Origin: Gemmatimonadaceae bacterium | Lineage (GTDB): Bacteria > Gemmatimonadota > Gemmatimonadetes > Gemmatimonadales > Gemmatimonadaceae | NCBI GenBank assembly: GCA_035758925.1 | Contig: DASTVV010000144.1 | Coordinates: forward strand, 1,281 to 65,280 | Direction: 5' to 3' | Length of the DNA stretch: 64,000 bases | Program-made: the position numbers and the translations under genes | Shown here: positions 1 through 64,000 of the stretch, piece by piece | How the letters are laid out: every line of letters begins with the position of its first letter | Numbering within the stretch: the first letter of the stretch is position 1 | Notes under the pieces: model-generated | The model's database searches: none | Told to the model about the DNA's origin: nothing | What the model saw: the letters and a program-made list of their open reading frames with translations, nothing else

Positions 1-2408
1 TCACCACCAAACGCGGACGTGCCGGCGCTACGCGGTGGAACGCCTGGGCCGAAGGCGGCCTGCTCCGCGACTACACGGACTACCCGCTCAACTACACGCT
101 CACCGGCCACGCACCAGGCAGCACCACGCCCATCGAGGCCGCGCAGTGCACGTTGTCGCGCGTCGCGGCCGGCACGTGCATCGTCGACAGCCTGCGCACG
201 TACGCGCCGACGCACGACCCCGATGCGACACCGCTGAGCTGGGGCTATCGCAATCAACTGGGGATGAGCGCCGCCGGCGGGACCGACGCGGTGCGCTACT
301 TCCTCAGCGCGGAGCGCGAAGCGGAAACCAGCGTCATCAAATTGCCCGAGTTCGAGCAGCGCCGGTACGCGGCGACGGGCATCCCGCTGCGCGACTACAA
401 CATGCGGCCCAACGCGTTGGACAAATACAGCGTTCGCGCCAACCTCAATGCCTCACCGCTGTCGAATCTCGATTTCGCGCTGTCGACCGGATTCATCAAC
501 TCCGACACCCGGTTCATGCTCGAGTCCAACGCGACGGCGGGCCTGGGGTCGCAGTTGTTCGGAGGCAAGGGATACAGGCAGAACGGCAACATCTCGGGCC
601 TCGAAGCGGGTACGCCAACGTCGCCACTATCAGGCTACCGTGCCTGGACGCCGGGTTACACGTTCCAGGAGCTGAACCAGCAGCGCGTGACGCGCACGCT
701 GGTCTCCGGCACCGCGGACTGGCGGCCGCTGGCGTGGATGCAGAACCGCGCCACGGTCGGCGTGGACTACACCAGCCGGTACGACTACGCGATGAACCGT
801 CGCGGCGAAGGCACACCGGTATCGTCCACGAACCGCCTGGGCAACGCGTTCGACGACCGCACGGCGATTCGCAACCTGTCGTTCGACCTCGGCAGCTCGT
901 CCACCTGGCGGCCACTCACGTCGATGTCGGTGCGCAGCACGGTGGGCGCGCAGTACGTGAACTACTATCTCGAGCAGAACAACGCCGACGGGTCACAGCT
1001 CGCGCCGGGCACCGTGACGCCGAACTCCGGCACCGTGCTGGCGCCCACGAGCGCGGCGACGTACCAGAAGACGCTCGGCGGATTCGTCGAAGAACAGATC
1101 GGCTGGAACGACCGCCTCTTCGTGACCGGCGCGGTGCGAACGGACCAGAACAGCGCCTTCGGGACGAAGTTCCAGCGCGCGGTCTACCCCAAGCTCAGCG
1201 CATCGTGGATCGTCTCGGATGAACAGTTCTTCCCGAGCGCGACGTGGCTGGATCAGTTGCGGCTGCGCATGGCGTACGGCAAGTCGGGAGTGCAGCCAGG
1301 GCCGAACGATGCGCTCAAGACGTTCGATGGCGCCCTGACCAGCTACCGGGCACAGGACGCACCGTCGGTGATCTATACGGCCGTCGGCAACCAGTTCCTC
1401 AGGCCCGAGAAAACGGCGGAGATCGAGGCCGGGTTCGACCTTCGCTTGCTGCGCCGCGCGAACGCCGAGATCACGTACTACTCGAAGCACACGGAGGACG
1501 CGCTGATCAGCGCAACGATCCCACCGTCGGCTGGCGCCGCGGTGAACGTGCGCCGCAATCTGGGCTCGGTCACCAACAAGGGTTTCGAGCTGCTGGTGAA
1601 CGGCCAGATCCTCGATCGGTCGTTCCTCGGCGTCGACCTCGCGGTCTCCGTCGCCAGGAATGACAACAAGCTCGTCAAGCTCGGTGTCGACGAATCAGGC
1701 AAGCCGCTGCCGCCGGTGATCAACACCGAGTGGCGCGCACAGGCAGGCTACCCGCTGTTCGGGTTCTGGGCACGGCCCATCTTGGGCTGGGACGACAAGG
1801 ACAAGAACGGCATCCTCACCTACAACGCGAATCCGGCGCTGAACGAAGTATTCGTCGGAACCGACACGGTTTTCCGCGGCAACTCGTCGCCGCGCACGAC
1901 GGCGGTCGTGACGCCGGGCGTCGAGCTGTTCCGCCGCCGCCTGCGCATCTCGTCGCTCTTCGAGTACAAGGGCGGGTGGCTGCACTACAACAACACGGAG
2001 CGAATTCGCTGCGCGAGTCGCGTCAACTGCAACGCGCTGGAGAATCCGGCGGCATCGTTCGAGGAGCAGGCCATGGCAGTAGCGCACCTCGAGTTGCCGC
2101 TCTCATCGCGGACCCTGGATGGATTCTTCCAGGACGGCACGTTCACGCGCTGGCGTGAGCTGAGTGTCAGCTACACGATGCCGAATCAGTTCGTTGCGCG
2201 GTACATGCGGGCGAACAACGGCAGCATCAGCCTCTCGGCGCGCAACCTCCACGTGTGGACGGAGTATCGCGGTCTCGATCCCGACATCGATCGGCTGGCC
2301 GGAACGTCCGCGGCAGCCGCGGGCGCGCCGCCCAATGCGCCGACCGACGAGTTCCAGACGATGGGCATTCCCACGTACTTCGTCGTTCGCTTCAACCTTG
2401 GATTCTGA
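1..2408 (+). CDS. SusC/RagA-type TonB-dependent outer-membrane receptor (5' end lies upstream of window)
   Basis: Frame 3 is open from nt 3 (TTKRGRAGATRWNAW..., the tail of the SusC plug motif ITTKRG), so track ORF 153..2408 is only the first in-frame Met. Long beta-barrel-like sequence ends YFVVRFNLGF (terminal Phe). A SusD-like lipoprotein gene follows 8 nt later. Confidence 0.9.
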   Translation, partial: TTKRGRAGATRWNAWAEGGLLRDYTDYPLNYTLTGHAPGSTTPIEAAQCTLSRVAAGTCIVDSLRTYAPTHDPDATPLSWGYRNQLGMSAAGGTDAVRYFLSAEREAETSVIKLPEFEQRRYAATGIPLRDYNMRPNALDKYSVRANLNASPLSNLDFALSTGFINSDTRFMLESNATAGLGSQLFGGKGYRQNGNISGLEAGTPTSPLSGYRAWTPGYTFQELNQQRVTRTLVSGTADWRPLAWMQNRATVGVDYTSRYDYAMNRRGEGTPVSSTNRLGNAFDDRTAIRNLSFDLGSSSTWRPLTSMSVRSTVGAQYVNYYLEQNNADGSQLAPGTVTPNSGTVLAPTSAATYQKTLGGFVEEQIGWNDRLFVTGAVRTDQNSAFGTKFQRAVYPKLSASWIVSDEQFFPSATWLDQLRLRMAYGKSGVQPGPNDALKTFDGALTSYRAQDAPSVIYTAVGNQFLRPEKTAEIEAGFDLRLLRRANAEITYYSKHTEDALISATIPPSAGAAVNVRRNLGSVTNKGFELLVNGQILDRSFLGVDLAVSVARNDNKLVKLGVDESGKPLPPVINTEWRAQAGYPLFGFWARPILGWDDKDKNGILTYNANPALNEVFVGTDTVFRGNSSPRTTAVVTPGVELFRRRLRISSLFEYKGGWLHYNNTERIRCASRVNCNALENPAASFEEQAMAVAHLELPLSSRTLDGFFQDGTFTRWRELSVSYTMPNQFVARYMRANNGSISLSARNLHVWTEYRGLDPDIDRLAGTSAAAAGAPPNAPTDEFQTMGIPTYFVVRFNLGF

Positions 2409-2415
2409 GCCACCC

Positions 2416-3843
2416 ATGCGCATACCCATGATCGATACAACCCGGCGGCGCCGCGCGGCGGCAACGATGCTCGTCGCTGCGGCGCTGGTCGCCTGCCGGA
2501 CGTCGGAACTGCTCGAGGCCAACGACCCCGACATCGTGGCGCCCGAGAACGTCGAGTCCCCCGCCGGCGCCGACGCCGTGCGACTCGGCGCCATCCAGCG
2601 CTGGCGTCTCACCACCGGCGCCGACAACACGAATGGGCAGGAGAGCACCTGGTTGTTCGGCGGACTGCTCACCGACGAGTGGGGCACGGGCTCCACGTTC
2701 GTGCAGAACGACGAAGTGGACAAACGCGCCATCGGCGCAAGCAACCAGACCGTCACGTTCGCGTTCCGTAAGCTGCATCGCGTCCGGACGGCGGTGAATC
2801 AGGCCATTCCGCTGATGGCCAAGTATCGCCCGACGGAGTCGACGCAAATCGCGGAGCTGCTCTTTGCGCGCGCGTTCGCCGAGATGCAGCTGGCGTCGGA
2901 TTTCTGCAACGGCATTCCGTTCAGCGATGCGGCGACTTCGGGGTCCATCGAATACGGAGACCCGCTGACGGTGGACTCGGTGTTCAAGCGCGCGATCGCG
3001 ACCGCCGACTCCGGCATCGGGCTCATCACCGCGACGGACTCACAGGCGACCAACATCCTCAACGGGCTCCGCGTCGTGAAGGCCCGCGCCCTGCTGGGGC
3101 TCAACCGGATCTCGGAGGCAGGCGCCGCGGTCGCGAACGTGCCGACGAGCTTCGTCTACAACCACACGTTCAGCGCCAACGTCGGGTCCAACGCCATCTG
3201 GGGACAGCCCTTCAGTGGCGGCCGGTACCTGGTGGGAGACAGCGTGGACGGCAACGCGCGCGACATTCGCGTGCTCAACGCCATTCCGTTCTTCTCCTCC
3301 AACGATCCGCGGACACCCGCCTTCTATACAATTGCGACGGTCGGCGGCAAGCCGGACACCGCCAAGTCTCAGGATGGACTGACCCTGGTTCGCAAGCTGG
3401 GAAGGTCGACGACGCAGCCTGTGTACGCCCAATTCACGTCGGTCACGGTCACCAGCGGATTCGACGCACGGCTGATCGAGGCCGAAGCGCAGCTGGCGGC
3501 GGGCAACCCCGCCTGGCTCACCACGTTGAACACGCTGCGCGCCACCCCGTACGTCATCGGCACGATCACGACGCCGGTGATGGCTGCGCTTTCGGATCCA
3601 GGGACGGCGGACGCCCGGATCAATCTGCTGTTCCGGGAAAAGGCGTTTTGGACGTTCACCCGCGGCCAACGGCTGGGCGACATGCGGCGCCTGATACGGT
3701 ATTACGGCCGGCCGGCAACCTCTGTGTTCCCCGAAGGTGTCCATTACAGAGGGGGGACCTACGGCACCGACGTGAATCTCCCGGTTCCCCAAGAAGAAGA
3801 AAACAATCCCAAATGGAGGGGTTGCCTTGATCGCAATGCCTAG
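2416..3843 (+). CDS. SusD/RagB-family outer-membrane nutrient-binding lipoprotein
   Basis: In-frame ATG at 2416 gives MRIPMIDTTRRRRAAATMLVAAALVAC (signal plus lipobox Cys). About 475 aa, directly downstream of the SusC-like gene. The track start 2164 lies inside SusC and is rejected. Family call rests on context and overall resemblance, not on a search. Confidence 0.85.
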   Translation: MRIPMIDTTRRRRAAATMLVAAALVACRTSELLEANDPDIVAPENVESPAGADAVRLGAIQRWRLTTGADNTNGQESTWLFGGLLTDEWGTGSTFVQNDEVDKRAIGASNQTVTFAFRKLHRVRTAVNQAIPLMAKYRPTESTQIAELLFARAFAEMQLASDFCNGIPFSDAATSGSIEYGDPLTVDSVFKRAIATADSGIGLITATDSQATNILNGLRVVKARALLGLNRISEAGAAVANVPTSFVYNHTFSANVGSNAIWGQPFSGGRYLVGDSVDGNARDIRVLNAIPFFSSNDPRTPAFYTIATVGGKPDTAKSQDGLTLVRKLGRSTTQPVYAQFTSVTVTSGFDARLIEAEAQLAAGNPAWLTTLNTLRATPYVIGTITTPVMAALSDPGTADARINLLFREKAFWTFTRGQRLGDMRRLIRYYGRPATSVFPEGVHYRGGTYGTDVNLPVPQEEENNPKWRGCLDRNA

Positions 3844-4261
3844 CGAAGCCGCCAGGGAACTCGTGGCCCGCCCGGAGCGAGTGGGGGAGGTGGGAGAGGT
3901 CGGGCGGGCCGCCCACCATATGGTCGGCACCGTCGCCGCCTACGTGCGGCAGCACTTCGCGCGCGAGATCACCAACGCCGAGCTCGCGGCGCTCATCGGA
4001 GTCTCCCCCAGCTACATGACGCGCATCTTCCGGCGGATCACGCGCGTGAGCCCCCAGGCCTATGTCCGTCGCGTGCGCCTGGTCACGGCCGTCCGGCTCG
4101 CGCGCGCCGGATACAGCCAGCGTGAGGTGGCGTCGCTCACAGGCTACTCGAGCAAGTGCCATCTCTCGCGCAGCTTCACGCGGACGTTTGGCCAGACGCT
4201 GGGATCATTCGTTCGGTCGGGACGCCAAGCGGTTTCGGAAGGAGAAGAAGCGCCGGCGTGA
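3836..4261 (+). CDS. AraC-family transcriptional regulator, HTH domain only (about 141 aa)
   Basis: Two AraC-type HTH units: ITNAELAALIGVSPSYMTRIFRRITRVSPQAYVRRVRL and GYSQREVASLTGYSSKCHLSRSFTRTFGQTLGSF. The ATG at 3836 overlaps the SusD stop. No sensor domain is present. Confidence 0.7.
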   Translation: MPSEAARELVARPERVGEVGEVGRAAHHMVGTVAAYVRQHFAREITNAELAALIGVSPSYMTRIFRRITRVSPQAYVRRVRLVTAVRLARAGYSQREVASLTGYSSKCHLSRSFTRTFGQTLGSFVRSGRQAVSEGEEAPA

Positions 4262-4337
4262 CGTCTTGCGCCCGTGGTTCCGGCACGAGAAGATAGGATT
4301 CGACTGTTCGTCCTATCTTCATGCCGGGGGTCTGCTT

Positions 4338-4862
4338 ATGCGGAGCGTGCAGCGCTCGCGGTTCCTGGTCCTGCTCGCTGCGGTCGCGTGTTCAAGCGCG
4401 TCGAGCACCACGGAAACGCGCCCCGCCCGAGCTCCGCGACCGGCCTCGGATCTGATCACGCGCGAAGAGATCGAGACGCGGGCGAAGGGACTCAGCAGCG
4501 GCTACGAGATCGTCGAGGCGCTGCACGGCAACTGGCTGCGTGCGCGCAGCGGTACTGGCTCCGCCGGACGCACGACGCTTCCCGCTCCGGCGCAGCGAAC
4601 TGACAGCGGGGCGCGCAATCCGTACTCCACGATGACGGGCAGCTCGACACGCGACACGTTGCGTTCCGAGCTCGGAGCGCCCGCCGGTATCCAGGTCTAC
4701 CTCGATGGCATCCGTATGGGCGGCCTTGGAGAGCTGAAACGCATCCCGGCGCAGGGCATCCATTCCATCCGGCACTACACGGGCACCGAAGCGCAGACGA
4801 GATTTGGTCCGGGCCACAGCGACGGCGTCATCGCCGTCTCCACCCGACCGGATCCGCGCTGA
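4338..4862 (+). CDS. hypothetical lipoprotein with TonB-plug-like C-terminal motif
   Basis: ATG at 4338 gives MRSVQRSRFLVLLAAVACSS (signal plus lipobox). C-terminal IQVYLDGIRMGG...IHSIRHYTGTEA..GVIAVSTR resembles the plug motif of TonB-dependent receptors. No other recognisable domain. Confidence 0.5.
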   Translation: MRSVQRSRFLVLLAAVACSSASSTTETRPARAPRPASDLITREEIETRAKGLSSGYEIVEALHGNWLRARSGTGSAGRTTLPAPAQRTDSGARNPYSTMTGSSTRDTLRSELGAPAGIQVYLDGIRMGGLGELKRIPAQGIHSIRHYTGTEAQTRFGPGHSDGVIAVSTRPDPR

Positions 4863-4879
4863 ACATCGACCCGTCACCG

Positions 4880-5695
4880 TTGCCGTCTTCGCAATTCAGT
4901 TTGACCGGCCGCTCCGCCATAGTCACCGGCGGCTACGGCGTCCTTGGTGGTTGCATCGCGTCGGGCCTCGCGACGGCCGGCGCGCGCGTCGCGATCCTCG
5001 GCAGAAAGCGCGACTCCGCGGAAGCGAAGGCGCAGGAACTTCGCGCCGCGGGTGTGGAGTCCATCGCGCTGGTGGCGGACGTTCTGGACGAGGGCGCCGT
5101 CCGCGCGGCCAGCGAGACTTTGCGATCCACTTGGGGCAAGGTTGACATTCTGATCAACGCCGCCGGCGGCAACGTCGCTCGCGCCCGTAACGACAATCGC
5201 AGCGTGTTCGACGTGCCGATGGATGCGCTCGACGAAGCGCTTCGGCTCAACCTGCACGGCTCTCTCATCCCGTCGATGATCTTTGGCCAGGCGATGGCGC
5301 ACGTCGGTTCCGGCTGCATCGTGAACATCTCGTCGATGGCCGCGATTCAGGCCCTCAGTGGCGTCCTGGGCTACTCCATCGCGAAAGCGGGGATCGACAA
5401 CTTCACGCGTTGGCTTGCGGTGGAGCTGGCTCGCCGGCATGGCGACGGCCTGCGCGTGAATGCCGTGGCGCCAGGGTTTTTCGTGACCGAGCAGAATCGC
5501 AACGTCCTCGTGAAGCCCGACGGCTCGCCGACGGATCGCGCGCGCACGATCATCGCGCGCACTCCGATGGGTCGCTTCGGCAAACCTGAAGAGCTGGTCG
5601 GCGCGGTGCAGTGGTTGTGCAGCGACGCGGCGTCGTTCGTTACCGGAGCCGTGATTCCGGTGGACGGCGGCTTCAGTGCATTCAGCGGCGTCTGA
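4880..5695 (+). CDS. short-chain dehydrogenase/reductase, probable D-mannonate/fructuronate oxidoreductase (SDR-type UxuB)
   Basis: TTG start. Rossmann motif [12 protein letters not shown], a NAAG motif, and catalytic Y-x3-K (YSIAKAG). Sits immediately upstream of uxuA-eda-kdgK. The substrate assignment is contextual. Confidence 0.8.
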
Positions 5696-5715
5696 CCCAC
5701 GCGCGGCAGACGACG

Positions 5716-6753
5716 ATGCAGATGAGCTTCCGGTGGTTCGGCGCGGACGATCCCGTGAGGCTGGAATTCATCCGGCAGATTCCCGGAGTCACCGGGATCG
5801 TGAGCGCGCTGCATGACGTTCCGGCCGGCGAGGTGTGGCCGAAAGACGCGCTCTGGCGGCTGCGCGAACGAATCGAGCGGTCGGGATTCCAGTTCGTGGT
5901 CGCCGAGAGCATCCCGGTGCACGAGGACATCAAGCTCGGCCGGCCATCGGCCGATGGCCTGATCGACAACTATTGCACCAGCGTCGCGCATCTCGGCGCA
6001 GCCGGCGTCCCCGTGCTGTGCTACAACTTCATGCCCATCTTCGACTGGACACGCACGTCGCTCGATTCGCGTCTGGACGATGGGTCGAGCGCACTGGCCT
6101 ACGACGACGCCGCCCTGCAGCGCGTGGACCTCAGCCGTGGAACGCGCGACCTCCCGGGCTGGGGTGCAGCCTACGACGCGGCGCAACTCCAGGCCCTGCT
6201 GGCGGCGTACAAGAACGTGCCCGCGGAACGTCTCTGGGAGAATCTCGCACACTTTCTCGCGCGCGTGGTTCCGGTCGCGGCGTCTGTCGGAGTCAGGATG
6301 GCGATCCATCCCGACGACCCACCATGGCCCATCTTCGGTCTGCCGCGCATCATCACCAATGCGGCGGCGCTGCGTCGTTTCGTCAGCCTGGTGGACAATC
6401 CCGCGAATGGCGTCACGTTCTGCACGGGTTCACTCGGCGCCGATCCGGCGAACGACCTGCCGTCGATGGTTCGCGAGCTGGGCTCGCGAATCCATTTTGC
6501 CCACTGTCGCAACGTGCGCGTCACCGGGCCGCGCCGATTCAATGAAAGCCCGCATCCGTCGCGGTTCGGCAGTGTGAACATGTTGAATGTCCTGCGAGCG
6601 CTCCACAATGTTGGTTTCGGCGGCCCCGTGCGTCCTGATCACGGGCGCATGATCTGGGGCGAAACCGGCCGACCCGGCTATGGTCTGTACGACCGCGCGC
6701 TGGGCGCGATGTATCTCCAGGGTCTCTGGGAAGCGATCGACAACCAACCATGA
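5716..6753 (+). CDS. uxuA: mannonate dehydratase
   Basis: Begins [32 protein letters not shown], the canonical UxuA N-terminus. About 345 aa. The track start 5611 overlaps the SDR gene and is rejected. Confidence 0.9.
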
Positions 6754-7400
6754 CCGACGTCATCGGCGTTTTTCGCGAATGCAAGATCGTCCCGGTCCTC
6801 GTCATCGAGGATCCGGCGTCCGCGGTCCCCGTTGCGCAGGCGCTGGCGGCCGGCGGGCTCACCTGCGCCGAAGTCACCTTTCGCACTGCGCGCGCGACCG
6901 AGGTGCTCAGCCGCATGACCGGCGAAGTGCCCGGGCTGCTCGCGGGCGCCGGCACGGTGCTCTCGGTGAAACAGGCGCAGGACGCACGCGTGGCCGGCGC
7001 GAAATTCATCGTCGCACCGGGCTTCAACCCCGAGGTCGCGGCCTTCTGTGCCGAGCGACAGTTGCCGTACTTCCCCGGCATCGCCACGCCGACGGAGCTG
7101 GAGCGCGCGCTCGGGCATGATCTGCACGTGCTCAAGCTCTTTCCCGCCGAACCGCTGGGAGGCGTCACGTATCTGAAGGCGATCGCCGCGCCGTACGGCA
7201 GCGCAGTGGAGTTCATGCCGACCGGCGGAATCTCGGCCTCCAACATCGGCTCGTACCTCGCGCTGAAACAGGTTGTCGCCTGCGGCGGATCGTGGATGGC
7301 GCCGGCCGAGTGGGTGAAGGCCGGCAGGTTCGACGCGATTCGCGAAGAGACGGCAAAGGCCGTTGCTGCCGCGCGTCCACTATCCGGTGCTACCGCATGA
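6750..7400 (+). CDS. eda: 2-dehydro-3-deoxyphosphogluconate / 4-hydroxy-2-oxoglutarate aldolase
   Basis: ATGA overlap with the uxuA stop. [22 protein letters not shown]...EVTFRT... and KLFPAE..GG...LKA..P motifs typical of KDPG aldolase. 216 aa. Confidence 0.9.
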
Positions 7401-8464
7401 CCGCCGCACGACAGACGACGTGCGTCGTCACGCTCGGTGAGTTGATGCTGCGACTCAAGTCGCCGGGCTTCGAGCGGTTGTTCCAAAGCCCGGCGCTCGA
7501 GGCGACCTTCGGCGGCGCCGAAGCCAACGTAGCGGTGTCGCTCGCCCAGTTCGGCGTGGCCGCCCGGTTCGTGAGTGCCATTCCTTCCAACAACATCGGT
7601 GACGCTGGCGTCGCCGAGTTGCGTCGGCACGGCGTGGACACGTCGTACATCAAACGGCAGGGCGAGCGGCTCGGCGTCTACTTTCTCGAGGCCGGCGCCA
7701 ACCAGCGGCCCTCCAAGGTCACCTACGATCGCGCGGGCGCGGCGATCGCGGCGGCCGATCCGTCAGCGTTCGACTGGAGCGCCATATTCGCCGGCGCCGA
7801 CTGGTTCCATGTGAGTGGTGTCACGCCTGCCATCAGCCAGAGTGCGGCCGACGTGGCGATGGCAGCGGCGCGTGCCGCACGCAAGAACGGACTCACCGTG
7901 TCCGTGGACTACAACTATCGCAAGAACCTGTGGCGCTATGGCAAGAAGGCGCCCGAGATCATGCGCGTCCTGGTAGCGGAGGCGCACGTCGGAATTGCGA
8001 ACGAGGAAGATTGTCAGCAAGCCCTCGGCATCGAGGCCGGCGGGAAGGGCGGCACGTCCTCCGACGTCACGAGCGGTGCGCTGCAGCTGGATTATTATCG
8101 GGCGCTCGCCGAGCGCGTTCTGAAGGAGTTTCCCAACCTCACGCACCAGTCCATCACGCTGCGCGAGAGTCACAGCGCGGACCGCAATGGCTGGTCCGCG
8201 GTGCTTGCGACGCGCGACAAGTTTCTGCACAGCCGCCGCTACGAGATCACCGACATCGTCGATCGCGTCGGCGCGGGCGACTCGTTTGCGGCAGGCCTCA
8301 TTCACGGATTACGCGCGTACAAGGATGACGCGCAGCGGGCGCTGGAGTTTGCGACCGCCGCGTCCTGCCTCAAGCACTCCATCCTCGGCGACTTCAATCG
8401 TGTGACGGTCGCGGAAGTGGAATCCCTGGTCGGTGGAGACGCCAGCGGCCGGGTACAGCGATGA
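7397..8464 (+). CDS. kdgK: 2-dehydro-3-deoxygluconokinase (PfkB/ribokinase family)
   Basis: ATGA overlap with the eda stop. N-terminal [11 protein letters not shown], an ANVAVSLAQ motif, and C-terminal [17 protein letters not shown] (PfkB signature). About 355 aa. Confidence 0.88.
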
Positions 8465-9846
8465 AACGGCCGACGGCGGACCACGAGGCGGAGCTAAAGG
8501 CGGATCTGACTGCCGACCTGAAGGCGGGCGTCAGGTCCGATGTAAGCTCCGAACTCAGGTCCGATGTAGGATCCGATGTTCGGTCCGCCGTTTTGGGTTA
8601 TCGGTGGCGGATCGTCGCGCTGCTCTTCTTCGCGACCACGATCAACTACGTCGACCGCCAGGTGCTGGGCATCCTCGCGCCGACGCTGCAGCGCGAGCTG
8701 AGCTGGAGCGAAACCGACTATGGCGCGATCGTGTCGTGGTTCAGCTTCGCGTACGGCATCGGCCTGCTGCTCACCGGGCGTATCCTCGACGCCGTGGGCA
8801 CACGCATCGGGTTCTCGGTGGCCATCGTCACGTGGAGTTTCGCGGCGATGGCCCACGCGATCGCCCGCTCGGTCACCGGCTTTGGACTCGTGCGAGGACT
8901 TCTTGGCCTCGGCGAGTCCGCGAACTTTCCCGCGGCGATCAAGACCGTGGCGCAGTGGTTCCCGCAAAAGGAGCGAGCGCTGGCCGTCGGGATATTCAAC
9001 GCCGGCAGCAACGTCGGTGCGATCGTGGCGCCGCTCGTTGTACCATGGATCGCGCTGACGCTGGGGTGGCGCTGGGCGTTCATCATCACCGGAGCGATCG
9101 GCTTCGTGTGGCTGGTGTTCTGGCTGGCCACGTATCGCGAACCGGAACATCACGCCCGAGTGTCACGGGAAGAATTGCAGCACATTCGCCGCGATGAAAC
9201 GCGCGAAGTCACCAGCACCTCGAATGACGTCTCGTGGCTCCAGGTGTTGCGCCAGCGCCAGACGTGGGCGTTCGTCGTCGGAAAGACGATGACGGATCCG
9301 GTGTGGTACTTCTATCTGTTCTGGCTCCCGAAGTTTCTCGACACGAGCTTCGGCGTGCAGCTCAAGGGCTTGGCGGCGCCGCTCATCGCGATCTATCTCG
9401 TCGCGGACGTCGGTTCCGTAGGCGGCGGGTGGATCTCCAGCTGGTTCCTCACACGCGGCTGGAGCGTGAACCGCAGCCGAAAGACCGCGATGCTGATCGC
9501 GGCGCTGTTGATCGCGCCCACGATGTTCGCGCCGCGGGCGCAAAGCTTATGGATAGCGGTGGCATTGGTGAGCGTCGCCGCCGCGGCGCACCAGTGGTGG
9601 TCGGCGAACCTGTTCACGACGGTGAGCGACCTGTTCCCGCGCCGCGCCGTCGCGACCGTGGTCGGCATCGGCGGGTTCGGAGGCGCCATGGCAGGCATGG
9701 CGTTTCAGCGAGGGACGGGACGTCTCCTCGACGCCACGCATGGCAATTACGCCCCGATCTTCGTGGTGTGCGGGCTCACCTACCTCGTCGCGCTCGCGAT
9801 CGTGCATCTCCTGGTGCCGCGCATGCGCCCGGCGAGACTCGAATAA
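8461..9846 (+). CDS. exuT: MFS transporter, hexuronate transporter (ExuT)-like
   Basis: ATGA overlap with the kdgK stop. [27 protein letters not shown]...DYG is the ExuT/ACS-family N-terminus, followed by about 12 TM segments. The first 44 codons are a repetitive segment (see repeat 8473..8591). An in-frame TTG at 8593 is an alternative start. Confidence 0.85.
8473..8591. repeat. imperfect 120-nt palindrome built from two opposed arrays of 12-nt tandem repeats
   Basis: A perfect 10-nt inverted repeat ACGGCGGACC (8473-8482) / GGTCCGCCGT (8582-8591) flanks the element. Left: 5 units of about AAGGCGGAnCTG. Right: 5 units of about AGGTCCGATGTA (8533-8544 and 8557-8568 are identical). The cores CGGAnCT / AGnTCCG are complementary. 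TTTT follows. Confidence 0.75.
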
Positions 9847-9854
9847 TCCGAGCA

Positions 9855-10044
9855 GGGGACCGGGGACACGGGACAAGGGACAAAGGCAACTGACTGGGGA
9901 ACAGAGAAGGGGAATGGTTGACGGATGAGGTGATGCCTCGTCCCCGTCCTTCCATTCCCCTTCTCCGTTCCCCTTTCCCGAGTCAGTTGCCCGTGTCCCG
10001 TGTCCCGTGTCCCGTGTCCCATGTCCCATGTCCCATGTCCCCGG
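9855..10044. repeat. long imperfect hairpin of opposed heptamer tandem repeats (GGGACAN)n / (NTGTCCC)n; G-quadruplex/i-motif prone
   Basis: The left arm 9855-9917 and right arm 9952-10044 are near reverse complements (shared GGCAACTGACT...GAGAAGGGGAATGG, one 7-nt indel). The right arm carries CCCGTGT x4 plus CCCATGT x3 plus CCCC (8 C3 tracts, 9990-10042). The left arm has 4 G3-4 tracts. The loop is about 34 nt. Confidence 0.85.
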
Positions 10045-10118
10045 TCAATCGTTGACAGCACCCGGGCTTCGGCCCAATGATGGCATTAATAAGGTGACTT
10101 GGCGACATTAGAGGCCCC

Positions 10119-11363
10119 ATGAAAATCATCGACGTCCGCGCCACCCCTGTGACCGTGCCGCTCGAGGCGCCGCTGCGCCATGCGAACGGCTGTCACTGGG
10201 GTCGCTTCGTGCGTACGATCGTCGAGGTCGAGACGGACGACGGCATCGTGGGGCTGGGGGAGATGGGTGGCGGCGGGGAAACCGCCGTCGCTGCTTTCCA
10301 GGGGCTCAAGTCGTACCTGGTTGGTCGCGATCCGTGCAGGCTCGAGGAGATGCGCTTCCTCATCGCGAATCCAACCGCCTCCCTCTACAACAACCGAACG
10401 CAGATCCTGGCGGCGCTCGAGTTCGCGTGCCTCGACATCATGGGGCAGAAATGGGGCGTCCCCGTGTGCGACATCCTCGGTGGACGGATGCGCGACTACG
10501 TGCCATTCGCCTCATACCTGTTCTTCCGCTACCCCAACGTCGACAACGGTGCGGGCGAGATCCGGACGTGCGATCAGCTGGTCGACGAAGCCAAGCTGCT
10601 CAAGAAGCGGTACGGCTTCACGACGCACAAGCTGAAGGGTGGCGTGTTCAACCCGAAGTACGAGTTGGAGTGCTATCGCGCGCTTGCCGAGTCCCTTCCC
10701 GGCGACAGCTTCCGTTTCGATCCGAATGGCGTGTGGTCGGCGGAGCAAGCCATCTGGTTCGGGCGTCACATCGAGGGGTTGAACAACGACTACCTCGAGG
10801 ACCCTGTCTTCGGCATGCACGGCATGCGGCGCACGCGTGAGAAAGTGAAAATGCCGCTCGCGACCAACACGGTCGTCGTCGGCTTCGAGCAGCTGGCGGC
10901 CAACGTGCTGCACACGGCCGTGGACGTCATCCTCCTCGACACGACGTTCTGGGGCGGCATCCGCCCGTGTCTCAAGGCGGCCTCTATCTGTGAAGCGTTT
11001 CAGCTGGGTGTCGCGGTCCATTCGTCCGGCGAGCTCGGGATTCAGCTCGCGACCATGCTGCACCTTGGCGCGGCGTTGCCCAACCTGACGTTCGCGGCGG
11101 ACGCGCACTATCACCATCTCAAGGACGACGTCATCGTTGGCGGCAAGCTGCAGTACTGCCGCGGCGCGATCCCGGTGCCCACTGCGCCCGGACTTGGCGT
11201 GAAGCTCGACCGCGAACGCCTCGGAACGTATCATGAGTTGTTCTGCCGGCTGGGTCCTTACCCGTACGACCAGGATCCGCTGCGGCCCGGTTGGACGCCG
11301 CTCGTTCCCAACGAGCGTTGGGCCGATCCCGCTGACGCGCGCGTCCCGCACGTCCCGCTCTAG
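10119..11363 (+). CDS. enolase-superfamily acid-sugar dehydratase, glucarate dehydratase (GudD)-like
   Basis: Collinear with E. coli GudD from memory: [27 protein letters not shown] (KxK), [25 protein letters not shown]. 414 aa, with an AGAGG RBS before the ATG. Confidence 0.85.
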
Positions 11364-11391
11364 GCGTCGGCAGGCCAGAGAGTTTCGACGG

Positions 11392-13593
11392 GTGCTCCGC
11401 GCCTCGACGTCGTTGCGCTTCCTGGTCGTCCTTTGCGCGCTGGCGACGCATCCCGTGGTCGCGCAGCGGGCGTCTGCATCCGAAGACGGCTACGACCTGT
11501 GGCTCCGATACAGGCGGGTCTCCAACGCGGCCAGGCTCGCCGAGTATCGTGCAGCCGCCACACAGCTCGTGATCCCGGGATCGTCAGCGACACTGCGTGC
11601 CGCGCGTGATGAGCTGCTGCTCGGGTTGACCGGACTGCTCGGACGACCGTTACAGCAGTCGGCGCGGGTCACACGTGACGGCGCGATCGCGGTCGTCACA
11701 CCCGCGACCGCCAACCTGGTTCGTGGCCTCGATTGGGATCCTGGCTCTCTCTCGGGTCTGGGCGACGAGGGCTATGTCATCGACACGATGCTCATCGCGG
11801 GAAAACGCACGACCGTGATTGCCGCACCAACCGACGCCGGCGCACTGTACGGCGCGTTTGGATTTCTTCGTTCGCTCCAGAGCAATCAGCGCCTTCGCCG
11901 GCGTATGGTCGCCACTCCGAACATCCGGATGAGACTCCTGAACCACTGGGACAACCTCGACCGCACGGTGGAGCGTGGATACGCGGGTCAGTCGCTGTGG
12001 GACTGGGACCATCTGCCGGACTCGCTGCCGCGAAGGTATCGCGATTACGCGCGCGCAAATGCGTCCATCGGCATCAATGGCGTCGTGCTCACCAACGTGA
12101 ACGCCAACGCGCGAGTGCTCACACCGGAGTATCTCCGGAAAGTCGCGGCGCTCGCCAGCGTCTTTCGGCCCTACGGCATTCGCGTCTATCTCACGGCGCG
12201 CTTCAGCGCTCCGATCGAGATTGGCGGCCTGTCGACGGCGGACCCGCTGGACCCGGCGGTCCGAACGTGGTGGAAGACGAAGGCTGACGAGATCTGGAAG
12301 GCGATTCCCGACTTCGGCGGATTTCTGGTCAAGGCCAATTCGGAGGGGCAGCCCGGGCCGCAGGATTACCAACGCACGCACGCCGACGGGGCGAACATGC
12401 TGGCGGACGCGGTCGCGCCGCATGGTGGCGTGGTCATGTGGCGCGCCTTCGTCTACAGCAACGACGTCCCGGTGGATCGGGTGAAGCAGGCGTACGACGA
12501 GTTCACGCCGCTCGACGGGACGTTCCGCAACAACGTGCTGGTGCAGGCGAAAAACGGCCCACTCGATTTTCAGCCACGCGAGCCGTTCCATCCGCTGTTC
12601 GGCGCCATGCCGCGGACGCAGCTGATGATGGAGTTCCAGATCACCAAGGAATACCTGGGGCAGGACACGCACCTCGTGTTCCTCGCGCCCTATTTCGAGG
12701 AAGTGCTGCGAACAGATACGTGGGCCCGAGGGCGCAATTCCACCGTGAGTCGCGTCGTCGACGGCGCCATCCATGGCTATGCGCGAACGGGCATCGCCGG
12801 CGTGGCCAACATCGGCACTGATCGCAACTGGACCGGATCACAGTTCAATCAGGCAAACTGGTACGCGTACGGCCGCCTTGCGTGGGACCCGACGCTGCGA
12901 TCAGCCGATATCGCCGACGAGTGGATTCGAATGACGTTCACCACCGATTCGGCGGCAGTGGCGCGAATCCGTGGCATGATGCTCACGTCGCGCGAGGCGG
13001 TCGTGAACTACATGACGCCGTTGGGGCTCGCGCACATCATGGCCACGGGACATCACTATGGCCCCGGCGCCTGGGCGGACGCCGGCCGAGCGGATTGGAC
13101 ACCGTCCTACTATCATCGCGCGGATACCCTCGGCATCGGGTTCGACCGCACCGCGACCGGCAGCGACGCGGTGGGTCAGTATTTCGCACCCGTGCGCCAG
13201 CGGTTCGAGTCGCGCGACTCCACGCCGGACGAACTGCTGTTGTGGTTCCACCGCGTGCGCTGGACGGACACCACCAGGTCCGGTCGCACCGTGTGGAACG
13301 AGCTGGTGCACCGTTACAACGAAGGCGTGGACTCCGTGCGATCCATGCAGCGCACGTGGGCGTCCGTGCGCCCGTTCATCGATCAGCGTCGCTTCAACGA
13401 AGTGCGCGACTTTCTCGTGATCCAGGAGGCTGAGGCGCGCTGGTGGCGCGACGCGTCTCTGCAGTACTTCCAGACATTCTCACGCCAGCCCATTCCGTCA
13501 ACGTACGGACAGCCCGCGCATCCACTTTCCTTCTATCGAGCATTGCGCTGTCCCGCAGACCCGCGCAAGCCGCGCTGTCCGGGCATCAATTAG
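11392..13593 (+). CDS. aguA: GH67 alpha-glucuronidase
   Basis: The mature N-terminus EDGYDLWLRYRRV is the hallmark GH67 start. A GTG at 11392 gives the signal peptide LRASTSLRFLVVLCALATHPVVAQ. The track start 11233 overlaps the previous gene. About 733 aa. Confidence 0.9.
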   Translation: MLRASTSLRFLVVLCALATHPVVAQRASASEDGYDLWLRYRRVSNAARLAEYRAAATQLVIPGSSATLRAARDELLLGLTGLLGRPLQQSARVTRDGAIAVVTPATANLVRGLDWDPGSLSGLGDEGYVIDTMLIAGKRTTVIAAPTDAGALYGAFGFLRSLQSNQRLRRRMVATPNIRMRLLNHWDNLDRTVERGYAGQSLWDWDHLPDSLPRRYRDYARANASIGINGVVLTNVNANARVLTPEYLRKVAALASVFRPYGIRVYLTARFSAPIEIGGLSTADPLDPAVRTWWKTKADEIWKAIPDFGGFLVKANSEGQPGPQDYQRTHADGANMLADAVAPHGGVVMWRAFVYSNDVPVDRVKQAYDEFTPLDGTFRNNVLVQAKNGPLDFQPREPFHPLFGAMPRTQLMMEFQITKEYLGQDTHLVFLAPYFEEVLRTDTWARGRNSTVSRVVDGAIHGYARTGIAGVANIGTDRNWTGSQFNQANWYAYGRLAWDPTLRSADIADEWIRMTFTTDSAAVARIRGMMLTSREAVVNYMTPLGLAHIMATGHHYGPGAWADAGRADWTPSYYHRADTLGIGFDRTATGSDAVGQYFAPVRQRFESRDSTPDELLLWFHRVRWTDTTRSGRTVWNELVHRYNEGVDSVRSMQRTWASVRPFIDQRRFNEVRDFLVIQEAEARWWRDASLQYFQTFSRQPIPSTYGQPAHPLSFYRALRCPADPRKPRCPGIN

Positions 13594-13707
13594 GGATCCT
13601 TGCGCATCCTTTCAGGTGTTGCGCAATACTGGCTTGCACGAGAGTGTCTTCGGATCCCATATCGAGTTGTTGGTACCTGAATCACCAGACCGGGAACACT
13701 ACCACTG

Positions 13708-14892
<1,185 letters not shown>

Positions 14893-14893
14893 C

Positions 14894-16426
14894 ATGGCCG
14901 AGCCACTGTTCCTCGGCCTCGACGTCGGGACCAGCGGCGTGAAGGCCATTCTGGTCGCCACCAGCGGCCAGGTGGAGGCGTCGGCGATCGCCGCGCTCTC
15001 GCTGTCGACGCCCCATCCAGGGTGGGCCGAGCAGGACCCCGAGGCGTGGTGGCAGGCGTCCGTGTCCGCCATTCGCTCCGTCCTGGCAACACGGCCGGCG
15101 GCCCGCGTTGCAGCCATCGGCATCTCCGGCCAGATGCACTCGTCCGTCTTTCTCGACAAGCACGGCGCGGTGATCCGTCCAGCATTGCTCTGGTGCGATG
15201 GTCGTACGACGGCCGAGTGCCAGGAGATTACGCGTCGGTCGGGTGGCGAGAGCGCGCTGCGGGACTGGGTGCGCAATCCCGCATTGGAGGGGTTCACACT
15301 GCCCAAGGTCCTCTGGCTTCGGAACCACGAGCCGCAGGCGTTCGGCCGACTGGCTACCGTACTGCTCGCGAAGGACTTCATTCGCTATCGACTCACGGGC
15401 GTTCTCGCGTGCGAGCCGTCCGATGCGTCCGGTACGCTCATGTTCGATCCCGCGCGCCTGCAGTGGAGCCAGGACATCCTGCGTGCCGTATCGCTGTCGT
15501 CGTCGCTGCTTCCCGACGTCGGTGGTTCGTCAGAAGCGCTCGGCAAGGTGACCCCTGACGCGGCGTCGCTCACTGGTCTTCCCGCGGACATCCCGGTTGT
15601 GGGTGGCGGCGCGGACAACGCCTGTGGCGCCGCTGGCGTCGGCGTCATCGCTCCGGGTGAGGCGGTCGCAAGTTGGGGAACCTCTGGTACCGTGTTGGCG
15701 CCGACTGCGCAACCCCTCGTGGATCCGGGCCTCCGCGCACACACTTTCTGTCATGTTGTCCCGAACACATGGTATCTGATGGGCGTCGTGCTGTCCGCGG
15801 GCGGCGCGTTCGCCTGGTACAAGGATCAGTTCGCGCGCGAGCTCGCGGGCCCGGACCAGGTAGCGCGGCTGAACGAGGAAGCTGCAGCGGTTCCAGCCGG
15901 TGCGGACGGCGTCACGTTCCTGCCGTACCTTCAGGGCGAGCGAACGCCACATCGCGACGCATCCGCGCGCGGAGCGTTCCTCGGCCTGAGTCTGGCGCAC
16001 ACCCGCGCGCACACGACACGCGCCGTGGTGGAGGGCGTTTGCTTCGCGCTGCGCGACTCGGTTTCGATCCTTCGCGAGCTGGGACTCTCTCCCGGCAGCC
16101 TGCTGCTGACGGGCGGCGGGGCGCGCAGCCCGTTCGTGCGCCGGCTCCAGGCCGAGGTCTTCGGCCTGCCGGTCTGCACGGTGAATCGGGAAGAGGGTCC
16201 CGCGTACGGCGCGGCCCTTCTCGCTGCCGTTGGCGCCGGTACGTTTCCAGATCTCGCTGCGGCCACGGACGCGACCTTGTCGCGCGGGCCGCTCGAACGT
16301 CCAGACGACAGAGCTCACGCCGAATATCAGAAGTACTATGACCGCTACAGGGCATCATACACCGCCGCTCGCCCCGCCACCCCAAACCCCGCCGCCGACA
16401 CGGCCTCCGCGACAGCTCGTACCTGA
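14894..16426 (+). CDS. xylB: xylulokinase (FGGY family)
   Basis: LGLDVGTSGVKAILV N-terminus and GGGADNACGAAGVG and LTGGGARS motifs. Starts 1 nt after the xylA stop. Confidence 0.9.
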   Translation: MAEPLFLGLDVGTSGVKAILVATSGQVEASAIAALSLSTPHPGWAEQDPEAWWQASVSAIRSVLATRPAARVAAIGISGQMHSSVFLDKHGAVIRPALLWCDGRTTAECQEITRRSGGESALRDWVRNPALEGFTLPKVLWLRNHEPQAFGRLATVLLAKDFIRYRLTGVLACEPSDASGTLMFDPARLQWSQDILRAVSLSSSLLPDVGGSSEALGKVTPDAASLTGLPADIPVVGGGADNACGAAGVGVIAPGEAVASWGTSGTVLAPTAQPLVDPGLRAHTFCHVVPNTWYLMGVVLSAGGAFAWYKDQFARELAGPDQVARLNEEAAAVPAGADGVTFLPYLQGERTPHRDASARGAFLGLSLAHTRAHTTRAVVEGVCFALRDSVSILRELGLSPGSLLLTGGGARSPFVRRLQAEVFGLPVCTVNREEGPAYGAALLAAVGAGTFPDLAAATDATLSRGPLERPDDRAHAEYQKYYDRYRASYTAARPATPNPAADTASATART

Positions 16427-16436
16427 CGTGTCGGCG

Positions 16437-17492
16437 ATGGTGCGCCGGTTGCTTGCGTCGCAGGAGGCAGGACTCACGATCGTGCTGGCGCTGCTCGTCG
16501 TGACGCTCACGCTGATGACGGGCACGCACGTCGATCGGCGCACCGGCGAAACGGTCAACGACTTCCTCAACACCTACACGCTCGTCCAGACGGCCACGGA
16601 CGCGAGCTTCTTCGCCATCATGGCCGTCGGTGCCACGATGGTGATCATCTCGGGCGGCATCGATCTCTCCGTCGGGTCGGTGTACGCGCTGTCGGGTGTG
16701 AGCCTGGCGCTGCTGCTTCGGGCGGTCGGGCCGATGGCGCCTGCTGCGTCCACGGCCGTGGCGCTCATCGCATGCGTTGGCGTGGGCCTCGTCTGTGGGC
16801 TCGTCAACGGCCTGCTCGTCGTGGGGCTGCGCGTGCACCCCTTCATCATCACGCTCGGCACGATGTGGATTCTGCGCGGCGTCGCGTTCGTCACCACGAA
16901 GGCCGAGAGCATACTCGTGCCCAACAGCGTGACGCAGATGACCAAGGCGTCGCTGGGGTTCAGCGGCGGCATCTATCCCGTGCCGATGCTGTGCATGATC
17001 GCCGTCACCGTGATCGGCGCGCTGTACCTCACGCGGACCGTGATGGGCCGACACATCTTCGCGTTCGGCGGGAACATCGAAGCCAGCCGCTTTGCCGGAC
17101 TGGCACTCAACCGCATCCAGATCGGCGTGTTCGCGATCTCGGGGCTCACTGCAGGCTTCGCGGCGTTTCTCGGCGCCAGCTTCTATGGGTCGGCGTCGTC
17201 GGCCGACGCGCAGGGGTACGAGCTCTATGTCATCGCATCGGCTGTCGTGGGCGGTGCGAGCCTGGCGGGCGGGAAGGGCAGCGCCGTGGGCGCGATGCTG
17301 GGTGCCTTGCTCATCGTGCTCATTCGCCAGTCCATTCGGACGCTGCACCTCGACCAGAATTACGAGTGGATCGTGATCGGATTTGCCATCATCGTAGCAG
17401 TCGTGATCGACCAGCTGAGCTCGCGCCTGACGGCGCGACGCTGGACCAGCGCCGCGGAGTCGGCGTCAACCCAACAACGGAGAGAGCCGTGA
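16437..17492 (+). CDS. sugar ABC transporter permease (RbsC/XylH-like)
   Basis: The ATG at 16437 lies 10 nt after the xylB stop (alternative ATG at 16338 lies inside xylB). Multi-TM protein with a GGIDLSVGS motif typical of ribose/xylose-type permeases. Confidence 0.85.
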   Translation: MVRRLLASQEAGLTIVLALLVVTLTLMTGTHVDRRTGETVNDFLNTYTLVQTATDASFFAIMAVGATMVIISGGIDLSVGSVYALSGVSLALLLRAVGPMAPAASTAVALIACVGVGLVCGLVNGLLVVGLRVHPFIITLGTMWILRGVAFVTTKAESILVPNSVTQMTKASLGFSGGIYPVPMLCMIAVTVIGALYLTRTVMGRHIFAFGGNIEASRFAGLALNRIQIGVFAISGLTAGFAAFLGASFYGSASSADAQGYELYVIASAVVGGASLAGGKGSAVGAMLGALLIVLIRQSIRTLHLDQNYEWIVIGFAIIVAVVIDQLSSRLTARRWTSAAESASTQQRREP

Positions 17493-18532
17493 TGAAGAAT
17501 GTCGTGCGCCTTGGTGCGCTCACCCTGGCGGGTCTGCTCGCGATCGCCTGCGTTGGCGGCGACAAGGGCCAGTCGGCCGACACCGCGCAGGCCGCCGCGG
17601 GGAAACCGGGTGATACCATCACCATCGCGATGATCGCCAAGAGCTCGAACAATCCCGTCTTCCTGGCGGCGCGTACGGGCGCCGAAGAAGCCGCTCGCGA
17701 TCTGTCGAAGAAGCATGCGATCACCGTCAACGTCCTCTGGTTGACGCCACCGCAGGAAGATGGTCAGGTGCAGGCGCAGCGTATCCAGCAGGCCGTGAAC
17801 GACGGCGCGGACGCGATCCTCATTTCGTGCAGCGACGCCGGCAAGGTGACAGGCGCGATCAACGACGCGGTGGCCCGGGGCGTCGCCGTGATGACGTTCG
17901 ACAGCGACGCGCCCGCGTCGAAGCGCTTTGCGTACTATGGCGTGGACGACGTCAAGACGGGCCAGCAGACCATGGCCGAGTTGGCGACGATCATGAATGG
18001 CAAGGGCAAGGTCGCGATCCTCGCGGGCAACCAGAACGCGCCCAACTTGCAGAACCGGGTGCGCGGCGCGAAGGAAGAGGCCGCGAAGCACCCCGGCATG
18101 CAGGTGGTTGGCACGTTCAACCACATCGAGACGCCGCAGGATGCGGCAGCCGAAGTGATTCGCGTGAACAACGCGTATCCCGAGATCACCGGCTGGGCGA
18201 TGATCGGCGGCTGGCCGCTGTTCACGCAGTCGCTGCTCACGGATCTCGATCCCAAGCGCATCAAGGTCGTCTCGGTCGACGCGCTGCCGGCGGAGCTCGC
18301 GTACGTGGACAAGGGCGTCGTGCCGGTCCTGCTGGCGCAGTCGGTCTACAAGTGGGGCTCGGTTGGCGTCGAGACGATCGTGGACAAGGTGCACTTCAAG
18401 AAGGACGTCCCGGCGGTGATTCCCATGGAGCTGGTGCGCGTGAGCAAGGACAACCTGGGTGAATGGTCGCGGCAGCTGAAAGCCTGGGGCTTCACCGATG
18501 TCCCCGCGGCGTACCTCAGTCTCAGCAAGTAG
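17492..18532 (+). CDS. sugar ABC transporter substrate-binding lipoprotein (type I PBP, RbsB/XylF-like)
   Basis: TGATG overlap with the permease stop. MKNVVRLGALTLAGLLAIAC has a lipobox. IAMIAKSSNNPVF...DAILIS... pattern of the periplasmic sugar-binding fold. The track ORF 16772.. is an out-of-frame N-terminal artefact over the permease. Confidence 0.85.
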   Translation: MKNVVRLGALTLAGLLAIACVGGDKGQSADTAQAAAGKPGDTITIAMIAKSSNNPVFLAARTGAEEAARDLSKKHAITVNVLWLTPPQEDGQVQAQRIQQAVNDGADAILISCSDAGKVTGAINDAVARGVAVMTFDSDAPASKRFAYYGVDDVKTGQQTMAELATIMNGKGKVAILAGNQNAPNLQNRVRGAKEEAAKHPGMQVVGTFNHIETPQDAAAEVIRVNNAYPEITGWAMIGGWPLFTQSLLTDLDPKRIKVVSVDALPAELAYVDKGVVPVLLAQSVYKWGSVGVETIVDKVHFKKDVPAVIPMELVRVSKDNLGEWSRQLKAWGFTDVPAAYLSLSK

Positions 18533-18650
18533 GGCTTACCAGCGGCTTTAACTAAGGCTTTTAGGCGGTTTTAACAGCGGCTTTAGCAGCGGCGGAGTTG
18601 TTCGCATTTGGACCGCAGTCAAAGCCGCAGTCAAAGCCGTAGTCAAATCC
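18532..18650. repeat. opposed arrays of about 12-nt tandem repeats forming an imperfect hairpin, inside the ABC operon
   Basis: Left: 5 units with GGCTT(T/A) cores at 18533, 18544, 18556, 18567 and 18579 (period 11-12). Right: CCGCAGTCAAAG x2 (18613-18636, identical) plus CCGTAGTCAAAT. The reverse complement of the right units (GCGGCTTTGACT) matches the left units (GCGGCTTTAACT / GCGGCTTTAGCA). Confidence 0.75.
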
Positions 18651-18651
18651 C

Positions 18652-20136
18652 GTGACTAATTTCGCAGTCCGATTCGAGTCCGTCAGCAAGAGCTTTCCCG
18701 GCGTGCAGGCGCTGTCCGACGTTTCGATTGACGTCGCGGCGGGGTCGTGTCACGCGCTGTGCGGCGAGAACGGTGCCGGCAAGAGCACGCTGGGGAAGAT
18801 TCTCGCCGGCATCTACGCGCCGGACGGCGGTCGGCTGGTCGTTGGCGGCCGCGACGTCCGCTTCACCAGTCCGCGCGACGCGCTCGCCGCGGGGATCGGC
18901 ATGGTGCACCAGGAACTCGCCTTCTGCGCCAACATGTCGGTGGCCGAGAACCTCTGTCTCGGAGCGCTGCCGTCGACGCGCGGGTTTCTGAGCCGCTCGC
19001 GGATGCGTGCGCGCGCGTCGGACATGCTGGCGGAAATCGGCGCCACGATCGACGTCGACGGTGTGCTCGGCGAGCTCAGTGTCGCGCAGCAGCAACTGGT
19101 GCAGATCGCGGCGGCGGTCGGCGGCGGCGCTCGCGTGATCATCTTCGATGAACCCACCAGCAGCCTGAGCCAGCGCGAAGCCGACCGCCTGTACGAGCTG
19201 ATCGCGCGGCTCCGGCAGCGCGGCGCGACCTGCCTCTACGTCTCGCATCGTCTGCCCGAGGTCTTTCACCTGTGCGACACCGTCAGCGTGCTGCGCGACG
19301 GGCGCCACGTGTCCACGCGGCCCGCGAAGGACCTGACGCAGGACGAGCTGGTGCAGTTGATGATCGGGCGGCCGTTGGCCCAATACCTTCCCGCGCCGCC
19401 AAGTGCCGGCACGCCAGAGGAAGTGCTGCGCGTCGAGAAGCTTTCGTCGCCTGGCAAGCTGCACGACATCTCGTTCGCGCTGCATGCGGGCGAAGTGCTG
19501 GGAATCGCGGGCCTCGTCGGCGCCGGCAGATCGGAGCTGGCGGCTGCGCTGTTCGGACTCGATCCCGGTGCGCGCGGGGCCGTTCGCATTGCGGGACGCG
19601 AGCAACGGCCAAGCACGCCCGGGGACGCCATCCGCCGTGGCCTTGGCCTGGTGCCGGAGGATCGCAAGAAGCAGGGACTGGTGGGCTCCGCCAGCAGCCT
19701 GCACAACGCGTCGCTCGCGATCCTCGGCCGGCTGTCGCGGTGGTCGTGGCTGCGGCGCCGCATGGAGCGAAACGTCGTGCGTGGATTCTTCGAGCAGCTG
19801 CGCGTGAAGTCCACACTGGACACGACGGTGGCCAGCCTGTCCGGCGGGAATCAGCAGAAGATCGTGTTGGCGCGATGGCTGGCGGCGCGTTCGCGTGTCC
19901 TGATTCTCGACGAGCCCACGCGCGGCGTGGATGTGGGCGCAAAAGCCGAGATCCATGCGCTCATCGGCCAGTTGGCATCGCAGGGGTCGGCGATTCTGCT
20001 GATCTCGAGCGAGTTGCCCGAAGTGCTGGGTCTCGCGACGCGCATCCTCGTGCTGCGCGCGGGCCGGCTCGTGGCCGAAGTCCCGCGCGAAGCGGCGACT
20101 CAGGACGGCCTGCTGCGGTTGATGGCCGGTCTCTGA
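18652..20136 (+). CDS. sugar ABC transporter ATP-binding protein (duplicated ATPase, RbsA/XylG-like)
   Basis: GTG start. Walker A GENGAGKST, LSVAQQQLV signature, a second half with LSGGNQQKIVLARWL, and ILDEPTRGVD. 494 aa. Confidence 0.9.
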   Translation: MTNFAVRFESVSKSFPGVQALSDVSIDVAAGSCHALCGENGAGKSTLGKILAGIYAPDGGRLVVGGRDVRFTSPRDALAAGIGMVHQELAFCANMSVAENLCLGALPSTRGFLSRSRMRARASDMLAEIGATIDVDGVLGELSVAQQQLVQIAAAVGGGARVIIFDEPTSSLSQREADRLYELIARLRQRGATCLYVSHRLPEVFHLCDTVSVLRDGRHVSTRPAKDLTQDELVQLMIGRPLAQYLPAPPSAGTPEEVLRVEKLSSPGKLHDISFALHAGEVLGIAGLVGAGRSELAAALFGLDPGARGAVRIAGREQRPSTPGDAIRRGLGLVPEDRKKQGLVGSASSLHNASLAILGRLSRWSWLRRRMERNVVRGFFEQLRVKSTLDTTVASLSGGNQQKIVLARWLAARSRVLILDEPTRGVDVGAKAEIHALIGQLASQGSAILLISSELPEVLGLATRILVLRAGRLVAEVPREAATQDGLLRLMAGL

Positions 20137-20210
20137 GCGGACCTCCGTAGGGGAAAGCCGGGCCCAATAACCCTCGGTCCGTCCGGCTGGTCACATGTCC
20201 CGCCACGCTC

Positions 20211-20239
20211 TTGACAGTTTTTGCCGAGGTAATCACTAT
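20211..20239 (+). promoter_or_regulatory. candidate sigma70-type promoter for the second SusC/SusD pair
   Basis: TTGACA (20211-20216), a 17-nt spacer, then CACTAT (20234-20239). It lies 145 nt upstream of the SusC start. Pattern match only. Confidence 0.35.
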
Positions 20240-20383
20240 CGGTCACCTTATCACCTTGTAACATTACGAACACGCCGGTGCGCATTGCCCTCACTGGCGC
20301 ACGCTGGGCAGGCCGCAGGACCCGGATTTTGTCCTTCCCCTATACAAATCCGGATCAAAACCACGTCTTCTGGAGGACTCCCG

Positions 20384-23300
20384 ATGGGACGGCGGATTTG
20401 GCTTCTCCTTCTCGTACTGTGTGGCGTTTCCGCGGCGCATGCACAGGGCACGGGCCGCATCAATGGCGTTGTCACCGCCGACGGGAAGGCCGTGCTCGGC
20501 GCCACCGTCACCGTGGTCGGCCTCAATCGCAACGTGACGGCCGACGCCCAGGGCCGGTTCAGTCTCAGCGATGTTCCCGTGGGGACGCGCCAGGTGCAGG
20601 CGCGCCTTCTTGGCTATGGGGCCGTCACTCAGACTGTCACCGTCGCAGAGGGCCAGACCGCGACGGTCAACTTCGAGCTGGTGCGCAAGGCGGTTCAGCT
20701 CGAGGGCATCGTGACGACGGGTTATGGCACCCAGGAACGGAGCCGCGTCGTCGGGGCAATCTCGTCCGTGCAGTCCACGCAGATCGCCGAGATCCCCACG
20801 CACGATCCGATCAAGGCCATCCAGGGTCGCGTGCCCGGCGTCGAGATCGTCGCCGCGAGCAACCTGCCCGGTGCAGAGATGAACATGCGCATTCGCGGCA
20901 TTCGGTCCATCTCGGCGACCAACGAACCCCTGATCGTTCTGGACGGTGTGCCGATCGCAGGCGGAATCGCGGACTTCAGCGCCACGAACATCGAGTCAAT
21001 CGAGGTCCTGAAGGACGCTGCGGCGACGGCGATCTACGGAACCCGTGGCGCCAACGGCGTGGTGCTCATCACCAGCAAGAGCGGGTCGACGGGGACGCGC
21101 ACGCGCTTCTCATCGAACCTGTACTACGGCCAGCAGAAGGCCATCCGGCTCGCGGACATGATGAACATGCAGGAGTTCGTGGCCATGATGAAGGCGGCCG
21201 GTGTCTACATGAACTTCGCGGACACCACCGTGAATGGTGTGCTGCCTTATCCCGAGCAGCGAGCCGCGTATGCCGCCGGGCAGTTCACGGACTGGCAGCG
21301 GGCAGTGCTTCGGACCGGCGCGCAGCGCAACTATGACATGGGCATGAACGGCGTTTCCGGGAATACGCGCTTTGCGCTGGCGGGGAGCCTCTTCGATCAG
21401 GATGGCCTGACACTCGGACAGGCATACCAGCGCACGAACGGCATGGCGTCCGTCGATCATACGCTTGGCCGTCTCCGACTCGGCGTCACGGCAAACGCCA
21501 CGCGCTCGAAGCAGGAAACCGGTTCAGGAGACGGGTTGTGGGGCGTCGCGCTCGCGCAGACCGGATTCGGTCTCCCCTACGATGCCAGCGGTGGGCTGAT
21601 CACGCGGCCGGACGGAGAACCGCTCTCCGTCAATCCGCTTCGAATGCAGCAACTCGACATCGGCCAGACGACGCGCAATCGCGTTTTCGGCTCGCTGTTC
21701 TCGGACCTTCAGATCGCGCCGGGTGTGAACTGGCGCGTGAACTTCGGTCCTGACATCACGTTCTTCAACGTGGGTCGCTTCCAGGCGCCCGAGGTCACTC
21801 CGCCTACCACGGTGACGTTCTCGCGCGGAAGCCTACGGCAGCAGGAGAACTTCGCTTATACGCTGGATAACATCCTCCAGCTCACCCGCGACCTCGGCAC
21901 CTCGCATCACTTCGATGCGACGCTGCTCCACAGCGTGGCGAAGAGTCGCACGACCGTGGACTCCCTGTCTGCCCGCAACATGCCCAGCTCGGCCTCGCTG
22001 TGGTATGCGCTCCAGACCGGACAGATCGAGGGTCAGCAGTCCAACCTGTCCGAGATCGCGAACGAGTCGGTCATGGGGCGGCTGAACTACACGTTCCTCG
22101 ATCGTTACACCCTCAGCGCAGCGATGCGTCGTGACGGCGGCAGCGTGTTTGCCAAGGGCCACAAGTGGGCAGACTTCCCTTCGGTCGGCCTGGCCTGGCG
22201 AATGAGCGAAGAGTCGTTCATGCGCAGGTTTGACTTCGTGAGTTCCGCCAAGGTGCGCGGCAGCTATGGCGTGACTGGAAATACTGGCATCAACGCCTAC
22301 CAGTCCCAGGGGGCACTGCTCCGGGCGCCGTACAACTTCGGCGCCGTGAGTGGCATCGGCTTCGGACCGAACCAGGGCAATCCGGAAAACCCGAACCTCA
22401 CGTGGGAGAAGACGTACCAGGCCGACGTCGGCGCCGAGCTCGGATTCCTCGGCGATCGCATCACGACGGTGATCGACTGGTACCGCCAAAACACCAAGGA
22501 TCTTCTGCTAACCCGCGTTCTCCCCGCAACAACGGGTTACACCTCGACCCTGCAGAACATCGGCGAGACGTTGAACAACGGTCTGGAGCTGCAGCTGTCC
22601 ACGCTCAACGTCCGCAACTGGCACGGCATCAGCTGGAACACGGACATCAACTGGGCGCACAACCACAACGAGATCGTCAAGCTGGCGACTTCCGACACGA
22701 CGGGATGCCCGATCAACGCCCGCCCGTGCGATCTCAACAACCGCTGGTTCATCGGGCAGCCCATCAACATCGGTGCAACGGCGAACACCCCGTGTACCGA
22801 CCGGCAGCGCTGCGTGTGGTACGACTACAAGTTCGACGGCATCTGGCAGTATGCCGACACGGCGCTGGCCAGAAGCATGGGACAGTGCGCTGCTACGACG
22901 GCCATAACGGCCTGTCCCTTCAAGCCGGGCGAGATCCGACTCGTGGATGTCAACGGTGATGGAAGAATCACTCCCGGCGGCGATCAGGTCATCCTCGGCA
23001 ACACATTCCCCAAGTGGACCGCGAGCGTCTACAACCGCGTCACGTGGAAAAACTTCGACGCGTCGGCTCTCGCCACGATCAAGTGGGACTACACGATCTT
23101 CGACAGCTTCGGACAAGGCGGCAATCAGATGCAAGGACGCTTCGGTGCTCTGGATCTGCCGTACTGGACCAAGGAGAACCAGTCCAACGTTGCGCCAGCG
23201 CCGCGTCTCAGTGGCAACCCGGTGCCCTACAACGCCACGCGCTTTTACAGGGACGGCTCGCACTGGCGTATCAGGAACATCTCCGTCGGGTATACCGTGC

Positions 23301-23473
23301 CGCAGCAGTATCTCAACCGCCTGCGGTTGAACGCCGGAGAGGCGCGGCTGTACGCGATCGCGCAGGAGCCCAAGGTCTTCACGGATTACAAGGGTCCCGA
23401 TCCGGAGAACGGAACGACAGCTGGTGCTCCCGCCGTCCGCACGCTTCTCGTTGGCATCAACCTCGGATTCTGA
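20384..23473 (+). CDS. SusC/RagA-type TonB-dependent outer-membrane receptor
   Basis: GGAGGA RBS, then MGRRIWLLLLVLCGVSAAHA signal. Carboxypeptidase-regulatory-like N-domain (GRINGVVTADGKAVLGATVTVVG...GRFSLSDVP). Plug (IESIEVLKDAAATAIYGTRGANGVVLITSKSG). Large barrel ending LVGINLGF. Confidence 0.92.
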   Translation: MGRRIWLLLLVLCGVSAAHAQGTGRINGVVTADGKAVLGATVTVVGLNRNVTADAQGRFSLSDVPVGTRQVQARLLGYGAVTQTVTVAEGQTATVNFELVRKAVQLEGIVTTGYGTQERSRVVGAISSVQSTQIAEIPTHDPIKAIQGRVPGVEIVAASNLPGAEMNMRIRGIRSISATNEPLIVLDGVPIAGGIADFSATNIESIEVLKDAAATAIYGTRGANGVVLITSKSGSTGTRTRFSSNLYYGQQKAIRLADMMNMQEFVAMMKAAGVYMNFADTTVNGVLPYPEQRAAYAAGQFTDWQRAVLRTGAQRNYDMGMNGVSGNTRFALAGSLFDQDGLTLGQAYQRTNGMASVDHTLGRLRLGVTANATRSKQETGSGDGLWGVALAQTGFGLPYDASGGLITRPDGEPLSVNPLRMQQLDIGQTTRNRVFGSLFSDLQIAPGVNWRVNFGPDITFFNVGRFQAPEVTPPTTVTFSRGSLRQQENFAYTLDNILQLTRDLGTSHHFDATLLHSVAKSRTTVDSLSARNMPSSASLWYALQTGQIEGQQSNLSEIANESVMGRLNYTFLDRYTLSAAMRRDGGSVFAKGHKWADFPSVGLAWRMSEESFMRRFDFVSSAKVRGSYGVTGNTGINAYQSQGALLRAPYNFGAVSGIGFGPNQGNPENPNLTWEKTYQADVGAELGFLGDRITTVIDWYRQNTKDLLLTRVLPATTGYTSTLQNIGETLNNGLELQLSTLNVRNWHGISWNTDINWAHNHNEIVKLATSDTTGCPINARPCDLNNRWFIGQPINIGATANTPCTDRQRCVWYDYKFDGIWQYADTALARSMGQCAATTAITACPFKPGEIRLVDVNGDGRITPGGDQVILGNTFPKWTASVYNRVTWKNFDASALATIKWDYTIFDSFGQGGNQMQGRFGALDLPYWTKENQSNVAPAPRLSGNPVPYNATRFYRDGSHWRIRNISVGYTVPQQYLNRLRLNAGEARLYAIAQEPKVFTDYKGPDPENGTTAGAPAVRTLLVGINLGF

Positions 23474-23491
23474 GCCGACTCCACCCTCACA

Positions 23492-25468
23492 ATGGGACAG
23501 CGACGAATGAGACGGATTCTCAAAGCAGGTGCGGCACTCGCGCTCGTTGCGTGGAGCGGCGGCTGTGTCGACCTCTCGGAAAAACTGGTTTCGAGCCTCT
23601 CGAACGATTTCGTGTCGACGCCGGAGGGAATCACCGCGGCGACCAACGCCATCTACTCGAACCTCCGCGGCTACTACGGTCGTGAGCAGCAGATGGCGCT
23701 CACGGACCTGGGAACCGACATCTTCATGAACGGGGACCAGGTTGCGGCGGGCGGAGCGCAGAACTGGGAGTACCTCAACACGTACGTTTCGGCGTACAAC
23801 AGCCAGGACCAGCGCGTCCGGTTCCTCTGGGAACCGATGTATGTCCAGATCGCGCGCGCCAACGTGGTGCTCGAGAAAGGAGCGAAGGTGGCAATCGGGA
23901 CCGGGCTCACGCAGGCCGCCAAGGACTCGCGGCTCGGGGAAGCGCACTTCTTCCGCGCACTCGCGTACTTCGAGCTCGTGCAGTCGTTCGGCGATATCAC
24001 ACTGAACACGTCCGCGGTGCCGTCGGGCACGGCTGCCTCGCGTGCCCCGGCCGCGGAGATCTACAAACTCATCATCGCCGATCTCGACAGCGCCATCACA
24101 CTGCTCCCGGCCACGCAGTCCGAGTGGGGCCGCGTTCGCAAGGGCGCGGCGCAGCACCTGCTGGCCAAGGTGTATCTCACTCGGAGCTACAAGTCGTACG
24201 CCGAAGCCACTGACGCCCAGAAAGCGCTGGACAACGCCAAGCTGGTTCTCGACCCGACCAGCGGCTACTCGCTCGTGGCGGACTATCGCAACCTGTGGTG
24301 TGGCTCTCCATTGGCCGCGTTCGCGGCGAAGGATCCCAACCGACAGGGCACGTGCAATACGGCCACAGGCAGTGGGTTCAGTGAGCAGAACTCCGAAATC
24401 CTGTTCTCGGTGCAGTATTCGTATGATACGCAGCAGTTCGCGCCGGGTGCGGGCAACTTTCTCCATCTCGAGTACCTGGCCCACTATGACAATGACCCCG
24501 GCGTTTCCGTCGGCCTGACCCGTGACCTGGACAATGGCCGGCCGTTCCGTCGCATTCGCGCGACGCCATACCTGATCAACCTCTTCGATCGCACGCGCTG
24601 GGCAGGGACCCCAGGCGGCAGCGATCTCGTCGATCTGCGCTTCGATGGAACATTCCAGACGTTGTGGTTCGCGAACACGGCCGGCAACAACGCAGCCACA
24701 GGGAATGGAACAGGATGCGCGACGGTCGCGTCGTGCACGGCCGGCGGGGCAGTTGCGCTGAATGACACCGCACTCTGGATGCCGGGATACGCGGTATCCA
24801 ACGCGTTTCGCCAGACGAAGAAGTTCACGATCGTCGAGCCGTACGTCGCCACGAACAATGGGTGTTTGCCCGTTGGTCAGCCGATCGGTCAACCGGGTGT
24901 TGACGATGCTGATTGCGACAACCCCGGCATCACCGGCGGGAGGACGTTGAACAAGGCTCAGCGCCGCTACGGGTGGGAGCTGTTCCCAGCCATGAAGAAG
25001 TACCAGGACAACTCCCGCGTCGGCGGCTTCAACGATCAGGAAGGGGGCAAGGACCTTATCCTCATGCGTCTCGGCGAGACGTATCTCATCGCCGCCGAGG
25101 CTGCGGTGAAGCTGAACAACGCGACCGAGGCCGCGACCTATATCCGGACGCTGCGTGTTCGTGCGGCCTGCGGTGGCCCACCCGGATGCGCGGCCAGCCA
25201 CAAGGCGGACGCCGCGTTCGTCGACGTACCTCCCGCGCAGATCGACCTCGACTTCATAATGGACGAGCGCGCGCGCGAGATGGCCGGTGAGTCGAATCGC
25301 TGGCAGGACCTGATTCGGCCGGGGGCGCAGTTCTTTGTGGATCGCGTGAGCCGGCACAATCCGCCGGCGCGCGGGAACGTCAAGGCAATGCATGCGCTGC
25401 GTCCCATTCCGCAGTCGCAGATCAATGGAGTGACCGGGACGCCTTACCAGCAGAATCCCGGATACTGA
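23492..25468 (+). CDS. SusD/RagB-family outer-membrane nutrient-binding lipoprotein
   Basis: MGQRRMRRILKAGAALALVAWSGGC (lipobox), 18 nt after the SusC stop. C-terminal ERARE.AGE..RW.DL.R motif typical of SusD-like proteins. Confidence 0.88.
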   Translation: MGQRRMRRILKAGAALALVAWSGGCVDLSEKLVSSLSNDFVSTPEGITAATNAIYSNLRGYYGREQQMALTDLGTDIFMNGDQVAAGGAQNWEYLNTYVSAYNSQDQRVRFLWEPMYVQIARANVVLEKGAKVAIGTGLTQAAKDSRLGEAHFFRALAYFELVQSFGDITLNTSAVPSGTAASRAPAAEIYKLIIADLDSAITLLPATQSEWGRVRKGAAQHLLAKVYLTRSYKSYAEATDAQKALDNAKLVLDPTSGYSLVADYRNLWCGSPLAAFAAKDPNRQGTCNTATGSGFSEQNSEILFSVQYSYDTQQFAPGAGNFLHLEYLAHYDNDPGVSVGLTRDLDNGRPFRRIRATPYLINLFDRTRWAGTPGGSDLVDLRFDGTFQTLWFANTAGNNAATGNGTGCATVASCTAGGAVALNDTALWMPGYAVSNAFRQTKKFTIVEPYVATNNGCLPVGQPIGQPGVDDADCDNPGITGGRTLNKAQRRYGWELFPAMKKYQDNSRVGGFNDQEGGKDLILMRLGETYLIAAEAAVKLNNATEAATYIRTLRVRAACGGPPGCAASHKADAAFVDVPPAQIDLDFIMDERAREMAGESNRWQDLIRPGAQFFVDRVSRHNPPARGNVKAMHALRPIPQSQINGVTGTPYQQNPGY

Positions 25469-25507
25469 CGGGGGGCGGCAGTTGCTCAACGCATGACAGG
25501 TTGGTCA

Positions 25508-25554
25508 ACGGCCTCCGGTCGCGAACATGCTCGCTCGTGACCGGAGGCCGTTTC
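25508..25554 (+). terminator. Rho-independent terminator-like hairpin after SusD
   Basis: Perfect 13-bp stem ACGGCCTCCGGTC (25508-25520) / GACCGGAGGCCGT (25539-25551) with an 18-nt loop, followed by TTTCG. Confidence 0.6.
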
Positions 25555-25655
25555 GTCCCGGCGTCGCGGAGGGTCAGTGCCACCTTCGTTGCCGGTTCTC
25601 ATCGCGCCGGCCCGCCACGCATATTGGCACTGTTATCCCGAAGCTCTGACGGATC

Positions 25656-28010
25656 ATGACTCACACCACGCATCCGCGCGCGTCTCTCAAAACGGTCAAG
25701 GGTGTCCAGGCGCCGCCGTACCTGAACGCGTCGCTCTCGACAGACGAACGCGTGGCGGATCTCCTCGCGCGCATGACCGTCGAAGAGAAGGCGGCGCAGA
25801 TGATGTGCGTCTGGCAGGACAAGGCCACCACACTCGTGGACGCCGAAGGCCGATTCGATTTCCAGAAGGCCCGCGCGGCGTTCGAAAACGGCGCGGGAAT
25901 CGGGCAGGTTGGACGTCCCAGCGATGCGGGCGGACCTCCCACCGCCACCGGACGCGGACGCAACGCCCGGGAGATGGCCGAGCTTACCAACGAAATCCAG
26001 AAGTTCTTTCTCGAGCACACGCGGCTCGGCATCCCCGTGATCTTCCACGAGGAATGCCTGCACGGCCATGCCGCGGTCGACGCGACGAGCTTTGCCCAGC
26101 CCATCGCGCTCGCGGCGACATTCAATCCCGACCTCGTTCAGGCGCTCTACACCATGACGGCGGAGGAAGCGCGCGTGCGCGGTACGCACCAGGCGCTGAC
26201 GCCAGTCGTGGACGTGGCTCGCGACCCGCGATGGGGACGCGTCGAGGAGACGTTCGGCGAAGACCCCTGGCTTGTGTCGCGCATGGGCATCGCCGCGGTG
26301 CTTGGCTTTCAGGGCGACGGGACCTTCAAGGACAAGAAGCACGTCATTGCCACGCTGAAGCACTTCGCGGCGCATGGACAGCCGGAATCCGGGATCAACT
26401 GTGCGCCCGTGAACGTGTCGGCGCGGGTGCTCCGCGAAACGTTCCTCTATCCGTTCCAGGTCGCGATCCGCGACGCGGGCGCCATGAGCGTGATGGCGTC
26501 CTATAACGAGATCGACGGCGTCCCGTCTCACGCCAGTCGCTGGCTGTTGCGCGACGTACTGCGCGACGAGTGGGGCTTTCAGGGCTTCGTCGTTTCCGAC
26601 TACTACGCCATCTGGGAGCTGCACGACCGACCCGATACCCACGGCCACGGTGTCGCGGCCAGCAAGAAGGACGCGTGCGTTCTGGCGGTTCGCGCCGGCG
26701 TGAACATCGAGCTGCCGGAGCCGGATTGTTATCGCCACCTGGGCGAGCTGGTTCGCGAAGGCACGCTGGACGAGTCGCAGCTGGACGAGCTGGTGAAGCC
26801 GATGCTGCGCGCCAAGTTCGACATGGGGTTGTTCGACGATCCCTATGTCAGCCCCGATCTGGCGGAGCGCGTCGTCGGCAGCGCCGACAATCGCAAGTTG
26901 GCGCTGGATGCAGCGCGCGAGGTCATCACGCTCCTGAAGAATGACGGAGAGTTGCTTCCGCTCGACCCGTCCGCGCTGAAGACCATCGCGGTCATCGGCC
27001 CCAATGCGAACCGCAGTCTGCTGGGCGGCTACAGCGGCGTGCCCAAGCACGACGTGTCCGTGCTGGACGGAATCCGCCAGCGCGTCGGGAATGTGAAGGT
27101 GCTGTACAGCGAAGGCTGCAAGATCACGCGCGGCGGATCCTGGAACGCGGACGCCGTCGTGCCGAGCGATCCCGAGGAGGACGCCCGCCAGATCCAGGAA
27201 GCTGTGCGTGTCGCTGCTCAGGCGGACGTCGTCATCCTGGCGATCGGCGGCAACGAGCAGACGTCGCGCGAAGGATGGTCCAGGACGCACCTCGGCGACC
27301 GCGCGAGCCTGGACCTCGTCGGCCGCCAGATGGACCTCGTCCGCGCGGTCGCCGCCACCGGCAAGCCGATCGTCGCGCTGCTGTTCAACGGTCGCCCGCT
27401 CGCCATCAGCGCTCTTGCTGCCGAGGTGCCGGCGATCCTCGAATGCTGGTATCTGGGGCAGGAGTGCGGCACAGCGGTCGCCGAGGTCCTGTTCGGCGAC
27501 TTTAGTCCTGGCGGCAAGCTCCCGATCACCATCCCGAGATCCGTCGGTCATCTGCCCGTGTTCTACAATTACAAGCCCTCGGCGCGCCGCGGCTATCTCT
27601 TCGACGACGTGACTCCGCTCTATGCGTTCGGGTTCGGCCTCAGCTATACGACGTTCCGAGTGGACAACGTATCGCTGGTCTGGCCCACGATCCGGCGCGG
27701 CGACTCGACGATCGTCAGCGCGCGCGTCACCAATACAGGCACGCGCGCCGGCACCGAGGTGATCCAGACCTATGTCCGCGATCTCGTCAGCTCCGTGACG
27801 CGACCCGTCAAGGAGCTCAAAGGATTCCGGAAGCTGACGCTGCAGCCGGGAGAGGTGGCGACCGTCGAAATCCCCCTATCGCCGGAATCGCTCGCTTTCT
27901 GGGATGTGGACATGACGTATGTCGTCGAGCCGGGTGAATTCGCGGTGATGGTCGGCACGTCGTCCCGGGATGCGGATCTCACCACGGTCACGCTGCGGGT
28001 GGAAGAATGA
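25656..28010 (+). CDS. GH3 beta-xylosidase/beta-glucosidase, no signal peptide (cytoplasmic)
   Basis: LTVEEKAAQM, DPRWGRVEETFGEDP and the GFVVSDYY nucleophile motif, with a C-terminal Fn3-like domain. The N-terminus MTHTTHPRASLK has no signal sequence. Confidence 0.9.
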   Translation: MTHTTHPRASLKTVKGVQAPPYLNASLSTDERVADLLARMTVEEKAAQMMCVWQDKATTLVDAEGRFDFQKARAAFENGAGIGQVGRPSDAGGPPTATGRGRNAREMAELTNEIQKFFLEHTRLGIPVIFHEECLHGHAAVDATSFAQPIALAATFNPDLVQALYTMTAEEARVRGTHQALTPVVDVARDPRWGRVEETFGEDPWLVSRMGIAAVLGFQGDGTFKDKKHVIATLKHFAAHGQPESGINCAPVNVSARVLRETFLYPFQVAIRDAGAMSVMASYNEIDGVPSHASRWLLRDVLRDEWGFQGFVVSDYYAIWELHDRPDTHGHGVAASKKDACVLAVRAGVNIELPEPDCYRHLGELVREGTLDESQLDELVKPMLRAKFDMGLFDDPYVSPDLAERVVGSADNRKLALDAAREVITLLKNDGELLPLDPSALKTIAVIGPNANRSLLGGYSGVPKHDVSVLDGIRQRVGNVKVLYSEGCKITRGGSWNADAVVPSDPEEDARQIQEAVRVAAQADVVILAIGGNEQTSREGWSRTHLGDRASLDLVGRQMDLVRAVAATGKPIVALLFNGRPLAISALAAEVPAILECWYLGQECGTAVAEVLFGDFSPGGKLPITIPRSVGHLPVFYNYKPSARRGYLFDDVTPLYAFGFGLSYTTFRVDNVSLVWPTIRRGDSTIVSARVTNTGTRAGTEVIQTYVRDLVSSVTRPVKELKGFRKLTLQPGEVATVEIPLSPESLAFWDVDMTYVVEPGEFAVMVGTSSRDADLTTVTLRVEE

Positions 28011-28043
28011 ACGTCGTGCTCGTCGTTAAATCGCGCTCGAAAT

Positions 28044-28122
28044 GCGGAATGGGAATGGGAGATGGGAATGGGTCGGAAACAGCATTAGTTGGCCCCATTC
28101 CCATTCCCTTTCCCCATTCCGC
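28044..28122. repeat. hairpin of opposed GGGAAT-type short tandem repeats; G-quadruplex prone on both strands
   Basis: The left arm GCGGAATGGGAATGGGAGATGGGAATGGG (28044-28072) matches the reverse complement of the right arm (28094-28122) at 23/29 positions, with a 21-nt loop. Each arm carries 4 G3 (or C3) tracts. It shares GGGGAATGG with the 9855 element. Confidence 0.8.
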
Positions 28123-28148
28123 CGTTCGTATCTCCTGAGGATTCGCGC

Positions 28149-29666
28149 ATGAAGCTCTCGTTCGTCGAGAAAGCCGGATACAGCCTGGGAGACGCAGCCG
28201 CCAACTTCGTCTTCCAGACGATGATCCTGTTCCAGCTCAATTTCTACACGGACACGATGGGCCTTGCGGCGGCGGCCGCGGGAACGATGCTGCTGATCGG
28301 CCGCCTGTGGGATGCGTTCTTCGACCCGATGATGGGCGTGCTGGCCGACCGCACGAACACGCGCTGGGGCAAGTTCAGGCCGTGGGTCCTGTGGACGGCG
28401 TTGCCATGGGGCGTCGTGCTCGTGCTGGCGTACTCGGTGCCGAACGTCAGCTCGTCGTCCAAGCTGATCTATGCGCTGGGCACCAATCTCGTCCTCATGA
28501 CGCTCTATTCGGCGAACAACACGCCGTATTCGGCGATGAGCGGGGTGATGACGGGTGATACGGCCGAACGCACGAAGCTTTCCTCATATCGGTTCGTCGC
28601 CGCCATGCTCGCCCAGCTTGCGGTTGGCGGGTTCACCCTGCCGCTCGTCGCAAAGTTGGGCCATGGCAACAACGCGCAGGGATGGCAGAGCACCATGACC
28701 CTGTGGGCGACGATCTGTGTGGCGTGCTTCGTGATCACGTTCCTCACCACGCGCGAGCGCATCCAGCCGCCGCCGCAGCAGAAATCCGACGCGAGAGCCG
28801 ACTTCCGGAATCTCGCGGCCAATGGTCCATGGATCGCGATGTTCGTGCTGACGCTCGTCCACTTTGCGTACCTGGCGATGCGCGGCGGCACGATGTTCTA
28901 CTACTTCAACTACTACGTCGACCAGGGACAACTCCTCGCGTTCCTGCAAGGCATCGGCCTCCCCGTGGCGACGGCCGCGCTTCCGGACGGCGGCCATCCG
29001 CTGATGAACACGTTCGGGCTGATCATCAACGCCGACCACTCGAACGTCGCCGGCGTCGGCTTCAGCCTGTTCAACATCGTGAGCCAGGCCGTTACCGTGC
29101 TTGGCGTGATCGCCTCGACCATCCTCGCGGCCAGATTCGGCAAGCGTGCGGTGGCACTCGTCGGTTTTGCGCTCACAACGGTGTTCGGGGCCGCATTCAT
29201 CCTGCTGCCTGCCGGCTCCGTCCAGGCGACGTACGGACTCGAGATCGTCCGCGCGCTGGCTTATGCGCCGACCATTCCACTCATCTGGGCCATGTTCGCC
29301 GACGTCGCGGACTTCTCGGAGTGGAAGACGGGACGGCGTGCCACCGGCGTCGTGTTCGCCACCATCCTGTTCGCGCTCAAGACCGGCCTGAGTCTCGGCG
29401 GCGCGATGGCGGGGTGGCTGCTGTCCGCGTACGGATACCAGGCGAACGCCACGCAGACGGTGAACGCGCTGCTCGGCATTCGGCTCACGATCAGCGTCTT
29501 CCCGGCGATTCTGATGGCCGTCGTGGTCCTCTGCCTCGCGCGGTACAGGATCGGCAGGCAACTCGAGGGGCAGATTGCGTCGGAGCTCGAGCAGCGGCGC
29601 CGCGCGTATGCGGACGCCGCGCTACCACCTTCTTCGGGAGGGAAGCCCCGTGTCGCCGCGCTGTAG
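28149..29666 (+). CDS. glycoside-pentoside-hexuronide (GPH):cation symporter, xyloside/oligosaccharide transporter-like
   Basis: ATG at 28149. YSLGDAAANFVFQ...FYTD..GL.....G....GRLWDAFFDPMMG..ADRT.TRWGKFRPW is the MelB/YicJ/XynT-type signature. About 12 TM segments. Confidence 0.88.
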   Translation: MKLSFVEKAGYSLGDAAANFVFQTMILFQLNFYTDTMGLAAAAAGTMLLIGRLWDAFFDPMMGVLADRTNTRWGKFRPWVLWTALPWGVVLVLAYSVPNVSSSSKLIYALGTNLVLMTLYSANNTPYSAMSGVMTGDTAERTKLSSYRFVAAMLAQLAVGGFTLPLVAKLGHGNNAQGWQSTMTLWATICVACFVITFLTTRERIQPPPQQKSDARADFRNLAANGPWIAMFVLTLVHFAYLAMRGGTMFYYFNYYVDQGQLLAFLQGIGLPVATAALPDGGHPLMNTFGLIINADHSNVAGVGFSLFNIVSQAVTVLGVIASTILAARFGKRAVALVGFALTTVFGAAFILLPAGSVQATYGLEIVRALAYAPTIPLIWAMFADVADFSEWKTGRRATGVVFATILFALKTGLSLGGAMAGWLLSAYGYQANATQTVNALLGIRLTISVFPAILMAVVVLCLARYRIGRQLEGQIASELEQRRRAYADAALPPSSGGKPRVAAL

Positions 29667-30813
29667 TACCATCGTCGCCGCGTTGACGGTCTTTGCCGCC
29701 ATGAACAGCGGCTGTCAGACGCTTGGCGCGCGCTCGGGTGCGGGCGGTCCGCCGGGGACGCTCAAGGAAGCCTTCAAGGACGCCTTTCTCGTGGGCGGCA
29801 CGCTCAACGCCAATCAGTTCTCCGGACGGGACACGATTGGCGCGAATCTGGTCAAGGCGCAGTTCAACGCGGTCTCTCCCGAGAACATTCTCAAGTGGGA
29901 GTCGGTTCATCCGCGTTTGGGGGAGTACGATTTCAGTGGCTCTGACCAGTACGTGAAGTTCGGCCGCGACAACGGGATGTTCGTCGTCGGCCACACGCTC
30001 GTGTGGCACAATCAGACGCCGCGCTGGGTCTTCGAGAGTGCGCCGGGGCAGCCCGTGAGTCGGGACACGCTCATCGCGCGCCTGCGCGACCACATCCAAA
30101 CGGTGGTCGGCCGCTACCGCGGCCGGATCAACGGCTGGGACGTCGTGAACGAAGCACTGAACGAGGACGGCACGCTGAGGCAGACGCCCTGGATGCGCAT
30201 TATTGGCGACGAATACCTCACGCTCGCGTTCCAGTTTGCGCACCAGGCCGACCCCGACGCGGAGCTGTACTACAACGACTACTCGCTGGAAAACCCGGCC
30301 AAACGCGCGGGCGCCGTGACGCTCGTGAAGGGACTGCTGGCGAAGGGGATTCCGGTAAAGGCCGTGGGGCTTCAGGGTCATCACAAGATGAACTGGCCCA
30401 GCATGGCGGCGGAGGATTCCACGATCCGCGCGTTCGCGGACCTTGGCGTCAAGGTGATGATCACGGAGCTCGACATCGACGTTCTGCCGCCGGTCACGCG
30501 CGGCACGACCGCCGACGTGAGCCTGTCGGCGCAAGGCGGGAGTGCGACGAATCCGTACACTGCTGGTCTGCCCGACTCGGTGCAGCAAAAGCTGGCCACG
30601 CGCTACGCCGAGTTTTTCGAGGTCTACCTGAAGAATCGCGACGTGATCACGCGCGTGACGTTCTGGGGCGTCGGCGATGGCGACTCGTGGCTGAACGACT
30701 GGCCCGCGCGTGGCCGGACGAATTACCCATTACTGTTTGACCGGAATCACAAGCCAAAGCCGGCATTCGACTCCGTCATCGCGGTGACGAAGCGAGCCGG
30801 CATTTCGGACTAG
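29650..30813 (+). CDS. GH10 endo-1,4-beta-xylanase, lipoprotein
   Basis: GTG at 29650 preceded by GGGAGGGAAG. The signal ends in lipobox AAMNSGC. GH10 motifs ENILKWE, GHTLVWHNQTP, WDVVNEAL (acid/base Glu) and ITELDID (nucleophile Glu). Confidence 0.9.
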   Translation: MSPRCSTIVAALTVFAAMNSGCQTLGARSGAGGPPGTLKEAFKDAFLVGGTLNANQFSGRDTIGANLVKAQFNAVSPENILKWESVHPRLGEYDFSGSDQYVKFGRDNGMFVVGHTLVWHNQTPRWVFESAPGQPVSRDTLIARLRDHIQTVVGRYRGRINGWDVVNEALNEDGTLRQTPWMRIIGDEYLTLAFQFAHQADPDAELYYNDYSLENPAKRAGAVTLVKGLLAKGIPVKAVGLQGHHKMNWPSMAAEDSTIRAFADLGVKVMITELDIDVLPPVTRGTTADVSLSAQGGSATNPYTAGLPDSVQQKLATRYAEFFEVYLKNRDVITRVTFWGVGDGDSWLNDWPARGRTNYPLLFDRNHKPKPAFDSVIAVTKRAGISD

Positions 30814-30849
30814 CCCGACGACGGGATACTCGGGATCGAGGGAGCAGAG

Positions 30850-31578
30850 ATGTCACCAATGAGAGACGCGTTCGCGCCGGTAGTGAAGCAGAGTCTGTCG
30901 GACAAGCTCGCCCGGCAGATTCGTTCCATGATCCACCGAGGCGATTACGCCGAGGGCGATCGGTTGCCGACGATCATGGAAATGGCGCGCCGCTGGGGCG
31001 TTGGCCACCCCACGATCCGCGAGGCACTCAAGAAGCTCGAGACGATGGGGGTGGTGGAAATCCGCCATGGCTCTGGAGTCTACGTGAGCCGCAGCGAGGA
31101 CGTGCTCGTCGTCGCTAGCCCCGACTATACCGGTACCGTCACCAAGAAGCTGCTCAGCGACCTCATTCTCGCGCGCATTCCGCTCGAGGTGCAGTCGGTA
31201 TCGTTCGCGGTGAGAAATGCAACGCCGGAGGATCTGCTCCAGATGAGCCGCCTGCTCACGACGGCGGGCCAGAACCTCACGAACGACGAGGTGCTGAACA
31301 AGGCGAACATGGCCTTCCACCGGTCCATTGCGCTCGCGTCGAAGAACACGGTGCTGGCCCAGCTGCTGGACGTGCTGCAGGAGCTGTTCACCAACGAGCA
31401 GCGCCTCATCCTGGACATCTTCGGCTCACGCAAGCGAGATCATCGCGAGCACCTGGCCATTCTGAAGGCCATCGAGGAGCGGGACGAGAAGCTCGCGGTC
31501 AAGCGCATGCGCCGGCATCTGGAAGGCGTTGAGGAAGCGGTTCAGCGCTGGGACCCGGAGCATCATCCGGTATCGTGA
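30850..31578 (+). CDS. GntR/FadR-family transcriptional regulator
   Basis: N-terminal winged HTH (LPTIMEMARRWGVGHPTIREALKKLETMGVVEIRHGSGVYV) plus a FadR-type all-helical C-domain. 242 aa. Confidence 0.88.
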   Translation: MSPMRDAFAPVVKQSLSDKLARQIRSMIHRGDYAEGDRLPTIMEMARRWGVGHPTIREALKKLETMGVVEIRHGSGVYVSRSEDVLVVASPDYTGTVTKKLLSDLILARIPLEVQSVSFAVRNATPEDLLQMSRLLTTAGQNLTNDEVLNKANMAFHRSIALASKNTVLAQLLDVLQELFTNEQRLILDIFGSRKRDHREHLAILKAIEERDEKLAVKRMRRHLEGVEEAVQRWDPEHHPVS

Positions 31579-31664
31579 GCGCCTGGTCACGTGCCGTTGC
31601 ATTCACTTGCGGAGATCAAGACACAGCTGACAGCTCAGAGCTTACAGCCGACGGCTATATCGCG

Positions 31665-32753
31665 ATGTCCCGTCCCTTCTTGCTTGCCACACTGGCGATC
31701 ATTGTGGCCGTCACTGCGTGCGGCGGATCTCCCGAAGAAACGATCACCGGTCCACAGCCGCCCCCGCCGCAGCTCGACCCACTGCGCAAGGTCCTCGCTG
31801 ATCGTGGTCTCAAGATCGGCGTCGGCACCGCAATCGGCTCACTGTTCAACAACACCACGGACCCAGCGGCAGGCCAGTACCTGACCGTGCTGACCCGCGA
31901 GTTCAACGTCATCACGCCCGAGAACGATATGAAGTTCGGGCCGTTGCGGCCGGCACAGAACCAGTTCCGCTTTTCCCGCGCGGACTCCATGGTGGCGTTC
32001 GCCGCCGCCAACGGCATGAAGGTCCGCGGCCACACGCTGGTCTGGCACCAGCAGCTTGCGTCGTGGCTCACCGGCGGAAGCTGGACGACGGATCAGGTCA
32101 AAGCCCTGCTGGATGAGCACATCGCGACGGTGGTCAGCCACTACAAGGGACAGCTGTCAGCGTGGGACGTGGTGAACGAGGCGTTCGACGACGGCGGTGG
32201 CGCACGGACCTCGAGCTTCTGGTACAGCAAGATCGGGAGTGGCTACATCGAACAGGCCTTCAAGACGGCGCGGGCCGCAGACCCAGACACGCCGCTCTTC
32301 TACAACGACTACAACATCGAGGGGATGAACGCGAAGTCCGACGCGGTGTACGCCATGCTCGCGGATTTCAAGGGGCGCGGCGTCCCCGTGGACGGCATCG
32401 GCGTCCAGATGCATCTGATCGTCGGCGCGCTCCCGCCCCTGGTCTCCATACAGCAGAATTTCGCGCGCCTGGCCGCGCTCGGCCTCAAGATTCACATCAC
32501 GGAGCTGGACATCCGCATGAACCTGCCGACGACAGAGCAAATGCTGGCCGCGCAGGCGCAGAACTATCGCGACGTCTTCAACATCTGCCTGCAGCAGTCC
32601 GCATGCGAGATGGTCGTGATGTGGGGGTTCACCGACAGGTCGTCGTGGGTGCCCGGGACGTTTCCGGGTCAGGGAGATGCGCTGATCTTCGACTCGGCGT
32701 TCCAGCCCAAGCCGGCGTACACGGCGATCAACAACCTTCTTGCAGGCAAGTAA
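31665..32753 (+). CDS. GH10 endo-1,4-beta-xylanase, lipoprotein
   Basis: ATG at 31665 gives MSRPFLLATLAIIVAVTAC (lipobox). PENDMKF, GHTLVWHQQ, WDVVNEAF and ITELDIRM motifs. Confidence 0.9.
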   Translation: MSRPFLLATLAIIVAVTACGGSPEETITGPQPPPPQLDPLRKVLADRGLKIGVGTAIGSLFNNTTDPAAGQYLTVLTREFNVITPENDMKFGPLRPAQNQFRFSRADSMVAFAAANGMKVRGHTLVWHQQLASWLTGGSWTTDQVKALLDEHIATVVSHYKGQLSAWDVVNEAFDDGGGARTSSFWYSKIGSGYIEQAFKTARAADPDTPLFYNDYNIEGMNAKSDAVYAMLADFKGRGVPVDGIGVQMHLIVGALPPLVSIQQNFARLAALGLKIHITELDIRMNLPTTEQMLAAQAQNYRDVFNICLQQSACEMVVMWGFTDRSSWVPGTFPGQGDALIFDSAFQPKPAYTAINNLLAGK

Positions 32754-32763
32754 GGCGGCGCAA

Positions 32764-35439
32764 TCACGGCTCGACTTTGATCGTTTTCTCGGCGCGAATG
32801 TCGGCGGAGGACGCCCCCACCTGAATCTTGACCCGATCGCCCTCCACCACCCAGCGGTCGGCGTCCCCATCCCAATACGCCAGCGCCGCTGCCAGTAGAG
32901 TGAACGTCACCGTCCGCGTCTGCCCCGGCGCCAGCGTCACGCGCTGATAGCCGCGGAGATCCTTGTTCGGCCGCTCCACCTTCGATCTGTCGTGCCGAGC
33001 GTAGAGTTGCACGACTTCGTCGCCGGCGCGGGTGCCGGTGTTCTTCACGTCGACGGTCACCGTCACACTGCTGTCAGCCCGAAGCGTCTCGGTGCTCGTC
33101 GTGAGGTTCGAGTACGCAAACGTGGTGTAGCTCAGCCCATGGCCGAACGGATAGAGCGGCGCGCCCTTGAAGAACCGGTACGTGTGCCCCGCCATGCGAT
33201 AGTCCTCGAACGCTGGCAGGTCCTTCACGTCTTTATAGAAGGTCACCGGCAGGCGACCGGCGGGGTTGTAGTCACCGAACAGCACGTCGGCGATCGCCGT
33301 TCCTCCCGCCTGGCCGGGGTACCATGCCTCGAGGATCGCCGGCACATGTCTCTGCGCCCAGTTCACCGCGACAGCGCTGCCGCTGAGCAGCACGACAACC
33401 GTCGGCTTACCCACGCCGACGACCCGCTCGAGGAGTTGTTGCTGGGGCGCTGGCAGGTCGATGCTCGTGCGGTCGCCACCACGGAAGCCGGGAATCTGAA
33501 CCGGCATCTCTTCACCTTCGAGGCGCGCGGTGAGCCCGAGAAACAGCACGACCGCGTCGGCTTGTCGGGCTACTTGCAGCGCCTCGGCCTCGAGGGTCTG
33601 CGGCGGCGCGGCCCACTGTAGCTGGAGCTGCGCATCGCCGTAGGACTCCTGCGCGTCCACCCGCAGCTTGTAGGTCTTGCCGCCCTCGAGCTGGAGCGGC
33701 GCGGTCATCGCCGTGCGAGGGTCAGGGAACTCCCCGTCGTGCGTCGCATACACCGATCGCACGGCGAGGCTGTCATCGAGCCACAGCTGGAACTTCATCG
33801 TTCCGATGAGCGCCAGACGGTAGGTGCCCGTATGCACGGGGCGGAACGACCCCGTCCAGCGGACGCCGAAGTCCTCCGGATTCATGTCGGAGCGCGGAGC
33901 GCCGTCACGCCATGCGGCACTCACGGTGGAATCGGTTGCGGTGAAGAGCGGCGCGCCTTCCATTGAGCGACTCGCGAAGTATTCGACGCGGAGTCCCGGC
34001 TGTCCGTCTGGCGTGACCAGCAGGTGTGTTGGTGCAACGGCCAACACCGGAAACCCCTCGGCGAGCTCCGATCCAAGCGCGTAGAGCACGCGCGTGTTGG
34101 GGACCGCTTCCCTTATCCCGCGCAGAGGCGTAACTGGATCGGCTGGCTCGCCGTTGTAGTTGCCCAGCAGCATGCGCGGCTGGTCCGCGTTGGGACCGAT
34201 CACCGCAATCGTGCCAAGGTCCTTGCGAAGCGGCAGGGCACCGCGGTCGTTCCTGAGGAGCACCATCGACTCGCGTGCAACCGCTCGCGCGAGCTCGCGG
34301 TGCGACGGCTGGTCGAGCACGCCGATCGGAATCCGCGCCCACTTCACACTGTCGGCCGGGTCGAACATTCCGAGCTTGAAGCGCGCGAGGAACAGGCGCT
34401 TGAGCGAGACGTCGATCTGCTCCTCGGTGATCAAGCCCTGCTTCACGGCGTCCACCAGGTTTGGGTAGACGCGGCCGCAGTCCAGGTCCGTGCCGGTCTT
34501 CACACCGAGCGCTGATGCTTGCGCCGCCGTCTGGACGACCTTGTGCCGAAGGTACATGTCGTCGATCGCGCCGCAGTCCGACACCACGAACCCCGGGAAG
34601 CGCCACTCGCCGCGAAGGATGTCCTTGAGCAGCATGTCGCTGCCACACGCGGTCTTTCCGTCCACGCGATTGTACGCGCACATGAGCGAATAGGCTCCGC
34701 CCTCGCGGATGCCCATCTCGAAATGCGGCAGGTAGCTCTCGCGCAGGTCGCGCTCGCTCACGACGGCGTCGAACGTGTGCCGCTCCGGTTCCGGCCCGCT
34801 GTGCACGGCGAAGTGCTTCACGGTCGCGATGGTCTTGTAATACCTGGGATCGTCGCCCTGAAGACCGCGAATGAACTGCACGGCCAAGCGGCCCGTGAGG
34901 AACGGATCCTCGCCGTAGGTTTCCTGACCGCGCCCCCAGCGGGGATCGCGGAACAGGTTGATGTTTGGCGACCAGATCGTGAGGCCCTGATAGCGAAGGT
35001 GGGTGCCCGCGCGATCGTACTCGTGGTGCTTGGCGCGAAACTCGTCCGATATCACGGAAGCCATGCGGAACACGAGGCTGTCGTTCCAGGTTGCCGCGAT
35101 GCCGATGGCCTGCGGGAACGAAGTCGCGAGGCCCGACCGGGCGACGCCATGCAGGCCCTCGTTCCACCAGTTGTATTCGGGAATGCCGAGACGCGGAATG
35201 GCGGGCGCGATGTCCTTCATCTGGAGCGCCTTCTCGTCGAGCGTCATCCTTCCCACGAGGTCTGCAGCGCGGGCGTCGAACGACAGGCCCAGGTTGCGGA
35301 ACGGCAGCGTGTCCGTGCGTCCCACGCTCCCCGACGCCGACACAGCTCCACCCGCCTGCGCCATGGCGACGGACGCGGCAGCGGCCAGCGTGACAACGGA
35401 GCAGCGAAGCGCGTGCATCACTCGCATGGAGGAAGGCAT
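32764..35439 (-). CDS. secreted GH3 beta-xylosidase/glucosidase with PA14-like insertion
   Basis: Start moved to MPSSMRVMHALRCSVVTLAAAASVAMAQ (signal). LTLDEKALQM, DPRWGRGQETYGEDP and the GFVVSDCG nucleophile motif. Insert ...FGVRWTGSFRPVHTGTYRLALIGTMKFQLWLDD resembles PA14. Confidence 0.9.
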   Translation of the reverse strand: MPSSMRVMHALRCSVVTLAAAASVAMAQAGGAVSASGSVGRTDTLPFRNLGLSFDARAADLVGRMTLDEKALQMKDIAPAIPRLGIPEYNWWNEGLHGVARSGLATSFPQAIGIAATWNDSLVFRMASVISDEFRAKHHEYDRAGTHLRYQGLTIWSPNINLFRDPRWGRGQETYGEDPFLTGRLAVQFIRGLQGDDPRYYKTIATVKHFAVHSGPEPERHTFDAVVSERDLRESYLPHFEMGIREGGAYSLMCAYNRVDGKTACGSDMLLKDILRGEWRFPGFVVSDCGAIDDMYLRHKVVQTAAQASALGVKTGTDLDCGRVYPNLVDAVKQGLITEEQIDVSLKRLFLARFKLGMFDPADSVKWARIPIGVLDQPSHRELARAVARESMVLLRNDRGALPLRKDLGTIAVIGPNADQPRMLLGNYNGEPADPVTPLRGIREAVPNTRVLYALGSELAEGFPVLAVAPTHLLVTPDGQPGLRVEYFASRSMEGAPLFTATDSTVSAAWRDGAPRSDMNPEDFGVRWTGSFRPVHTGTYRLALIGTMKFQLWLDDSLAVRSVYATHDGEFPDPRTAMTAPLQLEGGKTYKLRVDAQESYGDAQLQLQWAAPPQTLEAEALQVARQADAVVLFLGLTARLEGEEMPVQIPGFRGGDRTSIDLPAPQQQLLERVVGVGKPTVVVLLSGSAVAVNWAQRHVPAILEAWYPGQAGGTAIADVLFGDYNPAGRLPVTFYKDVKDLPAFEDYRMAGHTYRFFKGAPLYPFGHGLSYTTFAYSNLTTSTETLRADSSVTVTVDVKNTGTRAGDEVVQLYARHDRSKVERPNKDLRGYQRVTLAPGQTRTVTFTLLAAALAYWDGDADRWVVEGDRVKIQVGASSADIRAEKTIKVEP

Positions 35440-35489
35440 GGTGCGGTCGCGGCGAAAGGTGTAAGGTCTGGATCCAGCCGAACCATTAT

Positions 35490-35519
35490 TTGACACCAAG
35501 TGACCAGATGACCTAAAAT
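35490..35519 (+). promoter_or_regulatory. candidate sigma70-type promoter for glnK-amtB
   Basis: TTGACA (35490-35495), an 18-nt spacer, then TAAAAT (35514-35519), 22 nt before the GTG start of the P-II gene. Confidence 0.45.
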
Positions 35520-35540
35520 GGCGCAAGCCCCCCAACTCAC

Positions 35541-35948
35541 GTGAAGCTCATCACCGCCATCATTCGGCCGGAGAAGCTGCCAGAAGTCAAGGCCGCGCTC
35601 TTTCGCGCCGGCGTCACGGGCATGACGCTGTCGCGCGTCAGCGGACACGGAGGCGAGCGCGAGATCATCCAGTCCTACCGCGCGGAGCGAGTGCTTCTCG
35701 AATTCCACGACAAGGTTCGCATCGAGATGGCGTGCTCCGAGCCGTTTGTCGAGCCCACCATCCAGGCGATTCTCGCCGCTGGCAGAACGGGCGAAGTCGG
35801 CGACGGCAAGATCTTCGTCCAGGCGCTCGAGCAGGTGATCCGCATTCGCACGGGCGAACGCGATATCGCCGCGCTCACGCCAGTGACCGCGGACGAGGTG
35901 CAGCGCGCCGCTCAGGAGGAATTCGCGAGGGAAGGGGAGTCCGCGTGA
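35541..35948 (+). CDS. glnK: P-II nitrogen regulatory protein (amtB-linked), with C-terminal extension
   Basis: MKLITAIIRPEKL..V..AL...GVTGMT...V.G.G and the B-loop RTGEVGDGKIFV...VIRIRTGE align without gaps to GlnB/GlnK. 135 aa versus the usual 112. Confidence 0.9.
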   Translation: MKLITAIIRPEKLPEVKAALFRAGVTGMTLSRVSGHGGEREIIQSYRAERVLLEFHDKVRIEMACSEPFVEPTIQAILAAGRTGEVGDGKIFVQALEQVIRIRTGERDIAALTPVTADEVQRAAQEEFAREGESA

Positions 35949-37303
35949 CCGTGCCGCTGCAGGGTGCGGCATCCGGAATCTCGAGCGGCGACACGGCGTG
36001 GCTCCTCGTGTCCACGGCGCTCGTCATGCTCATGGTGCCGGGACTCGCGCTCTTCTACGGTGGTCTGGTGCGCAGCAAGAGCTCCCTCAACACGCTCATG
36101 ATGAGCGTGGCTGCTCTCGGCGTCGTGACGGTGCAATGGGTGCTCGTCGGGTACTCCCTTGCGTTCAGCTCGAAGTCGGCGCTGCTGGGCGGGCTGCACT
36201 GGTGGGGATTCAACGGTGTCGGCCTCGAGCCCAATCCGACGTACGCGGCCACGGTTCCGCACGTGGCCTATGCGACATTCCAGGCGATGTTCGCGGCCAT
36301 CACCATCGCGCTCGTATCGGGCGCCGTCGTCGAGCGGCTGCGCTTTCGCGCGTATCTCGTGTTCGTCGCGATCTGGACAACGGTGGTGTACGATCCGCTG
36401 GCGCACTGGGTGTGGGGCGAAGGCGGCTGGCTGCGAAACCTCGGCGCGCTGGACTTCGCGGGCGGGACGGTGGTGCATGTCAGCGCCGGGACGTCCGCGC
36501 TGGTCGCTGCGTGGATGCTGGGCCAGCGTCGCGGCCTCGGACGCATCGCGTTCGTTCCCCACAACGTGCCCTTCACCGTGCTCGGCGCCGGCCTCCTCTG
36601 GTTCGGCTGGTTCGGGTTCAACGCGGGCTCGGCGCTTGCCGCCAATGGACTGGCCGCCAGTGCGCTGCTGGCCACCCAAGTGGCCGCGAGCGCCTCGCTG
36701 ACGGTCTGGATGCTCATCGATCTCACGCGCACGGGCACGTCCACGGCCGTCGGTGCCGCCACAGGTGCGGTCGTCGGACTCGTGGCGATCACTCCCGCCG
36801 CGGGCTACGTCACGCCGCGCGCGGCGCTCGTCATTGGAGCGATTGCGGCGATCGGCAGCTACTTCGCCATTCAGCTCAGGGCCCGCACGTCGGTGGACGA
36901 CTCCCTCGACGTCTTTGCCTGCCACGGAGTCGCGGGCATCATCGGCGCGCTGCTGACTGGCGTGTTCGCCACGAAGGCCGTGAACCCTGCGGGCGCCAAC
37001 GGGCTGCTCGCCGGCAATCCCACGCAGGTGCGCATTCAGCTCATGGCGGTCGTCGCGACCATGGGCCTCGCGGGCGGCCTCACGCTGGGGATCCTCGGAG
37101 CGCTGCGCGTCGTGATGCCGCTTCGCGTCCCACTGGACCGCGAGCTCTTCGGCGTCGATCAGAGCGAGCACGGCGAAGAGGCATATCACGGCGCCGACAT
37201 CGGCGACATCACGGGCCGGCACATCTCGCTCGGCGACAGCGTGCTGATTCCCGCCAGCGACATCGGCGGCAGCGGCAGCAATCCTCGCTCCGCCTCAGCG
37301 TAG
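35945..37303 (+). CDS. amtB: ammonium transporter
   Basis: The GTG at 35945 overlaps the P-II stop (GTGA). DTAWLLVSTALVMLMVPGLALFYGG and DFAGGTVVH motifs. About 11 TM segments. Confidence 0.92.
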   Translation: MTVPLQGAASGISSGDTAWLLVSTALVMLMVPGLALFYGGLVRSKSSLNTLMMSVAALGVVTVQWVLVGYSLAFSSKSALLGGLHWWGFNGVGLEPNPTYAATVPHVAYATFQAMFAAITIALVSGAVVERLRFRAYLVFVAIWTTVVYDPLAHWVWGEGGWLRNLGALDFAGGTVVHVSAGTSALVAAWMLGQRRGLGRIAFVPHNVPFTVLGAGLLWFGWFGFNAGSALAANGLAASALLATQVAASASLTVWMLIDLTRTGTSTAVGAATGAVVGLVAITPAAGYVTPRAALVIGAIAAIGSYFAIQLRARTSVDDSLDVFACHGVAGIIGALLTGVFATKAVNPAGANGLLAGNPTQVRIQLMAVVATMGLAGGLTLGILGALRVVMPLRVPLDRELFGVDQSEHGEEAYHGADIGDITGRHISLGDSVLIPASDIGGSGSNPRSASA

Positions 37304-37335
37304 CCGACCCGAGCATCCCCGGCGCATCTTAGGCA

Positions 37336-38400
37336 ATGGTCTGGGAACAACGCTGGCATCCACTCCGGCGCGAGTGGGTCGTGGTCACCTCGCACCGGGA
37401 CAATCGGCCCTGGCGTGGAGCGGTCGTGGAGCACGCGCGGCCGCCGCTGCCGCCATACGTTGCCGACTGCTACCTGTGTCCCGGGAACGAGCGCGTGTCC
37501 GGCCGTCGAAACGCCGCGTATTCCGGCGTGTTCGTCTTCGACAACGACCACCCCTGCGTCGGCCCTGAGGCGCCGACGGACCTCGAGTCGCCAGCGGGCA
37601 TCTACCGTAACAGGCCGGCCGCGGGCCTCTCGCGCGTCGTCTGCTTCTCGCCGCGCCACGACGTCACGCTCGCGGAGCTGCCACAGGACGAGATCGTGAG
37701 CCTGCTGGTGACGCTCCAGGACCAACAGCGCGATCTGAGTTCGCGGGACGAGATCCGCAACGTCCTCATGTTCGAGAACAAGGGCGAGGTGGTGGGGGTC
37801 AGCAACCCGCATCCGCACTGCCAGATCTACGCGACGAACTTCGTCTTCAGGACCATCGAGCTCGAAGCCGAGGCTGGCGAGGAATACCTGCGTCAGAACG
37901 GCCGAGTGCTCTTTCAGGATGTCCTTGCAGCCGAGGAAGCGGATGGGCGCCGGATGATCGTTGGCGGCGCCGAGGATGCGGCGCGTGGAAGGACGCGATC
38001 CGCGGTTGCGTTCGTCCCCTACTTTGCGCGCTACGCGTACGAGACGTTCGTTGCTCCGCGGGCCACACACGCGAGCATCGCCGGTCTGTCGCGCGGCGAG
38101 ATCGACGACCTGGCCGCGGTGCTCCGCGAAACGCTGATACGGCTGGAGAATCTCTGGTGCATGCCGTTGCCGTACGTCCTGGTGCTGCACCAGGCACCGA
38201 CGGACGGTCGCCAATACCCCGGCTTTCACTTTCACATCGAGATCTATCCACCGCTGCGGAAGCCCGGGCTGCTCAAGTACCTCGCCGGCCCTGAAATTGG
38301 CGGCGGCAACTTCCTCAACGACACGTCGCCTGAAGCAAAGGCGGCCGAGCTCCGCGCCGTGTCGAGGGTGCACTACAAACATCGCGGCGCTCATGCGTGA
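37336..38400 (+). CDS. galT: galactose-1-phosphate uridylyltransferase-like (class I HIT)
   Basis: Zn motif CYLCPGNER and active-site HPHCQIYA (His-Pro-His). About 354 aa. Confidence 0.85.
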
Positions 38401-39424
38401 GGGGGGAGGAGCGACGGACGCGAAAGTGCTGCTCGAACCGCTGCTCGCGCTGCACGACCGCATCCGCGACGCGGTGCTCCGCGCCTGCGAGCAACAGTCC
38501 TCGGCCGACCTTTCCGCGGTTGCCAGTGACGATACGTCCCCTGGCGACACGATCTACGCGATCGATCGCGTTGGCGAAGCGGCGCTCGAGGAAGGCCTCG
38601 CGGAGATCGCGCTCACCGAGCCATTGGTCCTGGTGGCGGAGGGCTTGGCCGGCGGCAAGCTGGTTCTACCCCGCGGCACGTCCGAGAGCGGATGCCGCTG
38701 GCGAATCCTCATGGATCCGATCGACGGTACGCGCGGGCTGATGTTCCAGAAGCGCAGCGCCTGGATTCTCACCGGCGTTGCGCCGAACAAAGGCGATCAT
38801 ACACGGTTGCGGGACATTACGCTTGCGGTGCAGACCGAGATTCCGCTTCTCAAGCAGCACCTCGGCGACCAGCTTTGGGCAGTGCGCGGCGGCGGCACAC
38901 AGGCGCGACGGTTCGATCGTGTGTCTGGTCGAACTGCACCGCTCACGCTGCGACCGTCCCGGGCAGGCACAATCGAACACGGGTTCTCCACGGTCGTGCG
39001 ATTCTTTCCCGGCGCTCGCGACGTTCTCGCCGCCGTCGACGATGATCTGGTGCTCGCGGTGCTGGGACCTCCGCCGGCGGGCCGCGCCGCCTGCTTCGAG
39101 GACCAGTATGCATCCACGGGCGGCCAGCTTTACGAGTTGATGGCGGGTCACGACCGTTTCATCGCTGATCTGCGACCGCTCACGATGGCGGTTCTCGCGG
39201 AGCGCGGGCTCCCGCAGCCCCTCTGCTGTCACCCGTACGACGTTTGCGCGTCATTGATCGCGGAGGAGCTGGGGGTGGTCGTCACGGACGCCTTCGGCGC
39301 GCCGCTGGACGCTCCGTTCGAGCTGGAAAGCGATGTTGCATGGATCGGCTATGCGAACGCCCAGCTTCGTGCGGTTCTCGAACCCCAGCTGCGCTTGGCC
39401 CTGCGACAGCGGAAACTGAGCTGA
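38393..39424 (+). CDS. inositol monophosphatase/FBPase-family phosphatase-like protein
   Basis: The ATG at 38393 overlaps the galT 3' end by 8 nt. Metal-binding motif [11 protein letters not shown] and a C-terminal [19 protein letters not shown] (divergent WD-x-AAG-like motif). Confidence 0.7.
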
Positions 39425-39443
39425 TGACGCCCAAGACTGACAC

Positions 39444-40916
39444 ATGCGACTCCACCGTCGGTCGGACCTGAGCGCCGGCGAAGCGTCGCTGTTTGACGCA
39501 GCGCTGTCGCGCCTTGCCGCGATGCCCGCGGATCCTGACGACCGGATTCGCACGTTCCTCTCTCCGCAAAAACCGACGTACATCGGACGCGCTCCCGGCC
39601 GCCTGGACGTCATGGGTGGGATAGCGGACTACAGCGGAGCGCTCGTGCTGGAGATGCCGCTCGATCGCGCCACGTTCGCTTTCGTCCAGCGCCACCCATC
39701 GATGCGGTGTGAGATTGCCACCCGGCGCGACAACGCCTGGCAGTTTTTCGCGATCGAGCTGACGCGGCTACTCTCGGGCGACCTGCGTGACCCGGCGAGC
39801 CTCGCCGACAGGTTTGCCAAGGGAGACCCGGCCGACGCGTGGGCGGCATACGTGGTGGGAGTCGTTCAACTTTGCGCAGAGCGCGCCGACGTCACTGCTC
39901 TCGTTCGCGGCGGCTTTCGCATCCTGATCGATTCCAGCGTGCCCGAAGGAAAGGGCGTGAGCTCGTCGGCCGCGCTCGAAGTGGCGGCAATGTCAGCCGT
40001 CGCTGCGGCCCTCGACGTGCCCGTGGGTGCGTCGGACATCGCCACGGCGTGCCAGTGGGTGGAGAATCACATCGTCGGCGCACCGTGCGGCATCATGGAC
40101 CAGATGACGAGTGCGTGCGGCCGACGCGACCGGCTGCTGCGCTTGCGCTGTCAGCCAGCCGTCGCCGACGGATTCGTCAGCGTCCCCTGGGGCTTCCGAT
40201 TCTTCGGCATCGATTCCGGTGTGAAGCACGCTGTGTCCGGCAGCGCCTACGGGCGCGTGCGCACGGCGGCGTTCATGGGTTATCGCATCATCGCGGAGCG
40301 CGCGGGCCTCAAGGCATCGGTGGACGGTCACGGTCGCGCCCACGTGGACGATGCTCGCTGGCGCGGCTATCTGGCCAACATCCCGCTCGCCGACTTCGCG
40401 CGCTTCGAGTCCGAGCTTCCAGTCGAAATGATGGGCTCGGACTTCCTCGCGACGTACGGCGGCACCACCGACAACGCCACGCGCGTCCGGCCCGACGAGC
40501 GCTATGCAGTGCGCGCGGCCACCGCGCATCCGGTGAACGAGCAGGATCGTGTCGACCGCTTTGCCCGGCTGCTGCCGGACTTGTCCCGGGCCGACGCAAC
40601 CCGAGAGCTGGGGCAACTCATGCTCGATTCACACGCCAGCTACAGCGCGTGCGGACTGGGCTCCCCCGAGACGGATCGTCTGGTTGAGATGGTGCGGGAC
40701 GCTGGTCCGGAACGCGGTTTGTTCGGCGCCAAGATCACCGGCGGAGGCAGCGGCGGCACAGTCGCGATACTCGGCCGCGCCGACGCCGAGACAGTGGTCC
40801 GGGATATCGCCGCGCGCTACGCAGCGGAAACCGGACTGTCGGCCGAGCTGTTCCTCAATTCGGGTCCCGGTGCCGAGGAAACCGGAGTATTACTTCTCGA
40901 TTCTCACGACGCCTGA
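39444..40916 (+). CDS. GHMP-family sugar-1-kinase, L-arabinokinase-like rather than canonical GalK
   Basis: GRAPGRLDVMGGIADYSGALVLEMPL (GalK has GRVNLIGEHTDY here), GHMP motif II SSVPEGKGVSSSAALEVA, and motif III KITGGGSGGTV. 490 aa. Confidence 0.8.
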   Translation: MRLHRRSDLSAGEASLFDAALSRLAAMPADPDDRIRTFLSPQKPTYIGRAPGRLDVMGGIADYSGALVLEMPLDRATFAFVQRHPSMRCEIATRRDNAWQFFAIELTRLLSGDLRDPASLADRFAKGDPADAWAAYVVGVVQLCAERADVTALVRGGFRILIDSSVPEGKGVSSSAALEVAAMSAVAAALDVPVGASDIATACQWVENHIVGAPCGIMDQMTSACGRRDRLLRLRCQPAVADGFVSVPWGFRFFGIDSGVKHAVSGSAYGRVRTAAFMGYRIIAERAGLKASVDGHGRAHVDDARWRGYLANIPLADFARFESELPVEMMGSDFLATYGGTTDNATRVRPDERYAVRAATAHPVNEQDRVDRFARLLPDLSRADATRELGQLMLDSHASYSACGLGSPETDRLVEMVRDAGPERGLFGAKITGGGSGGTVAILGRADAETVVRDIAARYAAETGLSAELFLNSGPGAEETGVLLLDSHDA

Positions 40917-40978
40917 CGCATCACGCATGCAGACGCATGGCGGATGACGCATGCTGACGCATGGCGAATGACGCATGT
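40914..40978. repeat. 24-nt tandem repeat x about 2.7 (GACGCATG-rich) between convergent genes
   Basis: ATCACGCATGCAGACGCATGGCGG (40920-40943), ATGACGCATGCTGACGCATGGCGA (40944-40967), then ATGACGCATG... (40968-). The core GACGCATG occurs 5 times, plus one CACGCATG variant. Contains GCATGC palindromes. Confidence 0.8.
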
Positions 40979-42040
40979 CTAGGCTGGCCGCTCCCACCGA
41001 TGCGTCTCCGCCGATCGGAACAGCGCGTCGATCACCTCCAGGTTCGCGATCGAGTCCTCGAGCGTGACCGGCACGTCCTCATCACCGCGCAGTGCCCTGC
41101 AGAAGTGGTCTGTCTGCAGCGTGTACTGATCGACAATGGGGAACTCGATCACCTCGGCCGCCGCGCTGGCAACCTTGCTTCCGTCGTCCACGAAGATCCG
41201 ACACGGCCGATCCGTCGGCGGCGGTGGCGGCGCGTTGAACGGGATCTCGATCATGATACGGCCGCGCGTCCCGAAGATCTCCATACGCTGAAACGGTACC
41301 AGCTGCCCCGCGCACGTGAACGCCGCCTGACCTGACGGGAATCGCAACATCGCCGAGAGCAGTCGGTCGATGTGCATGTCGGGATCACGCTCGATCATGG
41401 CGATCGCTTCCGTCGGTTCTTCGTCGAATAGCCATCGGGACATGGTGATCGGGTAGCATCCGATGTCGAAGAGCGCGCCGCCGCCGAACTCGAGGCGGCT
41501 GCGCACGTCATGCGGATCGCGCCTGAAATAGCTGAAGTGCCCGGCGACGAGGCGCAGGTCTCCGATGCGGCCCGATCGAGCCAGGCGGCGCGCCTCCAGC
41601 CACTGCGGATGGGTGCGCACCATGAACGCTTCCTCGATCACGCGACCGGTGTGTCGTCGCACTTCCAGCAGCTGTCGTGCTTCCGCCGCCGAGGTGGCGA
41701 TTGGCTTCTCACACAGAACGTGCTTTCCTGCGTGCGCCGCCTTGATGGTCCACGGCACGTGCAGGTGGTTGGGCAGCGGGATGTATACCGCTTCGATCGC
41801 CGGGTCCTCGAGCAGCTCTTCGTACGAGCCGTAGGCACGGTCGATCCCCTGGGCGTTCGCGGCCTTGCGCGCCTTGTCGATGTCGCGTGACGCGATCGCC
41901 TCTACACGAGCGAGCGCGCTCTTGCGCATCGCGGGAATGACTTTGGTGAGTGCGATGCTGGCCGTGCCCAGAATGCCCCAGCGCACCGGCTCAGCCGACC
42001 GCTTGGCGTCGCTCATCGCTTGGCGCTGACGCCCTACCAA
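40979..42040 (-). CDS. Gfo/Idh/MocA-family NAD(P)-dependent oxidoreductase
   Basis: Rossmann N-terminus VRWGILGTASIALTKVIPA and an EKP motif (VLCEKPIA). The start is 42040 or the ATG at 42016. It overlaps the upstream AKR stop by 7 nt. Confidence 0.85.
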   Translation of the reverse strand: MVGRQRQAMSDAKRSAEPVRWGILGTASIALTKVIPAMRKSALARVEAIASRDIDKARKAANAQGIDRAYGSYEELLEDPAIEAVYIPLPNHLHVPWTIKAAHAGKHVLCEKPIATSAAEARQLLEVRRHTGRVIEEAFMVRTHPQWLEARRLARSGRIGDLRLVAGHFSYFRRDPHDVRSRLEFGGGALFDIGCYPITMSRWLFDEEPTEAIAMIERDPDMHIDRLLSAMLRFPSGQAAFTCAGQLVPFQRMEIFGTRGRIMIEIPFNAPPPPPTDRPCRIFVDDGSKVASAAAEVIEFPIVDQYTLQTDHFCRALRGDEDVPVTLEDSIANLEVIDALFRSAETHRWERPA

Positions 42041-43020
42041 CGCGAGTGGATCGCCGGGCGAATGTGCTTGTCGTAGACTGCCTTGGCTGCGCCCAGGGTT
42101 TGAGGGGTCAGTGCTGCGAGGCCCGCGGCTCGCACGTTCTCCTCGACCTGCCGCGCGTTCTTGCCGCCTGGAATCGCCGCCGTCACTTCCGGGGACATGA
42201 GGATCCAGCGCAGCGCCATCTGTGCGAGCGACGCCTCCGCCGGAACCAGCGCTCGCAATTCCTCCACGGCGCGCAGGCCAGTCGCGTAGTCCACACCGCT
42301 GAAGGTCTCGCCCATGTCGAACTCTTCGCCGTGGCGATTGAACCTGCGGTGGTCGCGCTCCGCGAACTGCGTGTCGACACGCAGCTTGCCAGTCAGCATG
42401 CCGCTCGCCAGCGGCACCCGAGCGAGAATCCCGACTTTGCGTCCCTTCGCGAGCGCAAAGAAGCGCTCGGCGGGCTTGGTGCGAAACAGGTTGTAGATGA
42501 TCTGCACGCTCTGGACGTTGGGATATTCCAGTGCGCGAATCGCTTCCTCCACGTACTCGACGCTCACGCCGTAGTAGCGCAGCTTGCCGGCCGCGCAGAG
42601 GTCGTCCAGCACGCCGAACACCTCGGGCATCCCGTAGACCTCTGGTGGAGGGCAGTGCAGTTGCAGCAGATCGATTGTGTCGCTGCCGAGATTCTTCAGG
42701 CTGCGTTCGACGAATGCGGTGAGGTTCGCCCGATTGTAGCCAGCCGCCACGTGAGGATCGAGACGACGCCCGGCCTTGGTGGCTATGATGATCTCGTCGC
42801 GACGCTCGCGCCGGAGGCGCCCCACCAGGCGCTCGGAGTTGCCGTCACCATAGACGTCGGCCGTGTCGATGAAGTTGACGCCAAGATCAACGGCGCGATG
42901 CAGCGCCCGAAGTGATTCGTCGTTGTCGGTCTGGCCCCATTCGTTGCCGCCGATTGCCCAGGCACCGAAGCTGACGGATGAGATGCGCCAGCCCGTGCGT
43001 CCCAGCTCGCGATATTCCAT
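42034..43020 (-). CDS. aldo/keto reductase
   Basis: Start moved to the ATG at 43020: MEYRELGRTGWRISSVSFGAWAIGG...AVDLGVNFIDTADVYGDGNSE, the classic AKR N-terminus. 328 aa. Confidence 0.88.
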   Translation of the reverse strand: MEYRELGRTGWRISSVSFGAWAIGGNEWGQTDNDESLRALHRAVDLGVNFIDTADVYGDGNSERLVGRLRRERRDEIIIATKAGRRLDPHVAAGYNRANLTAFVERSLKNLGSDTIDLLQLHCPPPEVYGMPEVFGVLDDLCAAGKLRYYGVSVEYVEEAIRALEYPNVQSVQIIYNLFRTKPAERFFALAKGRKVGILARVPLASGMLTGKLRVDTQFAERDHRRFNRHGEEFDMGETFSGVDYATGLRAVEELRALVPAEASLAQMALRWILMSPEVTAAIPGGKNARQVEENVRAAGLAALTPQTLGAAKAVYDKHIRPAIHSRW

Positions 43021-43028
43021 GTGTTCCC

Positions 43029-44168
43029 TCAGGAGACAGAGAAACGATACACGGTGCTCGACTGGTACGCTTTCCCCGGTCGCAAGATGGTCGAAGGAAA
43101 CGCCGCCTGGTTCGGTGAATCGGGAAAATGCTGCGTCTCGAGCGCCACGCCGGAATGCGCGCGATACGCATGTCCGCCTTTGCCTGACCGCCCGCCAGCC
43201 AGGTGATTGCCGGAGTATAGCTGCATGCCGCATTCGGTCGTGAGAAGCTCCACCGTCCGGCCGCTGACGGGATCGCGCAGCCGCGCAGCGAGCACCAGCG
43301 TGTCGTCGCGGTCGCGATCGATGACGTAGTTGTGATCGTAGCCCGAGCCCAGCCGCAGCTGCTCGTCGTCGGCGTCGATGCGTTCGCCGATGCGCCGCGG
43401 CGTCGTGAAGTCGAACGGCGTCCCACGCACAGGCCGAAGCTCGCCCGTCGGAATGAGGTTCGAGTTCACCGGTGTGAACCGCGACGCCTGGATCGTGAGC
43501 TCGTGATCCAGGATGTCACCTGCGTCGTGCCCTGCCAGGTTCAAGTACGTGTGCTGCGTGAGGTTCACGGGCGTCGCCTGATCCGTGACGGCGTGATAGT
43601 CGACGATGAGCTCATCGTCGTTGGTGAGCGTGTAGGTCACGCGCGTCTCGAGTGTGCCGGGATACCCCTCTTCGCCGGCAAGACTCGTGTACAGCAGCTC
43701 GACTCCCGCCGCGTTGGTCTCCGAGAACGGCTGAAGGTCCCAAACGGCCTGATGGAATCCGCGGATGCCGCCGTGCAGAGCGTTGTCGCCGTTGTTGGCC
43801 GCGAGCCGGTACTCCTCGCCGTCGAGCGAGAAGCGCGCGCCGGCAATCCGATTGGCGTAGCGACCGACGATCGAGCCAAAATATCGCCCGTCGCTCAGAT
43901 AGTCGCCGGGCGACTCGAATCCGAGCGCGACGTCGTCCTTCACGCCGCGATGGTCCGGGACCTCGAGCGACATGATCGTGCCGCCGATGGCCATGAGACG
44001 CACGAAGATGCCATGAGCGTTCGAGAGGGTCAGCGCGTCGACAGGACGTCCACTGTCGCTCACAGGCAGCGGATGGCGCTCCACCCGTGGTGCGGGCAGC
44101 ACGGCGCGCGCGGGCGGCGACGGCAACGACGACACGCGGGAAGGGGACAACGGTGGAGGATTTGTCAC
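43029..44168 (-). CDS. galM: aldose 1-epimerase (mutarotase)
   Basis: GRYANRIAGARF, NNGDNALHGG, THTYLNL and FPDSPN motifs of the GalM family. The start codon is uncertain (GTG at 44168; Pro/Ser-rich N-terminal 45 aa). Confidence 0.82.
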   Translation of the reverse strand: MTNPPPLSPSRVSSLPSPPARAVLPAPRVERHPLPVSDSGRPVDALTLSNAHGIFVRLMAIGGTIMSLEVPDHRGVKDDVALGFESPGDYLSDGRYFGSIVGRYANRIAGARFSLDGEEYRLAANNGDNALHGGIRGFHQAVWDLQPFSETNAAGVELLYTSLAGEEGYPGTLETRVTYTLTNDDELIVDYHAVTDQATPVNLTQHTYLNLAGHDAGDILDHELTIQASRFTPVNSNLIPTGELRPVRGTPFDFTTPRRIGERIDADDEQLRLGSGYDHNYVIDRDRDDTLVLAARLRDPVSGRTVELLTTECGMQLYSGNHLAGGRSGKGGHAYRAHSGVALETQHFPDSPNQAAFPSTILRPGKAYQSSTVYRFSVS

Positions 44169-44169
44169 G

Positions 44170-45891
44170 TCACTCAGCGGTTACTGCGTACAGCCCGAAC
44201 ATCGTGCCCACGAACGCGCGCGAGAAGCCACCGGCAACTCGCGTGCTCAGAATCGTGCCGTCCTGATCGCCGGCGAGCAGCGTCCATTTGTCCGGGCCGC
44301 TGCCGTAGTAGAAGTCGTACTTTTCGCCGCGCGCCACGATACGCAGGTATATCGGTGCATCCGGCGCGTTCGCAAGCGGCGCCGACGCCACCACGACACT
44401 GCCGCTGCCGGCTGACGCACCGGCGCGCTTTTCCAGCTGAACGGCCGGCATGCCGTCAACCAGGGCGACGGCGAGAAGGTAGAAGTAGTTCTCGCTCTGG
44501 AAGGCGATGAGGCCCGCCTTGTCCCCAGCCTTCTGCGGTGTGTACGTCATGGCCGTTGAGGCCGTGGCGTGGAGATGCTGTTGTCGCCGGCCGATGAACG
44601 ACGGCTGGCCTGGGCCGCTGATGTCGACTGGCCGCGCGCGAATGGTGAGGCTTCCCGGCGTCGACGTGAGGTCGTACCACTTCTCCCGCGGTGTGCGGAG
44701 GAAACTCCAATAGGGTGCCAGCGCGCGTCCGTTGAAGTCGTCGCGGACGACGAAGTTGCCGCTCGTGCGAACCGCTGGTGCCGCCTGTCCCTGGAGTTCC
44801 GGCTTGGCGTGCACGTATGGCACGGTCGCCGAGTCGGTGAGAATGACCGGCCAGCCATTCACCCACCGCATCGGAAGCAGGAAGGTTTCGCGACCGATGT
44901 TGTGGAAGTTCTCGCGGTAGGGCCGGACGCCGAGGAACACCGCCCACCATTCTCCCGACGGCGTACGCACGAAGTCGGCGTGGCCAGTGGACGTGATGGG
45001 GAAGGGACGGCCCGCGCTCAGGTGACGCTGAGTGAGAATGGGGTTACCGGAGTGGGGGACGTACGGTCCCCACACCGAGTCGCTCCGAAAGACCACTTCG
45101 GAGTGCTCGTCGGCGGTGCCGCCCTCGGCGCAGAACAAGTAGTACTTGCCGTCAACCTTGAAGACGTGCGGCGCCTCGATCCAGATGGGTTTCTTCGTGA
45201 TGTCGACGCCGCCATTCACGATCAGCTTGCGATCGCCGACAAGCTTCCGGTTCGCCCAGTCGAACTCCTGCATCCAGATGGCGCGATGTCCATCGTACAG
45301 CGGCCGCCCCACCGGTGCGCCATTGCTCACGATGTACGCCTTGCCGTCATCGTTGAAGAAGATGGACGGGTCCACCTCGATGCCGGGCAGCCACGACGGG
45401 TCGGACCACGGCCCGCTGGGGTTCGTGGCGGTGACGACGAACGAGCCGCCGCGATCCACAGTAGTCGTGATCATGTAGAACGTGCCGCGGTGGTAACGGA
45501 TGGCGGGTGCGAAGATGCCGCGCGACACGCCGGCGCTGTCGAGATTGAGCTGTGACGGCCGGTCGAGCACATGTCCGATCTGCGTCCAGTTGACGAGATC
45601 CCTGCTGTGAAAGATCGGGACGCCCGGGAAGTAGGCGAAGCTCGACGTCACGAGGTAGTAGTCGTCGCCCACCCGCACCATGCTGGGATCCGGGTAGAAG
45701 CCCGCGAGGATCGGGTTGTAATAATCGCCGGCTCCGGCACGGAACCGATCGTAGACCGAGTCGCGTCCTTCGTACACGAACCAGTCGAACCGCGGATCGC
45801 GACTCGCGTTCTGCCGATGGGCCAGGCTGTATGCGCCCAGGAGAACGGGCGCGGCGATCAGAGTCAGTGTGCGGAGCAAGCGAGCTCGCAT
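44170..45891 (-). CDS. GH43 beta-xylosidase/alpha-L-arabinofuranosidase with C-terminal beta-sandwich domain
   Basis: ATG at 45891 with a GGAGAG RBS and signal MRARLLRTLTLIAAPVLLGAYS. NPILAGFYPDPSMVRVGDDYYLVTSSF.YFPGVPIFHSRDLVNW is the GH43 five-bladed propeller start. Confidence 0.9.
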   Translation of the reverse strand: MRARLLRTLTLIAAPVLLGAYSLAHRQNASRDPRFDWFVYEGRDSVYDRFRAGAGDYYNPILAGFYPDPSMVRVGDDYYLVTSSFAYFPGVPIFHSRDLVNWTQIGHVLDRPSQLNLDSAGVSRGIFAPAIRYHRGTFYMITTTVDRGGSFVVTATNPSGPWSDPSWLPGIEVDPSIFFNDDGKAYIVSNGAPVGRPLYDGHRAIWMQEFDWANRKLVGDRKLIVNGGVDITKKPIWIEAPHVFKVDGKYYLFCAEGGTADEHSEVVFRSDSVWGPYVPHSGNPILTQRHLSAGRPFPITSTGHADFVRTPSGEWWAVFLGVRPYRENFHNIGRETFLLPMRWVNGWPVILTDSATVPYVHAKPELQGQAAPAVRTSGNFVVRDDFNGRALAPYWSFLRTPREKWYDLTSTPGSLTIRARPVDISGPGQPSFIGRRQQHLHATASTAMTYTPQKAGDKAGLIAFQSENYFYLLAVALVDGMPAVQLEKRAGASAGSGSVVVASAPLANAPDAPIYLRIVARGEKYDFYYGSGPDKWTLLAGDQDGTILSTRVAGGFSRAFVGTMFGLYAVTAE

Positions 45892-45988
45892 GCTACTCTC
45901 CTGTTCAAAGGTGTTGCGGAGAACGCCCCTGCCTCCTCGTACGCTTTCACGAAGGCCTTTTCGGAAGTGACGGAAAGACGGATAATCC

Positions 45989-46052
45989 TCGCACAAATCT
46001 CTCGTCGAATTCAGTGATCCAGGCCTGGATCTCGCACAAAACTCTCGTCGAA
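45989..46052 (-). promoter_or_regulatory. direct repeat - palindrome - direct repeat module upstream of GH43 (candidate operator)
   Basis: TCGCACAAATCTCTCGTCGAA (45989-46009) and TCGCACAAAACTCTCGTCGAA (46032-46052) are 20/21 identical, 43 nt apart. They flank the perfect 16-bp palindrome GATCCAGGCCTGGATC (46016-46031). Confidence 0.4.
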
Positions 46053-46097
46053 CTCCAACGCCGCGGTCGAGCTCTGAATCGTAGCGTTACCCCAGAA

Positions 46098-49067
46098 TCA
46101 CTCGCGATTCGGTTGACCGGACCCGGTTGCGGCCGACGAAGCCGGTGCAGGACGATAGAAGCTCTCAGGCGGTCCCAGATAGCTTGGCCGTTCGCCACCA
46201 AGATCCACCACGATCCTCTGCAACACCACCCCCGGATCGACGGCCCAGAACTTCAGCACGTGCGCTCCCGGCGTGGCAAGTTGATGTCGTGTCGCGAAGA
46301 TCTTGATGTTGTCCGCCACAGACCTCTCCCACGCCGCGCTTGATGTGTCCGCGGTGGTGTTCACGACTTGCGGCGGCTCGTCGTCGAACGAGACCGCGTA
46401 GCGCAGGCCGTCCTTCACGCCGCTGAAGTTGTGCGTCGGCGACACATATGCCTTCACCTGAACCGAGCCGCTGTCGAAGACGAACATGCGGTACTCCAAC
46501 CGTGCGGCATTGACGCCCGGTTTCTGGCTTGCGTTGCCAGGTACCGTCGCCATGCCGGACATCGTTCTGCCGAGATCGGGGACGCGCTGCCAGGTGAAGC
46601 CGTTCACGCTCACTGCACGCGAGTAGTGCTCGGACTCCATCGCGACCACACCGTTGCCTTGCACGAATCCGTTGACGTCGTCGCGCGATGGCGCCTGTGC
46701 GTGGCGCACCGGCGCCTGCAGCACGAAGCGACGCTCGCCGGATGCACCGCTCGTGACGGTGATCGGAACACGATGCAGACCAACGGGTGCACGCGACCAG
46801 TCGACGCTCACGATGAGGCGCTGGTCCTTCGTGAGTGTACCACTGCGCGGAGACACGTCCAGCCACGGCTGGCCAGTCTCGACGCGAAACTCCACGGGCT
46901 CTTTCCCGCGATTGAACACGTCGATCCACGACGACTGTCGCTGGAATGAATCGAATTCAGGCAGCGCGGGCTCGCGGAAGCGAAATCCGCCGGGTGGAGG
47001 AGCCTGGCCGCCGGGTACAAACGGAACCTGACCATCCCAGGACACGCCCAACTCGCCAGGCAGCGGCACCTGGATCACGTCCGTGCGCGGCATGACGTTG
47101 CGCGGCGGCTCCTGCCAGTACGTGTAGCCGATGTGTGTCTGATCCATCATGTGCGACCACTTTCCTCCCGCGAGCGTGTCGTTGAAGAACCGCGAGATCT
47201 CCGCGTCGCGCTGGAACAGCTCGCGTGCACGATCGGCGTAGTCGTTCGTCGACGCCCGGCCCTGCAGCGCGTACAGCCGATTCTTCGCCACGGTCACGTA
47301 CAGCTCGTTCAGATTCGCCGCCGCCAACACGGGATGGAGCACCAGCTGATAGTACGCGTCCTTGTACGCCGGTGGGAGCGTCTCGCCGATCGCGCGCGCG
47401 CGTCTTGCCAGGCCGGCGTAGTCCGCGACAATCCTGTCTGCTTCGCTGTAGTTCGCGATGCTGTACGTCTCGGGCGCGAGCAGCTCGGGCTTCCGTCGGC
47501 CCGCGTACTTGAGGTACTTCGTGACGACGTCGGCGATGTCGCTCGCGCTTTGCGGCCCAAACTGCTGCTCGGCCCAGCGTCGCGTGTACTCACCCAGCCG
47601 CTCTGCCGGCCACGCGTTGGGATTCCACGCGAAGTCCAGGAAGAACTGGATCGGGAATTCCATTGGCTTGATGTCGCCGACGTTCACGATCCAGATGCGG
47701 TCCGCGCCAAGCCGATACGAGAGATTCATCTGCTCCCAGACGCGCGCGATGGGATTCGTGTTGATCCACTTGTAGTTCCGCGGTCCGCCGACGTAATCGA
47801 AGTGGTAATAGACGCCAAATCCGCCAGGCCGTTTGCGCTCGGCAGCGGCCGGCAGACGTCGGACGTTGCCCCAGTTGTCGTCCGCGAACAGCAGCGTGAC
47901 GTCCTCAGGCACTCGCATGCCCTTGTCGTAGTAGTCCTGCACTTCCTTATATAGGGCCCAGAGTTGGGGCGTGGCGGACGCGTCCCTTTGCGTGACGTCG
48001 GTGATGATCCTGCGCTGGTCTGCTACGATGCGCTCGAGCAGCGCGATGTTGCTGCCCTCGGTCATTGGCATGTCGCCATCGCCGCGCATTCCGATGGTGA
48101 CGATGTTCTCGCGCGCTCCGCCGGGGCCGTTCACCATTCGATCCACCCCTTTGCGCCAGAAGTCGCGCAGGGTGGAATCGTTCTGTTCGTAATTCCACGG
48201 GCCCTTGCCGTAACGCCGCCACTCCTGCTGTGCGCGCGTGAGCGGCTCGTGGTGCGACGTCCCCATCACGATCCCGTACTCCTGTGCAAGGCGTGCGTTG
48301 AGCGAATCGTCGTCCGCAAACGCGTTGCCCCACATGGCTGGCCACAGGTAATTGCCCTTCAGGCGCAGTACGAGCTCGAACACCTTCTCGTAGACCTTGT
48401 GATTCACCCCTCCGAACGTCTCGCGCGTCCAGCCCGAGAAGGCCGGCGCCTCGTCATTGATGAAGATGCCACGGTACTTCACCGCGGGCTCGCCAGCCGT
48501 GTGTCGTCCCGGCTGCACGTAGAGGTCGGGCTGGCGACGAGTGGGGACGTCGGCCCACCAGTACCATGGTGAGACTCCGATTTGCGCCGACAGATCGTAG
48601 ATGCCGTAGATCGTTCCCCGCCTGTCGCTGCCAACGATCACGAGCGCCTGGTCGACGCCGGGCAGCGGATCCTTCACGACCTGGACGAGAAACGTCTCCC
48701 AGCGTCCAGCGATGCCTTTCACGTCGAGCTTTCGGGTCTTGACCAGTCTATCGACGAGTGTGCTCGAGCCGATGGTCCCGACGATCACCGCGGCGTCGTT
48801 TGGTGCCCCGTGCACGTGGAGACTTGCGTCGGTTCCCGTCACGCGGCCCAGGTCAAGACGCAGGTCATTGGCGGCGCGGATCACGCCCGGGTAATCGGAG
48901 CTGCTGACGAAGATGTGCGCCGGCCGCCCATCGACAGCGAGCGGGAAGCTCCCCGGCGATCTGCCGGAGGCGACGTAACGCTCTGGCTGTCCGCCGGATG
49001 GCTGGGCCCCTAGGTACGAGACGCCCGCAGAGGCGAGCGTCGCGGCAACGACGGCAGCGAACATCAT
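46098..49067 (-). CDS. GH115 xylan alpha-1,2-glucuronidase
   Basis: Start moved to MMFAAVVAATLASAGVSYLGAQ (signal). YRGIFINDEAPAFSGW...VYEKVFELVLRLKGNYLWPAMW and GTSHHEP match the GH115 catalytic core (from memory). About 989 aa. Confidence 0.88.
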   Translation of the reverse strand: MMFAAVVAATLASAGVSYLGAQPSGGQPERYVASGRSPGSFPLAVDGRPAHIFVSSSDYPGVIRAANDLRLDLGRVTGTDASLHVHGAPNDAAVIVGTIGSSTLVDRLVKTRKLDVKGIAGRWETFLVQVVKDPLPGVDQALVIVGSDRRGTIYGIYDLSAQIGVSPWYWWADVPTRRQPDLYVQPGRHTAGEPAVKYRGIFINDEAPAFSGWTRETFGGVNHKVYEKVFELVLRLKGNYLWPAMWGNAFADDDSLNARLAQEYGIVMGTSHHEPLTRAQQEWRRYGKGPWNYEQNDSTLRDFWRKGVDRMVNGPGGARENIVTIGMRGDGDMPMTEGSNIALLERIVADQRRIITDVTQRDASATPQLWALYKEVQDYYDKGMRVPEDVTLLFADDNWGNVRRLPAAAERKRPGGFGVYYHFDYVGGPRNYKWINTNPIARVWEQMNLSYRLGADRIWIVNVGDIKPMEFPIQFFLDFAWNPNAWPAERLGEYTRRWAEQQFGPQSASDIADVVTKYLKYAGRRKPELLAPETYSIANYSEADRIVADYAGLARRARAIGETLPPAYKDAYYQLVLHPVLAAANLNELYVTVAKNRLYALQGRASTNDYADRARELFQRDAEISRFFNDTLAGGKWSHMMDQTHIGYTYWQEPPRNVMPRTDVIQVPLPGELGVSWDGQVPFVPGGQAPPPGGFRFREPALPEFDSFQRQSSWIDVFNRGKEPVEFRVETGQPWLDVSPRSGTLTKDQRLIVSVDWSRAPVGLHRVPITVTSGASGERRFVLQAPVRHAQAPSRDDVNGFVQGNGVVAMESEHYSRAVSVNGFTWQRVPDLGRTMSGMATVPGNASQKPGVNAARLEYRMFVFDSGSVQVKAYVSPTHNFSGVKDGLRYAVSFDDEPPQVVNTTADTSSAAWERSVADNIKIFATRHQLATPGAHVLKFWAVDPGVVLQRIVVDLGGERPSYLGPPESFYRPAPASSAATGSGQPNRE

Positions 49068-49242
49068 GCAGCGATTCGGACGTGTGGGTGTGATGACGGG
49101 ATTCTCCCGGAGCTCGGCCCAGGAGGCTTCGCAACCGCAATCATACGGTGATAAGATGAATTGAGGCAAGCGCCTGACGCAGCGGTGCGTCCTGGAGCAT
49201 GATTACCGCAGCAACCCCAACATGCTGAAGGAGAGCCCCACC

Positions 49243-50070
49243 ATGACTACGCGTATCTCGATCGGCGTACTCGTCGCCAGCTTTGTCCTCGCCGGTTGCG
49301 ACCGGCCGTCCACTGCGCCTCTTCAGGCCTCGGCAAGCCCACAGGCCTCCATTACACATGGATCGCTTGACGGCAATGGCCACCCGGCGGTGGTGCTCAT
49401 CATCATGGACGTCGGCGGCGAGCCGGCATTCCGCTGCTCTGGAACCTTGATCGCGCCAAAGGTCGTCCTCACAGCGGGTCACTGCGCGGGCGAGCCCGGA
49501 GAATTCAGTGGCATGCGCATTTTCACGGAGTCCGATGTCGAGAACGGCGACAACAACTATCCGTTTTCGGGTCCCAATACCATCGAGGCGTCGTCCTGGG
49601 CGTCACATCCTCAGTTCACGGAGAATCTTTTCTTCCTGCACGACGTAGGCGTCATCGTGCTGTCAAAGGCGGTCAAGCTTCAAAGCACCGAGTATGGAAG
49701 GTTGCCGTCCCGGGATCAGCTCGATGCATTGAAGCCGAGCAGCGCAACGACGTTCACGGCGGTCGGATACGGTTTGCAGCGCATCAATCCGGCCCAGGTG
49801 GAAGGGGAACGTATTCGAATGGTCGCGCAGCCCCAGCTGATTCAGATCAATACGGGATTCACAGGACCTTTTTCGCTGCTGCTCTCGAACAACGCCTCCA
49901 GCGGCGGCACCTGCTTCGGCGATTCCGGCGGCCCCAATTACCTGGCTGCTTCGAACGTGGTTGCCGGAGTAACGTCCTTCGGACTGAACAACTCCTGCGG
50001 GGGCACCGGCGGCGTCTTCCGTCTGGACCGTGCCGACGTCCTGGAGTTCGTGCAGAAGTTCCTGAAGTGA
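49243..50070 (+). CDS. trypsin-like (S1) serine protease lipoprotein
   Basis: AAGGAG lies 9 nt before the ATG at 49243. MTTRISIGVLVASFVLAGC has a lipobox. Catalytic triad motifs are TAGHC, HDVGV and GDSGGP. Confidence 0.82.
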   Translation: MTTRISIGVLVASFVLAGCDRPSTAPLQASASPQASITHGSLDGNGHPAVVLIIMDVGGEPAFRCSGTLIAPKVVLTAGHCAGEPGEFSGMRIFTESDVENGDNNYPFSGPNTIEASSWASHPQFTENLFFLHDVGVIVLSKAVKLQSTEYGRLPSRDQLDALKPSSATTFTAVGYGLQRINPAQVEGERIRMVAQPQLIQINTGFTGPFSLLLSNNASSGGTCFGDSGGPNYLAASNVVAGVTSFGLNNSCGGTGGVFRLDRADVLEFVQKFLK

Positions 50071-50132
50071 CGTTCGACGGACCCGACTCCGACGCTATGC
50101 CGACATGACGTCCGCCGAGCATATTTGAGCCC

Positions 50133-51119
50133 ATGACTCGGCTGATTGTCATGGCGGCGCTGGCCATCCTCGCGAATGGTGCGGCGGCACAGAAGTACGT
50201 CGACGCCCAGGGGCGCATTCGCGTTGCGCTCGCGAAGCAGCCGTTCTCGCCAACCGGTGTGTCGCAGGGACCGACGACGATGGCGACCGGCGGTATCCAG
50301 GACACGCTCGCCCGGCTCGGCGCGGTCCTGCGTCTGGGCGAAGCACAGCTAACTGCCGACGAGAATACCGAATACGGCGGTTGGAAGCGTCTCGGCATGG
50401 CGCTGGGACATTTCGCGGACATTGTCGAGCGCAACGAGCGGGACGGATACTTCACCGTCGGACTGCTTGCCACATGCCCGTCGATGCCCGGTCTGGTTGC
50501 CGGCCTGCAGCATTCGGGCAGTACGCGTGAGCCGCTCAAGATCGGGATGCTGTGGCTCGACGCGCATCCGGACTACAACACTCCGGAGACGACGCGGAGC
50601 GGTTCCCTTGGAGGCATGCCGGTGGCGGTCGCCACCGGTCGCGCCCTTCAGCGCATGCGGATCGACGCCAGGCTGGATCCGCCGCTTTCGGACCGACACG
50701 TGGTCATGGCGGGTGTGCGCCTGACCGATCCGCTCGAGCAGTCGTTGCTGGACGAGTCGTTCATCGAGCAGCTCAGCGTCGACGACCTTCGCCGCCAGAC
50801 GCCGGCGGTATTCGCGCAGCTCGATCGGCTCAGCCGCCTCGTAGACAAGATCTATGTGCACCTCGACATGGACGTGCTCGATCCGCGCGAAGTGATGGGA
50901 CACGGAAACAAGGTGCCCAACGGCCCATCGAGCGCGGAGCTGGCGTCCCTCTTTCAGCAGATCTTCACGCGGTATCCCAAGGCTTCCGCCATCGGGTTCG
51001 CGACCATTCCGCCCACCGACGAAGGAGGTCTGTCCATCGCCGCGCTGAATCGCATGATCGCGGGCGCTGTTCGCGGCGTCCAGGCACGCGAGGCAAAAGC
51101 GGGACGGGTGAGCCCGTGA
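50133..51119 (+). CDS. secreted arginase/ureohydrolase-fold protein, atypical first metal motif
   Basis: Signal MTRLIVMAALAILANGAAAQ. WLDAHPDYNTPETTRSGSLGGMPV (arginase DAHxD motif) and HLDMDVLDP (DxDxxDP). The GGDHS motif position reads LATCPS. Confidence 0.72.
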   Translation: MTRLIVMAALAILANGAAAQKYVDAQGRIRVALAKQPFSPTGVSQGPTTMATGGIQDTLARLGAVLRLGEAQLTADENTEYGGWKRLGMALGHFADIVERNERDGYFTVGLLATCPSMPGLVAGLQHSGSTREPLKIGMLWLDAHPDYNTPETTRSGSLGGMPVAVATGRALQRMRIDARLDPPLSDRHVVMAGVRLTDPLEQSLLDESFIEQLSVDDLRRQTPAVFAQLDRLSRLVDKIYVHLDMDVLDPREVMGHGNKVPNGPSSAELASLFQQIFTRYPKASAIGFATIPPTDEGGLSIAALNRMIAGAVRGVQAREAKAGRVSP

Positions 51120-53047
51120 GCCAGTCACTCGAGGAAAGGGTCGTCGCCGCGATCGGCGAGCAGTACGTGCTGGACGGTGAGATCGGCCGCGGCGGAATGT
51201 CGGTGGTGTATCGTGCGCGTGACGTGCGACTCAATCGAACCGTGGCCGTCAAGGTGCTGCCCCCGGAGCTCGCGTACGACGCAGCGATCCGGACGCGCTT
51301 CACGCGCGAGGCGCAGACGTCGGCGCATCTGTCGCACTCGCACATCGTGCCCATCTATGACGTGGGTGAACGAGACGGCATCGCGTATTTCGTGATGGGC
51401 TTCGTGACCGGCGGCAATCTCGCGACACTGCTGGGGCGAGAACCGCGACAACCCGTGGATGAGACGCGACGCCTGCTGGCAGAGATCGCCGACGCGCTGG
51501 ACTACGCCCATCTCCGCGGTGTGATCCACCGGGACATCAAGCCTGACAACATTCTGCTCGACCGCGATAACGGCCGTGCCATCGTCACCGACTTCGGGAT
51601 CGCGCGGGCCGCCGAGGCTGGCGGGGGATCGCGGCTGACGGCGACAGGCATTGCCGTTGGGACGCCGGCATACATGTCGCCCGAGCAGGCCATGGGCGAG
51701 CGAGAGCTCGATGGGCGCAGCGACGTCTACTCGCTCGGCGTACTGGGATACCAGATGTTGACCGGGCGCGTCCCGTTCAGCGCCGGGAACTCGATGGCGC
51801 TGCTACTGAAACAAGTGACCGAGCAACCCCGCCCGATCGTGGACTTGCGGCCGGACGCGCCCAAGGCAGTGAGAGAGGCAATCGAACGCGCGCTGATGAA
51901 GGCGCCGGAAGACCGCTGGCCGACGGCGGCGATGTTTCGCGAAGCACTCACGTCGGACGGTTCATCGGCCGCGTCGTGGCGCGCCGAGGGGCGTGAACCA
52001 GTTCGCTATACGTCGCCGGTTCCGGGGAGCGCTCGACGCGAGCGGTCGACGCGCGACCGCTGGCGCGCGGAGCCTGGTGCAGCTGTTCAGGGCGTGGGAG
52101 CATCGCCGCCGCGCGGCGCCAGAGTTCCCGTACCAAACCAGTCAGCGGCAGTCAGCGGGATCATATTCGAACCGGATCATCTCGCGCCGCTGACGCAGGA
52201 ACAGCGAGAGGATCTGAGACTCTGGCACGGCCGCGTCAATCTGATGGATCGCATCAAGGCCATGCGGGGCTACGGCTGGCTCACACTGGCAGCGCTCTTC
52301 GCCAGCTTCGGGGGGATCGCTGGCGCCATCGACGGGGATATCCCGCCGCTGATCCTCGCGCCGCTGGTGCCCATATACATGGGCTTCAAGTTGTGGCGCC
52401 GCGGCAAGTCGCTGCGCAAGAGCGGACTGAGGCTGCGGCGGGTGATCCTGATGCCGCGCGCCAAGTGGGTGATACCAGCGCCGCAGAAGCCGCTGAGCGA
52501 GCAGCAGCTCGAGAAGCTCGCGCCGCGCGAGATTCTCGACTCTCGCTGGGGAACCGCGATCCGCCGCGCCGCCGAGGATCGCACGGCGATACTCGACATC
52601 GTCGCAAAGTTGTCCAAGGCGGATCGAGCGCTCCTTCCCGATGTCGCGCCCACGACCGATGCACTCGTGGAACGCGTCGCTCATCTCGCGCAGTTGTTGT
52701 ATCGACTCGACCAGGGAGTCGACACCCGCCTCATCCAGGAGATCGATGCCCGGATCGCCACCGTGGAGTTGGATGGAGAACCCACGGAAGGTGAACGGCG
52801 CCTCGCGCTGCTGCGGCGTCAACGTGATACGCTCGAGGAGCTCAAGCGGCGGCGGGTAACACTGGTCCGTCAGCTCGACAGTGCGGGCCTGGCGCTGGGC
52901 AATCTTCGGCTCGACCTCATCAAGCTGCGTTCGTCCGGCTTGCAGTCGGCGCTCTCCGACGTCTCCTCGGCAACGCAGGAAGCACGGGCGCTGTCACGCG
53001 AGATCGGCCTGGTGCTGGACGCCGCGGCTGAGGTTCGAACTCTGTGA
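51116..53047 (+). CDS. membrane Ser/Thr protein kinase (Hanks type) with two-TM hairpin and coiled-coil C-domain
   Basis: The GTG at 51116 overlaps the arginase-like stop (GTGA). GRGGMSVVYRA, AVKVL, HRDIKPDNILL, DFGIA and GTPAYMSPEQ motifs. TM pair at YGWLTLAALFASFGGIAGAI / PPLILAPLVPIYMGF. The track start 50552 is rejected. Confidence 0.9.
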   Translation: MSQSLEERVVAAIGEQYVLDGEIGRGGMSVVYRARDVRLNRTVAVKVLPPELAYDAAIRTRFTREAQTSAHLSHSHIVPIYDVGERDGIAYFVMGFVTGGNLATLLGREPRQPVDETRRLLAEIADALDYAHLRGVIHRDIKPDNILLDRDNGRAIVTDFGIARAAEAGGGSRLTATGIAVGTPAYMSPEQAMGERELDGRSDVYSLGVLGYQMLTGRVPFSAGNSMALLLKQVTEQPRPIVDLRPDAPKAVREAIERALMKAPEDRWPTAAMFREALTSDGSSAASWRAEGREPVRYTSPVPGSARRERSTRDRWRAEPGAAVQGVGASPPRGARVPVPNQSAAVSGIIFEPDHLAPLTQEQREDLRLWHGRVNLMDRIKAMRGYGWLTLAALFASFGGIAGAIDGDIPPLILAPLVPIYMGFKLWRRGKSLRKSGLRLRRVILMPRAKWVIPAPQKPLSEQQLEKLAPREILDSRWGTAIRRAAEDRTAILDIVAKLSKADRALLPDVAPTTDALVERVAHLAQLLYRLDQGVDTRLIQEIDARIATVELDGEPTEGERRLALLRRQRDTLEELKRRRVTLVRQLDSAGLALGNLRLDLIKLRSSGLQSALSDVSSATQEARALSREIGLVLDAAAEVRTL

Positions 53048-53078
53048 AAAGACGGGGTCCCGGTCCCGCGTTTCCTGA

Positions 53079-53678
53079 ATGATCAATCCCGTTCCGGTTA
53101 CCCTCGAAGGCCACGGTGTTCGGCTCGAACCGCTCACGCCGTCGCATGAAGACGCGCTGCGGGCGGCCGCGTCCGATGGAAAGCTCTGGGAGCTCTGGTT
53201 CACGGCCGTCCCCGCACCGGACCAGACGGCGACCTACATCACCGATGCCCTGAATGGCCAGAAGGCCGGTCACATGCTGCCCTGGGTCGTTCGGGAGATC
53301 GGTACCAACGCGATCGTGGGCAGCACTCGGTATCACGACATCGTCGCACCGATCGACCGTGTCGAGATCGGCTACACGTGGTATGCCGCGAAGTGGCAGC
53401 GGAGCCACGTCAACACCGCGTGCAAGCTGCTGCTGCTCGAACACGCGTTCGACAATCTCGGTTGCAAGGTGGTGGGGCTTCGGACGGACAACTTCAACTT
53501 CGTGTCGCAGCGCGCCATTGCCGCGCTGGGAGCGAAGAAGGACGGTGTCATCCGGCACCACGCGGCTCGCAGGGACGGCACCGTGCGTGACAGCGTGATG
53601 TTCAGCATCCTCGTCACGGAGTGGCCGGACGTGAAGCGACACCTGCTGCTTCGACTGAAGCGCCACGTTGACCTGTGA
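53079..53678 (+). CDS. GNAT-family N-acetyltransferase (RimJ/RimL-like)
   Basis: LEGHGVRLEPLTPSH...IGYTWYA..WQRSHVNT..K.LLLEHAF..L.C..V.L.TD..N..S..A...LGA..DG..R pattern of Acetyltransf_3-type GNATs. Confidence 0.82.
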   Translation: MINPVPVTLEGHGVRLEPLTPSHEDALRAAASDGKLWELWFTAVPAPDQTATYITDALNGQKAGHMLPWVVREIGTNAIVGSTRYHDIVAPIDRVEIGYTWYAAKWQRSHVNTACKLLLLEHAFDNLGCKVVGLRTDNFNFVSQRAIAALGAKKDGVIRHHAARRDGTVRDSVMFSILVTEWPDVKRHLLLRLKRHVDL

Positions 53679-53817
53679 ACACGTCATGAATCCGGGGACT
53701 CCGCGCCAGTACCTCGGACGAGTAATCGTTTCCCTGCTGTTCGTCGCGGCTATCTGGGGCGGCATCTCGAACGGGAGCGACATGGCATCGACGGAGACGC
53801 CAAGAGCGGCTTCCGCT

Positions 53818-54336
53818 TCAAGCGCTTGATCGATCGATGCCGTAGATGAGTACCGGCATCGTCAGCACCATGGTCTCGCCCTCGACCTTCTCGCCAAGCC
53901 GCTCGGCCACGCGTCTGGACGGTGCGTTGTCGGGGTGTATCAGGCTGATGACGTGCGGCTGGTCGAGCACGTCGAACGCGTAGCGCAGCAGCATCCGCGC
54001 GGCTTCGCTGGCGTAGCCCTTCCCCTGGTATTCGGGCGCCAGCATCCAGCCGAGCTCGAAGCCTGGCCAGCCCGTCTGATTGGTGAATCCGGCGCGTCCG
54101 ATGAACATTCCGGTGGCCTTGTCCTCGATGGCGTAGTATCCGTAGCCGCGAAAGGCCCAGTGGCCGACGAGGTACGCAAGATGCCGCCAGGCCTGGATTT
54201 GATCCATCGTCTTCCCGCCCAGGTAGCGCATGATGTCCATGTTGGCGCACCACTTCTCGTAGGTCGGGAAGTCGGTCTCGCGTGGGACACGGAGACGCAG
54301 GCGCTCGGTTTCGAGCTCGGTCGCTGCTTTTGGCAT
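53818..54336 (-). CDS. GNAT-family N-acetyltransferase (RimJ/RimL-like)
   Basis: LETERLRLR..RE.D...Y..W...GY.....QGKGYASEAARMLLRYAFD....HVISLIHPDN..S..VAERLG, typical of RimJ-type GNATs. Confidence 0.82.
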   Translation of the reverse strand: MPKAATELETERLRLRVPRETDFPTYEKWCANMDIMRYLGGKTMDQIQAWRHLAYLVGHWAFRGYGYYAIEDKATGMFIGRAGFTNQTGWPGFELGWMLAPEYQGKGYASEAARMLLRYAFDVLDQPHVISLIHPDNAPSRRVAERLGEKVEGETMVLTMPVLIYGIDRSSA

Positions 54337-54467
54337 GCCCGGAAGATACCTGGCGGAGTCGCGCCGGCCCGGATTGCGCGACTCGGCGAATACCTTATCG
54401 TTTCCTCAGAACGCCGACGTTCGCCTCACCGCGGGCCATTCGCGGGACGCCCACCCCTGGTCTTGCC

Positions 54468-55439
54468 ATGGCTTTTACCCCAGTCACCCGATCGTGGCCC
54501 GGCAAGCGCGCCGTCATGTTCGTCCACGGAATCGGCGATGCCAGCAACGGCGGCGCAGGCGCATTTCCCGTCGACCAGTTTCGAGCGGCCATGGGCGCGC
54601 AGGCCGCGGAGTTCGCCATCTATTCGTTCAACTACGACTTCATCAACGACTGGGCCGCGACGAAGACGCAGTTCGGCGCTGGTATCGCCGCCCTGAAGGA
54701 CGCGCTCAAGATCAAGTTTGGCGGCGACGCCGTTGCGGACACGATCTCGGAGTACTGCGGCGACGTACTCTGGCCGGTGCTCAACGGCGACATTCGCCTG
54801 GCTGTCCGGGACGCATTCGTTGCGCAACTCATCCAGATCCACCTCGACGGCGGCGAAGCAGCGCTCGACCGTGGCGATGATCCGCTGGAATACGAGGTAT
54901 CCATCATCGCGCACAGCCTTGGCTGCTTCCACACCTATGAAGTGCTATGGGCCATCGCGACCAATCCGCAGTATCAGCTGCGACCCGCAAGCGACAACTT
55001 CCGCCTCCGTACCGCGATCCTCATGGCGTCGCCGGTCCAGCTGATTCGCACCGTCGCCCGCGGCATCTCGGCGCTGGTACCTGATCAGACTACGCTCGCG
55101 ACACTCGGCAATCCACTTGGCCTTCCGGCGCAAACGGTTGGAGCCAAGGCGACAACGGTTGCGCGCCGATTTGTATCCATCACGGGAAGTCAGGATCCCG
55201 TGGGCGGACACCTTCTCGGGAAGCTCCAGCCGTGGGGCTATATGGCACTCGATGGACAGGACAGTGTGATCAACACGCAGATGCTGGGCACCACCGACCC
55301 AGGCGCCGCGCTGGCGGCGGCACTGAGCGGTGGCGGGGCAGCCGGAGCCGCCGGCGCGGGACTGCGGGCTCAGGATCCTCACTCATGGACTGCGTACATC
55401 GAACGCAACGCCGCCAAGCTCTTACAGGTGCTCGCATGA
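54468..55439 (+). CDS. uncharacterised lipase-like alpha/beta-hydrolase (soluble paralog of 57377..60169)
   Basis: ATG at 54468, no signal peptide. VMFVHGIGD (strand plus oxyanion HG), nucleophile elbow IIAHSLGC, LMASP, ITGSQDPV (Asp) and DPHSWTAY (His). Confidence 0.6.
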   Translation: MAFTPVTRSWPGKRAVMFVHGIGDASNGGAGAFPVDQFRAAMGAQAAEFAIYSFNYDFINDWAATKTQFGAGIAALKDALKIKFGGDAVADTISEYCGDVLWPVLNGDIRLAVRDAFVAQLIQIHLDGGEAALDRGDDPLEYEVSIIAHSLGCFHTYEVLWAIATNPQYQLRPASDNFRLRTAILMASPVQLIRTVARGISALVPDQTTLATLGNPLGLPAQTVGAKATTVARRFVSITGSQDPVGGHLLGKLQPWGYMALDGQDSVINTQMLGTTDPGAALAAALSGGGAAGAAGAGLRAQDPHSWTAYIERNAAKLLQVLA

Positions 55440-56425
55440 GACAAGTGCGTGGGAGAACGCGGGTCGTTCCTGGAATGGCTTGTGTCGTGGTGATGCTGTG
55501 GAGTGCGAGCCGCCTCGACGCGCAGGTGACCCCGGCGTCGACGGACGCGCGGCTGCTGGCCCGGGCCGATTCGATCACCGTTGGTCAGTACTGCACGTCA
55601 GTGCGTACGATTCTCGCGTCACCGGTTGTGCGTGATTCCCTCGGCGACGAGCTGGAAAACGCCGAGCGTGATGCCGCAGCCATTTGCGACCCGCGCACCG
55701 CCCGCGCCACGTTGGGTGAGCTGCTTGGCGACCGACCCGTAACACTCGCGGGCGTCGCGCGCGTCGAATCGCGCAACGTGGCGTCGGCGGCACCAGATGT
55801 CATCGGCGCCATGAACGACTTCCATCGCGTCACACGCAATGAGGCGATGGCCCCCGTGATCAAGCTGGCAATCGGTGATTCCGCCACCCGTGTCTTCAGG
55901 CGCGAAGCCGACACCGCGAAGGACCTGTTGCGGCGCGACGTCCGGGATGCGGCCCTCAGACGCCTGGATCGCTACGAGCGCAAACTCGGGCCACATTCCG
56001 CGCGGCTCAACGGCGTCGAGGTGGTACTCAACTACGCGGCGCAACGCGGCGTACCGGGATTCAAGGCCACCCCAGAGAAGGGACCCAGCCCCTGGGAGGT
56101 AGTGGCGTCATACGTTCCGATGTGGGCCACGATCGCCGACGAGCGGGCACAGGCCGTGTCCGTGGGAGAGTTTGGCTTGCGGTACTACCTTTTCGGAGAG
56201 AAGTTCGGCGCGTCCGGTTTGCGTGGCCTCCTGTTTCCCTACTATTGGTCTGCGGGCGCGCTCGTCGTCAGTGATCGCAATGGTGCCTTGGTGTGGCCCG
56301 GCGAGGGTAAGTCGCGCGTCGGCGCGTATCTGAGCTGGGGGGCGTTCAAGATCGGTTATGTTGGGGGCCGCAGTGGTGAAGTTCTCGTCAGCCGGCAGCT
56401 GCAACTGATCCCCTACGTGTTCTGA
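55436..56425 (+). CDS. uncharacterised secreted protein, possible outer-membrane protein
   Basis: ATGA overlap with the upstream stop. Signal ...GMACVVVMLWSASRLDAQ. The C-terminal third has alternating hydrophobic pattern and ends QLQLIPYVF (aromatic terminal residue as in OM beta-barrels). No recognisable domain. Confidence 0.5.
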   Translation: MRQVRGRTRVVPGMACVVVMLWSASRLDAQVTPASTDARLLARADSITVGQYCTSVRTILASPVVRDSLGDELENAERDAAAICDPRTARATLGELLGDRPVTLAGVARVESRNVASAAPDVIGAMNDFHRVTRNEAMAPVIKLAIGDSATRVFRREADTAKDLLRRDVRDAALRRLDRYERKLGPHSARLNGVEVVLNYAAQRGVPGFKATPEKGPSPWEVVASYVPMWATIADERAQAVSVGEFGLRYYLFGEKFGASGLRGLLFPYYWSAGALVVSDRNGALVWPGEGKSRVGAYLSWGAFKIGYVGGRSGEVLVSRQLQLIPYVF

Positions 56426-56440
56426 ACCAAGCGGATTCCC

Positions 56441-56851
56441 ATGGCTGGATACTCGGGAACGCCGCTGCTTCAAAAGCTGGGCGTGAAGACTGGCCAGACG
56501 TTCTGCGTCGTGTCGGGCCCATCCGGATACGACGAACTGTTGGGTGCGTTGCCGGACGGAGCGAAGCTGGCCACACGTTTCTCGAGCCGTTCCGACGTCG
56601 TACAGTTGTTTGTGACAGATCGTGCCAGCATGGTGAGAGCCTTGACGCACTACCGCCGTCAATTGTCGCAAGAGGCGAGCGTTTGGGTATCGTGGCCGAA
56701 AAAATCCTCGAAAGTGCCCACGGATATCACCGAGGATGTCATCCGTGAAGTGGCGCTCCCGCTGGGGTTTGTCGACGTGAAGGTGTGCGCCGTGACAGAT
56801 GTCTGGTCGGGGCTGAAGCTCGTCGTGAGAAAAGAGCTCCGCTCGCCGTAA
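56441..56851 (+). CDS. small conserved hypothetical protein (resembles DUF3052 family, from memory)
   Basis: MAGYSGTPLLQKLGVKTGQTF...WVSWPKKSSKVPTDITEDVIRE. 136 aa. Starts 15 nt after the previous stop. Confidence 0.5.
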   Translation: MAGYSGTPLLQKLGVKTGQTFCVVSGPSGYDELLGALPDGAKLATRFSSRSDVVQLFVTDRASMVRALTHYRRQLSQEASVWVSWPKKSSKVPTDITEDVIREVALPLGFVDVKVCAVTDVWSGLKLVVRKELRSP

Positions 56852-56942
56852 CTGACCCACCCAAGATTTTCTTAATACGATAAAGAAGATTAAGTTGTGG
56901 TACGGCCGACCCGATCGGCCAATCCGTTCGCTCGAGGGAGCC

Positions 56943-57284
56943 ATGGCGCAAAGACGCGGGACAAAGCCGAAGCGGGCCAAGTCCTCCGCAACGAAGCGGG
57001 GGAAGGGCGCGCAATCACTCAAACGTGACAACATCCCCCGGGCGGTTCTCGGTCGGGAGACCCAACGCCAGATCGATCGCTTCGATCTGTCGCGCGAAGC
57101 GGCTGGGCGCGTCGTGCACGACGCCGCGTCCCAGATGTCCCGGCTCATGACCGGCCACTTCGCGGAGTTCTCCGCAGACCGGCTCGTCGGGATGCTGGTC
57201 CGGCTGGGATCCGACGTGACCATCACGATCCGGCATTCGCGCCGCCTTGGCCGTCGTGGCAAGGTGCGCGTCAAGGCCGGCTAG
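56943..57284 (+). CDS. XRE-type HTH protein of the antitoxin-like COG5606 type with basic N-terminal tail
   Basis: GAGGGAG RBS then ATG at 56943. Lys/Arg-rich tail MAQRRGTKPKRAKSSATKRGKG. C-terminal ...AAGRVVHDAASQMSRLMTGHFAEFSADRLVGMLVRLGSDVTITIR matches the HTH plus FS.D.L...L..LG..V.I pattern of these antitoxins (memory-based). Confidence 0.6.
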   Translation: MAQRRGTKPKRAKSSATKRGKGAQSLKRDNIPRAVLGRETQRQIDRFDLSREAAGRVVHDAASQMSRLMTGHFAEFSADRLVGMLVRLGSDVTITIRHSRRLGRRGKVRVKAG

Positions 57285-57376
57285 GAATCGCTAGCGCCAC
57301 TCGCCGCGCCGAGGTCGGCGCGACGGTGGTGCCGCGGGAGCCGGCGCCGCGGCCGGCCGAGTTCTCGGGAGGAGAG

Positions 57377-60169
57377 ATGTCCCGTCCCAAGATTGCCGTC
57401 GTCGCGGTGCACGGAATCGGTGAGCACGCCGCCGGCGCGTCGGCGAAGTGCGTCGCTGACCTGTTGCTGCGTCTGCGACAGGAGACGCCGCACGCCGGTG
57501 AGAATCGCTTCACGTCGTTCCACCGCTCCGACATCACGATTCCCGTCAAGCCGGCGTACATCTCGGAGGCCTCCGACGTCGTCGCACGCGGCCTTGCCTC
57601 GCGCCAGCCGGACGCGTCATCCGGCGCGTCGTCGGGGAACGGCGCGTCGTCTCCGCGCAAGCGCACGAGCACCGTCGAGGTCATCCAGCAGCGCGTCTCC
57701 CAATGGAACAGCGGCTTCCAGGAGTGCTCCAACGCGCTCGCGGCGATGAGTCAGACGGCACCCGCCGCGGAACGGCGCGCCGGGCCTGGTGGTGCGCAGG
57801 CACCTGCTCGGAGCACTGACGGAGCGGATCATCAGTTCATGCGGGCTCAGCTCGCAGAATACCGGAGCAACGGTGCGCCGTACGAGACCGTGCGATACGC
57901 GGGCCATCGCATTCCACCGGGCGCTGGAGACAAGCCCGACCTCGACGTGCACGTGTACGAGATGTACTGGGCGGATCTCTCGCGGCTGGGGTCGGGCTTT
58001 CTCCAGGTTGGGTACGAGCTGTTCCAGCTGCTCTTTCACGTTCCACACCTTGGACGGCAGGCGGTCGATCACGCCGTACTGGAATATCCGGGTGACCGTC
58101 TCTGGAGTGCGTTCCGCGCGATCCACACCCATGCGGTGCGCGTGTTCACGCTCTTCATCCCCATTCTCTGGATCCTGATGGCGGCGACGATCCTGAGTGT
58201 CGTCCCGGCCGCCGCTCCGCCCGGTGTGGCACGCACGATAGCTGTCGTGGTCGCGCTCCTGGCCGGAGCGACCCTTGGCGCCACCCTCGCCTATCGCGGT
58301 GGCGGCCTGCGGTATCTCAGTCCGTGGCTGCTGATTCCGATGCTTTCCCTCCTCGCCGGATTGCTCACACTGACGGTGTTGCCCGTCGTCGGCGAGGAGC
58401 GGCTGCTCACGGTCGAGTGGATTGTGCTCTCCACCGTGGGCGTCATCGGTATCGCGAAGAAGTACGACAGCGTGCGGCCAGGCGCGAGACGAATTGGGTG
58501 GGCGTTGGGGTTGCCGGCCGGCGTGGCCCTCGTGGCGGCAGTGTTCTTCGGTGGCTCGCGCATCGGCATCGTGAATCGCACGCTCGATGTCTTCGAAGTG
58601 GAGACGCTGGTCGTCCTGATCGTCTGGAACGTGTTCTACGCGCTGATGCTGGCGTCCGGAGTGCTCGGGGTGTGGACCACGCTGCGCGCATCGGGAGCCG
58701 CGAGACATCGTGCGCGTCGCGTTGCATGGACCGCGCGCGCCACGCTCGCCATGGCAACCGTGGGAGTCCTCATCGTCGGATTGCCGGTATGGGCGCTTCT
58801 GTACAAGGCCTTCAACTTCGCGCTGCCGAAGGACGCGACGCACGTGCCGCTGACGGGCATGTTCGGCTCGCTGCCCACGCCACCGGGTGTGTTCATCGAG
58901 GACATCTTTCGCGCGTCGGCGGGACCCGGTCTGCTCCTCGTGCTCGGTGTCACGGCCGTCGTGGCCCTGGTGTTGTCGTTCACCGTGATCCCGTCCGTGT
59001 GGACCGAGGTGAGAGCGCCGGCACTCGACGGCAGCTTTGCTGGCCTGGCGCCAGACCCTGATCTGGCTTCCAACTACAAGAAGGAAAACGAGACCGCCGA
59101 TCGACTGGGGCGGTGGTTGAGCAGAGGGCTGCGCATCGTGCAGGCGGGAGTCACCCTGTTGTTCATCGCCGTCGTGGTCGGCTCCGCCATCAACGTCTGG
59201 CACTGGGTGACGCTTGGCGGCACGACGTCGCGGGACGTCGAGATCCTGGGTGTGTCGGGCAGGACGGCAGGAGAGTTGGTGTTGCTGAGCGGAGCCTGGC
59301 TCGCGGCGTCGGCCGTCGGATTGGCGGCGCTACGCGGACGCCTGAAGGGGCTGATCCTCGGTTTCGGTCCGGTGCTCGACGCCATTCTCGACGTCGACAA
59401 CTATCTCCGCGAGCATCCGCGCAACAACACGCCAAGGGCGCGAATCGCCGAGCGCTTCGCGTCGCTGTTGCGGTATTTGTGCAAGTGGCGGGATTCGTCC
59501 GGCACGCTCGGGTATGACGCGATCGTTTTCGTTGCCCACAGTCAGGGCACCGTGATCAGTGCGGACTATCTGGGGTTCATCAAGCGAGAGATCGATCCAG
59601 ACCTTCCTCTGCTGCTGTCATCCGCGCAGCACCGCAGCGAAAAGGATCGCGGCACCGGTCCGCACGGCGATGGGCCGGCACTGTATCTCTTCACGATGGG
59701 AAGTCCGTTGCATCAGTTGTACAGTGCCGCGTTTCCGCACCTGTTCTCCTGGGTGCGAGGCGACACCGGCCCGTGGCGGCAACCGCTGCCGGATCCGGTG
59801 GACCGTATCTCCAGCGAGCTGTCCGCGTCCCCGAATCCGGTGAATGTCGGCCTCGAGCGATGGGTGAACGCGTATCGCAGCGGCGACTATGTTGGTCGCG
59901 CACTCTGGCGTGACATGGAGCGCGAGTTCGCGTTTCGCCCGTATCACGACAACTCCGCTCCCGCGCTGTATGTGTCTTCCGACGGTGCACCAGGCCGACA
60001 GGAATCCCGCCGCGAGTTGTGTATCGGCGCCGGCGCGCACACGCACTACTGGGACGACACCGCGAAGACGATCGCGATCGAGCTCGATCGCCTCATCGGC
60101 GACGCCGCGGACTCCGCGCAGCGCATCGCAGCGGGACGTCGGCCGGCTGCGCCGGTCGTTCCGGCATAG
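57377..60169 (+). CDS. large membrane protein: lipase-like alpha/beta-hydrolase fold split by about 10 TM helices
   Basis: GGGAGGAGAG RBS then ATG at 57377. N-terminal IAVVAVHGIGEH. About 10 hydrophobic helices between aa 255 and 700. C-terminal nucleophile elbow FVAHSQGT (Ser codon 59540-59542), FTMGSP, RSGDYVG and GAGAHTHYW. Confidence 0.7.
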   Translation: MSRPKIAVVAVHGIGEHAAGASAKCVADLLLRLRQETPHAGENRFTSFHRSDITIPVKPAYISEASDVVARGLASRQPDASSGASSGNGASSPRKRTSTVEVIQQRVSQWNSGFQECSNALAAMSQTAPAAERRAGPGGAQAPARSTDGADHQFMRAQLAEYRSNGAPYETVRYAGHRIPPGAGDKPDLDVHVYEMYWADLSRLGSGFLQVGYELFQLLFHVPHLGRQAVDHAVLEYPGDRLWSAFRAIHTHAVRVFTLFIPILWILMAATILSVVPAAAPPGVARTIAVVVALLAGATLGATLAYRGGGLRYLSPWLLIPMLSLLAGLLTLTVLPVVGEERLLTVEWIVLSTVGVIGIAKKYDSVRPGARRIGWALGLPAGVALVAAVFFGGSRIGIVNRTLDVFEVETLVVLIVWNVFYALMLASGVLGVWTTLRASGAARHRARRVAWTARATLAMATVGVLIVGLPVWALLYKAFNFALPKDATHVPLTGMFGSLPTPPGVFIEDIFRASAGPGLLLVLGVTAVVALVLSFTVIPSVWTEVRAPALDGSFAGLAPDPDLASNYKKENETADRLGRWLSRGLRIVQAGVTLLFIAVVVGSAINVWHWVTLGGTTSRDVEILGVSGRTAGELVLLSGAWLAASAVGLAALRGRLKGLILGFGPVLDAILDVDNYLREHPRNNTPRARIAERFASLLRYLCKWRDSSGTLGYDAIVFVAHSQGTVISADYLGFIKREIDPDLPLLLSSAQHRSEKDRGTGPHGDGPALYLFTMGSPLHQLYSAAFPHLFSWVRGDTGPWRQPLPDPVDRISSELSASPNPVNVGLERWVNAYRSGDYVGRALWRDMEREFAFRPYHDNSAPALYVSSDGAPGRQESRRELCIGAGAHTHYWDDTAKTIAIELDRLIGDAADSAQRIAAGRRPAAPVVPA

Positions 60170-60279
60170 GGGGAGTCCCGGGCTACGCGGGTTACGCCGT
60201 GTGACCCGGGGCGGCCGCCCCGAAGTTGAATTACCGGAACCGTTTGACCGATCGCGATCAGTCCAACCGGAGGACCTTC

Positions 60280-60669
60280 ATGCGCTATTTGCTGCGTGTG
60301 ATAACGGCCATCGCCGTCGCCGCGTGCGGTGGTTCGGGCGGCGGATCGTCGACCAACTACAACACGCCGACCAACCCGAACCCAACCCCGCAAAATCCGC
60401 CCAGCAATCCTCCGACGAATGCGAATAGCGTGCAGGTGGCGGACAACTCATACACACCGAGCAACACCTCGGTTGCGGTCGGAACCACTGTGACGTGGAC
60501 CTGGGGCGCAGGGTACTCCCAGCACAGCGTCACGTTCGACGACGGCTCCGGCTCGCAGAGCCAGACGACCGGGACGTTCGCCAAGACGTTCAACACCGCG
60601 GGGACCTACAACTATCACTGCGTGGTGCACGGCGCCGCCGCGATGTCAGGGAGCGTCACGGTCCAGTAG
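60280..60669 (+). CDS. cupredoxin (plastocyanin/azurin-like type-1 copper) lipoprotein
   Basis: GGAGGA RBS. MRYLLRVITAIAVAAC has a lipobox, followed by a Pro/Asn/Thr-rich linker. Copper ligands are H in YSQHSV and C-x2-H-x4-M in YHCVVHGAAAM. Confidence 0.8.
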   Translation: MRYLLRVITAIAVAACGGSGGGSSTNYNTPTNPNPTPQNPPSNPPTNANSVQVADNSYTPSNTSVAVGTTVTWTWGAGYSQHSVTFDDGSGSQSQTTGTFAKTFNTAGTYNYHCVVHGAAAMSGSVTVQ

Positions 60670-60745
60670 TCGATCGGGGAGGCAGATCCCGACATCGCGG
60701 CCGTCTTTCCGACGCGCCCACCCCCGCCTCCGGTGCCGCAGGCTC

Positions 60746-60775
60746 TTGACAGCTGGGCCACCAGAGTGCTAGATA
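60746..60775 (+). promoter_or_regulatory. candidate sigma70-type promoter for the blaI/blaR1-like operon
   Basis: TTGACA (60746-60751), an 18-nt spacer, then TAGATA (60770-60775). Short palindromes follow: CAGCA-CAC-TGCTG and CTGGA-TT-TCCAG (60788-60799). Confidence 0.45.
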
Positions 60776-60812
60776 AGCAGCACACTGCTGGATTTCCAGC
60801 ATCGGAGCCCGG

Positions 60813-61223
60813 ATGGCAGACATGGCGCACAATGGAGTCAGTCAGCAGCTGGCAACCCTGAGTCGCAGGGAACGTCAGTGCCTTGACGTACTGTTTCAGC
60901 GCGGCGAAGCGACCGTCACTGAAGTGATGGAGGCGCTTGCCGATCCTCCCAGTTATTCGGCGGTCCGCGCCACGCTGAACGTCCTGGTGGAGAAGGGGCA
61001 CGCGCAGCACCGGCAGGACGGTCCGCGCTACGTCTACCTCCCCACGATTCCGGCCGAGACTGCGCGTACGGCAGCCGTGCGGCATCTGGTGCAGACGTTC
61101 TTCGGCGGCTCGCACGAAGAGGCCATGGTGGCGCTGCTCGAGCTGTCCGATACGAAGGTTTCGCGCGACGCCGTGGAGCGCCTGACTCGAAAAATCAGCT
61201 CCGCCCGTAAGGAGGGGCGTTAG
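60813..61223 (+). CDS. BlaI/MecI/CopY-family transcriptional repressor
   Basis: LSRRERQCLDVLFQRGEATVTEVMEAL...SYSAVRATLNVLVEKGH winged helix, and the dimerisation tail typical of the Penicillinase_R family. 136 aa. Confidence 0.88.
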   Translation: MADMAHNGVSQQLATLSRRERQCLDVLFQRGEATVTEVMEALADPPSYSAVRATLNVLVEKGHAQHRQDGPRYVYLPTIPAETARTAAVRHLVQTFFGGSHEEAMVALLELSDTKVSRDAVERLTRKISSARKEGR

Positions 61224-61225
61224 CC

Positions 61226-63334
61226 ATGATCGACATCCTCATCCGCGCGACAATCCTTCTCGTGCTGGTCGCGGGAGCGGCGCAGCTGCTTCGCCGTCGC
61301 TCCGCCGCGCTCAGACACCTCCTGTGGTCCCTGGCGATCGCGGGACTGGTCGCGCTGCCGGCTCTCACCGCGGTGGTGCCATTTCGCCTGCACGTGCTTC
61401 CGACCAGGGAGCCCGTCTTGACGGAACCACTCGCCAACGAACGTGACACCGCTGTGGCTCACGCGCGGTCGGCCACGCACGCGCCCGCGAGCGACGCTGT
61501 GGGAGACAGGAGCGGGTCAGGGGCGGCGCCGGACGCGACTCCGCTTCAGGCGAGCGAAATCGAAAGCGAGCCGGGAACGAGTCGCCCCGCCCTGGCGACG
61601 ATCCTCGGTGGAATCTGGTTGGCCGGGGTGCTCGCGCTTCTCGCCCGCTTTATCGTCGGACTCATCGTCGTCGGCCGTATGGCGCGTCGCGCCACAGCAA
61701 TCACCGACGAGCGTTGGCACGCGCTGGCCGATCGTGCCGCGCTCGCGCTCGGCGTCGCGACGCCCGTTGACCTCCGTCTCAGCGACGAAGTGGCCATGCC
61801 GTTCGCGTGCGGCTTGCTCGCGCGCGTGATCGTGCTGCCGACGTCGTCAGCCCACTGGAGTATGGAGAGACGTGAGGCAGTCCTCATGCACGAATTCGCG
61901 CACATCAGCCGTGGAGATCTCGCAATGAACATGCTGTCGCACATCACGCGCGCACTGTACTGGCCGCACCCGCTCGCCTGGTTGGCGGCGCACAAGCTGC
62001 GCGTGGAAGGCGAGCGCGCGTGCGACGACGCGGTGCTTCGCGCGGGAACCGTCCCGTCGGACTACGCCGAACACCTCTTGAGCATCGTGCGCACCGTGGC
62101 TGGCACCCCTCCGGTGCCGACCGCCGCCGTCGCGATGGCACGGAAGTCGGAATTCGAGGGACGTCTCCTCGCGATCCTGGAACCGGAAATGCCGCGCAAC
62201 CGGCTCACACGGTGGCGTGCGGTGGCCATGGCTGGGCTGTTCCTCACCGTCGTGATGCCGCTCGCCGCCATGTCGCCGGCGCCGGCTGCGCCGGCACCGG
62301 CTCGCCAGCCCGAAGCCGAGATGCAACAGCCACAGAAGCAGGACTCGCTTAAAGTGGAAGTCGCGACGCTACAGAGCGGACAAGCAACTGGTGCGGTCGC
62401 GGCCCTCATCGAGACTCTGAGCGACGCCAACGGGGCTGTACGACTCGCGGCCGTGAAGTCGCTGGGCCAGCTGGGTGACCCTCGCGCCATCGCGGCGCTC
62501 GCGAAAGCCCTGCGCGAGGACTCCGACGCTCGTGTGCGCGAAGCCGCGGCATACGCACTCGGTGAGATCGACGACTCCCGCGCGGTAGCGCCGCTGCTCG
62601 AGGCCCTGAAGAACGAGCGCGTGGGGGCGGTGAAGGAGAAGATCGTCCGCGCGCTGGGCGAGATCGACGATCCGTCGGCGGTTCCGGGGATCATCGGCGT
62701 TCTCAAGGATGCGAGCATCCCGGTACGCCGCGCCGCCGTGTGGGCATTGGGCGAGCTCGAGGAGCAGTCCGCGGTGGCATCGTTGCTCACCATGGTCAAG
62801 GATGATGATGTCGAAGTGCGCCAGCAGACGGCGCAGTCCCTCGGTGAGCTCAAGGGCGAGACTCCCGGACTCATCGATGGGTTGGCCGCGCTGGCCCGGG
62901 ATGTCAACTCCGACGTCCGTCAGCACGCAATCGAGGCACTGGGCAATTTGGAGGATCCGCGCATTCTCGGCCCACTCGTCGCCGCATTGAAGGATTCCAA
63001 TGCCGACGTTCGCAGCGCAGCCGCGGATGCGATCGACAACATCGACAACATCAAGCAGGCGCCGGCAGCCCTCATCGAAGCGCTCAACGATCCCAATCGT
63101 GACGTGCGGAAGAACGCGGCGGAATCCCTCGGAAGCATCGGCGACGTTGCGGCCGTGCCCGCACTCAAGCGCTTGACCTCGGACTCCGATACCGAGATTC
63201 GGCGCGCCGCGGTCGAAGCACTCCGCGATATCGGGGGGCCCGAGGCCATCCAGGTGCTGATGGGCATGCTGAAAGACTCCGATCCCGAGGTCCGGCGCGT
63301 CGCCGCCGAGGCGCTCGGCAGCAAGAGGCACTAG
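61226..63334 (+). CDS. BlaR1-type M56 membrane metalloprotease fused to about 10 HEAT (PBS-lyase-type) repeats
   Basis: AAGGAGGGG RBS. TM helices plus the zinc motif LMHEFAHISRGD. The C-terminal about 330 aa is a roughly 31-aa periodic repeat (..VR..A..ALGE..D..AV..L...L.D...). Confidence 0.85.
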   Translation: MIDILIRATILLVLVAGAAQLLRRRSAALRHLLWSLAIAGLVALPALTAVVPFRLHVLPTREPVLTEPLANERDTAVAHARSATHAPASDAVGDRSGSGAAPDATPLQASEIESEPGTSRPALATILGGIWLAGVLALLARFIVGLIVVGRMARRATAITDERWHALADRAALALGVATPVDLRLSDEVAMPFACGLLARVIVLPTSSAHWSMERREAVLMHEFAHISRGDLAMNMLSHITRALYWPHPLAWLAAHKLRVEGERACDDAVLRAGTVPSDYAEHLLSIVRTVAGTPPVPTAAVAMARKSEFEGRLLAILEPEMPRNRLTRWRAVAMAGLFLTVVMPLAAMSPAPAAPAPARQPEAEMQQPQKQDSLKVEVATLQSGQATGAVAALIETLSDANGAVRLAAVKSLGQLGDPRAIAALAKALREDSDARVREAAAYALGEIDDSRAVAPLLEALKNERVGAVKEKIVRALGEIDDPSAVPGIIGVLKDASIPVRRAAVWALGELEEQSAVASLLTMVKDDDVEVRQQTAQSLGELKGETPGLIDGLAALARDVNSDVRQHAIEALGNLEDPRILGPLVAALKDSNADVRSAAADAIDNIDNIKQAPAALIEALNDPNRDVRKNAAESLGSIGDVAAVPALKRLTSDSDTEIRRAAVEALRDIGGPEAIQVLMGMLKDSDPEVRRVAAEALGSKRH

Positions 63335-63338
63335 TCCC

Positions 63339-64000
63339 ATGACGGGCAGACTCTGGCACGCAGTGTCGCTGGCGGTAGCCATGACGGTGCTGGGCGTGAC
63401 TGCTGGCATGGCGTGCGCGCGAGACGGCGGCGCTCAGCCGCTAGGGGCAGCCGTGAACGCCGCTCTCTCTCCGGATGACACGAGTTCCTTGGCGCTGCTG
63501 CTCCGGTCCGTGCGCGGCACTAACACCGTGCTGTGCGAGTTGGCCATCAGGCAGGTAGACATGCACGGGTCGTGGTCGCACTGGGGCCCGATGGGCGGTA
63601 ACCCGCTGACATCCGATACAACTGCGGCGCAGCTGCTAGACTGGATTCAGCGCGACCACAACGATCCCGCGGTCGTGCCCACGTTGCGGTCGGCGATGCG
63701 CGATCAGGACGCGTGCGTTCGTCGTGTGGCGGGGTCGTTCCTGGGGCGCATCGAGGCTGGCAGCGCGACGGCGGCGCTGCTGGAGGCGCTCGACGACGCG
63801 AGTGCGGAGACTCGCTACGTGGCCGCCATCGGGCTGGGCCTGTCAGACAAGGCGGCCGGAACGACGCCGCTCATCAGGCGGCTCCGCGACGACTCACCAA
63901 GCGTCCGGCGCGCGGCCGCGTGGGCGCTTGGCGCGCTCGAAGCCCGTGCAGCGCTCGAGCCCTTGATCCAGGCGCTCGAGCGCGATGCCGACGCACGGGT
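63339..64000 (+). CDS. HEAT-repeat protein with N-terminal signal/anchor (3' end outside window)
   Basis: I translated by hand from the ATG at 63339 (4 nt after the previous stop). The frame stays open to the window end: MTGRLWHAVSLAVAMTVLGVTAGMACA... then ..D.D..VRR.AA.ALG repeats. It is absent from the ORF track because no stop is reached. Confidence 0.7.
   Translation, partial: MTGRLWHAVSLAVAMTVLGVTAGMACARDGGAQPLGAAVNAALSPDDTSSLALLLRSVRGTNTVLCELAIRQVDMHGSWSHWGPMGGNPLTSDTTAAQLLDWIQRDHNDPAVVPTLRSAMRDQDACVRRVAGSFLGRIEAGSATAALLEALDDASAETRYVAAIGLGLSDKAAGTTPLIRRLRDDSPSVRRAAAWALGALEARAALEPLIQALERDADAR

Follow-up and report, generated by a model that had tools for sequence, protein, structure and literature searches.

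Hairpins with tandem-unit stems near gene ends in Gemmatimonadota DNA

The window (the whole 64,000-nucleotide stretch of Gemmatimonadaceae DNA analysed here) contains seven sites of interest, five of them tandem arrays (J1 to J5):

8472–8592, plus strand: J1, degenerate head-to-head arrays of 12-nt units (sequence, TRF, folding, relatives, Pfam).
9852–10046, plus strand: J2, a composite hairpin 3′ of the MFS stop codon (9846) (TRF, inverted-repeat finder, folding).
10052–10081, plus strand: promoter-like TTGACA-18-AATGAT, just 3′ of J2 (sequence).
18533–18647, plus strand: J3, 12-nt units GGCTTTnACnnn in about five copies, a loop, then CCGCAGTCAAAG in 2.9 copies (TRF, inverted-repeat finder, folding).
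25507–25552, plus strand: comparison hairpin, a plain 18-bp GC-rich stem (inverted-repeat finder, z −4.2).
28033–28148, plus strand: J4, (GGGAAT) ×5, a 21-nt loop, then (CCCATT) ×4.3 (TRF, inverted-repeat finder, folding).
40908–40977, unstranded: J5, a direct-only array of TGACGCATG-type units with period 24/14/10 (TRF, folding).

A sequence-only reading of the window had described five junctions of one design. Four of these, J1 to J4, are head-to-head arrays that form long hairpins, with stem energies spanning ΔG −41 to −131 kcal/mol. They have neither units nor termini in common and yield no shared consensus, which agrees with the earlier view that the unit sequences are unrelated and that no single REP, BIME or MITE family occupies the window.

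J1 is made up of five GGCGGA-core units followed by five TCCGA/TCCGCC-core units. TRF returned an array in the 3′ arm only (8531–8587) and none in the 5′ arm, which is a degenerate repeat. The main stem (8472–8592) is a branched hairpin of 43 bp at −70 kcal/mol, and folding gave −70.7 kcal/mol (z −5.4 against dinucleotide shuffles). The MFS_1 transporter gene starts at ATG 8461, overlapping the PfkB kinase stop (ATGA). Because the frame from this ATG stays open across the repeat, and because all relatives encode a variable tail of 25–45 aa ahead of a conserved G(R/Y)YRW motif, J1 is, as judged from its reading frame, coding rather than intergenic and part of the transporter's variable N-terminal tail; its 12-nt period equals four codons. 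The placement of every site at a gene junction thus stands for J2 to J4, which lie between genes, and not for the site at 8473.

In J2 the outer arms comprise about four copies of (GGGACAN) at 9855–9883 and 7.4 copies of (CCCRTGT) at 9990–10041 (by TRF, GGGACAA ×3 at 9863–9883 and CCCGTGT ×7.4 at 9990–10041), and they enclose an inner palindrome (9884–9989) with GGGGAAN units of its own. The arms differ in copy number and pair in several registers at 86–94% complementarity; both are G4/i-motif-type sequence. The main stem (9852–10024) is 71 bp at −131 kcal/mol, and the segment 9847–10060 folds at −135.5 kcal/mol (z −12.4 against dinucleotide shuffles). Downstream of the promoter-like site lies an enolase-superfamily gene (ATG 10119), and relatives carry at the equivalent spot a TTGACA with a conserved operator-like TCATAAGGTCAATTGATGAC-like motif. 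This site follows J2 directly and so assigns J2 to the end of the MFS transcription unit.

J3 fills the gap between the stop of a sugar-binding-protein gene (18532) and the GTG of an ABC ATPase gene (18652); in six of seven relatives the same junction is just 10–59 nt. TRF detects the 12-mer ×4.9 at 18536–18593 and ×2.9 at 18613–18647, the main stem (18542–18640) is 33 bp at −41 kcal/mol, and folding gave −46.2 kcal/mol (z −3.3 against dinucleotide shuffles). A binding-protein/transport-gene junction like that of J3 is reportedly the classic site of mRNA-stabilising REP hairpins, as described by Newbury and colleagues in 1987. J4 lies between a GH3 glycosidase gene (stop 28010) and an MFS_2 symporter gene (ATG 28149), with TRF arrays of AATGGG ×5 (28041–28072) and CCCATT ×4.3 (28094–28120). 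Its main stem (28033–28148), with a canonical G4 motif as the 5′ arm, is 42 bp at −56 kcal/mol, and folding gave −54.2 kcal/mol (z −3.8 against dinucleotide shuffles). The inverted-repeat finder also paired the arms of J2, J3 and J4, with complementarity of 75–81% over 59–65 nt, 78% over 27 nt and 80% over 35 nt.

J5 spans the convergent gap between a GHMP kinase stop (40916) and the end of a minus-strand GFO/IDH/MocA oxidoreductase gene (40979). No fold beyond chance was found in it (z −0.45, the fold being matched by 68 of 200 shuffles). J5 is neither a hairpin nor a member of the class, and the view of it (at 40914) as a one-orientation variant of the hairpin design is not borne out. The hairpin at 25507–25552 follows a SusD-like gene and has no tandem units. 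It had been counted (at 25508) as the only conventional terminator, and even that count is, if anything, generous: the stem has just a weak TTT tail, and a stem-plus-T-tract scan gave 25 sites in 60 kb against some 32 expected from shuffles, none at a gene end in the correct orientation. Canonical terminators in the window are not above chance.

We scanned 1.99 Mb, comprising the window and 160 related loci (mostly Gemmatimonadota, in a sample leaning toward sugar-acid catabolism), for pairs in which a short-unit array is followed at no more than 200 nt by a reverse-complement array. Inverted pairs numbered 24 and same-sense pairs one; shuffled sequence gave 1–2 inverted and 0–2 direct pairs. 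Of the 24 pairs, 22 lie outside called genes in DNA that is 92% coding, and all 24 have co-directional gene neighbors, where about 74% is expected from gap types. The tandem-unit hairpin design is genuine and non-random. The 143 intergenic arrays of this set represent 116 distinct units, which supports the earlier suggestion that what recurs is structure, not sequence.

The median distance from the upstream stop to the element is 8 nt, and from the element to the next start 47 nt. None of the 24 falls in a divergent gap, a class making up about 17% of all gaps, and none at convergent gene ends, which is weak evidence as only about two would be expected there. There is also an orientation bias: G exceeds C in the promoter-proximal arm of 19 pairs, versus 5 (p=0.0066), and that arm is rich in purines in 17 pairs versus 6. 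Short-unit arrays in general are 4.8 times denser outside genes than inside, with periods of 7–10 predominating. The elements are present sporadically: in most relatives the orthologous junction is short and holds none, so that any function must be dispensable or easily replaced.

Sporadic presence is also what might be seen if the elements were neutral, functionless by-products of slippage-prone non-coding DNA and of quasi-palindrome perfecting under weak selection. The decay of the 3′ arm in some copies (L143, L158) fits this idea, as does the enrichment of many kinds of array outside genes, the direct-only array at 40908 included; RNA-specific covariation was not found. We nonetheless judge it decidedly unlikely: divergent gaps should then hold some elements, neither the G-rich-arm-first order relative to transcription nor a median of 8 nt after stop codons is expected, and stems of 33–71 bp would be costly to replicate if useless.

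Copy numbers are unequal between arms (for example 3 vs 7.4, 15.9 vs 6.8 and 9.4 vs 4.4), and alternative pairing registers reach at least 85% complementarity. At four loci (L145, L148, L152, L084) unit variants are mirrored across both arms, and Longimicrobium copies show a compensatory G-C to A-T change at the stem base. Another locus, L048, holds three or four different units inside 20 kb, with an element within a translated N-terminal tail. No RNA-specific signal emerged from the comparison of strands, sense and antisense folding being equal (13 vs 11, p=0.37), with 75 and 65 G-U pairs respectively. No consistent T-tract lies 3′ of the 24 stems (mean 3.3 T per 12 nt).

The absence of sense/antisense asymmetry, together with arms that are nearly perfectly Watson–Crick, accords with a role at the level of DNA. 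The elements would then be arrays of sites on both strands that a nucleoid-associated protein or a global regulator binds, or cruciforms, G-quadruplexes or i-motifs acting on supercoiling, replication or transcription. The G4 potential noted earlier is real: two of the 5′ arms are canonical G4 motifs, and of the window's six G4-motif loci the arms of J2 and J4 supply four. In vitro, repeats of the GGGAATC type fold into G4 (PMC4692102), and paired tandem sites in Geobacter were taken by their authors as global-regulator or IHF/HU sites (PMC2700814). We consider a DNA-level role very unlikely, however, as G-runs are absent from J1, J3 and most elements of relatives, units vary by junction within one genome such that no single sequence-specific protein fits, and the arm-order bias (19 vs 5) with solely co-directional placement suggests that the elements are read during transcription.

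It is possible, if unlikely, that the elements are non-autonomous mobile or dispersed repeats, REP-like or MITE-like, with one family per unit type and copies elsewhere; gene-end position would then stem from where insertion is preferred or tolerated rather than from function. Dispersed families do exist in some relatives. One, CTCACRCAGAG-based, occurs in Longimicrobium MAGs with conserved termini CTCACRCAGAG...CTCTGYGTGAG at L002 (twice), L003, L010 and L011; the loop of one copy encloses another repeat hairpin. Another, CACAAAAAGG, belongs to a lower-GC lineage, where GCCACAAAAAGGCACAAAAAGCAC... hairpins follow the stop codon directly; seven contigs carry them, each at three or more junctions. 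The claim that the elements are not one mobile family therefore holds within the window and fails for these relatives. Sporadic presence at orthologous junctions is consistent with mobility, elements in Xanthomonas and Geobacter form a single or few families per genome, and a 64-kb view of the source genome leaves room for further copies. Against this stand the four window elements without common units or termini, the several units of L048 and the 116 distinct units among 143 arrays. Target-site duplications or array-independent terminal inverted repeats were not noticed in an unsystematic look, a transposase or RAYT-like gene is absent by Pfam from the ten junction-flanking genes, and unequal arm copy numbers demand in-place slippage anyway.

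REPs are conserved imperfect palindromes of 20–40 nt with a GTAG-type head; they reach hundreds of copies and are moved by RAYT transposases. They are said (Newbury in 1987; Liang, Rudd and Deutscher in 2015) to stabilise upstream mRNA, to attenuate transcription and to cut translation when less than about 15 nt from the stop. Like the REPs and BIMEs of enterobacteria and pseudomonads, the elements are intergenic hairpins that follow stops and separate cistrons, for example genes for binding proteins and membrane components, and by analogy may work alike; REP arms, however, are not tandem arrays, and the window elements lack a consensus. Architecturally the closest analogues are the Foldback transposons of eukaryotes (Drosophila FB and its relatives), which are kilobase-scale, transposase-mobilised, and have short tandem units in long inverted arms of unequal length around a variable middle; no evidence of transposition was found for the elements here. 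Long GC-rich stems without a T-tract after genes also recall the hairpin-only 'I-shaped' terminators of high-GC bacteria, although those are ordinary unique palindromes and not tandem-unit stems with several registers. In Actinobacteria long stems often lack a U-rich tail, and a 3′-end stem-loop is present whether or not termination is factor-dependent (PMC13613805).

Closer precedents mean that the class itself is not new, contrary to the supposition that no such design had been described. Xanthomonas genomes each contain 70–75 inverted pairs of GGGAATC heptamer arrays, stem-loop capable and situated between aligned ORFs near the upstream one (Rehm et al. 2015, PLoS One, PMC4692102). [quoted passage not shown] The elements here share with them the closely spaced opposite arrays of variable copy number, the capacity for stem-loops and G4, and the intergenic position between aligned ORFs, nearer the upstream one, with a G-rich sense array near the stop; the units of J4 (GGGAAT) and J2 (GGGACAN) resemble GGGAATC. 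Xanthomonas has one genome-wide unit family, whereas the window has four unrelated units, 6, 7 or 12 nt long, inside 20 kb, and relatives have 116 distinct units in 143 arrays. Most elements here, moreover, are not G-run sequences, and their stems are longer and, in J2, composite.

The cyanobacterial STRR (short tandemly repeated repetitive) heptamer sequences, said to have been described originally by Mazel et al. in 1990 and Vioque in 1997, likewise comprise tandem units able to form a hairpin between co-transcribed genes. At hupS–hupL, 7-bp repeats form an intercistronic hairpin proposed to serve transcript stability or translational coupling, its function not being established (PMC2670836). 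STRRs are a few defined dispersed families typical of heterocystous cyanobacteria, in contrast to the locus-specific units of 6–12 nt period in another phylum here. The 'paired sites on opposite strands' of Geobacter metallireducens, about 50 in all and each made up of 3–5 tandem 7–9-nt units, fall into three classes, GTTGCTYN ×4 (24 pairs), TCTCCGTS[Y] ×3 (21 pairs) and MTYCTGA ×5 (8 pairs), with variable spacing and often between genes of one operon, such as proB–proA (Aklujkar et al. 2009, PMC2700814). Tandem units on opposite strands and several unit classes in one genome are common to both systems; the Geobacter sites have tens of copies per class and were not read as RNA hairpins. Given these three precedents, the design is not lineage-specific, contrary to one earlier proposal.

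Our preferred reading, to which we assign a probability of about one half, is that the elements are transcribed gene-end hairpins with tandem-unit stems, a 3′-end role, and an origin in slippage and inverted copying. The data themselves show the anatomy of the elements, their departure from chance, their placement, orientation bias and unit diversity, and their sporadic gain; transcription, a role in termination or stability, and the mutational route are what we infer. The arrays' density outside genes, the unequal arms, the mirrored unit variants and the compensatory change speak for the proposed origin. On the side of a transcribed 3′ end are the co-directional placement close behind stop codons, the arm-order bias, the promoter-like site after J2 with its operator-like motif in relatives, the location of J3 between binding-protein and ABC ATPase genes, canonical terminators that do not exceed chance, and the Xanthomonas GGGAATC arrays, mostly transcribed and obeying the same placement rules (PMC4692102). 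On the other side are equal sense and antisense folding, J1 and L048 in translated tails, sporadic presence, the missing T-tract and, weakly, the lack of elements at convergent ends.

Under the preferred reading, replication slippage would build and resize arrays in non-coding DNA or tolerant coding tails, and inverted copying, for instance intrastrand template switching at a quasi-palindrome, would make or repair the complementary arm. Arms would lengthen and shorten independently, which would explain both the unequal copy numbers and the several pairing registers. A hairpin that succeeds may also, in certain lineages, disperse as a repeat family. The RNA stem would form directly 3′ of the upstream stop codon, where it may terminate or attenuate the upstream transcript and shield the upstream unit from the next promoter, and/or stop 3′-to-5′ exonucleases; factor-independent termination is unproven because no T-tract follows the stems. 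Such hairpins would be a source of 3′-end structure where stem-plus-U-tract terminators are not detectable.

The genes surrounding the sites of interest form a sugar and sugar-acid catabolic set, nearly all on the + strand: a PfkB kinase, an MFS_1 transporter, an enolase-superfamily dehydratase, an ABC sugar system, a SusC/SusD-like pair, a GH3 glycosidase, an MFS_2 symporter and a GHMP kinase. The window has a GC-content of 65% and, at 64 of the contig's 66.5 kb, is the visible part of this genome. The closest proteins are from Gemmatimonadota MAGs (Longimicrobium, Gemmatimonadaceae); the MFS transporter shares approximately 72% identity with its relatives and the enolase-family protein up to 91% (this is the nearest relative, all remaining ones reaching at most 87%).

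The sequence-only reading listed five gene junctions with arrays of short tandem repeats of unrelated units, four of them head-to-head and the fifth a variant with one orientation. In what follows an arm is one tandem array, and an inverted pair is an array together with an array of its reverse complement.

Candidate hairpin sites in the window, with folding energies and z-scores against dinucleotide shuffles
8472-8592, + strand: J1, a degenerate 12-nt form of the head-to-head design; -70.7 kcal/mol, z -5.4
9852-10046, + strand: J2, GGGACAN (about 4 copies, 9855-9883) against CCCRTGT (7.4 copies, 9990-10041); -135.5 kcal/mol, z -12.4
18533-18647, + strand: J3, a 12-mer (4.9 copies, 18536-18593) against its partner (2.9 copies, 18613-18647), between the binding-protein gene and the ABC ATPase gene; -46.2 kcal/mol, z -3.3
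28033-28148, + strand: J4, GGGAAT (5 copies, 28041-28072) against CCCATT (4.3 copies, 28094-28120), between the GH3 gene and the symporter gene; -54.2 kcal/mol, z -3.8
40908-40977: direct array in a convergent gap; z -0.45

Tandem Repeats Finder and an inverted-repeat finder together reveal three clear cases of the design, J2, J3 and J4. J2 is composite: between its GGGACAN outer arms lies a second palindrome (9884-9989) built of GGGGAAN units. All four of J1 to J4 fold far more strongly than dinucleotide shuffles, and their units are indeed unrelated, there being four different ones in the window. The fifth site is not a member: it consists of a direct array between convergent genes and folds no better than chance. 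Its TGACGCATG-type units, each of which contains a GCATGC palindrome, begin at the GHMP kinase stop codon and take up the gap. Of six G-quadruplex-type motif loci across the 64 kb, four are arms of J2 and J4, the motif (G3+N1-7, four times) being matched by the hexamer of J4 with five G-tracts and by the heptamer of J2 with four; J1, J3 and most elements of relatives are without G-runs. No convincing stem-base motif is common to the four hairpins, the only candidate being TCCGCCGTT in J1 and J4, and none of the four has a second copy in the window.

To place these structures against a null model, we scanned 1.99 Mb, comprising the window and 160 related loci sampled via two sugar-acid genes, for arrays with periods of 5-16 nt and at least 2.5 copies (Tandem Repeats Finder) that have a partner array, either reverse complement or same unit, within 200 nt. 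The scan is independent of gene positions; the coding fraction and the gaps come from our own simple codon-usage gene caller. It returned 24 inverted pairs and just one same-sense pair, compared to 1-2 inverted and 0-2 direct pairs in three dinucleotide shuffles. With 92% of the DNA called coding, 22 of the 24 inverted pairs fall outside called genes. All 24 lie between co-directional genes and none between divergent genes, the gaps in the scanned DNA being approximately 74% co-directional, 17% divergent and 9% convergent. The median element begins 8 nt past the upstream stop codon and ends 47 nt before the next start. The promoter-proximal arm has more G than C in 19 of the 24 elements (p=0.0066) and is purine-rich in 17 versus 6. 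The proposed enrichment at gene ends thus holds: the structures are real, statistically robust, tied to gene ends and oriented relative to transcription.

The paired arrays have periods of 6-12 nt, 2.6-15.9 copies and partners 3-130 nt away. Among the most striking are L027 (AGGGTCCTC, 4.2 copies, against ACCCTGAGG, 4.7 copies; -112 kcal/mol), L088 (CGGTGGTC, 9.4 against 4.4 copies; -148 kcal/mol), L092 (15.9 against 6.8 copies) and L045. Short-unit arrays overall are 4.8 times denser outside genes, where periods of 7-10 nt dominate. Some long intergenic arrays of 7 to 16 copies are direct only (L003 159-243, L011 1053-1165, L017 6843-6948, L023 10656-10726, L059 2289-2341 and L098 1420-1504), and the array-pair scan found no reverse-complement partner for them; among the direct-only units are CACCCGTT (10.5 copies), ACGGCTG (15.9), GCCGCCC (10) and GGGGACT (7.6). 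A hairpin-first detector, which folded gaps and sought a dominant stem with periodic arms, was set aside in favor of the array-pair scan: at 65% GC it also scored 41% of coding controls as strong, and non-repeat inner segments diluted the autocorrelation of whole arms.

J1 differs from the remaining hairpins in its relation to the genes. Its interpretation as an intergenic spacer, with the transporter starting at a TTG at 8593, was dropped once the N-terminal tails of relatives were compared. A reading frame opening at an ATG at 8461, which overlaps the kinase stop (ATGA), runs on across the entire repeat and into the transporter. Among 53 relatives, the segment from the kinase stop to a conserved G(R/Y)YRW is either open in frame from the upstream stop or has an in-frame ATG a few codons later, and it encodes a variable tail of 25-45 aa (for example MA...ATGATELAASGALAKIGRYRW). 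In one relative, L048, the equivalent tail contains an unrelated tandem-repeat hairpin, unit CAGAGGA, in frame, with no alternative start codon downstream of it. On the strength of the open frame, the coding tails of relatives and the parallel in L048, J1 is most likely translated; it stands at a gene boundary but is no spacer, sitting within the MFS reading frame. Its period of 12 nt is four codons long, and translation would yield ADLK- and SDVR-like repeats.

More generally, the MFS_1 (hexuronate-type) transporters of this clade (L001-L080 and the window) have a poorly conserved, low-complexity N-terminal tail, whose start often overlaps the stop of the kinase gene upstream as ATGA or GTGA. 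Tandem-repeat hairpin DNA makes up this tail in the window and in L048.

Across the 1.99 Mb, 143 intergenic arrays comprise 116 distinct canonical units, and L048 alone has three or four different units within 20 kb. There are exceptions. A family in Longimicrobium MAGs has a conserved stem base, CTCACRCAGAG...CTCTGYGTGAG, at several loci, with 8-9-nt units in the arms (L002 2142-2284, L002 9226-9499, L003 9523-9651, L010 3863-3953 and L011 6008-6085); in the copy at L002 9226-9499 a second repeat hairpin (ACAGAGGA units) is nested in the center. In a lower-GC lineage (metagenome contigs of 52-58% GC), GCCACAAAAAGGCACAAAAAGCAC... hairpins directly follow stop codons: this family, GCCACAAAAAGGCACAAAAAGCACAAAAG...CTTTTGTGCTTTTTGTGCCTTTTTGTGGC, begins 0-3 nt past the stop, varies in unit number and occupies at least three different junctions (at least three per contig) on seven contigs (L130, L138, L140, L143, L145, L157 and L158). 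The unit diversity, taken with these two families, shows that the phenomenon spans a range from locus-specific units to dispersed families.

The nature of the elements can be narrowed by comparison to known systems. REP and BIME sequences share an imperfect palindrome of 20-40 nt with a GTAG-type head, whereas the window's four hairpins have no sequence in common. Canonical intrinsic terminators consist of a short GC-rich stem-loop and a U-tract, but the stems here lack a T-tract. Unlike CRISPR, with its direct repeats of 24-48 nt and unique spacers, the units are of 6-12 nt, contiguous and arranged as two opposed arrays. On these defining features the elements fall outside all three. For MITEs, which have terminal inverted repeats, a target-site duplication and multiple near-identical copies, the picture is mixed: the Longimicrobium and lower-GC families have multiple copies with conserved ends, inspection by eye showed no target-site duplication at the four window sites, and the relatives have diverged too far to serve as empty sites for comparison. 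Rfam gave no match to the window at gathering thresholds. Its E-value mode, applied to 8400-10200 and 18400-28300 (J2 to J4), returned only eukaryotic miRNA-precursor models, far below threshold and on both strands, which is the signature of any long hairpin.

The sequence-only reading knew of no described class with this design, yet three have been reported. In Xanthomonas, GGGAATC heptamer arrays are 89-93% intergenic, mostly between aligned ORFs and rarely between divergent ones, have a mean distance of 28 nt to the ORF upstream, and form 70-75 opposite-orientation pairs per genome with the potential for stem-loops; the majority are transcribed, and they adopt G4 structures in vitro (Rehm et al. 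2015, PMC4692102). The elements described here share with the Xanthomonas and Nostoc pairs their intergenic position between aligned ORFs, their proximity to the upstream ORF and their scarcity between divergent ORFs. As to the unit, which in the Xanthomonas/Nostoc class is a heptamer rich in G (GGGNATC / GGGGAYT) with four or more consecutive G-tracts and G4-capable, the comparison is mixed: J2 and J4 match the G4 motif, and J1, J3 and most elements of relatives have no G-runs. They differ in that one unit family occupies at least 100 loci there, compared to four unrelated units in the visible 64 kb here, though further copies of each may lie elsewhere in the genome. Geobacter metallireducens has 24, 21 and 8 "paired sites on opposite strands" in three unit classes, each site with 3-5 tandem units of 7-9 nt, read as regulator-binding sites (PMC2700814); opposite-strand pairing at variable distance is common to both. 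In cyanobacteria, STRR heptamers make hairpins between hupS and hupL as well as at other sites, with proposed roles in transcript stability or translational coupling (PMC2670836). J3 and J4 share with STRR a hairpin-forming potential in intercistronic regions of operons, but STRR is a defined dispersed heptanucleotide family, whereas the window's periods are 6, 7 and 12 nt with units unique to each locus. A single locus, L155, carries TTGGTCT, close to the STRR unit TTGGTCA.

Published cases already place the design outside any single lineage: it has been noticed in three other lineages, under different names and without a mechanism. We found no report of such elements in Gemmatimonadota. What sets the present elements apart is the phylum, the 6-12-nt range of periods, the composite and very long stems and, most of all, units that are specific to a locus in a single genome.

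How the arrays evolve is partly legible in the arms. Their unequal copy numbers imply that the two arrays change independently. Arms have several possible pairing registers with complementarity of at least 85%; in L145, L148, L152 and L084 pairing is perfect in register and imperfect in shifted registers, so unit variants are mirrored between arms. Among the Longimicrobium copies a G-C pair of the stem base is replaced by A-T, and some copies elsewhere (L143, L158) have a decayed 3' arm. Orthologous junctions in relatives are mostly short and empty: the gap between binding-protein and ATPase genes is 10-59 nt in six of seven, and the kinase-to-MFS and MFS-to-enolase gaps range from 7 to 176 nt and from 11 to 416 nt. 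The notion that a hairpin is constant at the MFS-to-enolase junction was abandoned after a systematic comparison found most of these junctions short and empty. The elements are gains and losses, not conserved features. We favor an origin by slippage plus an inverted copying step, which would amount to template switching at quasi-palindromes, a process reportedly described by Ripley (1982) and by Dutra and Lovett (2006); in some lineages family-wise spread may have been added.

The placement rules and the strand bias of the arms speak for elements that are read in the course of transcription, since a preferred order of arms relative to gene direction is not expected of a purely symmetric DNA feature. 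Approximately 6 nt past the end of J2 begins a promoter-like TTGACA-18-AATGAT (10052-10081), and relatives have a TTGACA with a conserved operator-like motif at the equivalent position, together probably a promoter plus repressor site. This promoter-like site directly after J2, with similar boxes in relatives, suggests that J2 would close the MFS transcription unit. J3 occupies the position that REP hairpins have in enterobacterial ABC operons. We favor reading the elements as transcribed 3'-end hairpins that would act in termination, attenuation, insulation and/or protection from exonucleases; those within a few nt of a stop codon may also affect translation of the flanking genes.

In window positions 1-60000, stem-plus-T-tract terminators are not above chance (25, compared to approximately 32 expected from shuffles), none of the 25 is at a gene end, and a consensus terminator scan recovers none of J1 to J4. 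Downstream of the stems T content averages 3.3 in 12 nt, with a T-rich tail in L011 only. Published surveys find 3' ends marked by long stems that lack U-tails in some high-GC phyla (PMC13613805), and the absence of a terminator excess in the window fits them. Against an RNA-hairpin function stand the missing T-tract, the dispensability of the elements across relatives, and the lack of any sense/antisense difference: a test for RNA-level selection gave no signal, with both strands folding equally well and G-U pairs balanced.

Several further features of the window were recorded. Within 10052-10118 a conserved TTGACA box is followed by an operator-like motif that reads TCATAAGGTCAATTGATGAC, with variants, one of which is the window's ATTAATAAGGTGACTT, and the combination precedes the enolase-superfamily ("glucarate dehydratase"-like) gene in most relatives (L081-L160). 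Sigma-70-like promoter matches in window 1-60000 are at chance level overall; two good intergenic ones are 10052-10081 and 35490-35519 (TTGACA-18-TAAAAT, divergent gap). At 20195-25552 a SusC-like TonB-dependent receptor with CarboxypepD_reg and Plug domains adjoins a putative SusD-like gene of 653-658 aa, followed by a plain 18-bp GC hairpin (25507-25552); the layout resembles a polysaccharide-utilisation locus, in a Gemmatimonadota-like genome. Gaps left by the gene caller at 4062-4862 and 56441-56851 hold plausible small genes unrelated to the hairpins, namely a lipoprotein-like ORF whose MRSVQRSRFLVLLAAVACSS resembles a signal peptide, and an ORF of 136 aa.

The broadest reading, to which we assign a probability of roughly 0.2, is that a general, sequence-independent process operating in several phyla (Gemmatimonadota, Xanthomonas, Geobacter, cyanobacteria and others) repeatedly makes long multi-register hairpins of tandem units directly after stop codons. 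The process could be hairpin-templated slippage, template switching, or an unrecognised bacterial mobile element of the foldback type; its products would serve as evolvable, length-tunable terminators or insulators where U-tract terminators are lacking, and STRR, the GGGAATC pairs and the Geobacter "regulator sites" would be one phenomenon.

Locus-specific units are the most telling feature: they show that the design can arise in place, with no need of a shared sequence. This ties together what was described separately in Xanthomonas, cyanobacteria and Geobacter, and comparison of strains can then test how the elements arise (slippage plus template switching, or mobility). In practical terms such elements break short-read assemblies and can be mis-called as coding sequence; 8461-8592 is the converse case, a probable coding sequence that resembles a spacer. 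If the stems are working 3'-end signals of Gemmatimonadota, they would explain how transcripts are delimited in a phylum with no detectable canonical terminators, and would give annotators a recognisable mark.

Follow-up and report, generated by a model that had tools for sequence, protein, structure and literature searches.

The hairpin downstream of an MFS transporter gene

The window, that is the whole stretch of 64,000 nucleotides that was analysed, carries on its plus strand an MFS-type transporter gene (8593-9846; Pfam MFS_1, 1e-55), named exuT in the preliminary description, and downstream of it, on the same strand, a gene of the enolase superfamily (10119-11363; MR_MLE_N and MR_MLE_C domains in Pfam). 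The start of the transporter gene was placed by a codon-usage gene caller; the longest ORF of this gene starts at 8461 and would translate a hairpin located at 8473-8591, which the codon-usage start at 8593 leaves intergenic. The TAA stop codon of the transporter gene lies at 9844-9846 and, 8 nt after it, begins an element of 190 bases (9855-10044) for which a single long imperfect hairpin was predicted. The RNA fold of the element reached -133.7 kcal/mol compared to -76.1 ± 4.2 kcal/mol for shuffled sequences (z -13.8), and the DNA fold -74.9 kcal/mol (z -13.0). The long hairpin of opposed arrays that had been described from the letters of the sequence is thus real.

All the modules of the element are given here on the plus strand. 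The left arm opens with an outer module (9855-9884) containing the four heptamers GGGGACC, GGGGACA, CGGGACA and AGGGACA (9855-9882), continues with an 18-nt core of type A, GGCAACTGACTGGGGAAC (9885-9902), which was delimited by the arm alignment and a core scan, and ends with an inner module (9903-9925) made of the degenerate 13-mers AGAGAAGGGGAAT and GGTTGACGGA. The apex (9926-9944, unstranded) consists, in the predicted RNA and DNA folds, of a short apical stem, GAGG/CCTC, and a loop; the loop of this copy, of about 20 nt, holds no ORF. On the other side, the C-rich 13-mers TCCATTCCCCTTC and TCCGTTCCCCTTT of the right inner module (9945-9973), recognised as a direct repeat and from the fold, pair with 9903-9925 and are followed by the right core, also of type A and in reverse complement, TTTCCCGAGTCAGTTGCC (9974-9991; core scan and arm alignment). 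The right outer module (9990-10044) is an expanded C-rich heptamer array, delimited by Tandem Repeats Finder, pattern counts and the quadruplex scan, with four CCCGTGT units (9990-10017), three CCCATGT units (10018-10038) and then CCCCGG. Tandem Repeats Finder reported CCCGTGT with 7.4 copies and 97% match at 9990-10041, and three GGGACAA-type units in the left arm at 9863-9883. The two-unit pattern GGGACANGGGACA, with at most one mismatch, was counted nine times in the element compared to 0.3 times per whole window in shuffled sequences. The earlier account of the arms as heptamer arrays applies to the outer modules, with four units on the left and seven on the right, but not to the inside of the hairpin, which is formed by the 18-nt core and the 13-mers. 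In the predicted fold, the surplus heptamers of the right arm are mostly unpaired or paired in alternative registers.

Between the element and the downstream gene, the sigma-70-like hexamers TTGACA-18-AATGAT (10052-10081, plus strand), already pointed out in the preliminary description, form a candidate promoter recognised by consensus match only, with a score of 10/12 where 0.1 such matches are expected. The hairpin is followed by GGTCAATCGTTGACA, without a U-run or T-run, and a terminator scan gave no site at the element, which is therefore not a canonical intrinsic terminator. A search of Rfam with the element gave no rRNA; what it matched were families of generic long hairpins, never above threshold, and among these the microRNA matches were all far below the gathering scores and were rejected as generic long hairpins.

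A dispersed family of modular repeats

The window belongs to an assembly of a soil Gemmatimonadaceae bacterium of 4.6 Mb in 238 contigs (93% complete, 65.7% G+C). A scan of this genome for (GGGACAN)n arrays, as suggested with the first description of the hairpin, exposed a repeat family. A BLAST search with the element against the assembly gave 68 matches with 68-92% identity, and an nhmmer profile built from 24 seed arms detected 70 arms at 45 loci, corresponding to 25 pairs and about 20 solo arms. The structure is thus not particular to the exuT junction but is one copy of this dispersed family.

The arm alignment showed the same order from the outer to the inner end: about four GGGGACN heptamers, the core, and one to three GGNTGAGGGGAMC 13-mers, the type to which the inner units of the window hairpin belong. 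An arm measures 75-80 nt and a full element is made of two inverted arms. Two core types were found, type A (CAACTGACTGGGGAAC / GGGCAACTGACTGGGGAAC) and type B (CAACTACAACNGCGGGAAC / GGGCAACTACAACNGCGGGAAC), and the type A core is the most conserved non-repetitive block of the family. The pairs combine these cores as AA in nine cases, AB in six and BB in three, the remainder being ambiguous. In all 25 adjacent pairs the G-rich arm comes first, so that either strand reads the G-rich arm and then the C-rich arm. For full copies, the predicted folding energies run from -100 to -152 kcal/mol.

Copies of the family are about 70% alike, and the window copy is atypical only in its right array, expanded to seven heptamers. 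Most of the 24 seed arms have four heptamers, with conserved G-runs and a variable seventh base; the figure of four is that of the arm alignment, the heptamer counts obtained with regular expressions being unreliable and agreeing with it only partly. Slippage, which had been proposed for the imbalance of four against seven units, fits this distribution, since most arms of the seed alignment have four units and few are expanded. The two arms of a copy were not more complementary to each other than to the arms of different copies (0.693 vs 0.688, permutation p 0.25), so that selection for pairing is not apparent beyond what the family consensus provides, and no compensatory changes between arms were seen in this comparison. 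On contig C115 of the assembly, a 434-aa ORF without Pfam match (5586-6890) has a solo C-arm (5505-5554) on one side and a full element (6886-7054) on the other.

The repeat family is lineage-restricted. The element was found in none of the 40 relatives searched (genomes of the genus, family and order), and an exact 25-nt pattern, which occurs in about 15 copies of this genome, gave no match in 185,579 species genomes. The same pattern matched two contigs of one metagenome. One of these two, L032, is orthologous to contig C226 of our assembly, with 86% identity in the coding flank. The named relatives of a flanking gene are from Gemmatimonadaceae MAGs.

Anchoring at stop codons

The genes of the whole genome were called with a codon-usage caller written for it (4058 genes, 89% coding). 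Of 67 outer arm ends, 31 were located at a distance between -1 and 11 nt from the stop codon of a gene whose 3' end faces the arm, a position that 7.6% of the intergenic bases would satisfy (binomial p 1.3e-17). When only the arm ends facing the 3' end of a gene were considered, 31 of 35 lay within 11 nt of the stop codon of that gene. The arm ends facing the 5' end of a gene were mostly 1 to about 260 nt away from it, with four located farther. In the convergent gene pairs on contigs C25, C110, C124 and C230, the whole gap is taken up by the element. All the copies of the family lie between protein genes and none lies in helix 25 or 45 of 23S rRNA.

Filled and empty orthologous junctions

In the other 10 genomes of the genus, the MFS/enolase-superfamily gene pair is without an orthologue, and no other assembly encoding the downstream protein was found. 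As this gene pair lacks an orthologue, the junction is not comparable across the genus, and two other loci of the family were compared instead.

The first is the junction that follows the oxidoreductase-like gene of C226, before a MoxR-like gene. This junction is short and empty in many Gemmatimonadaceae; elsewhere it is occupied by unrelated gene-less hairpins (L043, L051) or by GxxExxY cassettes (L037, L045, L046, L050, L062). The second is the junction that follows a fumarylacetoacetase gene, where the element of our genome starts 0 nt after the stop codon. Arrays unrelated to it occupy the same position, likewise at 0 nt, in 5 of 19 other genera. Orthologous sites are thus filled in some genomes and empty in others. 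The contigs L150, L154, L159, L160 and L165, from five Gemmatimonadaceae genera, carry at the fumarylacetoacetase junction tandem arrays or opposed-array hairpins, and in L159 the TGA stop codon of the fumarylacetoacetase gene is itself part of the repeating unit.

In L031, from a related species, a full element stands between two genes that lie on different contigs in our genome, where the second gene is preceded by a solo C-arm; the regions compared with L031 were C124:57768-58129 and C226:34323-34835. This suggests a rearrangement at the element, which would be one origin of solo arms.

Related hairpins and gene cassettes

The widest pair of the family (534 nt), on C226, has its two arms 378 nt apart, with a fragment of a PF05635 gene between them. 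A longer copy of this gene, without the deletion, appears to be present on the orthologous contig L032. PF05635 is the 23S rRNA IVS protein S23p, an Avd-like four-helix bundle, and PF13366 is GxxExxY, a protein of the PD-(D/E)XK type. C226 is the only one of the 45 loci that carries a gene, truncated or degenerate, and it is conceivable that the hairpin was there first and acquired this gene, instead of descending from it.

Genes of these two families are bracketed by similar structures. The genome contains seven PF05635 and nine PF13366 genes; the inverted repeats flanking six of the seven and six of the nine, respectively, scored above all 400 random controls, and each bracketed gene has its own short tandem unit. 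In other Gemmatimonadota genomes, 24 of 29 PF05635 loci exceeded the maximum of the random controls of our genome, and the arms were made of tandem 6-9-mers. Bracketing was measured by local-alignment score, the RNAduplex energies of 220-nt flanks having failed to separate cassettes from random GC-rich sequence. The phylum sample was scored against the random-genome control because different genomes share array units, which makes cross-locus pairing a poor control. The outermost pair in RNAfold was unusable as an element boundary, since the folds extended into the flanks. A scan for inverted repeats with exact 9-mer seeds returned mostly noise from coding regions, yet uncovered the GxxExxY cassettes.

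At the scale of the genome, 156 intergenic gaps contained an inverted repeat scoring above every shuffle. Long inverted repeats were present in 23% of the convergent, 6.5% of the tandem and 2.7% of the divergent gaps, and are concentrated at the 3' ends of genes. The 156 repeats form at least 10 sequence families, each with 5-17 copies, to which several of the other junction hairpins of the window belong. Hairpins of the same build with units lacking G-runs (GCATGCGTCA, CGCCGATCAA, ACAGCTN) occur in this genome just as frequently, so that quadruplex potential is a property of the window family and not a common principle. The window junctions at 8473-8591, 18532-18650, 28044-28125 and 40914-40980 contain similarly built hairpins or arrays, whose units are GGCGGAnC, GGCTTTnACAGC, GGGAAT and GACGCATG. 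Among the dispersed families of the genome, the GGGAAT type has 15 and the GCATGCGTCA type 13 strong copies. One S23p gene, on C13, has the GGCTTTGACAGC type next to it, and another, on C230, is bracketed by the GACGCATG type. In the literature, we found no paper on such elements in Gemmatimonadota and none on S23p or GxxExxY cassettes outside rRNA.

RNase III and reverse transcriptase

We searched for RNase III with several signatures. PF14622 gave no match in the genome of the window and PF00636 none in 11 genomes of the genus; a tblastn search with E. coli Rnc gave a best E-value of 0.58, and a signature search was also negative in the genome and the genus. In the phylum sample, the RNase III domain was detected in 0 of 42 genomes of the class of the window, compared to 18 of 19 genomes of other classes. 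Judging from these domain searches, the class Gemmatimonadetes as a whole appears to lack RNase III, which we did not find stated in a review. Processing of the hairpin by RNase III in the manner of an IVS was rejected, the enzyme not being detectable.

In the same way, no reverse transcriptase was found in the genome (93% complete), and a link to a retroelement or DGR through the Avd-like gene was rejected for this reason.

A probable stable hairpin at the 3' end of the transporter mRNA

The window hairpin is in our opinion probably a gene-less copy of a lineage-restricted, stop-anchored dispersed family with the cassette design of an IVS, and one that gives the transporter mRNA a stable 3' hairpin. 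The number of heptamers would drift by slippage, the right arm of the window copy having presumably grown to seven. The family belongs to a class of opposed-tandem-array hairpins, which brackets S23p genes in this genome and in the phylum and GxxExxY genes in this genome, and persists also without a gene. Established by the data are the membership of the window hairpin in the family, the build of the arms, their anchoring at stop codons, the connection with gene-carrying cassettes and the occurrence of both filled and empty orthologous sites. Hairpins of this class would come and go at orthologous junctions, lodging at the base after a stop codon, and the elements may well spread by copying; movement of the copies of the family was not seen, and the searches for a Y1 transposase and a reverse transcriptase gave no candidate for a mobilising enzyme in the genome (93% complete).

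Transcription of the MFS gene is predicted to produce, at the 3' end of the message, an imperfect RNA duplex of about 75 pairs. This duplex would end or insulate the transcript and block 3' exonucleases, and the next gene would use its own promoter. As RNase III is not detectable in the class, the duplex would stay intact, unlike the IVSs of rRNA, which are excised. REPs are established as 3' stabilisers and terminators of mRNA (PMC3116915, PMC2817692), and the function that we propose for the window hairpin is modelled on these roles. The most likely effect of the element is to leave, at the 3' end of the transporter transcript, a lasting RNA duplex by which this transcript is terminated or protected.

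Alternative explanations

The main rival to this reading is a role based on four-stranded structures. The G-arm would form a quadruplex, in the RNA or in the non-template DNA, and the C-arm an i-motif, and these would pause or terminate transcription or offer a platform to proteins, the hairpin being secondary. Quadruplex potential, as announced in the preliminary description, is real at the motif level: canonical G3+N1-7 motifs with four G-runs are present at 9855-9879 on the plus strand and, in tandem, at 9990-10013 and 10018-10042 on the minus strand, and G4Hunter gave +1.72 for the left arm and -1.80 for the right arm. Fifty-two of the 307 quadruplex motifs of the genome lie within the 70 arms of the family, which represent 0.15% of the genome. 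The conservation of the G-runs beside a variable seventh base points in the same direction, as does the common number of units, four, which is the minimum for a quadruplex; the G-arm, first in all 25 pairs, would also be the first to be transcribed, whichever side transcription comes from. Rehm et al. (2015, PMC4692102) reported that (GGGGACT)4 forms a quadruplex with a T1/2 above 95 °C in KCl, and they obtained i-motif spectra with the C-rich complement up to pH 6.5. These data back the potential of the window arms since the unit is almost the same (GGGGACC/A and GGGACAC/T in the window), and the four-unit preference, the proximity to stop codons and the convergent pairs in Xanthomonas described in that work agree with the family as well.

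A quadruplex role for the element is plausible from these motifs, but that four-stranded structures are its main agent seems to us unlikely. At least nine other families of this genome have the same build and the same placement with units that lack G-runs, and in some of the gene-carrying cassettes (C185, C230) the C-rich arm comes first. When both arms are present, the competing predicted duplex is moreover very stable (-134 kcal/mol as RNA). The approximately 20 solo arms show that an element often survives the loss of its pairing, as would be expected under decay as much as under function.

We also considered that the element could be a classical MITE, that is, a deletion derivative of an IS moved in trans by the IS transposase through its terminal inverted repeats. 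In favour of this, the family is multicopy and intergenic, with elements of about 170 nt and inverted ends, its orthologous sites are filled or empty between relatives, and the Rfam matches of the window copy are sub-threshold and to generic long hairpins. However, the alignment of 70 outer flanks, in which the repeat arrays blur the boundaries, showed no conserved motif and no visible target-site duplication or direct repeat; a gene of the size of a transposase is not enclosed by any arm pair, the only enclosed gene being the fragment of a four-helix bundle, and no parent IS with these termini was found. The copies are 70% alike and not near-identical. We know of no IS family with flush anchoring at stop codons, and a MITE origin is in our view improbable.

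A large bidirectional terminator evolved by the host, of local origin and copied by ordinary recombination without selfish spread, would account for the placement flush with stop codons, for the enrichment in convergent gaps and for the elements that fill such gaps entirely (those on C25, C110, C230 and C124). We judge it very improbable: an arbitrary 18-nt core common to 45 loci requires copying between unrelated sites, genomes of the same genus are entirely without the element, and neither a U-tract after the hairpin nor compensatory changes between the arms were observed. Least probable of all is a REP/BIME or REPIN-type element kept by a domesticated RAYT (Y1) transposase, with which the family shares an extragenic location biased to gene 3' ends, inverted doublets alongside decayed singlets, mosaic arm types (AA, AB, BB) and restriction to one lineage, since the Y1 transposase domain PF01797 had no match in the genome (93% complete) whereas the control search gave matches in 6 genomes, and since single arms of 75-80 nt are not palindromic alone and begin with GGGGAC, without a GTAG or CGTC head.

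Wider meaning of the hairpin family

More tentatively, and with less confidence than in the reading of the window hairpin as a gene-less family copy, we raise a broader proposal, which we think possible but doubtful. Opposed-array hairpins, whether or not an S23p or GxxExxY gene is present in the loop, would form a distinct class of mobile cassettes, inserted at the base after a stop codon and represented by many families in the Gemmatimonadetes, which appear to have lost RNase III and would thereby be unable to cleave long RNA duplexes. The window hairpin would be a non-autonomous member, and the heptamers of Xanthomonas and cyanobacteria as well as the rRNA IVSs would belong to the same class.

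If the preferred reading of the hairpin holds, an odd single hairpin becomes a tractable family with 45 copies, modular arms, a clear polarity and a sharp stop-codon rule, on which the roles of terminator, stabiliser and quadruplex would be separable. The four-unit heptamers located near stop codons in Xanthomonas and Nostoc and the S23p-bearing IVSs of 23S rRNA would be tied to gene-carrying hairpin cassettes that turn over at gene junctions, and a testable lead would be available on what the S23p and GxxExxY proteins do. The apparent absence of RNase III in a class rich in long transcribed hairpins would also suggest a link between the loss of dsRNA processing and the tolerance or use of such hairpins.

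Comparison with known systems

The hairpin differs from an intrinsic terminator by the lack of a following U-run. With the REP, BIME and REPIN elements of Proteobacteria, the family has in common that it consists of dispersed extragenic palindromes, restricted to a lineage and located at gene 3' ends, with inverted doublets, decayed singlets and mosaic unit types. Its unit, of 75-80 nt, is made of tandem short repeats and is not self-palindromic, unlike the REP unit, which is an imperfect palindrome of 20-40 nt, and neither a RAYT gene nor a GTAG or CGTC head was found here.

The IVS of the 23S rRNA of Coxiella burnetii has a 28-bp terminal stem, tandem heptamers that vary between strains and an S23p ORF, and is excised by RNase III (Warrier et al. 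2016, PMC4990558). The family resembles such S23p-type IVSs in its long stem of terminal inverted repeats containing tandem short repeats, in the variable copy number of the heptamers, in the existence of gene-less hairpin versions and in a PF05635 gene in the loop that is prone to decay (here on C226 only); both have been proposed as selfish elements. Unlike these IVSs, the copies described here follow the stop codons of protein genes instead of lying in helix 25 or 45 of 23S rRNA, they occupy 45 loci, where an IVS is found once in each rRNA operon, an ORF is lacking in the window copy, and RNase III, the excising enzyme, is not detectable in this class.

The G-rich heptamers described by Rehm et al. 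(2015, PMC4692102) are GGGAATC in Xanthomonas and GGGGA(C/T)T in Nostoc. They are intergenic, located within 50 nt of stop codons and variable in copy number with a preference for four units, and the Xanthomonas genomes each contain about 70 convergent array pairs that could form stem-loops. The present family departs from these repeats in four respects: the heptamers are here only the outer module of an arm whose inner part comprises a conserved 18-nt core and 13-mers, all the pairs share one polarity, the distance between outer end and stop codon is 0-11 nt instead of up to 50 nt, and one copy encloses an S23p-family gene, whereas that work links the repeats to no gene cassette. The two systems are alike in a nearly identical unit (GGGGACN here, GGGGACT there), in the four-unit preference with variable copy number, in the intergenic location near stop codons and in being depleted between divergent genes, where long inverted repeats occur here in 2.7% of the gaps.

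Follow-up and report, generated by a model that had tools for sequence, protein, structure and literature searches.

The Leloir pathway (GalM, GalK, GalT and GalE; the E. coli gal operon) joins a GHMP sugar-1-kinase to a class I HPH/Zn uridylyltransferase. The bifidobacterial GNB/LNB pathway (NahK, GalT2/LnpC, GalE2/LnpD) is a precedent for a further, paralogous Leloir-like set that serves another galacto-configured sugar beside canonical gal genes; it differs from the system described here in its unrelated, non-GHMP kinase, its N-acetylhexosamine substrates and its exit through a mutase rather than a phosphatase. In plant ascorbate synthesis, the GalT-like HIT enzyme VTC2/VTC5 releases a sugar-1-phosphate that is hydrolysed by VTC4, an IMPase-family L-galactose-1-phosphate phosphatase. 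VTC2 is, however, a GDP-sugar phosphorylase and not a UDP-hexose transferase, and the ascorbate route is biosynthetic and has no kinase. L-Arabinose is a main pentose of plant cell walls, and its pyranose form corresponds to D-galactose minus C6; the known bacterial routes for its use are the AraBAD isomerase pathway and oxidative pathways. Plant L-arabinokinase (ARA1) acts in salvage (PMC12281597), and the plant route pairs it with a UDP-sugar pyrophosphorylase. UDP-xylose salvage in Solitalea likewise combines GalK with a pyrophosphorylase (PMC11267548), a different second enzyme from the one found here.

We analysed a 64,000-nucleotide stretch of DNA (the window) from a Gemmatimonadaceae bacterium (contig DASTVV010000144.1 of assembly GCA_035758925.1). 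It contains three genes on the plus strand: a galT-like gene encoding a class I galactose-1-phosphate uridylyltransferase paralogue (37336..38400, 354 aa; ATG at 37336, TGA at 38398-38400), a gene for an FBPase/IMPase-fold phosphatase of an unnamed family (38393..39424, 343 aa; ATG at 38393, TGA at 39422-39424) and a gene for an ARA1-type GHMP sugar-1-kinase (39444..40916, 490 aa; ATG at 39444). They are as tightly packed as the original prediction had it, with an 8-nt overlap between the first two and a 19-nt gap before the kinase gene. The pairing of kinase and transferase is that of the Leloir pathway, whereas the phosphatase gene between them is an integral addition. We give a probability of about one half to the reading that the trio is a conserved catabolic module, in which a Leloir-type pathway would have been rebuilt for a pentose and would convert L-arabinose to D-xylose via UDP-sugars.

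The kinase contains GHMP_kinases_N/C domains plus a GalKase signature (Pfam/NCBIfam) and carries, at residues 52-65, the variant motif GRLDVMGGIADYSG that had been noted in the original prediction. It scored 155.6 bits on the galactokinase equivalog model TIGR00131, below the cut-off of 226.65, and is 29% identical to E. coli GalK (125 bits), as against 40-44% identity to the kinase domains of plant ARA1 (323-333 bits, approximately 90% of the length), which have a signature of the same type. The kinase tree placed it together with plant ARA1 in a clade (SH-aLRT 96) that excludes the 13 canonical GalKs. Profile search and phylogeny thus agree with the earlier assignment to the ARA1 type and speak against a place within GalK. 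Judged by sequence, the protein is a member of the plant ARA1 group and not a galactokinase, and we propose that it acts as an L-arabinose 1-kinase. Plant ARA1 proteins are approximately 700-1090 aa long, mostly approximately 1000, and many have an N-terminal glycosyltransferase-like PF13528 domain, whereas the bacterial kinase stands alone and lacks PF13528; its partners are a GalT-type transferase and a phosphatase in a catabolic context, in place of the plant pyrophosphorylase. Residues 34-485 match AbGHMP (PDB 9ulx/9uly; 430 bits, E = 9e-128), a 498-aa bacterial GHMP kinase of solved structure that clearly belongs to the same family and for which a literature search found no paper or stated substrate. 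At least 586 species genomes contain the kinase motif, and most of them come from soil phyla that are abundant but poorly cultured.

The transferase has the N- and C-terminal GalT domains (PF01087, PF02744), scored 255.7 bits on TIGR00209 (cut-off 102.1) and keeps the Zn (CxxC) and HPH motifs predicted for it, as CYLCPGN and NPHPHCQ. Of the solved structures, E. coli GalT is the closest (216 bits), whereas the ADP-glucose phosphorylase 1z84 reached 62.6 bits, on which ground we rejected an identity as an ADP-glucose or GDP-sugar phosphorylase. These motifs and scores show that the protein is genuinely related to class I GalTs of the HPH/Zn type, and its substrate pair may be L-arabinose-1-phosphate and UDP-xylose. 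In 50+ GalTs of the module we find the conserved stretch LKYLAGPE[IV]GGG[NS]F, where the E. coli type is KFMVGYEMLAE. We considered this sugar-site motif as a marker of specificity, but it is not diagnostic because a similar KYLAG-type motif is found in GalTs beside canonical galK (L097, L098).

The phosphatase gave a weak, partial match to Pfam Inositol_P (30.6 bits, cut-off 27, over 79 residues). The trimmed 343-aa protein had no NCBIfam match at E <= 1e-5, and a longer 375-aa version of the reading frame stayed far below the cut-offs of approximately 265, at 19.8 and 16.5 bits. Sequence and profile searches of the PDB returned marginal matches only, with PH1897 (1vdw, E = 9.5e-4) as the sole profile hit, so that the relation to VTC4 is remote in sequence. 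The AlphaFold model (pLDDT 86, pTM 0.88) had class I fructose-1,6-bisphosphatases as its best Foldseek matches (E of approximately 1e-12, TM 0.64-0.72, 13-15% identity). Across 28 homologues, little or no variation was seen at E83, D108-P-I-D111-G-T113 and D283, and DP[IL]DGT is present in every full-length one. The model and these metal ligands uphold the prediction of an IMPase/FBPase-fold phosphatase between transferase and kinase: as modelled, the middle gene product is a two-domain alpha/beta protein of the FBPase/IMPase fold with conserved metal-site residues. It shares its fold, the DPIDGT motif and the acidic metal ligands with the class I FBPase/IMPase superfamily. At this low identity, with no NCBIfam match and marginal PDB matches, it nevertheless lies outside the named subfamilies FBPase, IMPase/SuhB, CysQ and HAL2, in an unnamed subfamily found within the module. 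We propose alpha-D-xylose-1-phosphate as its substrate.

Conservation of the trio extends over Gemmatimonadota, Acidobacteriota, Chloroflexota and Planctomycetota. Dozens of species belonging to several phyla have the genes in the same order, so the arrangement is not a chance one; the module as such is present in hundreds of bacterial species. Two cultured Chloroflexota, Ktedonobacter racemifer DSM 44963 and Dictyobacter aurantiacus S27, are among its carriers. The phosphatase gene was found at 55 of 80 kinase loci, and is thus syntenic in relatives. Where enough upstream sequence was available (62 loci), it was present in 45, of which 41 also had galT. Natural GalT-kinase and phosphatase-kinase fusion proteins exist as well. 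Loci with and without the phosphatase gene did not form separate kinase clades; the two kinds are interleaved on the tree. Literature searches (AbGHMP, bacterial arabinokinase, Leloir-like arabinose, arabinose/xylose-1-phosphate) found no publication on the trio, in keeping with the original view that this organisation had not been described for bacteria.

In the proposed route, the ARA1-type kinase would phosphorylate L-arabinopyranose at C1. The GalT paralogue would then exchange UMP between the resulting L-arabinose-1-phosphate and UDP-xylose, yielding UDP-L-arabinose and xylose-1-phosphate, and a GalE-type 4-epimerase would turn UDP-L-arabinose back into UDP-xylose. Xylose-1-phosphate would be hydrolysed by the FBPase/IMPase-fold enzyme, because a 1,6-phosphomutase cannot rescue it as it can glucose-1-phosphate, and the free D-xylose would pass to XylA and XylB, encoded in the same xylan locus. 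The cost would be two ATP per arabinose. Gene context and homology to plant ARA1 underlie the assignment of substrates throughout; like these, the choice of UDP-xylose as donor, the compound hydrolysed by the phosphatase and the epimerase that would act in the host genome are inferred.

That context is one of xylan degradation, as originally described. The window holds SusC/D, two GH10, two GH3, GH43, GH67 and GH115 genes, as well as the genes for xylose isomerase XylA (13708..14892, plus strand; TIGR02631 581 bits, cut-off 447) and xylulokinase XylB (plus strand, 14906..16165, which is the extent of a tblastn-aligned segment that matches E. coli XylB at 42% identity across 420 residues). Counted over the 80 kinase loci, module neighbours included xylA (17), xylB (14), GH51 alpha-L-arabinofuranosidase (16), GH127 beta-L-arabinofuranosidase (9, plus 5 fragments), sugar ABC transporter components (15-20) and galE-family genes (23, one representative scoring 406 bits on TIGR01179), the latter placing a GalE-family epimerase after the kinase in many relatives. 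The linkage is thus to xylA/xylB and not, as for the Leloir pathway, to phosphoglucomutase. Adjacency to xylA was confined to loci with the phosphatase gene (17/45 versus 0/17 without; 17/55 over all phosphatase loci). A PGM/PMM-type mutase adjoined only loci lacking it (5/17 versus 0/55), which suggests a hexose-type output there. GalM was found near 7/55 phosphatase-containing loci and 0/17 of the others.

The same pattern held at genome level. Among 201 Acidobacteriota genomes, the phosphatase gene went with GH51 (7/7 versus 27/194) and with class I xylA (6/7 versus 17/194), and among kinase-bearing genomes xylA was present in 41/42 phosphatase-positive and 2/8 phosphatase-negative ones; the Fisher tests on these co-occurrences ignore relatedness and their p-values are descriptive. 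For the contrast between phosphatase and xylA, the kinase tree shows four independent gains or losses of the phosphatase gene, too few to reach significance, and part of the co-occurrence signal may reflect a hemicellulose-degrading lifestyle. AraA gave one clear and one weak match in 50 kinase-bearing genomes. We dropped an AraA anticorrelation as evidence: AraA occurs in 8/201 background Acidobacteriota, without overlap with the 7 module genomes (p = 1), and its absence is uninformative because it is rare in the background.

The host genome (assembly 93% complete) has xylA, xylB, galM and two GH127 genes, and no homologues of araA, araB or araD were found in it. Neither galE nor canonical galK was found above cut-off in the window, as predicted, or in the whole assembly. 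The best GalE-like protein is an unlinked SDR (C129:56374-57348) with 181 bits on TIGR01179 against a cut-off of 262.3; its gene sits in a tol/uvrB neighbourhood. Likewise, a GalE-like SDR below the TIGR01179 cut-off is all that was found in nine of the 16 other Gemmatimonadota genomes with the module, and no galE adjoins the module in this phylum. The missing galE above cut-off sets the host apart from Leloir organisms and is a weakness for a closed cycle in this genome.

This gap is one of the points in favour of an anabolic reading, in which kinase and GalT would make UDP-L-arabinose or another UDP-sugar for glycans out of scavenged sugar and the phosphatase would clear toxic excess sugar-1-phosphate. 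Plant ARA1 itself functions in salvage, and IMPase-family enzymes can hydrolyse sugar-1-phosphates. Yet a kinase and a phosphatase acting on one compound from the same operon, sometimes as a fusion, would make a futile cycle, and salvage with UDP-glucose as donor would release glucose-1-phosphate, for which no dedicated phosphatase is needed. The neighbours, moreover, are catabolic (xylA/xylB, glycoside hydrolases and importers) and not glycosyltransferases, so we regard anabolic salvage as unlikely. The original prediction had also envisaged salvage, leading to a UDP-sugar and giving the phosphatase a proofreading or bypass function. The passage through a UDP-sugar is kept in the arabinose-to-xylose reading; as worded, however, the claim was not supported, since xylA/xylB, arabinofuranosidases, sugar importers and module-linked galE paralogues fit catabolism better. 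In these contexts we read the phosphatase as removing the sugar-1-phosphate that the transferase sets free, which we propose is xylose-1-phosphate.

Less probable again is that the trio is simply the galK/galT of the host, serving galactose use by a normal Leloir pathway in which the galactokinase has diverged and the phosphatase has an unrelated or regulatory role. With no canonical galT elsewhere and no other galK, the host genome may use the trio for galactose; the phosphatase-less loci of Planctomycetota carry the PGM/PMM mutase expected for a glucose-1-phosphate output, and a GalM-type aldose 1-epimerase gene, probably for an accessory mutarotase, lies 2 kb from the trio (43029..44168, minus strand; PF01263 298 bits; PRK11055 331 bits, cut-off 240). 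Across carriers the picture is different. A galactokinase above the TIGR00131 cut-off was also present in 41/50 genomes with the module kinase, in some with its own galT or galE alongside, and one genome (G170) carries both sets, at L056 and L094, so that the module runs in parallel with the canonical genes as a second Leloir-like set. GalK lies far from the kinase clade, which includes the plant L-arabinokinases, and in the alignment the E-H of the GalK signature, which we take to contact the galactose C6 hydroxyl, is replaced by G-I. A galactose pathway would also leave the conserved phosphatase and the xylA/xylB linkage unexplained.

We consider it improbable that the module serves another 4-epimer pair, such as D-galacturonate/D-glucuronate or another galacto-configured sugar, with the phosphatase freeing the gluco-configured sugar: specificity is not readable from the sequences and the GH67 and GH115 glucuronidase genes make the window a glucuronoxylan locus, but the neighbours across genomes are arabinofuranosidases and xylA/xylB rather than uronate genes, the kinase clade includes plant arabinokinases, and bacteria isomerise both uronates directly. 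For the uronic acid substrate that the original prediction had offered as an alternative, no specific support was found.

It is quite possible, if somewhat short of an even chance, that the arabinose-to-xylose reading describes a widespread and hitherto undescribed route of L-arabinose catabolism, a 'pentose Leloir shunt' with an ARA1-type kinase, a GalT paralogue, a UDP-xylose/UDP-arabinose 4-epimerase and an FBPase-fold xylose-1-phosphate phosphatase. Many members of the Acidobacteriota, Gemmatimonadota, Chloroflexota and Planctomycetota that have no araBAD would then use arabinose by this pathway, and it would supply a part now missing from metabolic reconstructions of carbon turnover in soil. 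Were the reading true, it would also define a new sugar-1-phosphate phosphatase family, give a function to bacterial 'L-arabinokinase' annotations and suggest bacterial affinities for the kinase domain of plant ARA1, while kinase and GalT would offer a compact enzyme set for UDP-pentose production.

Two further neighbours were considered. The genes glnK-amtB were rejected as part of the module, as an amt homologue adjoins it in 0/80 loci. A GFO/IDH/MocA oxidoreductase gene, identified by Pfam matches, lies convergent with the kinase gene (40979..42040, minus strand); its best NCBIfam match is D-xylose 1-dehydrogenase Gfo6, with 134 bits against a cut-off of 350. Homologues with 61-66% identity adjoin the module at L013, L014 and L019, and also at L008, making this oxidoreductase a recurrent neighbour of the module in Gemmatimonadota.

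The galT-like gene (37336-38400), the phosphatase-fold gene (ATG at 38393, end at 39424) and the GHMP kinase gene (39444-40916) follow one another on the + strand of the window, which has a G+C content of 65%. The galT-like gene was read as an ORF in the sequence; the phosphatase-fold gene overlaps it by 8 nt, and a 19-nt gap precedes the kinase gene. This confirms, down to the coordinates, the three tightly packed ORFs of the original prediction. The kinase carries the motif GRLDVMGGIADYSG, and the transferase carries CYLCPGN and NPHPHCQ.

To examine conservation, we scanned one genome per species for the kinase signature. The scan returned at least 600 stretches, at least 586 of which were confirmed. 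Around the best 80 of these at least 586 kinase loci, homologues of reference proteins were placed by tblastn and all neighbouring ORFs were clustered. Among the 62 of the 80 loci with enough upstream sequence, 45 contained the phosphatase gene, nearly always in the order galT-phosphatase-kinase, which establishes that this gene is syntenic in relatives; in 13 of the 17 phosphatase-less loci, galT lay immediately 5' of the kinase. The trio was also found on three independent metagenome contigs with otherwise different surroundings. Two carriers are in culture, Ktedonobacter racemifer DSM 44963 and Dictyobacter aurantiacus S27 (loci L081 and L038). Among the proteins matched in the kinase search (P0126-P0135 and P0138-P0146) were natural GalT-kinase fusions of approximately 830 aa in Gemmataceae and relatives, as well as phosphatase-kinase fusions of approximately 750-850 aa, for example in Polyangiaceae. 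Within phyla the module is distributed patchily: of the genomes sampled, 6 of 151 from Gemmatimonadota and 7 of 201 from Acidobacteriota had it. Most carriers also have a canonical galactokinase: 41 of 50 kinase-bearing genomes encode one above the TIGR00131 cut-off (227-404 bits), with 43-50% identity to E. coli GalK, and several of these have their own galT or galE adjacent. One carrier genome, G170, has galK-galE at locus L094 and consecutive galT, phosphatase, kinase and galE genes at L056, with galM, xylB and xylA no more than 8 kb downstream. This coexistence indicates that the module is a second, paralogous Leloir-like set, and the trio is almost certainly conserved as a functional unit separate from the galactose pathway.

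The kinase fails the galactokinase model TIGR00131 (155.6 bits, cut-off 226.65), and its best homologues carry Gemmatimonadaceae or Gemmatimonadota names. To reach long plant proteins, we padded the kinase query, restricting candidates to proteins longer than approximately 650 aa. This yielded plant L-arabinokinases (ARA1), which aligned to about 90% of the kinase at 39-45% identity (330-350 bits). By BLASTP, identity was 40-44% to ARA1 proteins versus 29% to E. coli GalK. In a maximum-likelihood tree, bacterial kinases and plant ARA1 domains formed one clade; a long branch (SH-aLRT 96) divided it from 13 canonical GalKs. The kinase is thus ARA1-like and not a GalK, as had been proposed, and represents a stand-alone member of the plant ARA1 family. 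The ARA1 kinase domains of plants and green algae cluster in one subclade that branches within the bacterial sequences, a topology compatible with an ancient gene transfer from bacteria to the green lineage or the other way round. A bacterial structure annotated 'AbGHMP' (9ulx/9uly) matches the kinase with 430 bits; our literature search found no paper on it. The genome that carries the window also encodes, on contig C76, another GHMP sugar kinase, which is highly divergent (406 aa, 95 bits on TIGR00131, long tree branch). In the same region (6006-10091) it adjoins a gene resembling sugar-1-phosphate nucleotidylyltransferases and one for an SSF-type transporter, which looks like a separate kinase and pyrophosphorylase sugar salvage pair.

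The transferase passes the GalT equivalog TIGR00209 (255.7 bits, cut-off 102.1), and its nearest solved structure is E. coli GalT (216 bits). The ADP-glucose phosphorylase branch is distant by comparison (62.6 bits), and a GalT motif that differs from the E. coli enzyme is not diagnostic of specificity. The middle protein gave a marginal and partial match to Pfam Inositol_P and none in NCBIfam. A structure model built with 28 homologues (pLDDT 86, pTM 0.88) was searched with Foldseek, and the best matches were class I fructose-1,6-bisphosphatases (E ~1e-12, TM 0.64-0.72, 13-15% identity). Across homologues, the residues of the metal site (E83, D108-P-I-D111-G-T113 and D283) show no or almost no variation. 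Within the FBPase/IMPase fold the protein represents a new, unnamed subfamily; the confident fold together with the conserved metal site suggests that it is probably an active phosphatase.

L-arabinose corresponds to galactose lacking C6, and UDP-L-Ara is the 4-epimer of UDP-Xyl. The neighbour and co-occurrence data fit a Leloir cycle run on this pentose pair, in which we infer all module substrates. The transferase reaction would release its sugar-1-phosphate as xylose-1-phosphate. Since no 1,6-mutase exit exists for this compound, hydrolysis by the phosphatase to xylose, which would then enter XylA/XylB, is the logical way out. We give this full mechanism, a pentose Leloir cycle with a phosphatase exit, a probability of about 0.5. 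The literature search returned no description of the trio, nor of any bacterial pathway that converts arabinose to xylose by way of UDP-sugars. The module would work like the Leloir pathway and its transferase agrees with the GalT model, but three of four defining features tested departed from that pathway, namely the GalK model, the presence of GalE and an exit without phosphatase. As originally predicted, galE and canonical galK are missing here: the genome encodes no GalE at the model cut-off, its only candidate being a GalE-like SDR beside tol genes on another contig (181 bits versus 262), and 9 of 16 other Gemmatimonadota carriers likewise have no GalE at cut-off. Canonical galK and galT are both absent from this genome, and for this reason the trio may here serve galactose use.

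Neighbours of the 80 loci include a GalE-family epimerase (23 loci; representative 406 bits on TIGR01179), xylA (17), xylB (14), GH51 alpha-L-arabinofuranosidase (16), GH127 beta-L-arabinofuranosidase (9, plus 5 fragments), galM (7) and sugar ABC transporter components (15-20). Adjacency of xylA was seen only with the phosphatase gene (17/45 versus 0/17, Fisher p = 0.003, relatedness ignored), while that of a PGM/PMM-type phosphomutase was confined to phosphatase-less Planctomycetota loci (5/17 versus 0/55, p = 4e-4, relatedness ignored), whose genomes lack the phosphatase altogether. In these loci (L042, L044, L051, L069 and L083) the phosphomutase adjoins galT-kinase, sometimes together with GH51/GH127 arabinofuranosidases; this variant may act on a hexose or on the same pentose. 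Kinases of phosphatase-positive and phosphatase-less loci are interleaved in the tree, so the Planctomycetota loci may have the same kinase working in a hexose-type context. At the genome level, GH51 was present in 7/7 phosphatase-positive versus 27/194 other Acidobacteriota of the 201 sampled, and class I xylA in 6/7 versus 17/194; among kinase-bearing genomes, xylA was found in 41/42 with the phosphatase versus 2/8 without. Part of this signal may reflect a hemicellulose-degrader lifestyle, and on the kinase tree the phosphatase gene was gained or lost independently just four times, a number too small for a test that takes relatedness into account. AraA is absent from this genome, and of the 50 kinase-bearing genomes only one gave a clear match to it, which means little because it is rare in the background (8/201 Acidobacteriota).

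Family searches of the window place the trio in a glucurono(arabino)xylan utilization locus with a SusC/SusD pair, two GH10, two GH3, GH43, GH67, GH115, an MFS transporter, an ABC sugar importer, xylA (TIGR02631, 581 bits), xylB and a GalM-type mutarotase. Directly 5' of galT, on the same strand and separated by 32 nt, lie glnK (P-II, a 135-aa ORF) and amtB (35541-37303). The sole sigma-70-like promoter match within 35.3-41.2 kb is 5' of glnK (35490-35519, 11/12 positions); the amtB-galT interval has no promoter-like site and the 32-nt gap no terminator-like site, and the trio may be transcribed by read-through from glnK-amtB. None of the 80 related loci (the best of at least 586) has an ammonium-transporter gene beside the module, and we therefore treat this adjacency, apparently limited to the present genome, as incidental. 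On the other side, a GFO/IDH/MocA oxidoreductase recurs beside the module in Gemmatimonadota (window 40979-43233, minus strand region; kinase loci L008, L013, L014 and L019), and in three cases (the window, L008 and L014) an aldo-keto reductase accompanies it. The best match of the oxidoreductase is the D-xylose 1-dehydrogenase Gfo6, at a sub-threshold score. The entire gap between the convergent kinase and oxidoreductase genes (40914-40978) consists of direct repeats whose unit contains GACGCATG.
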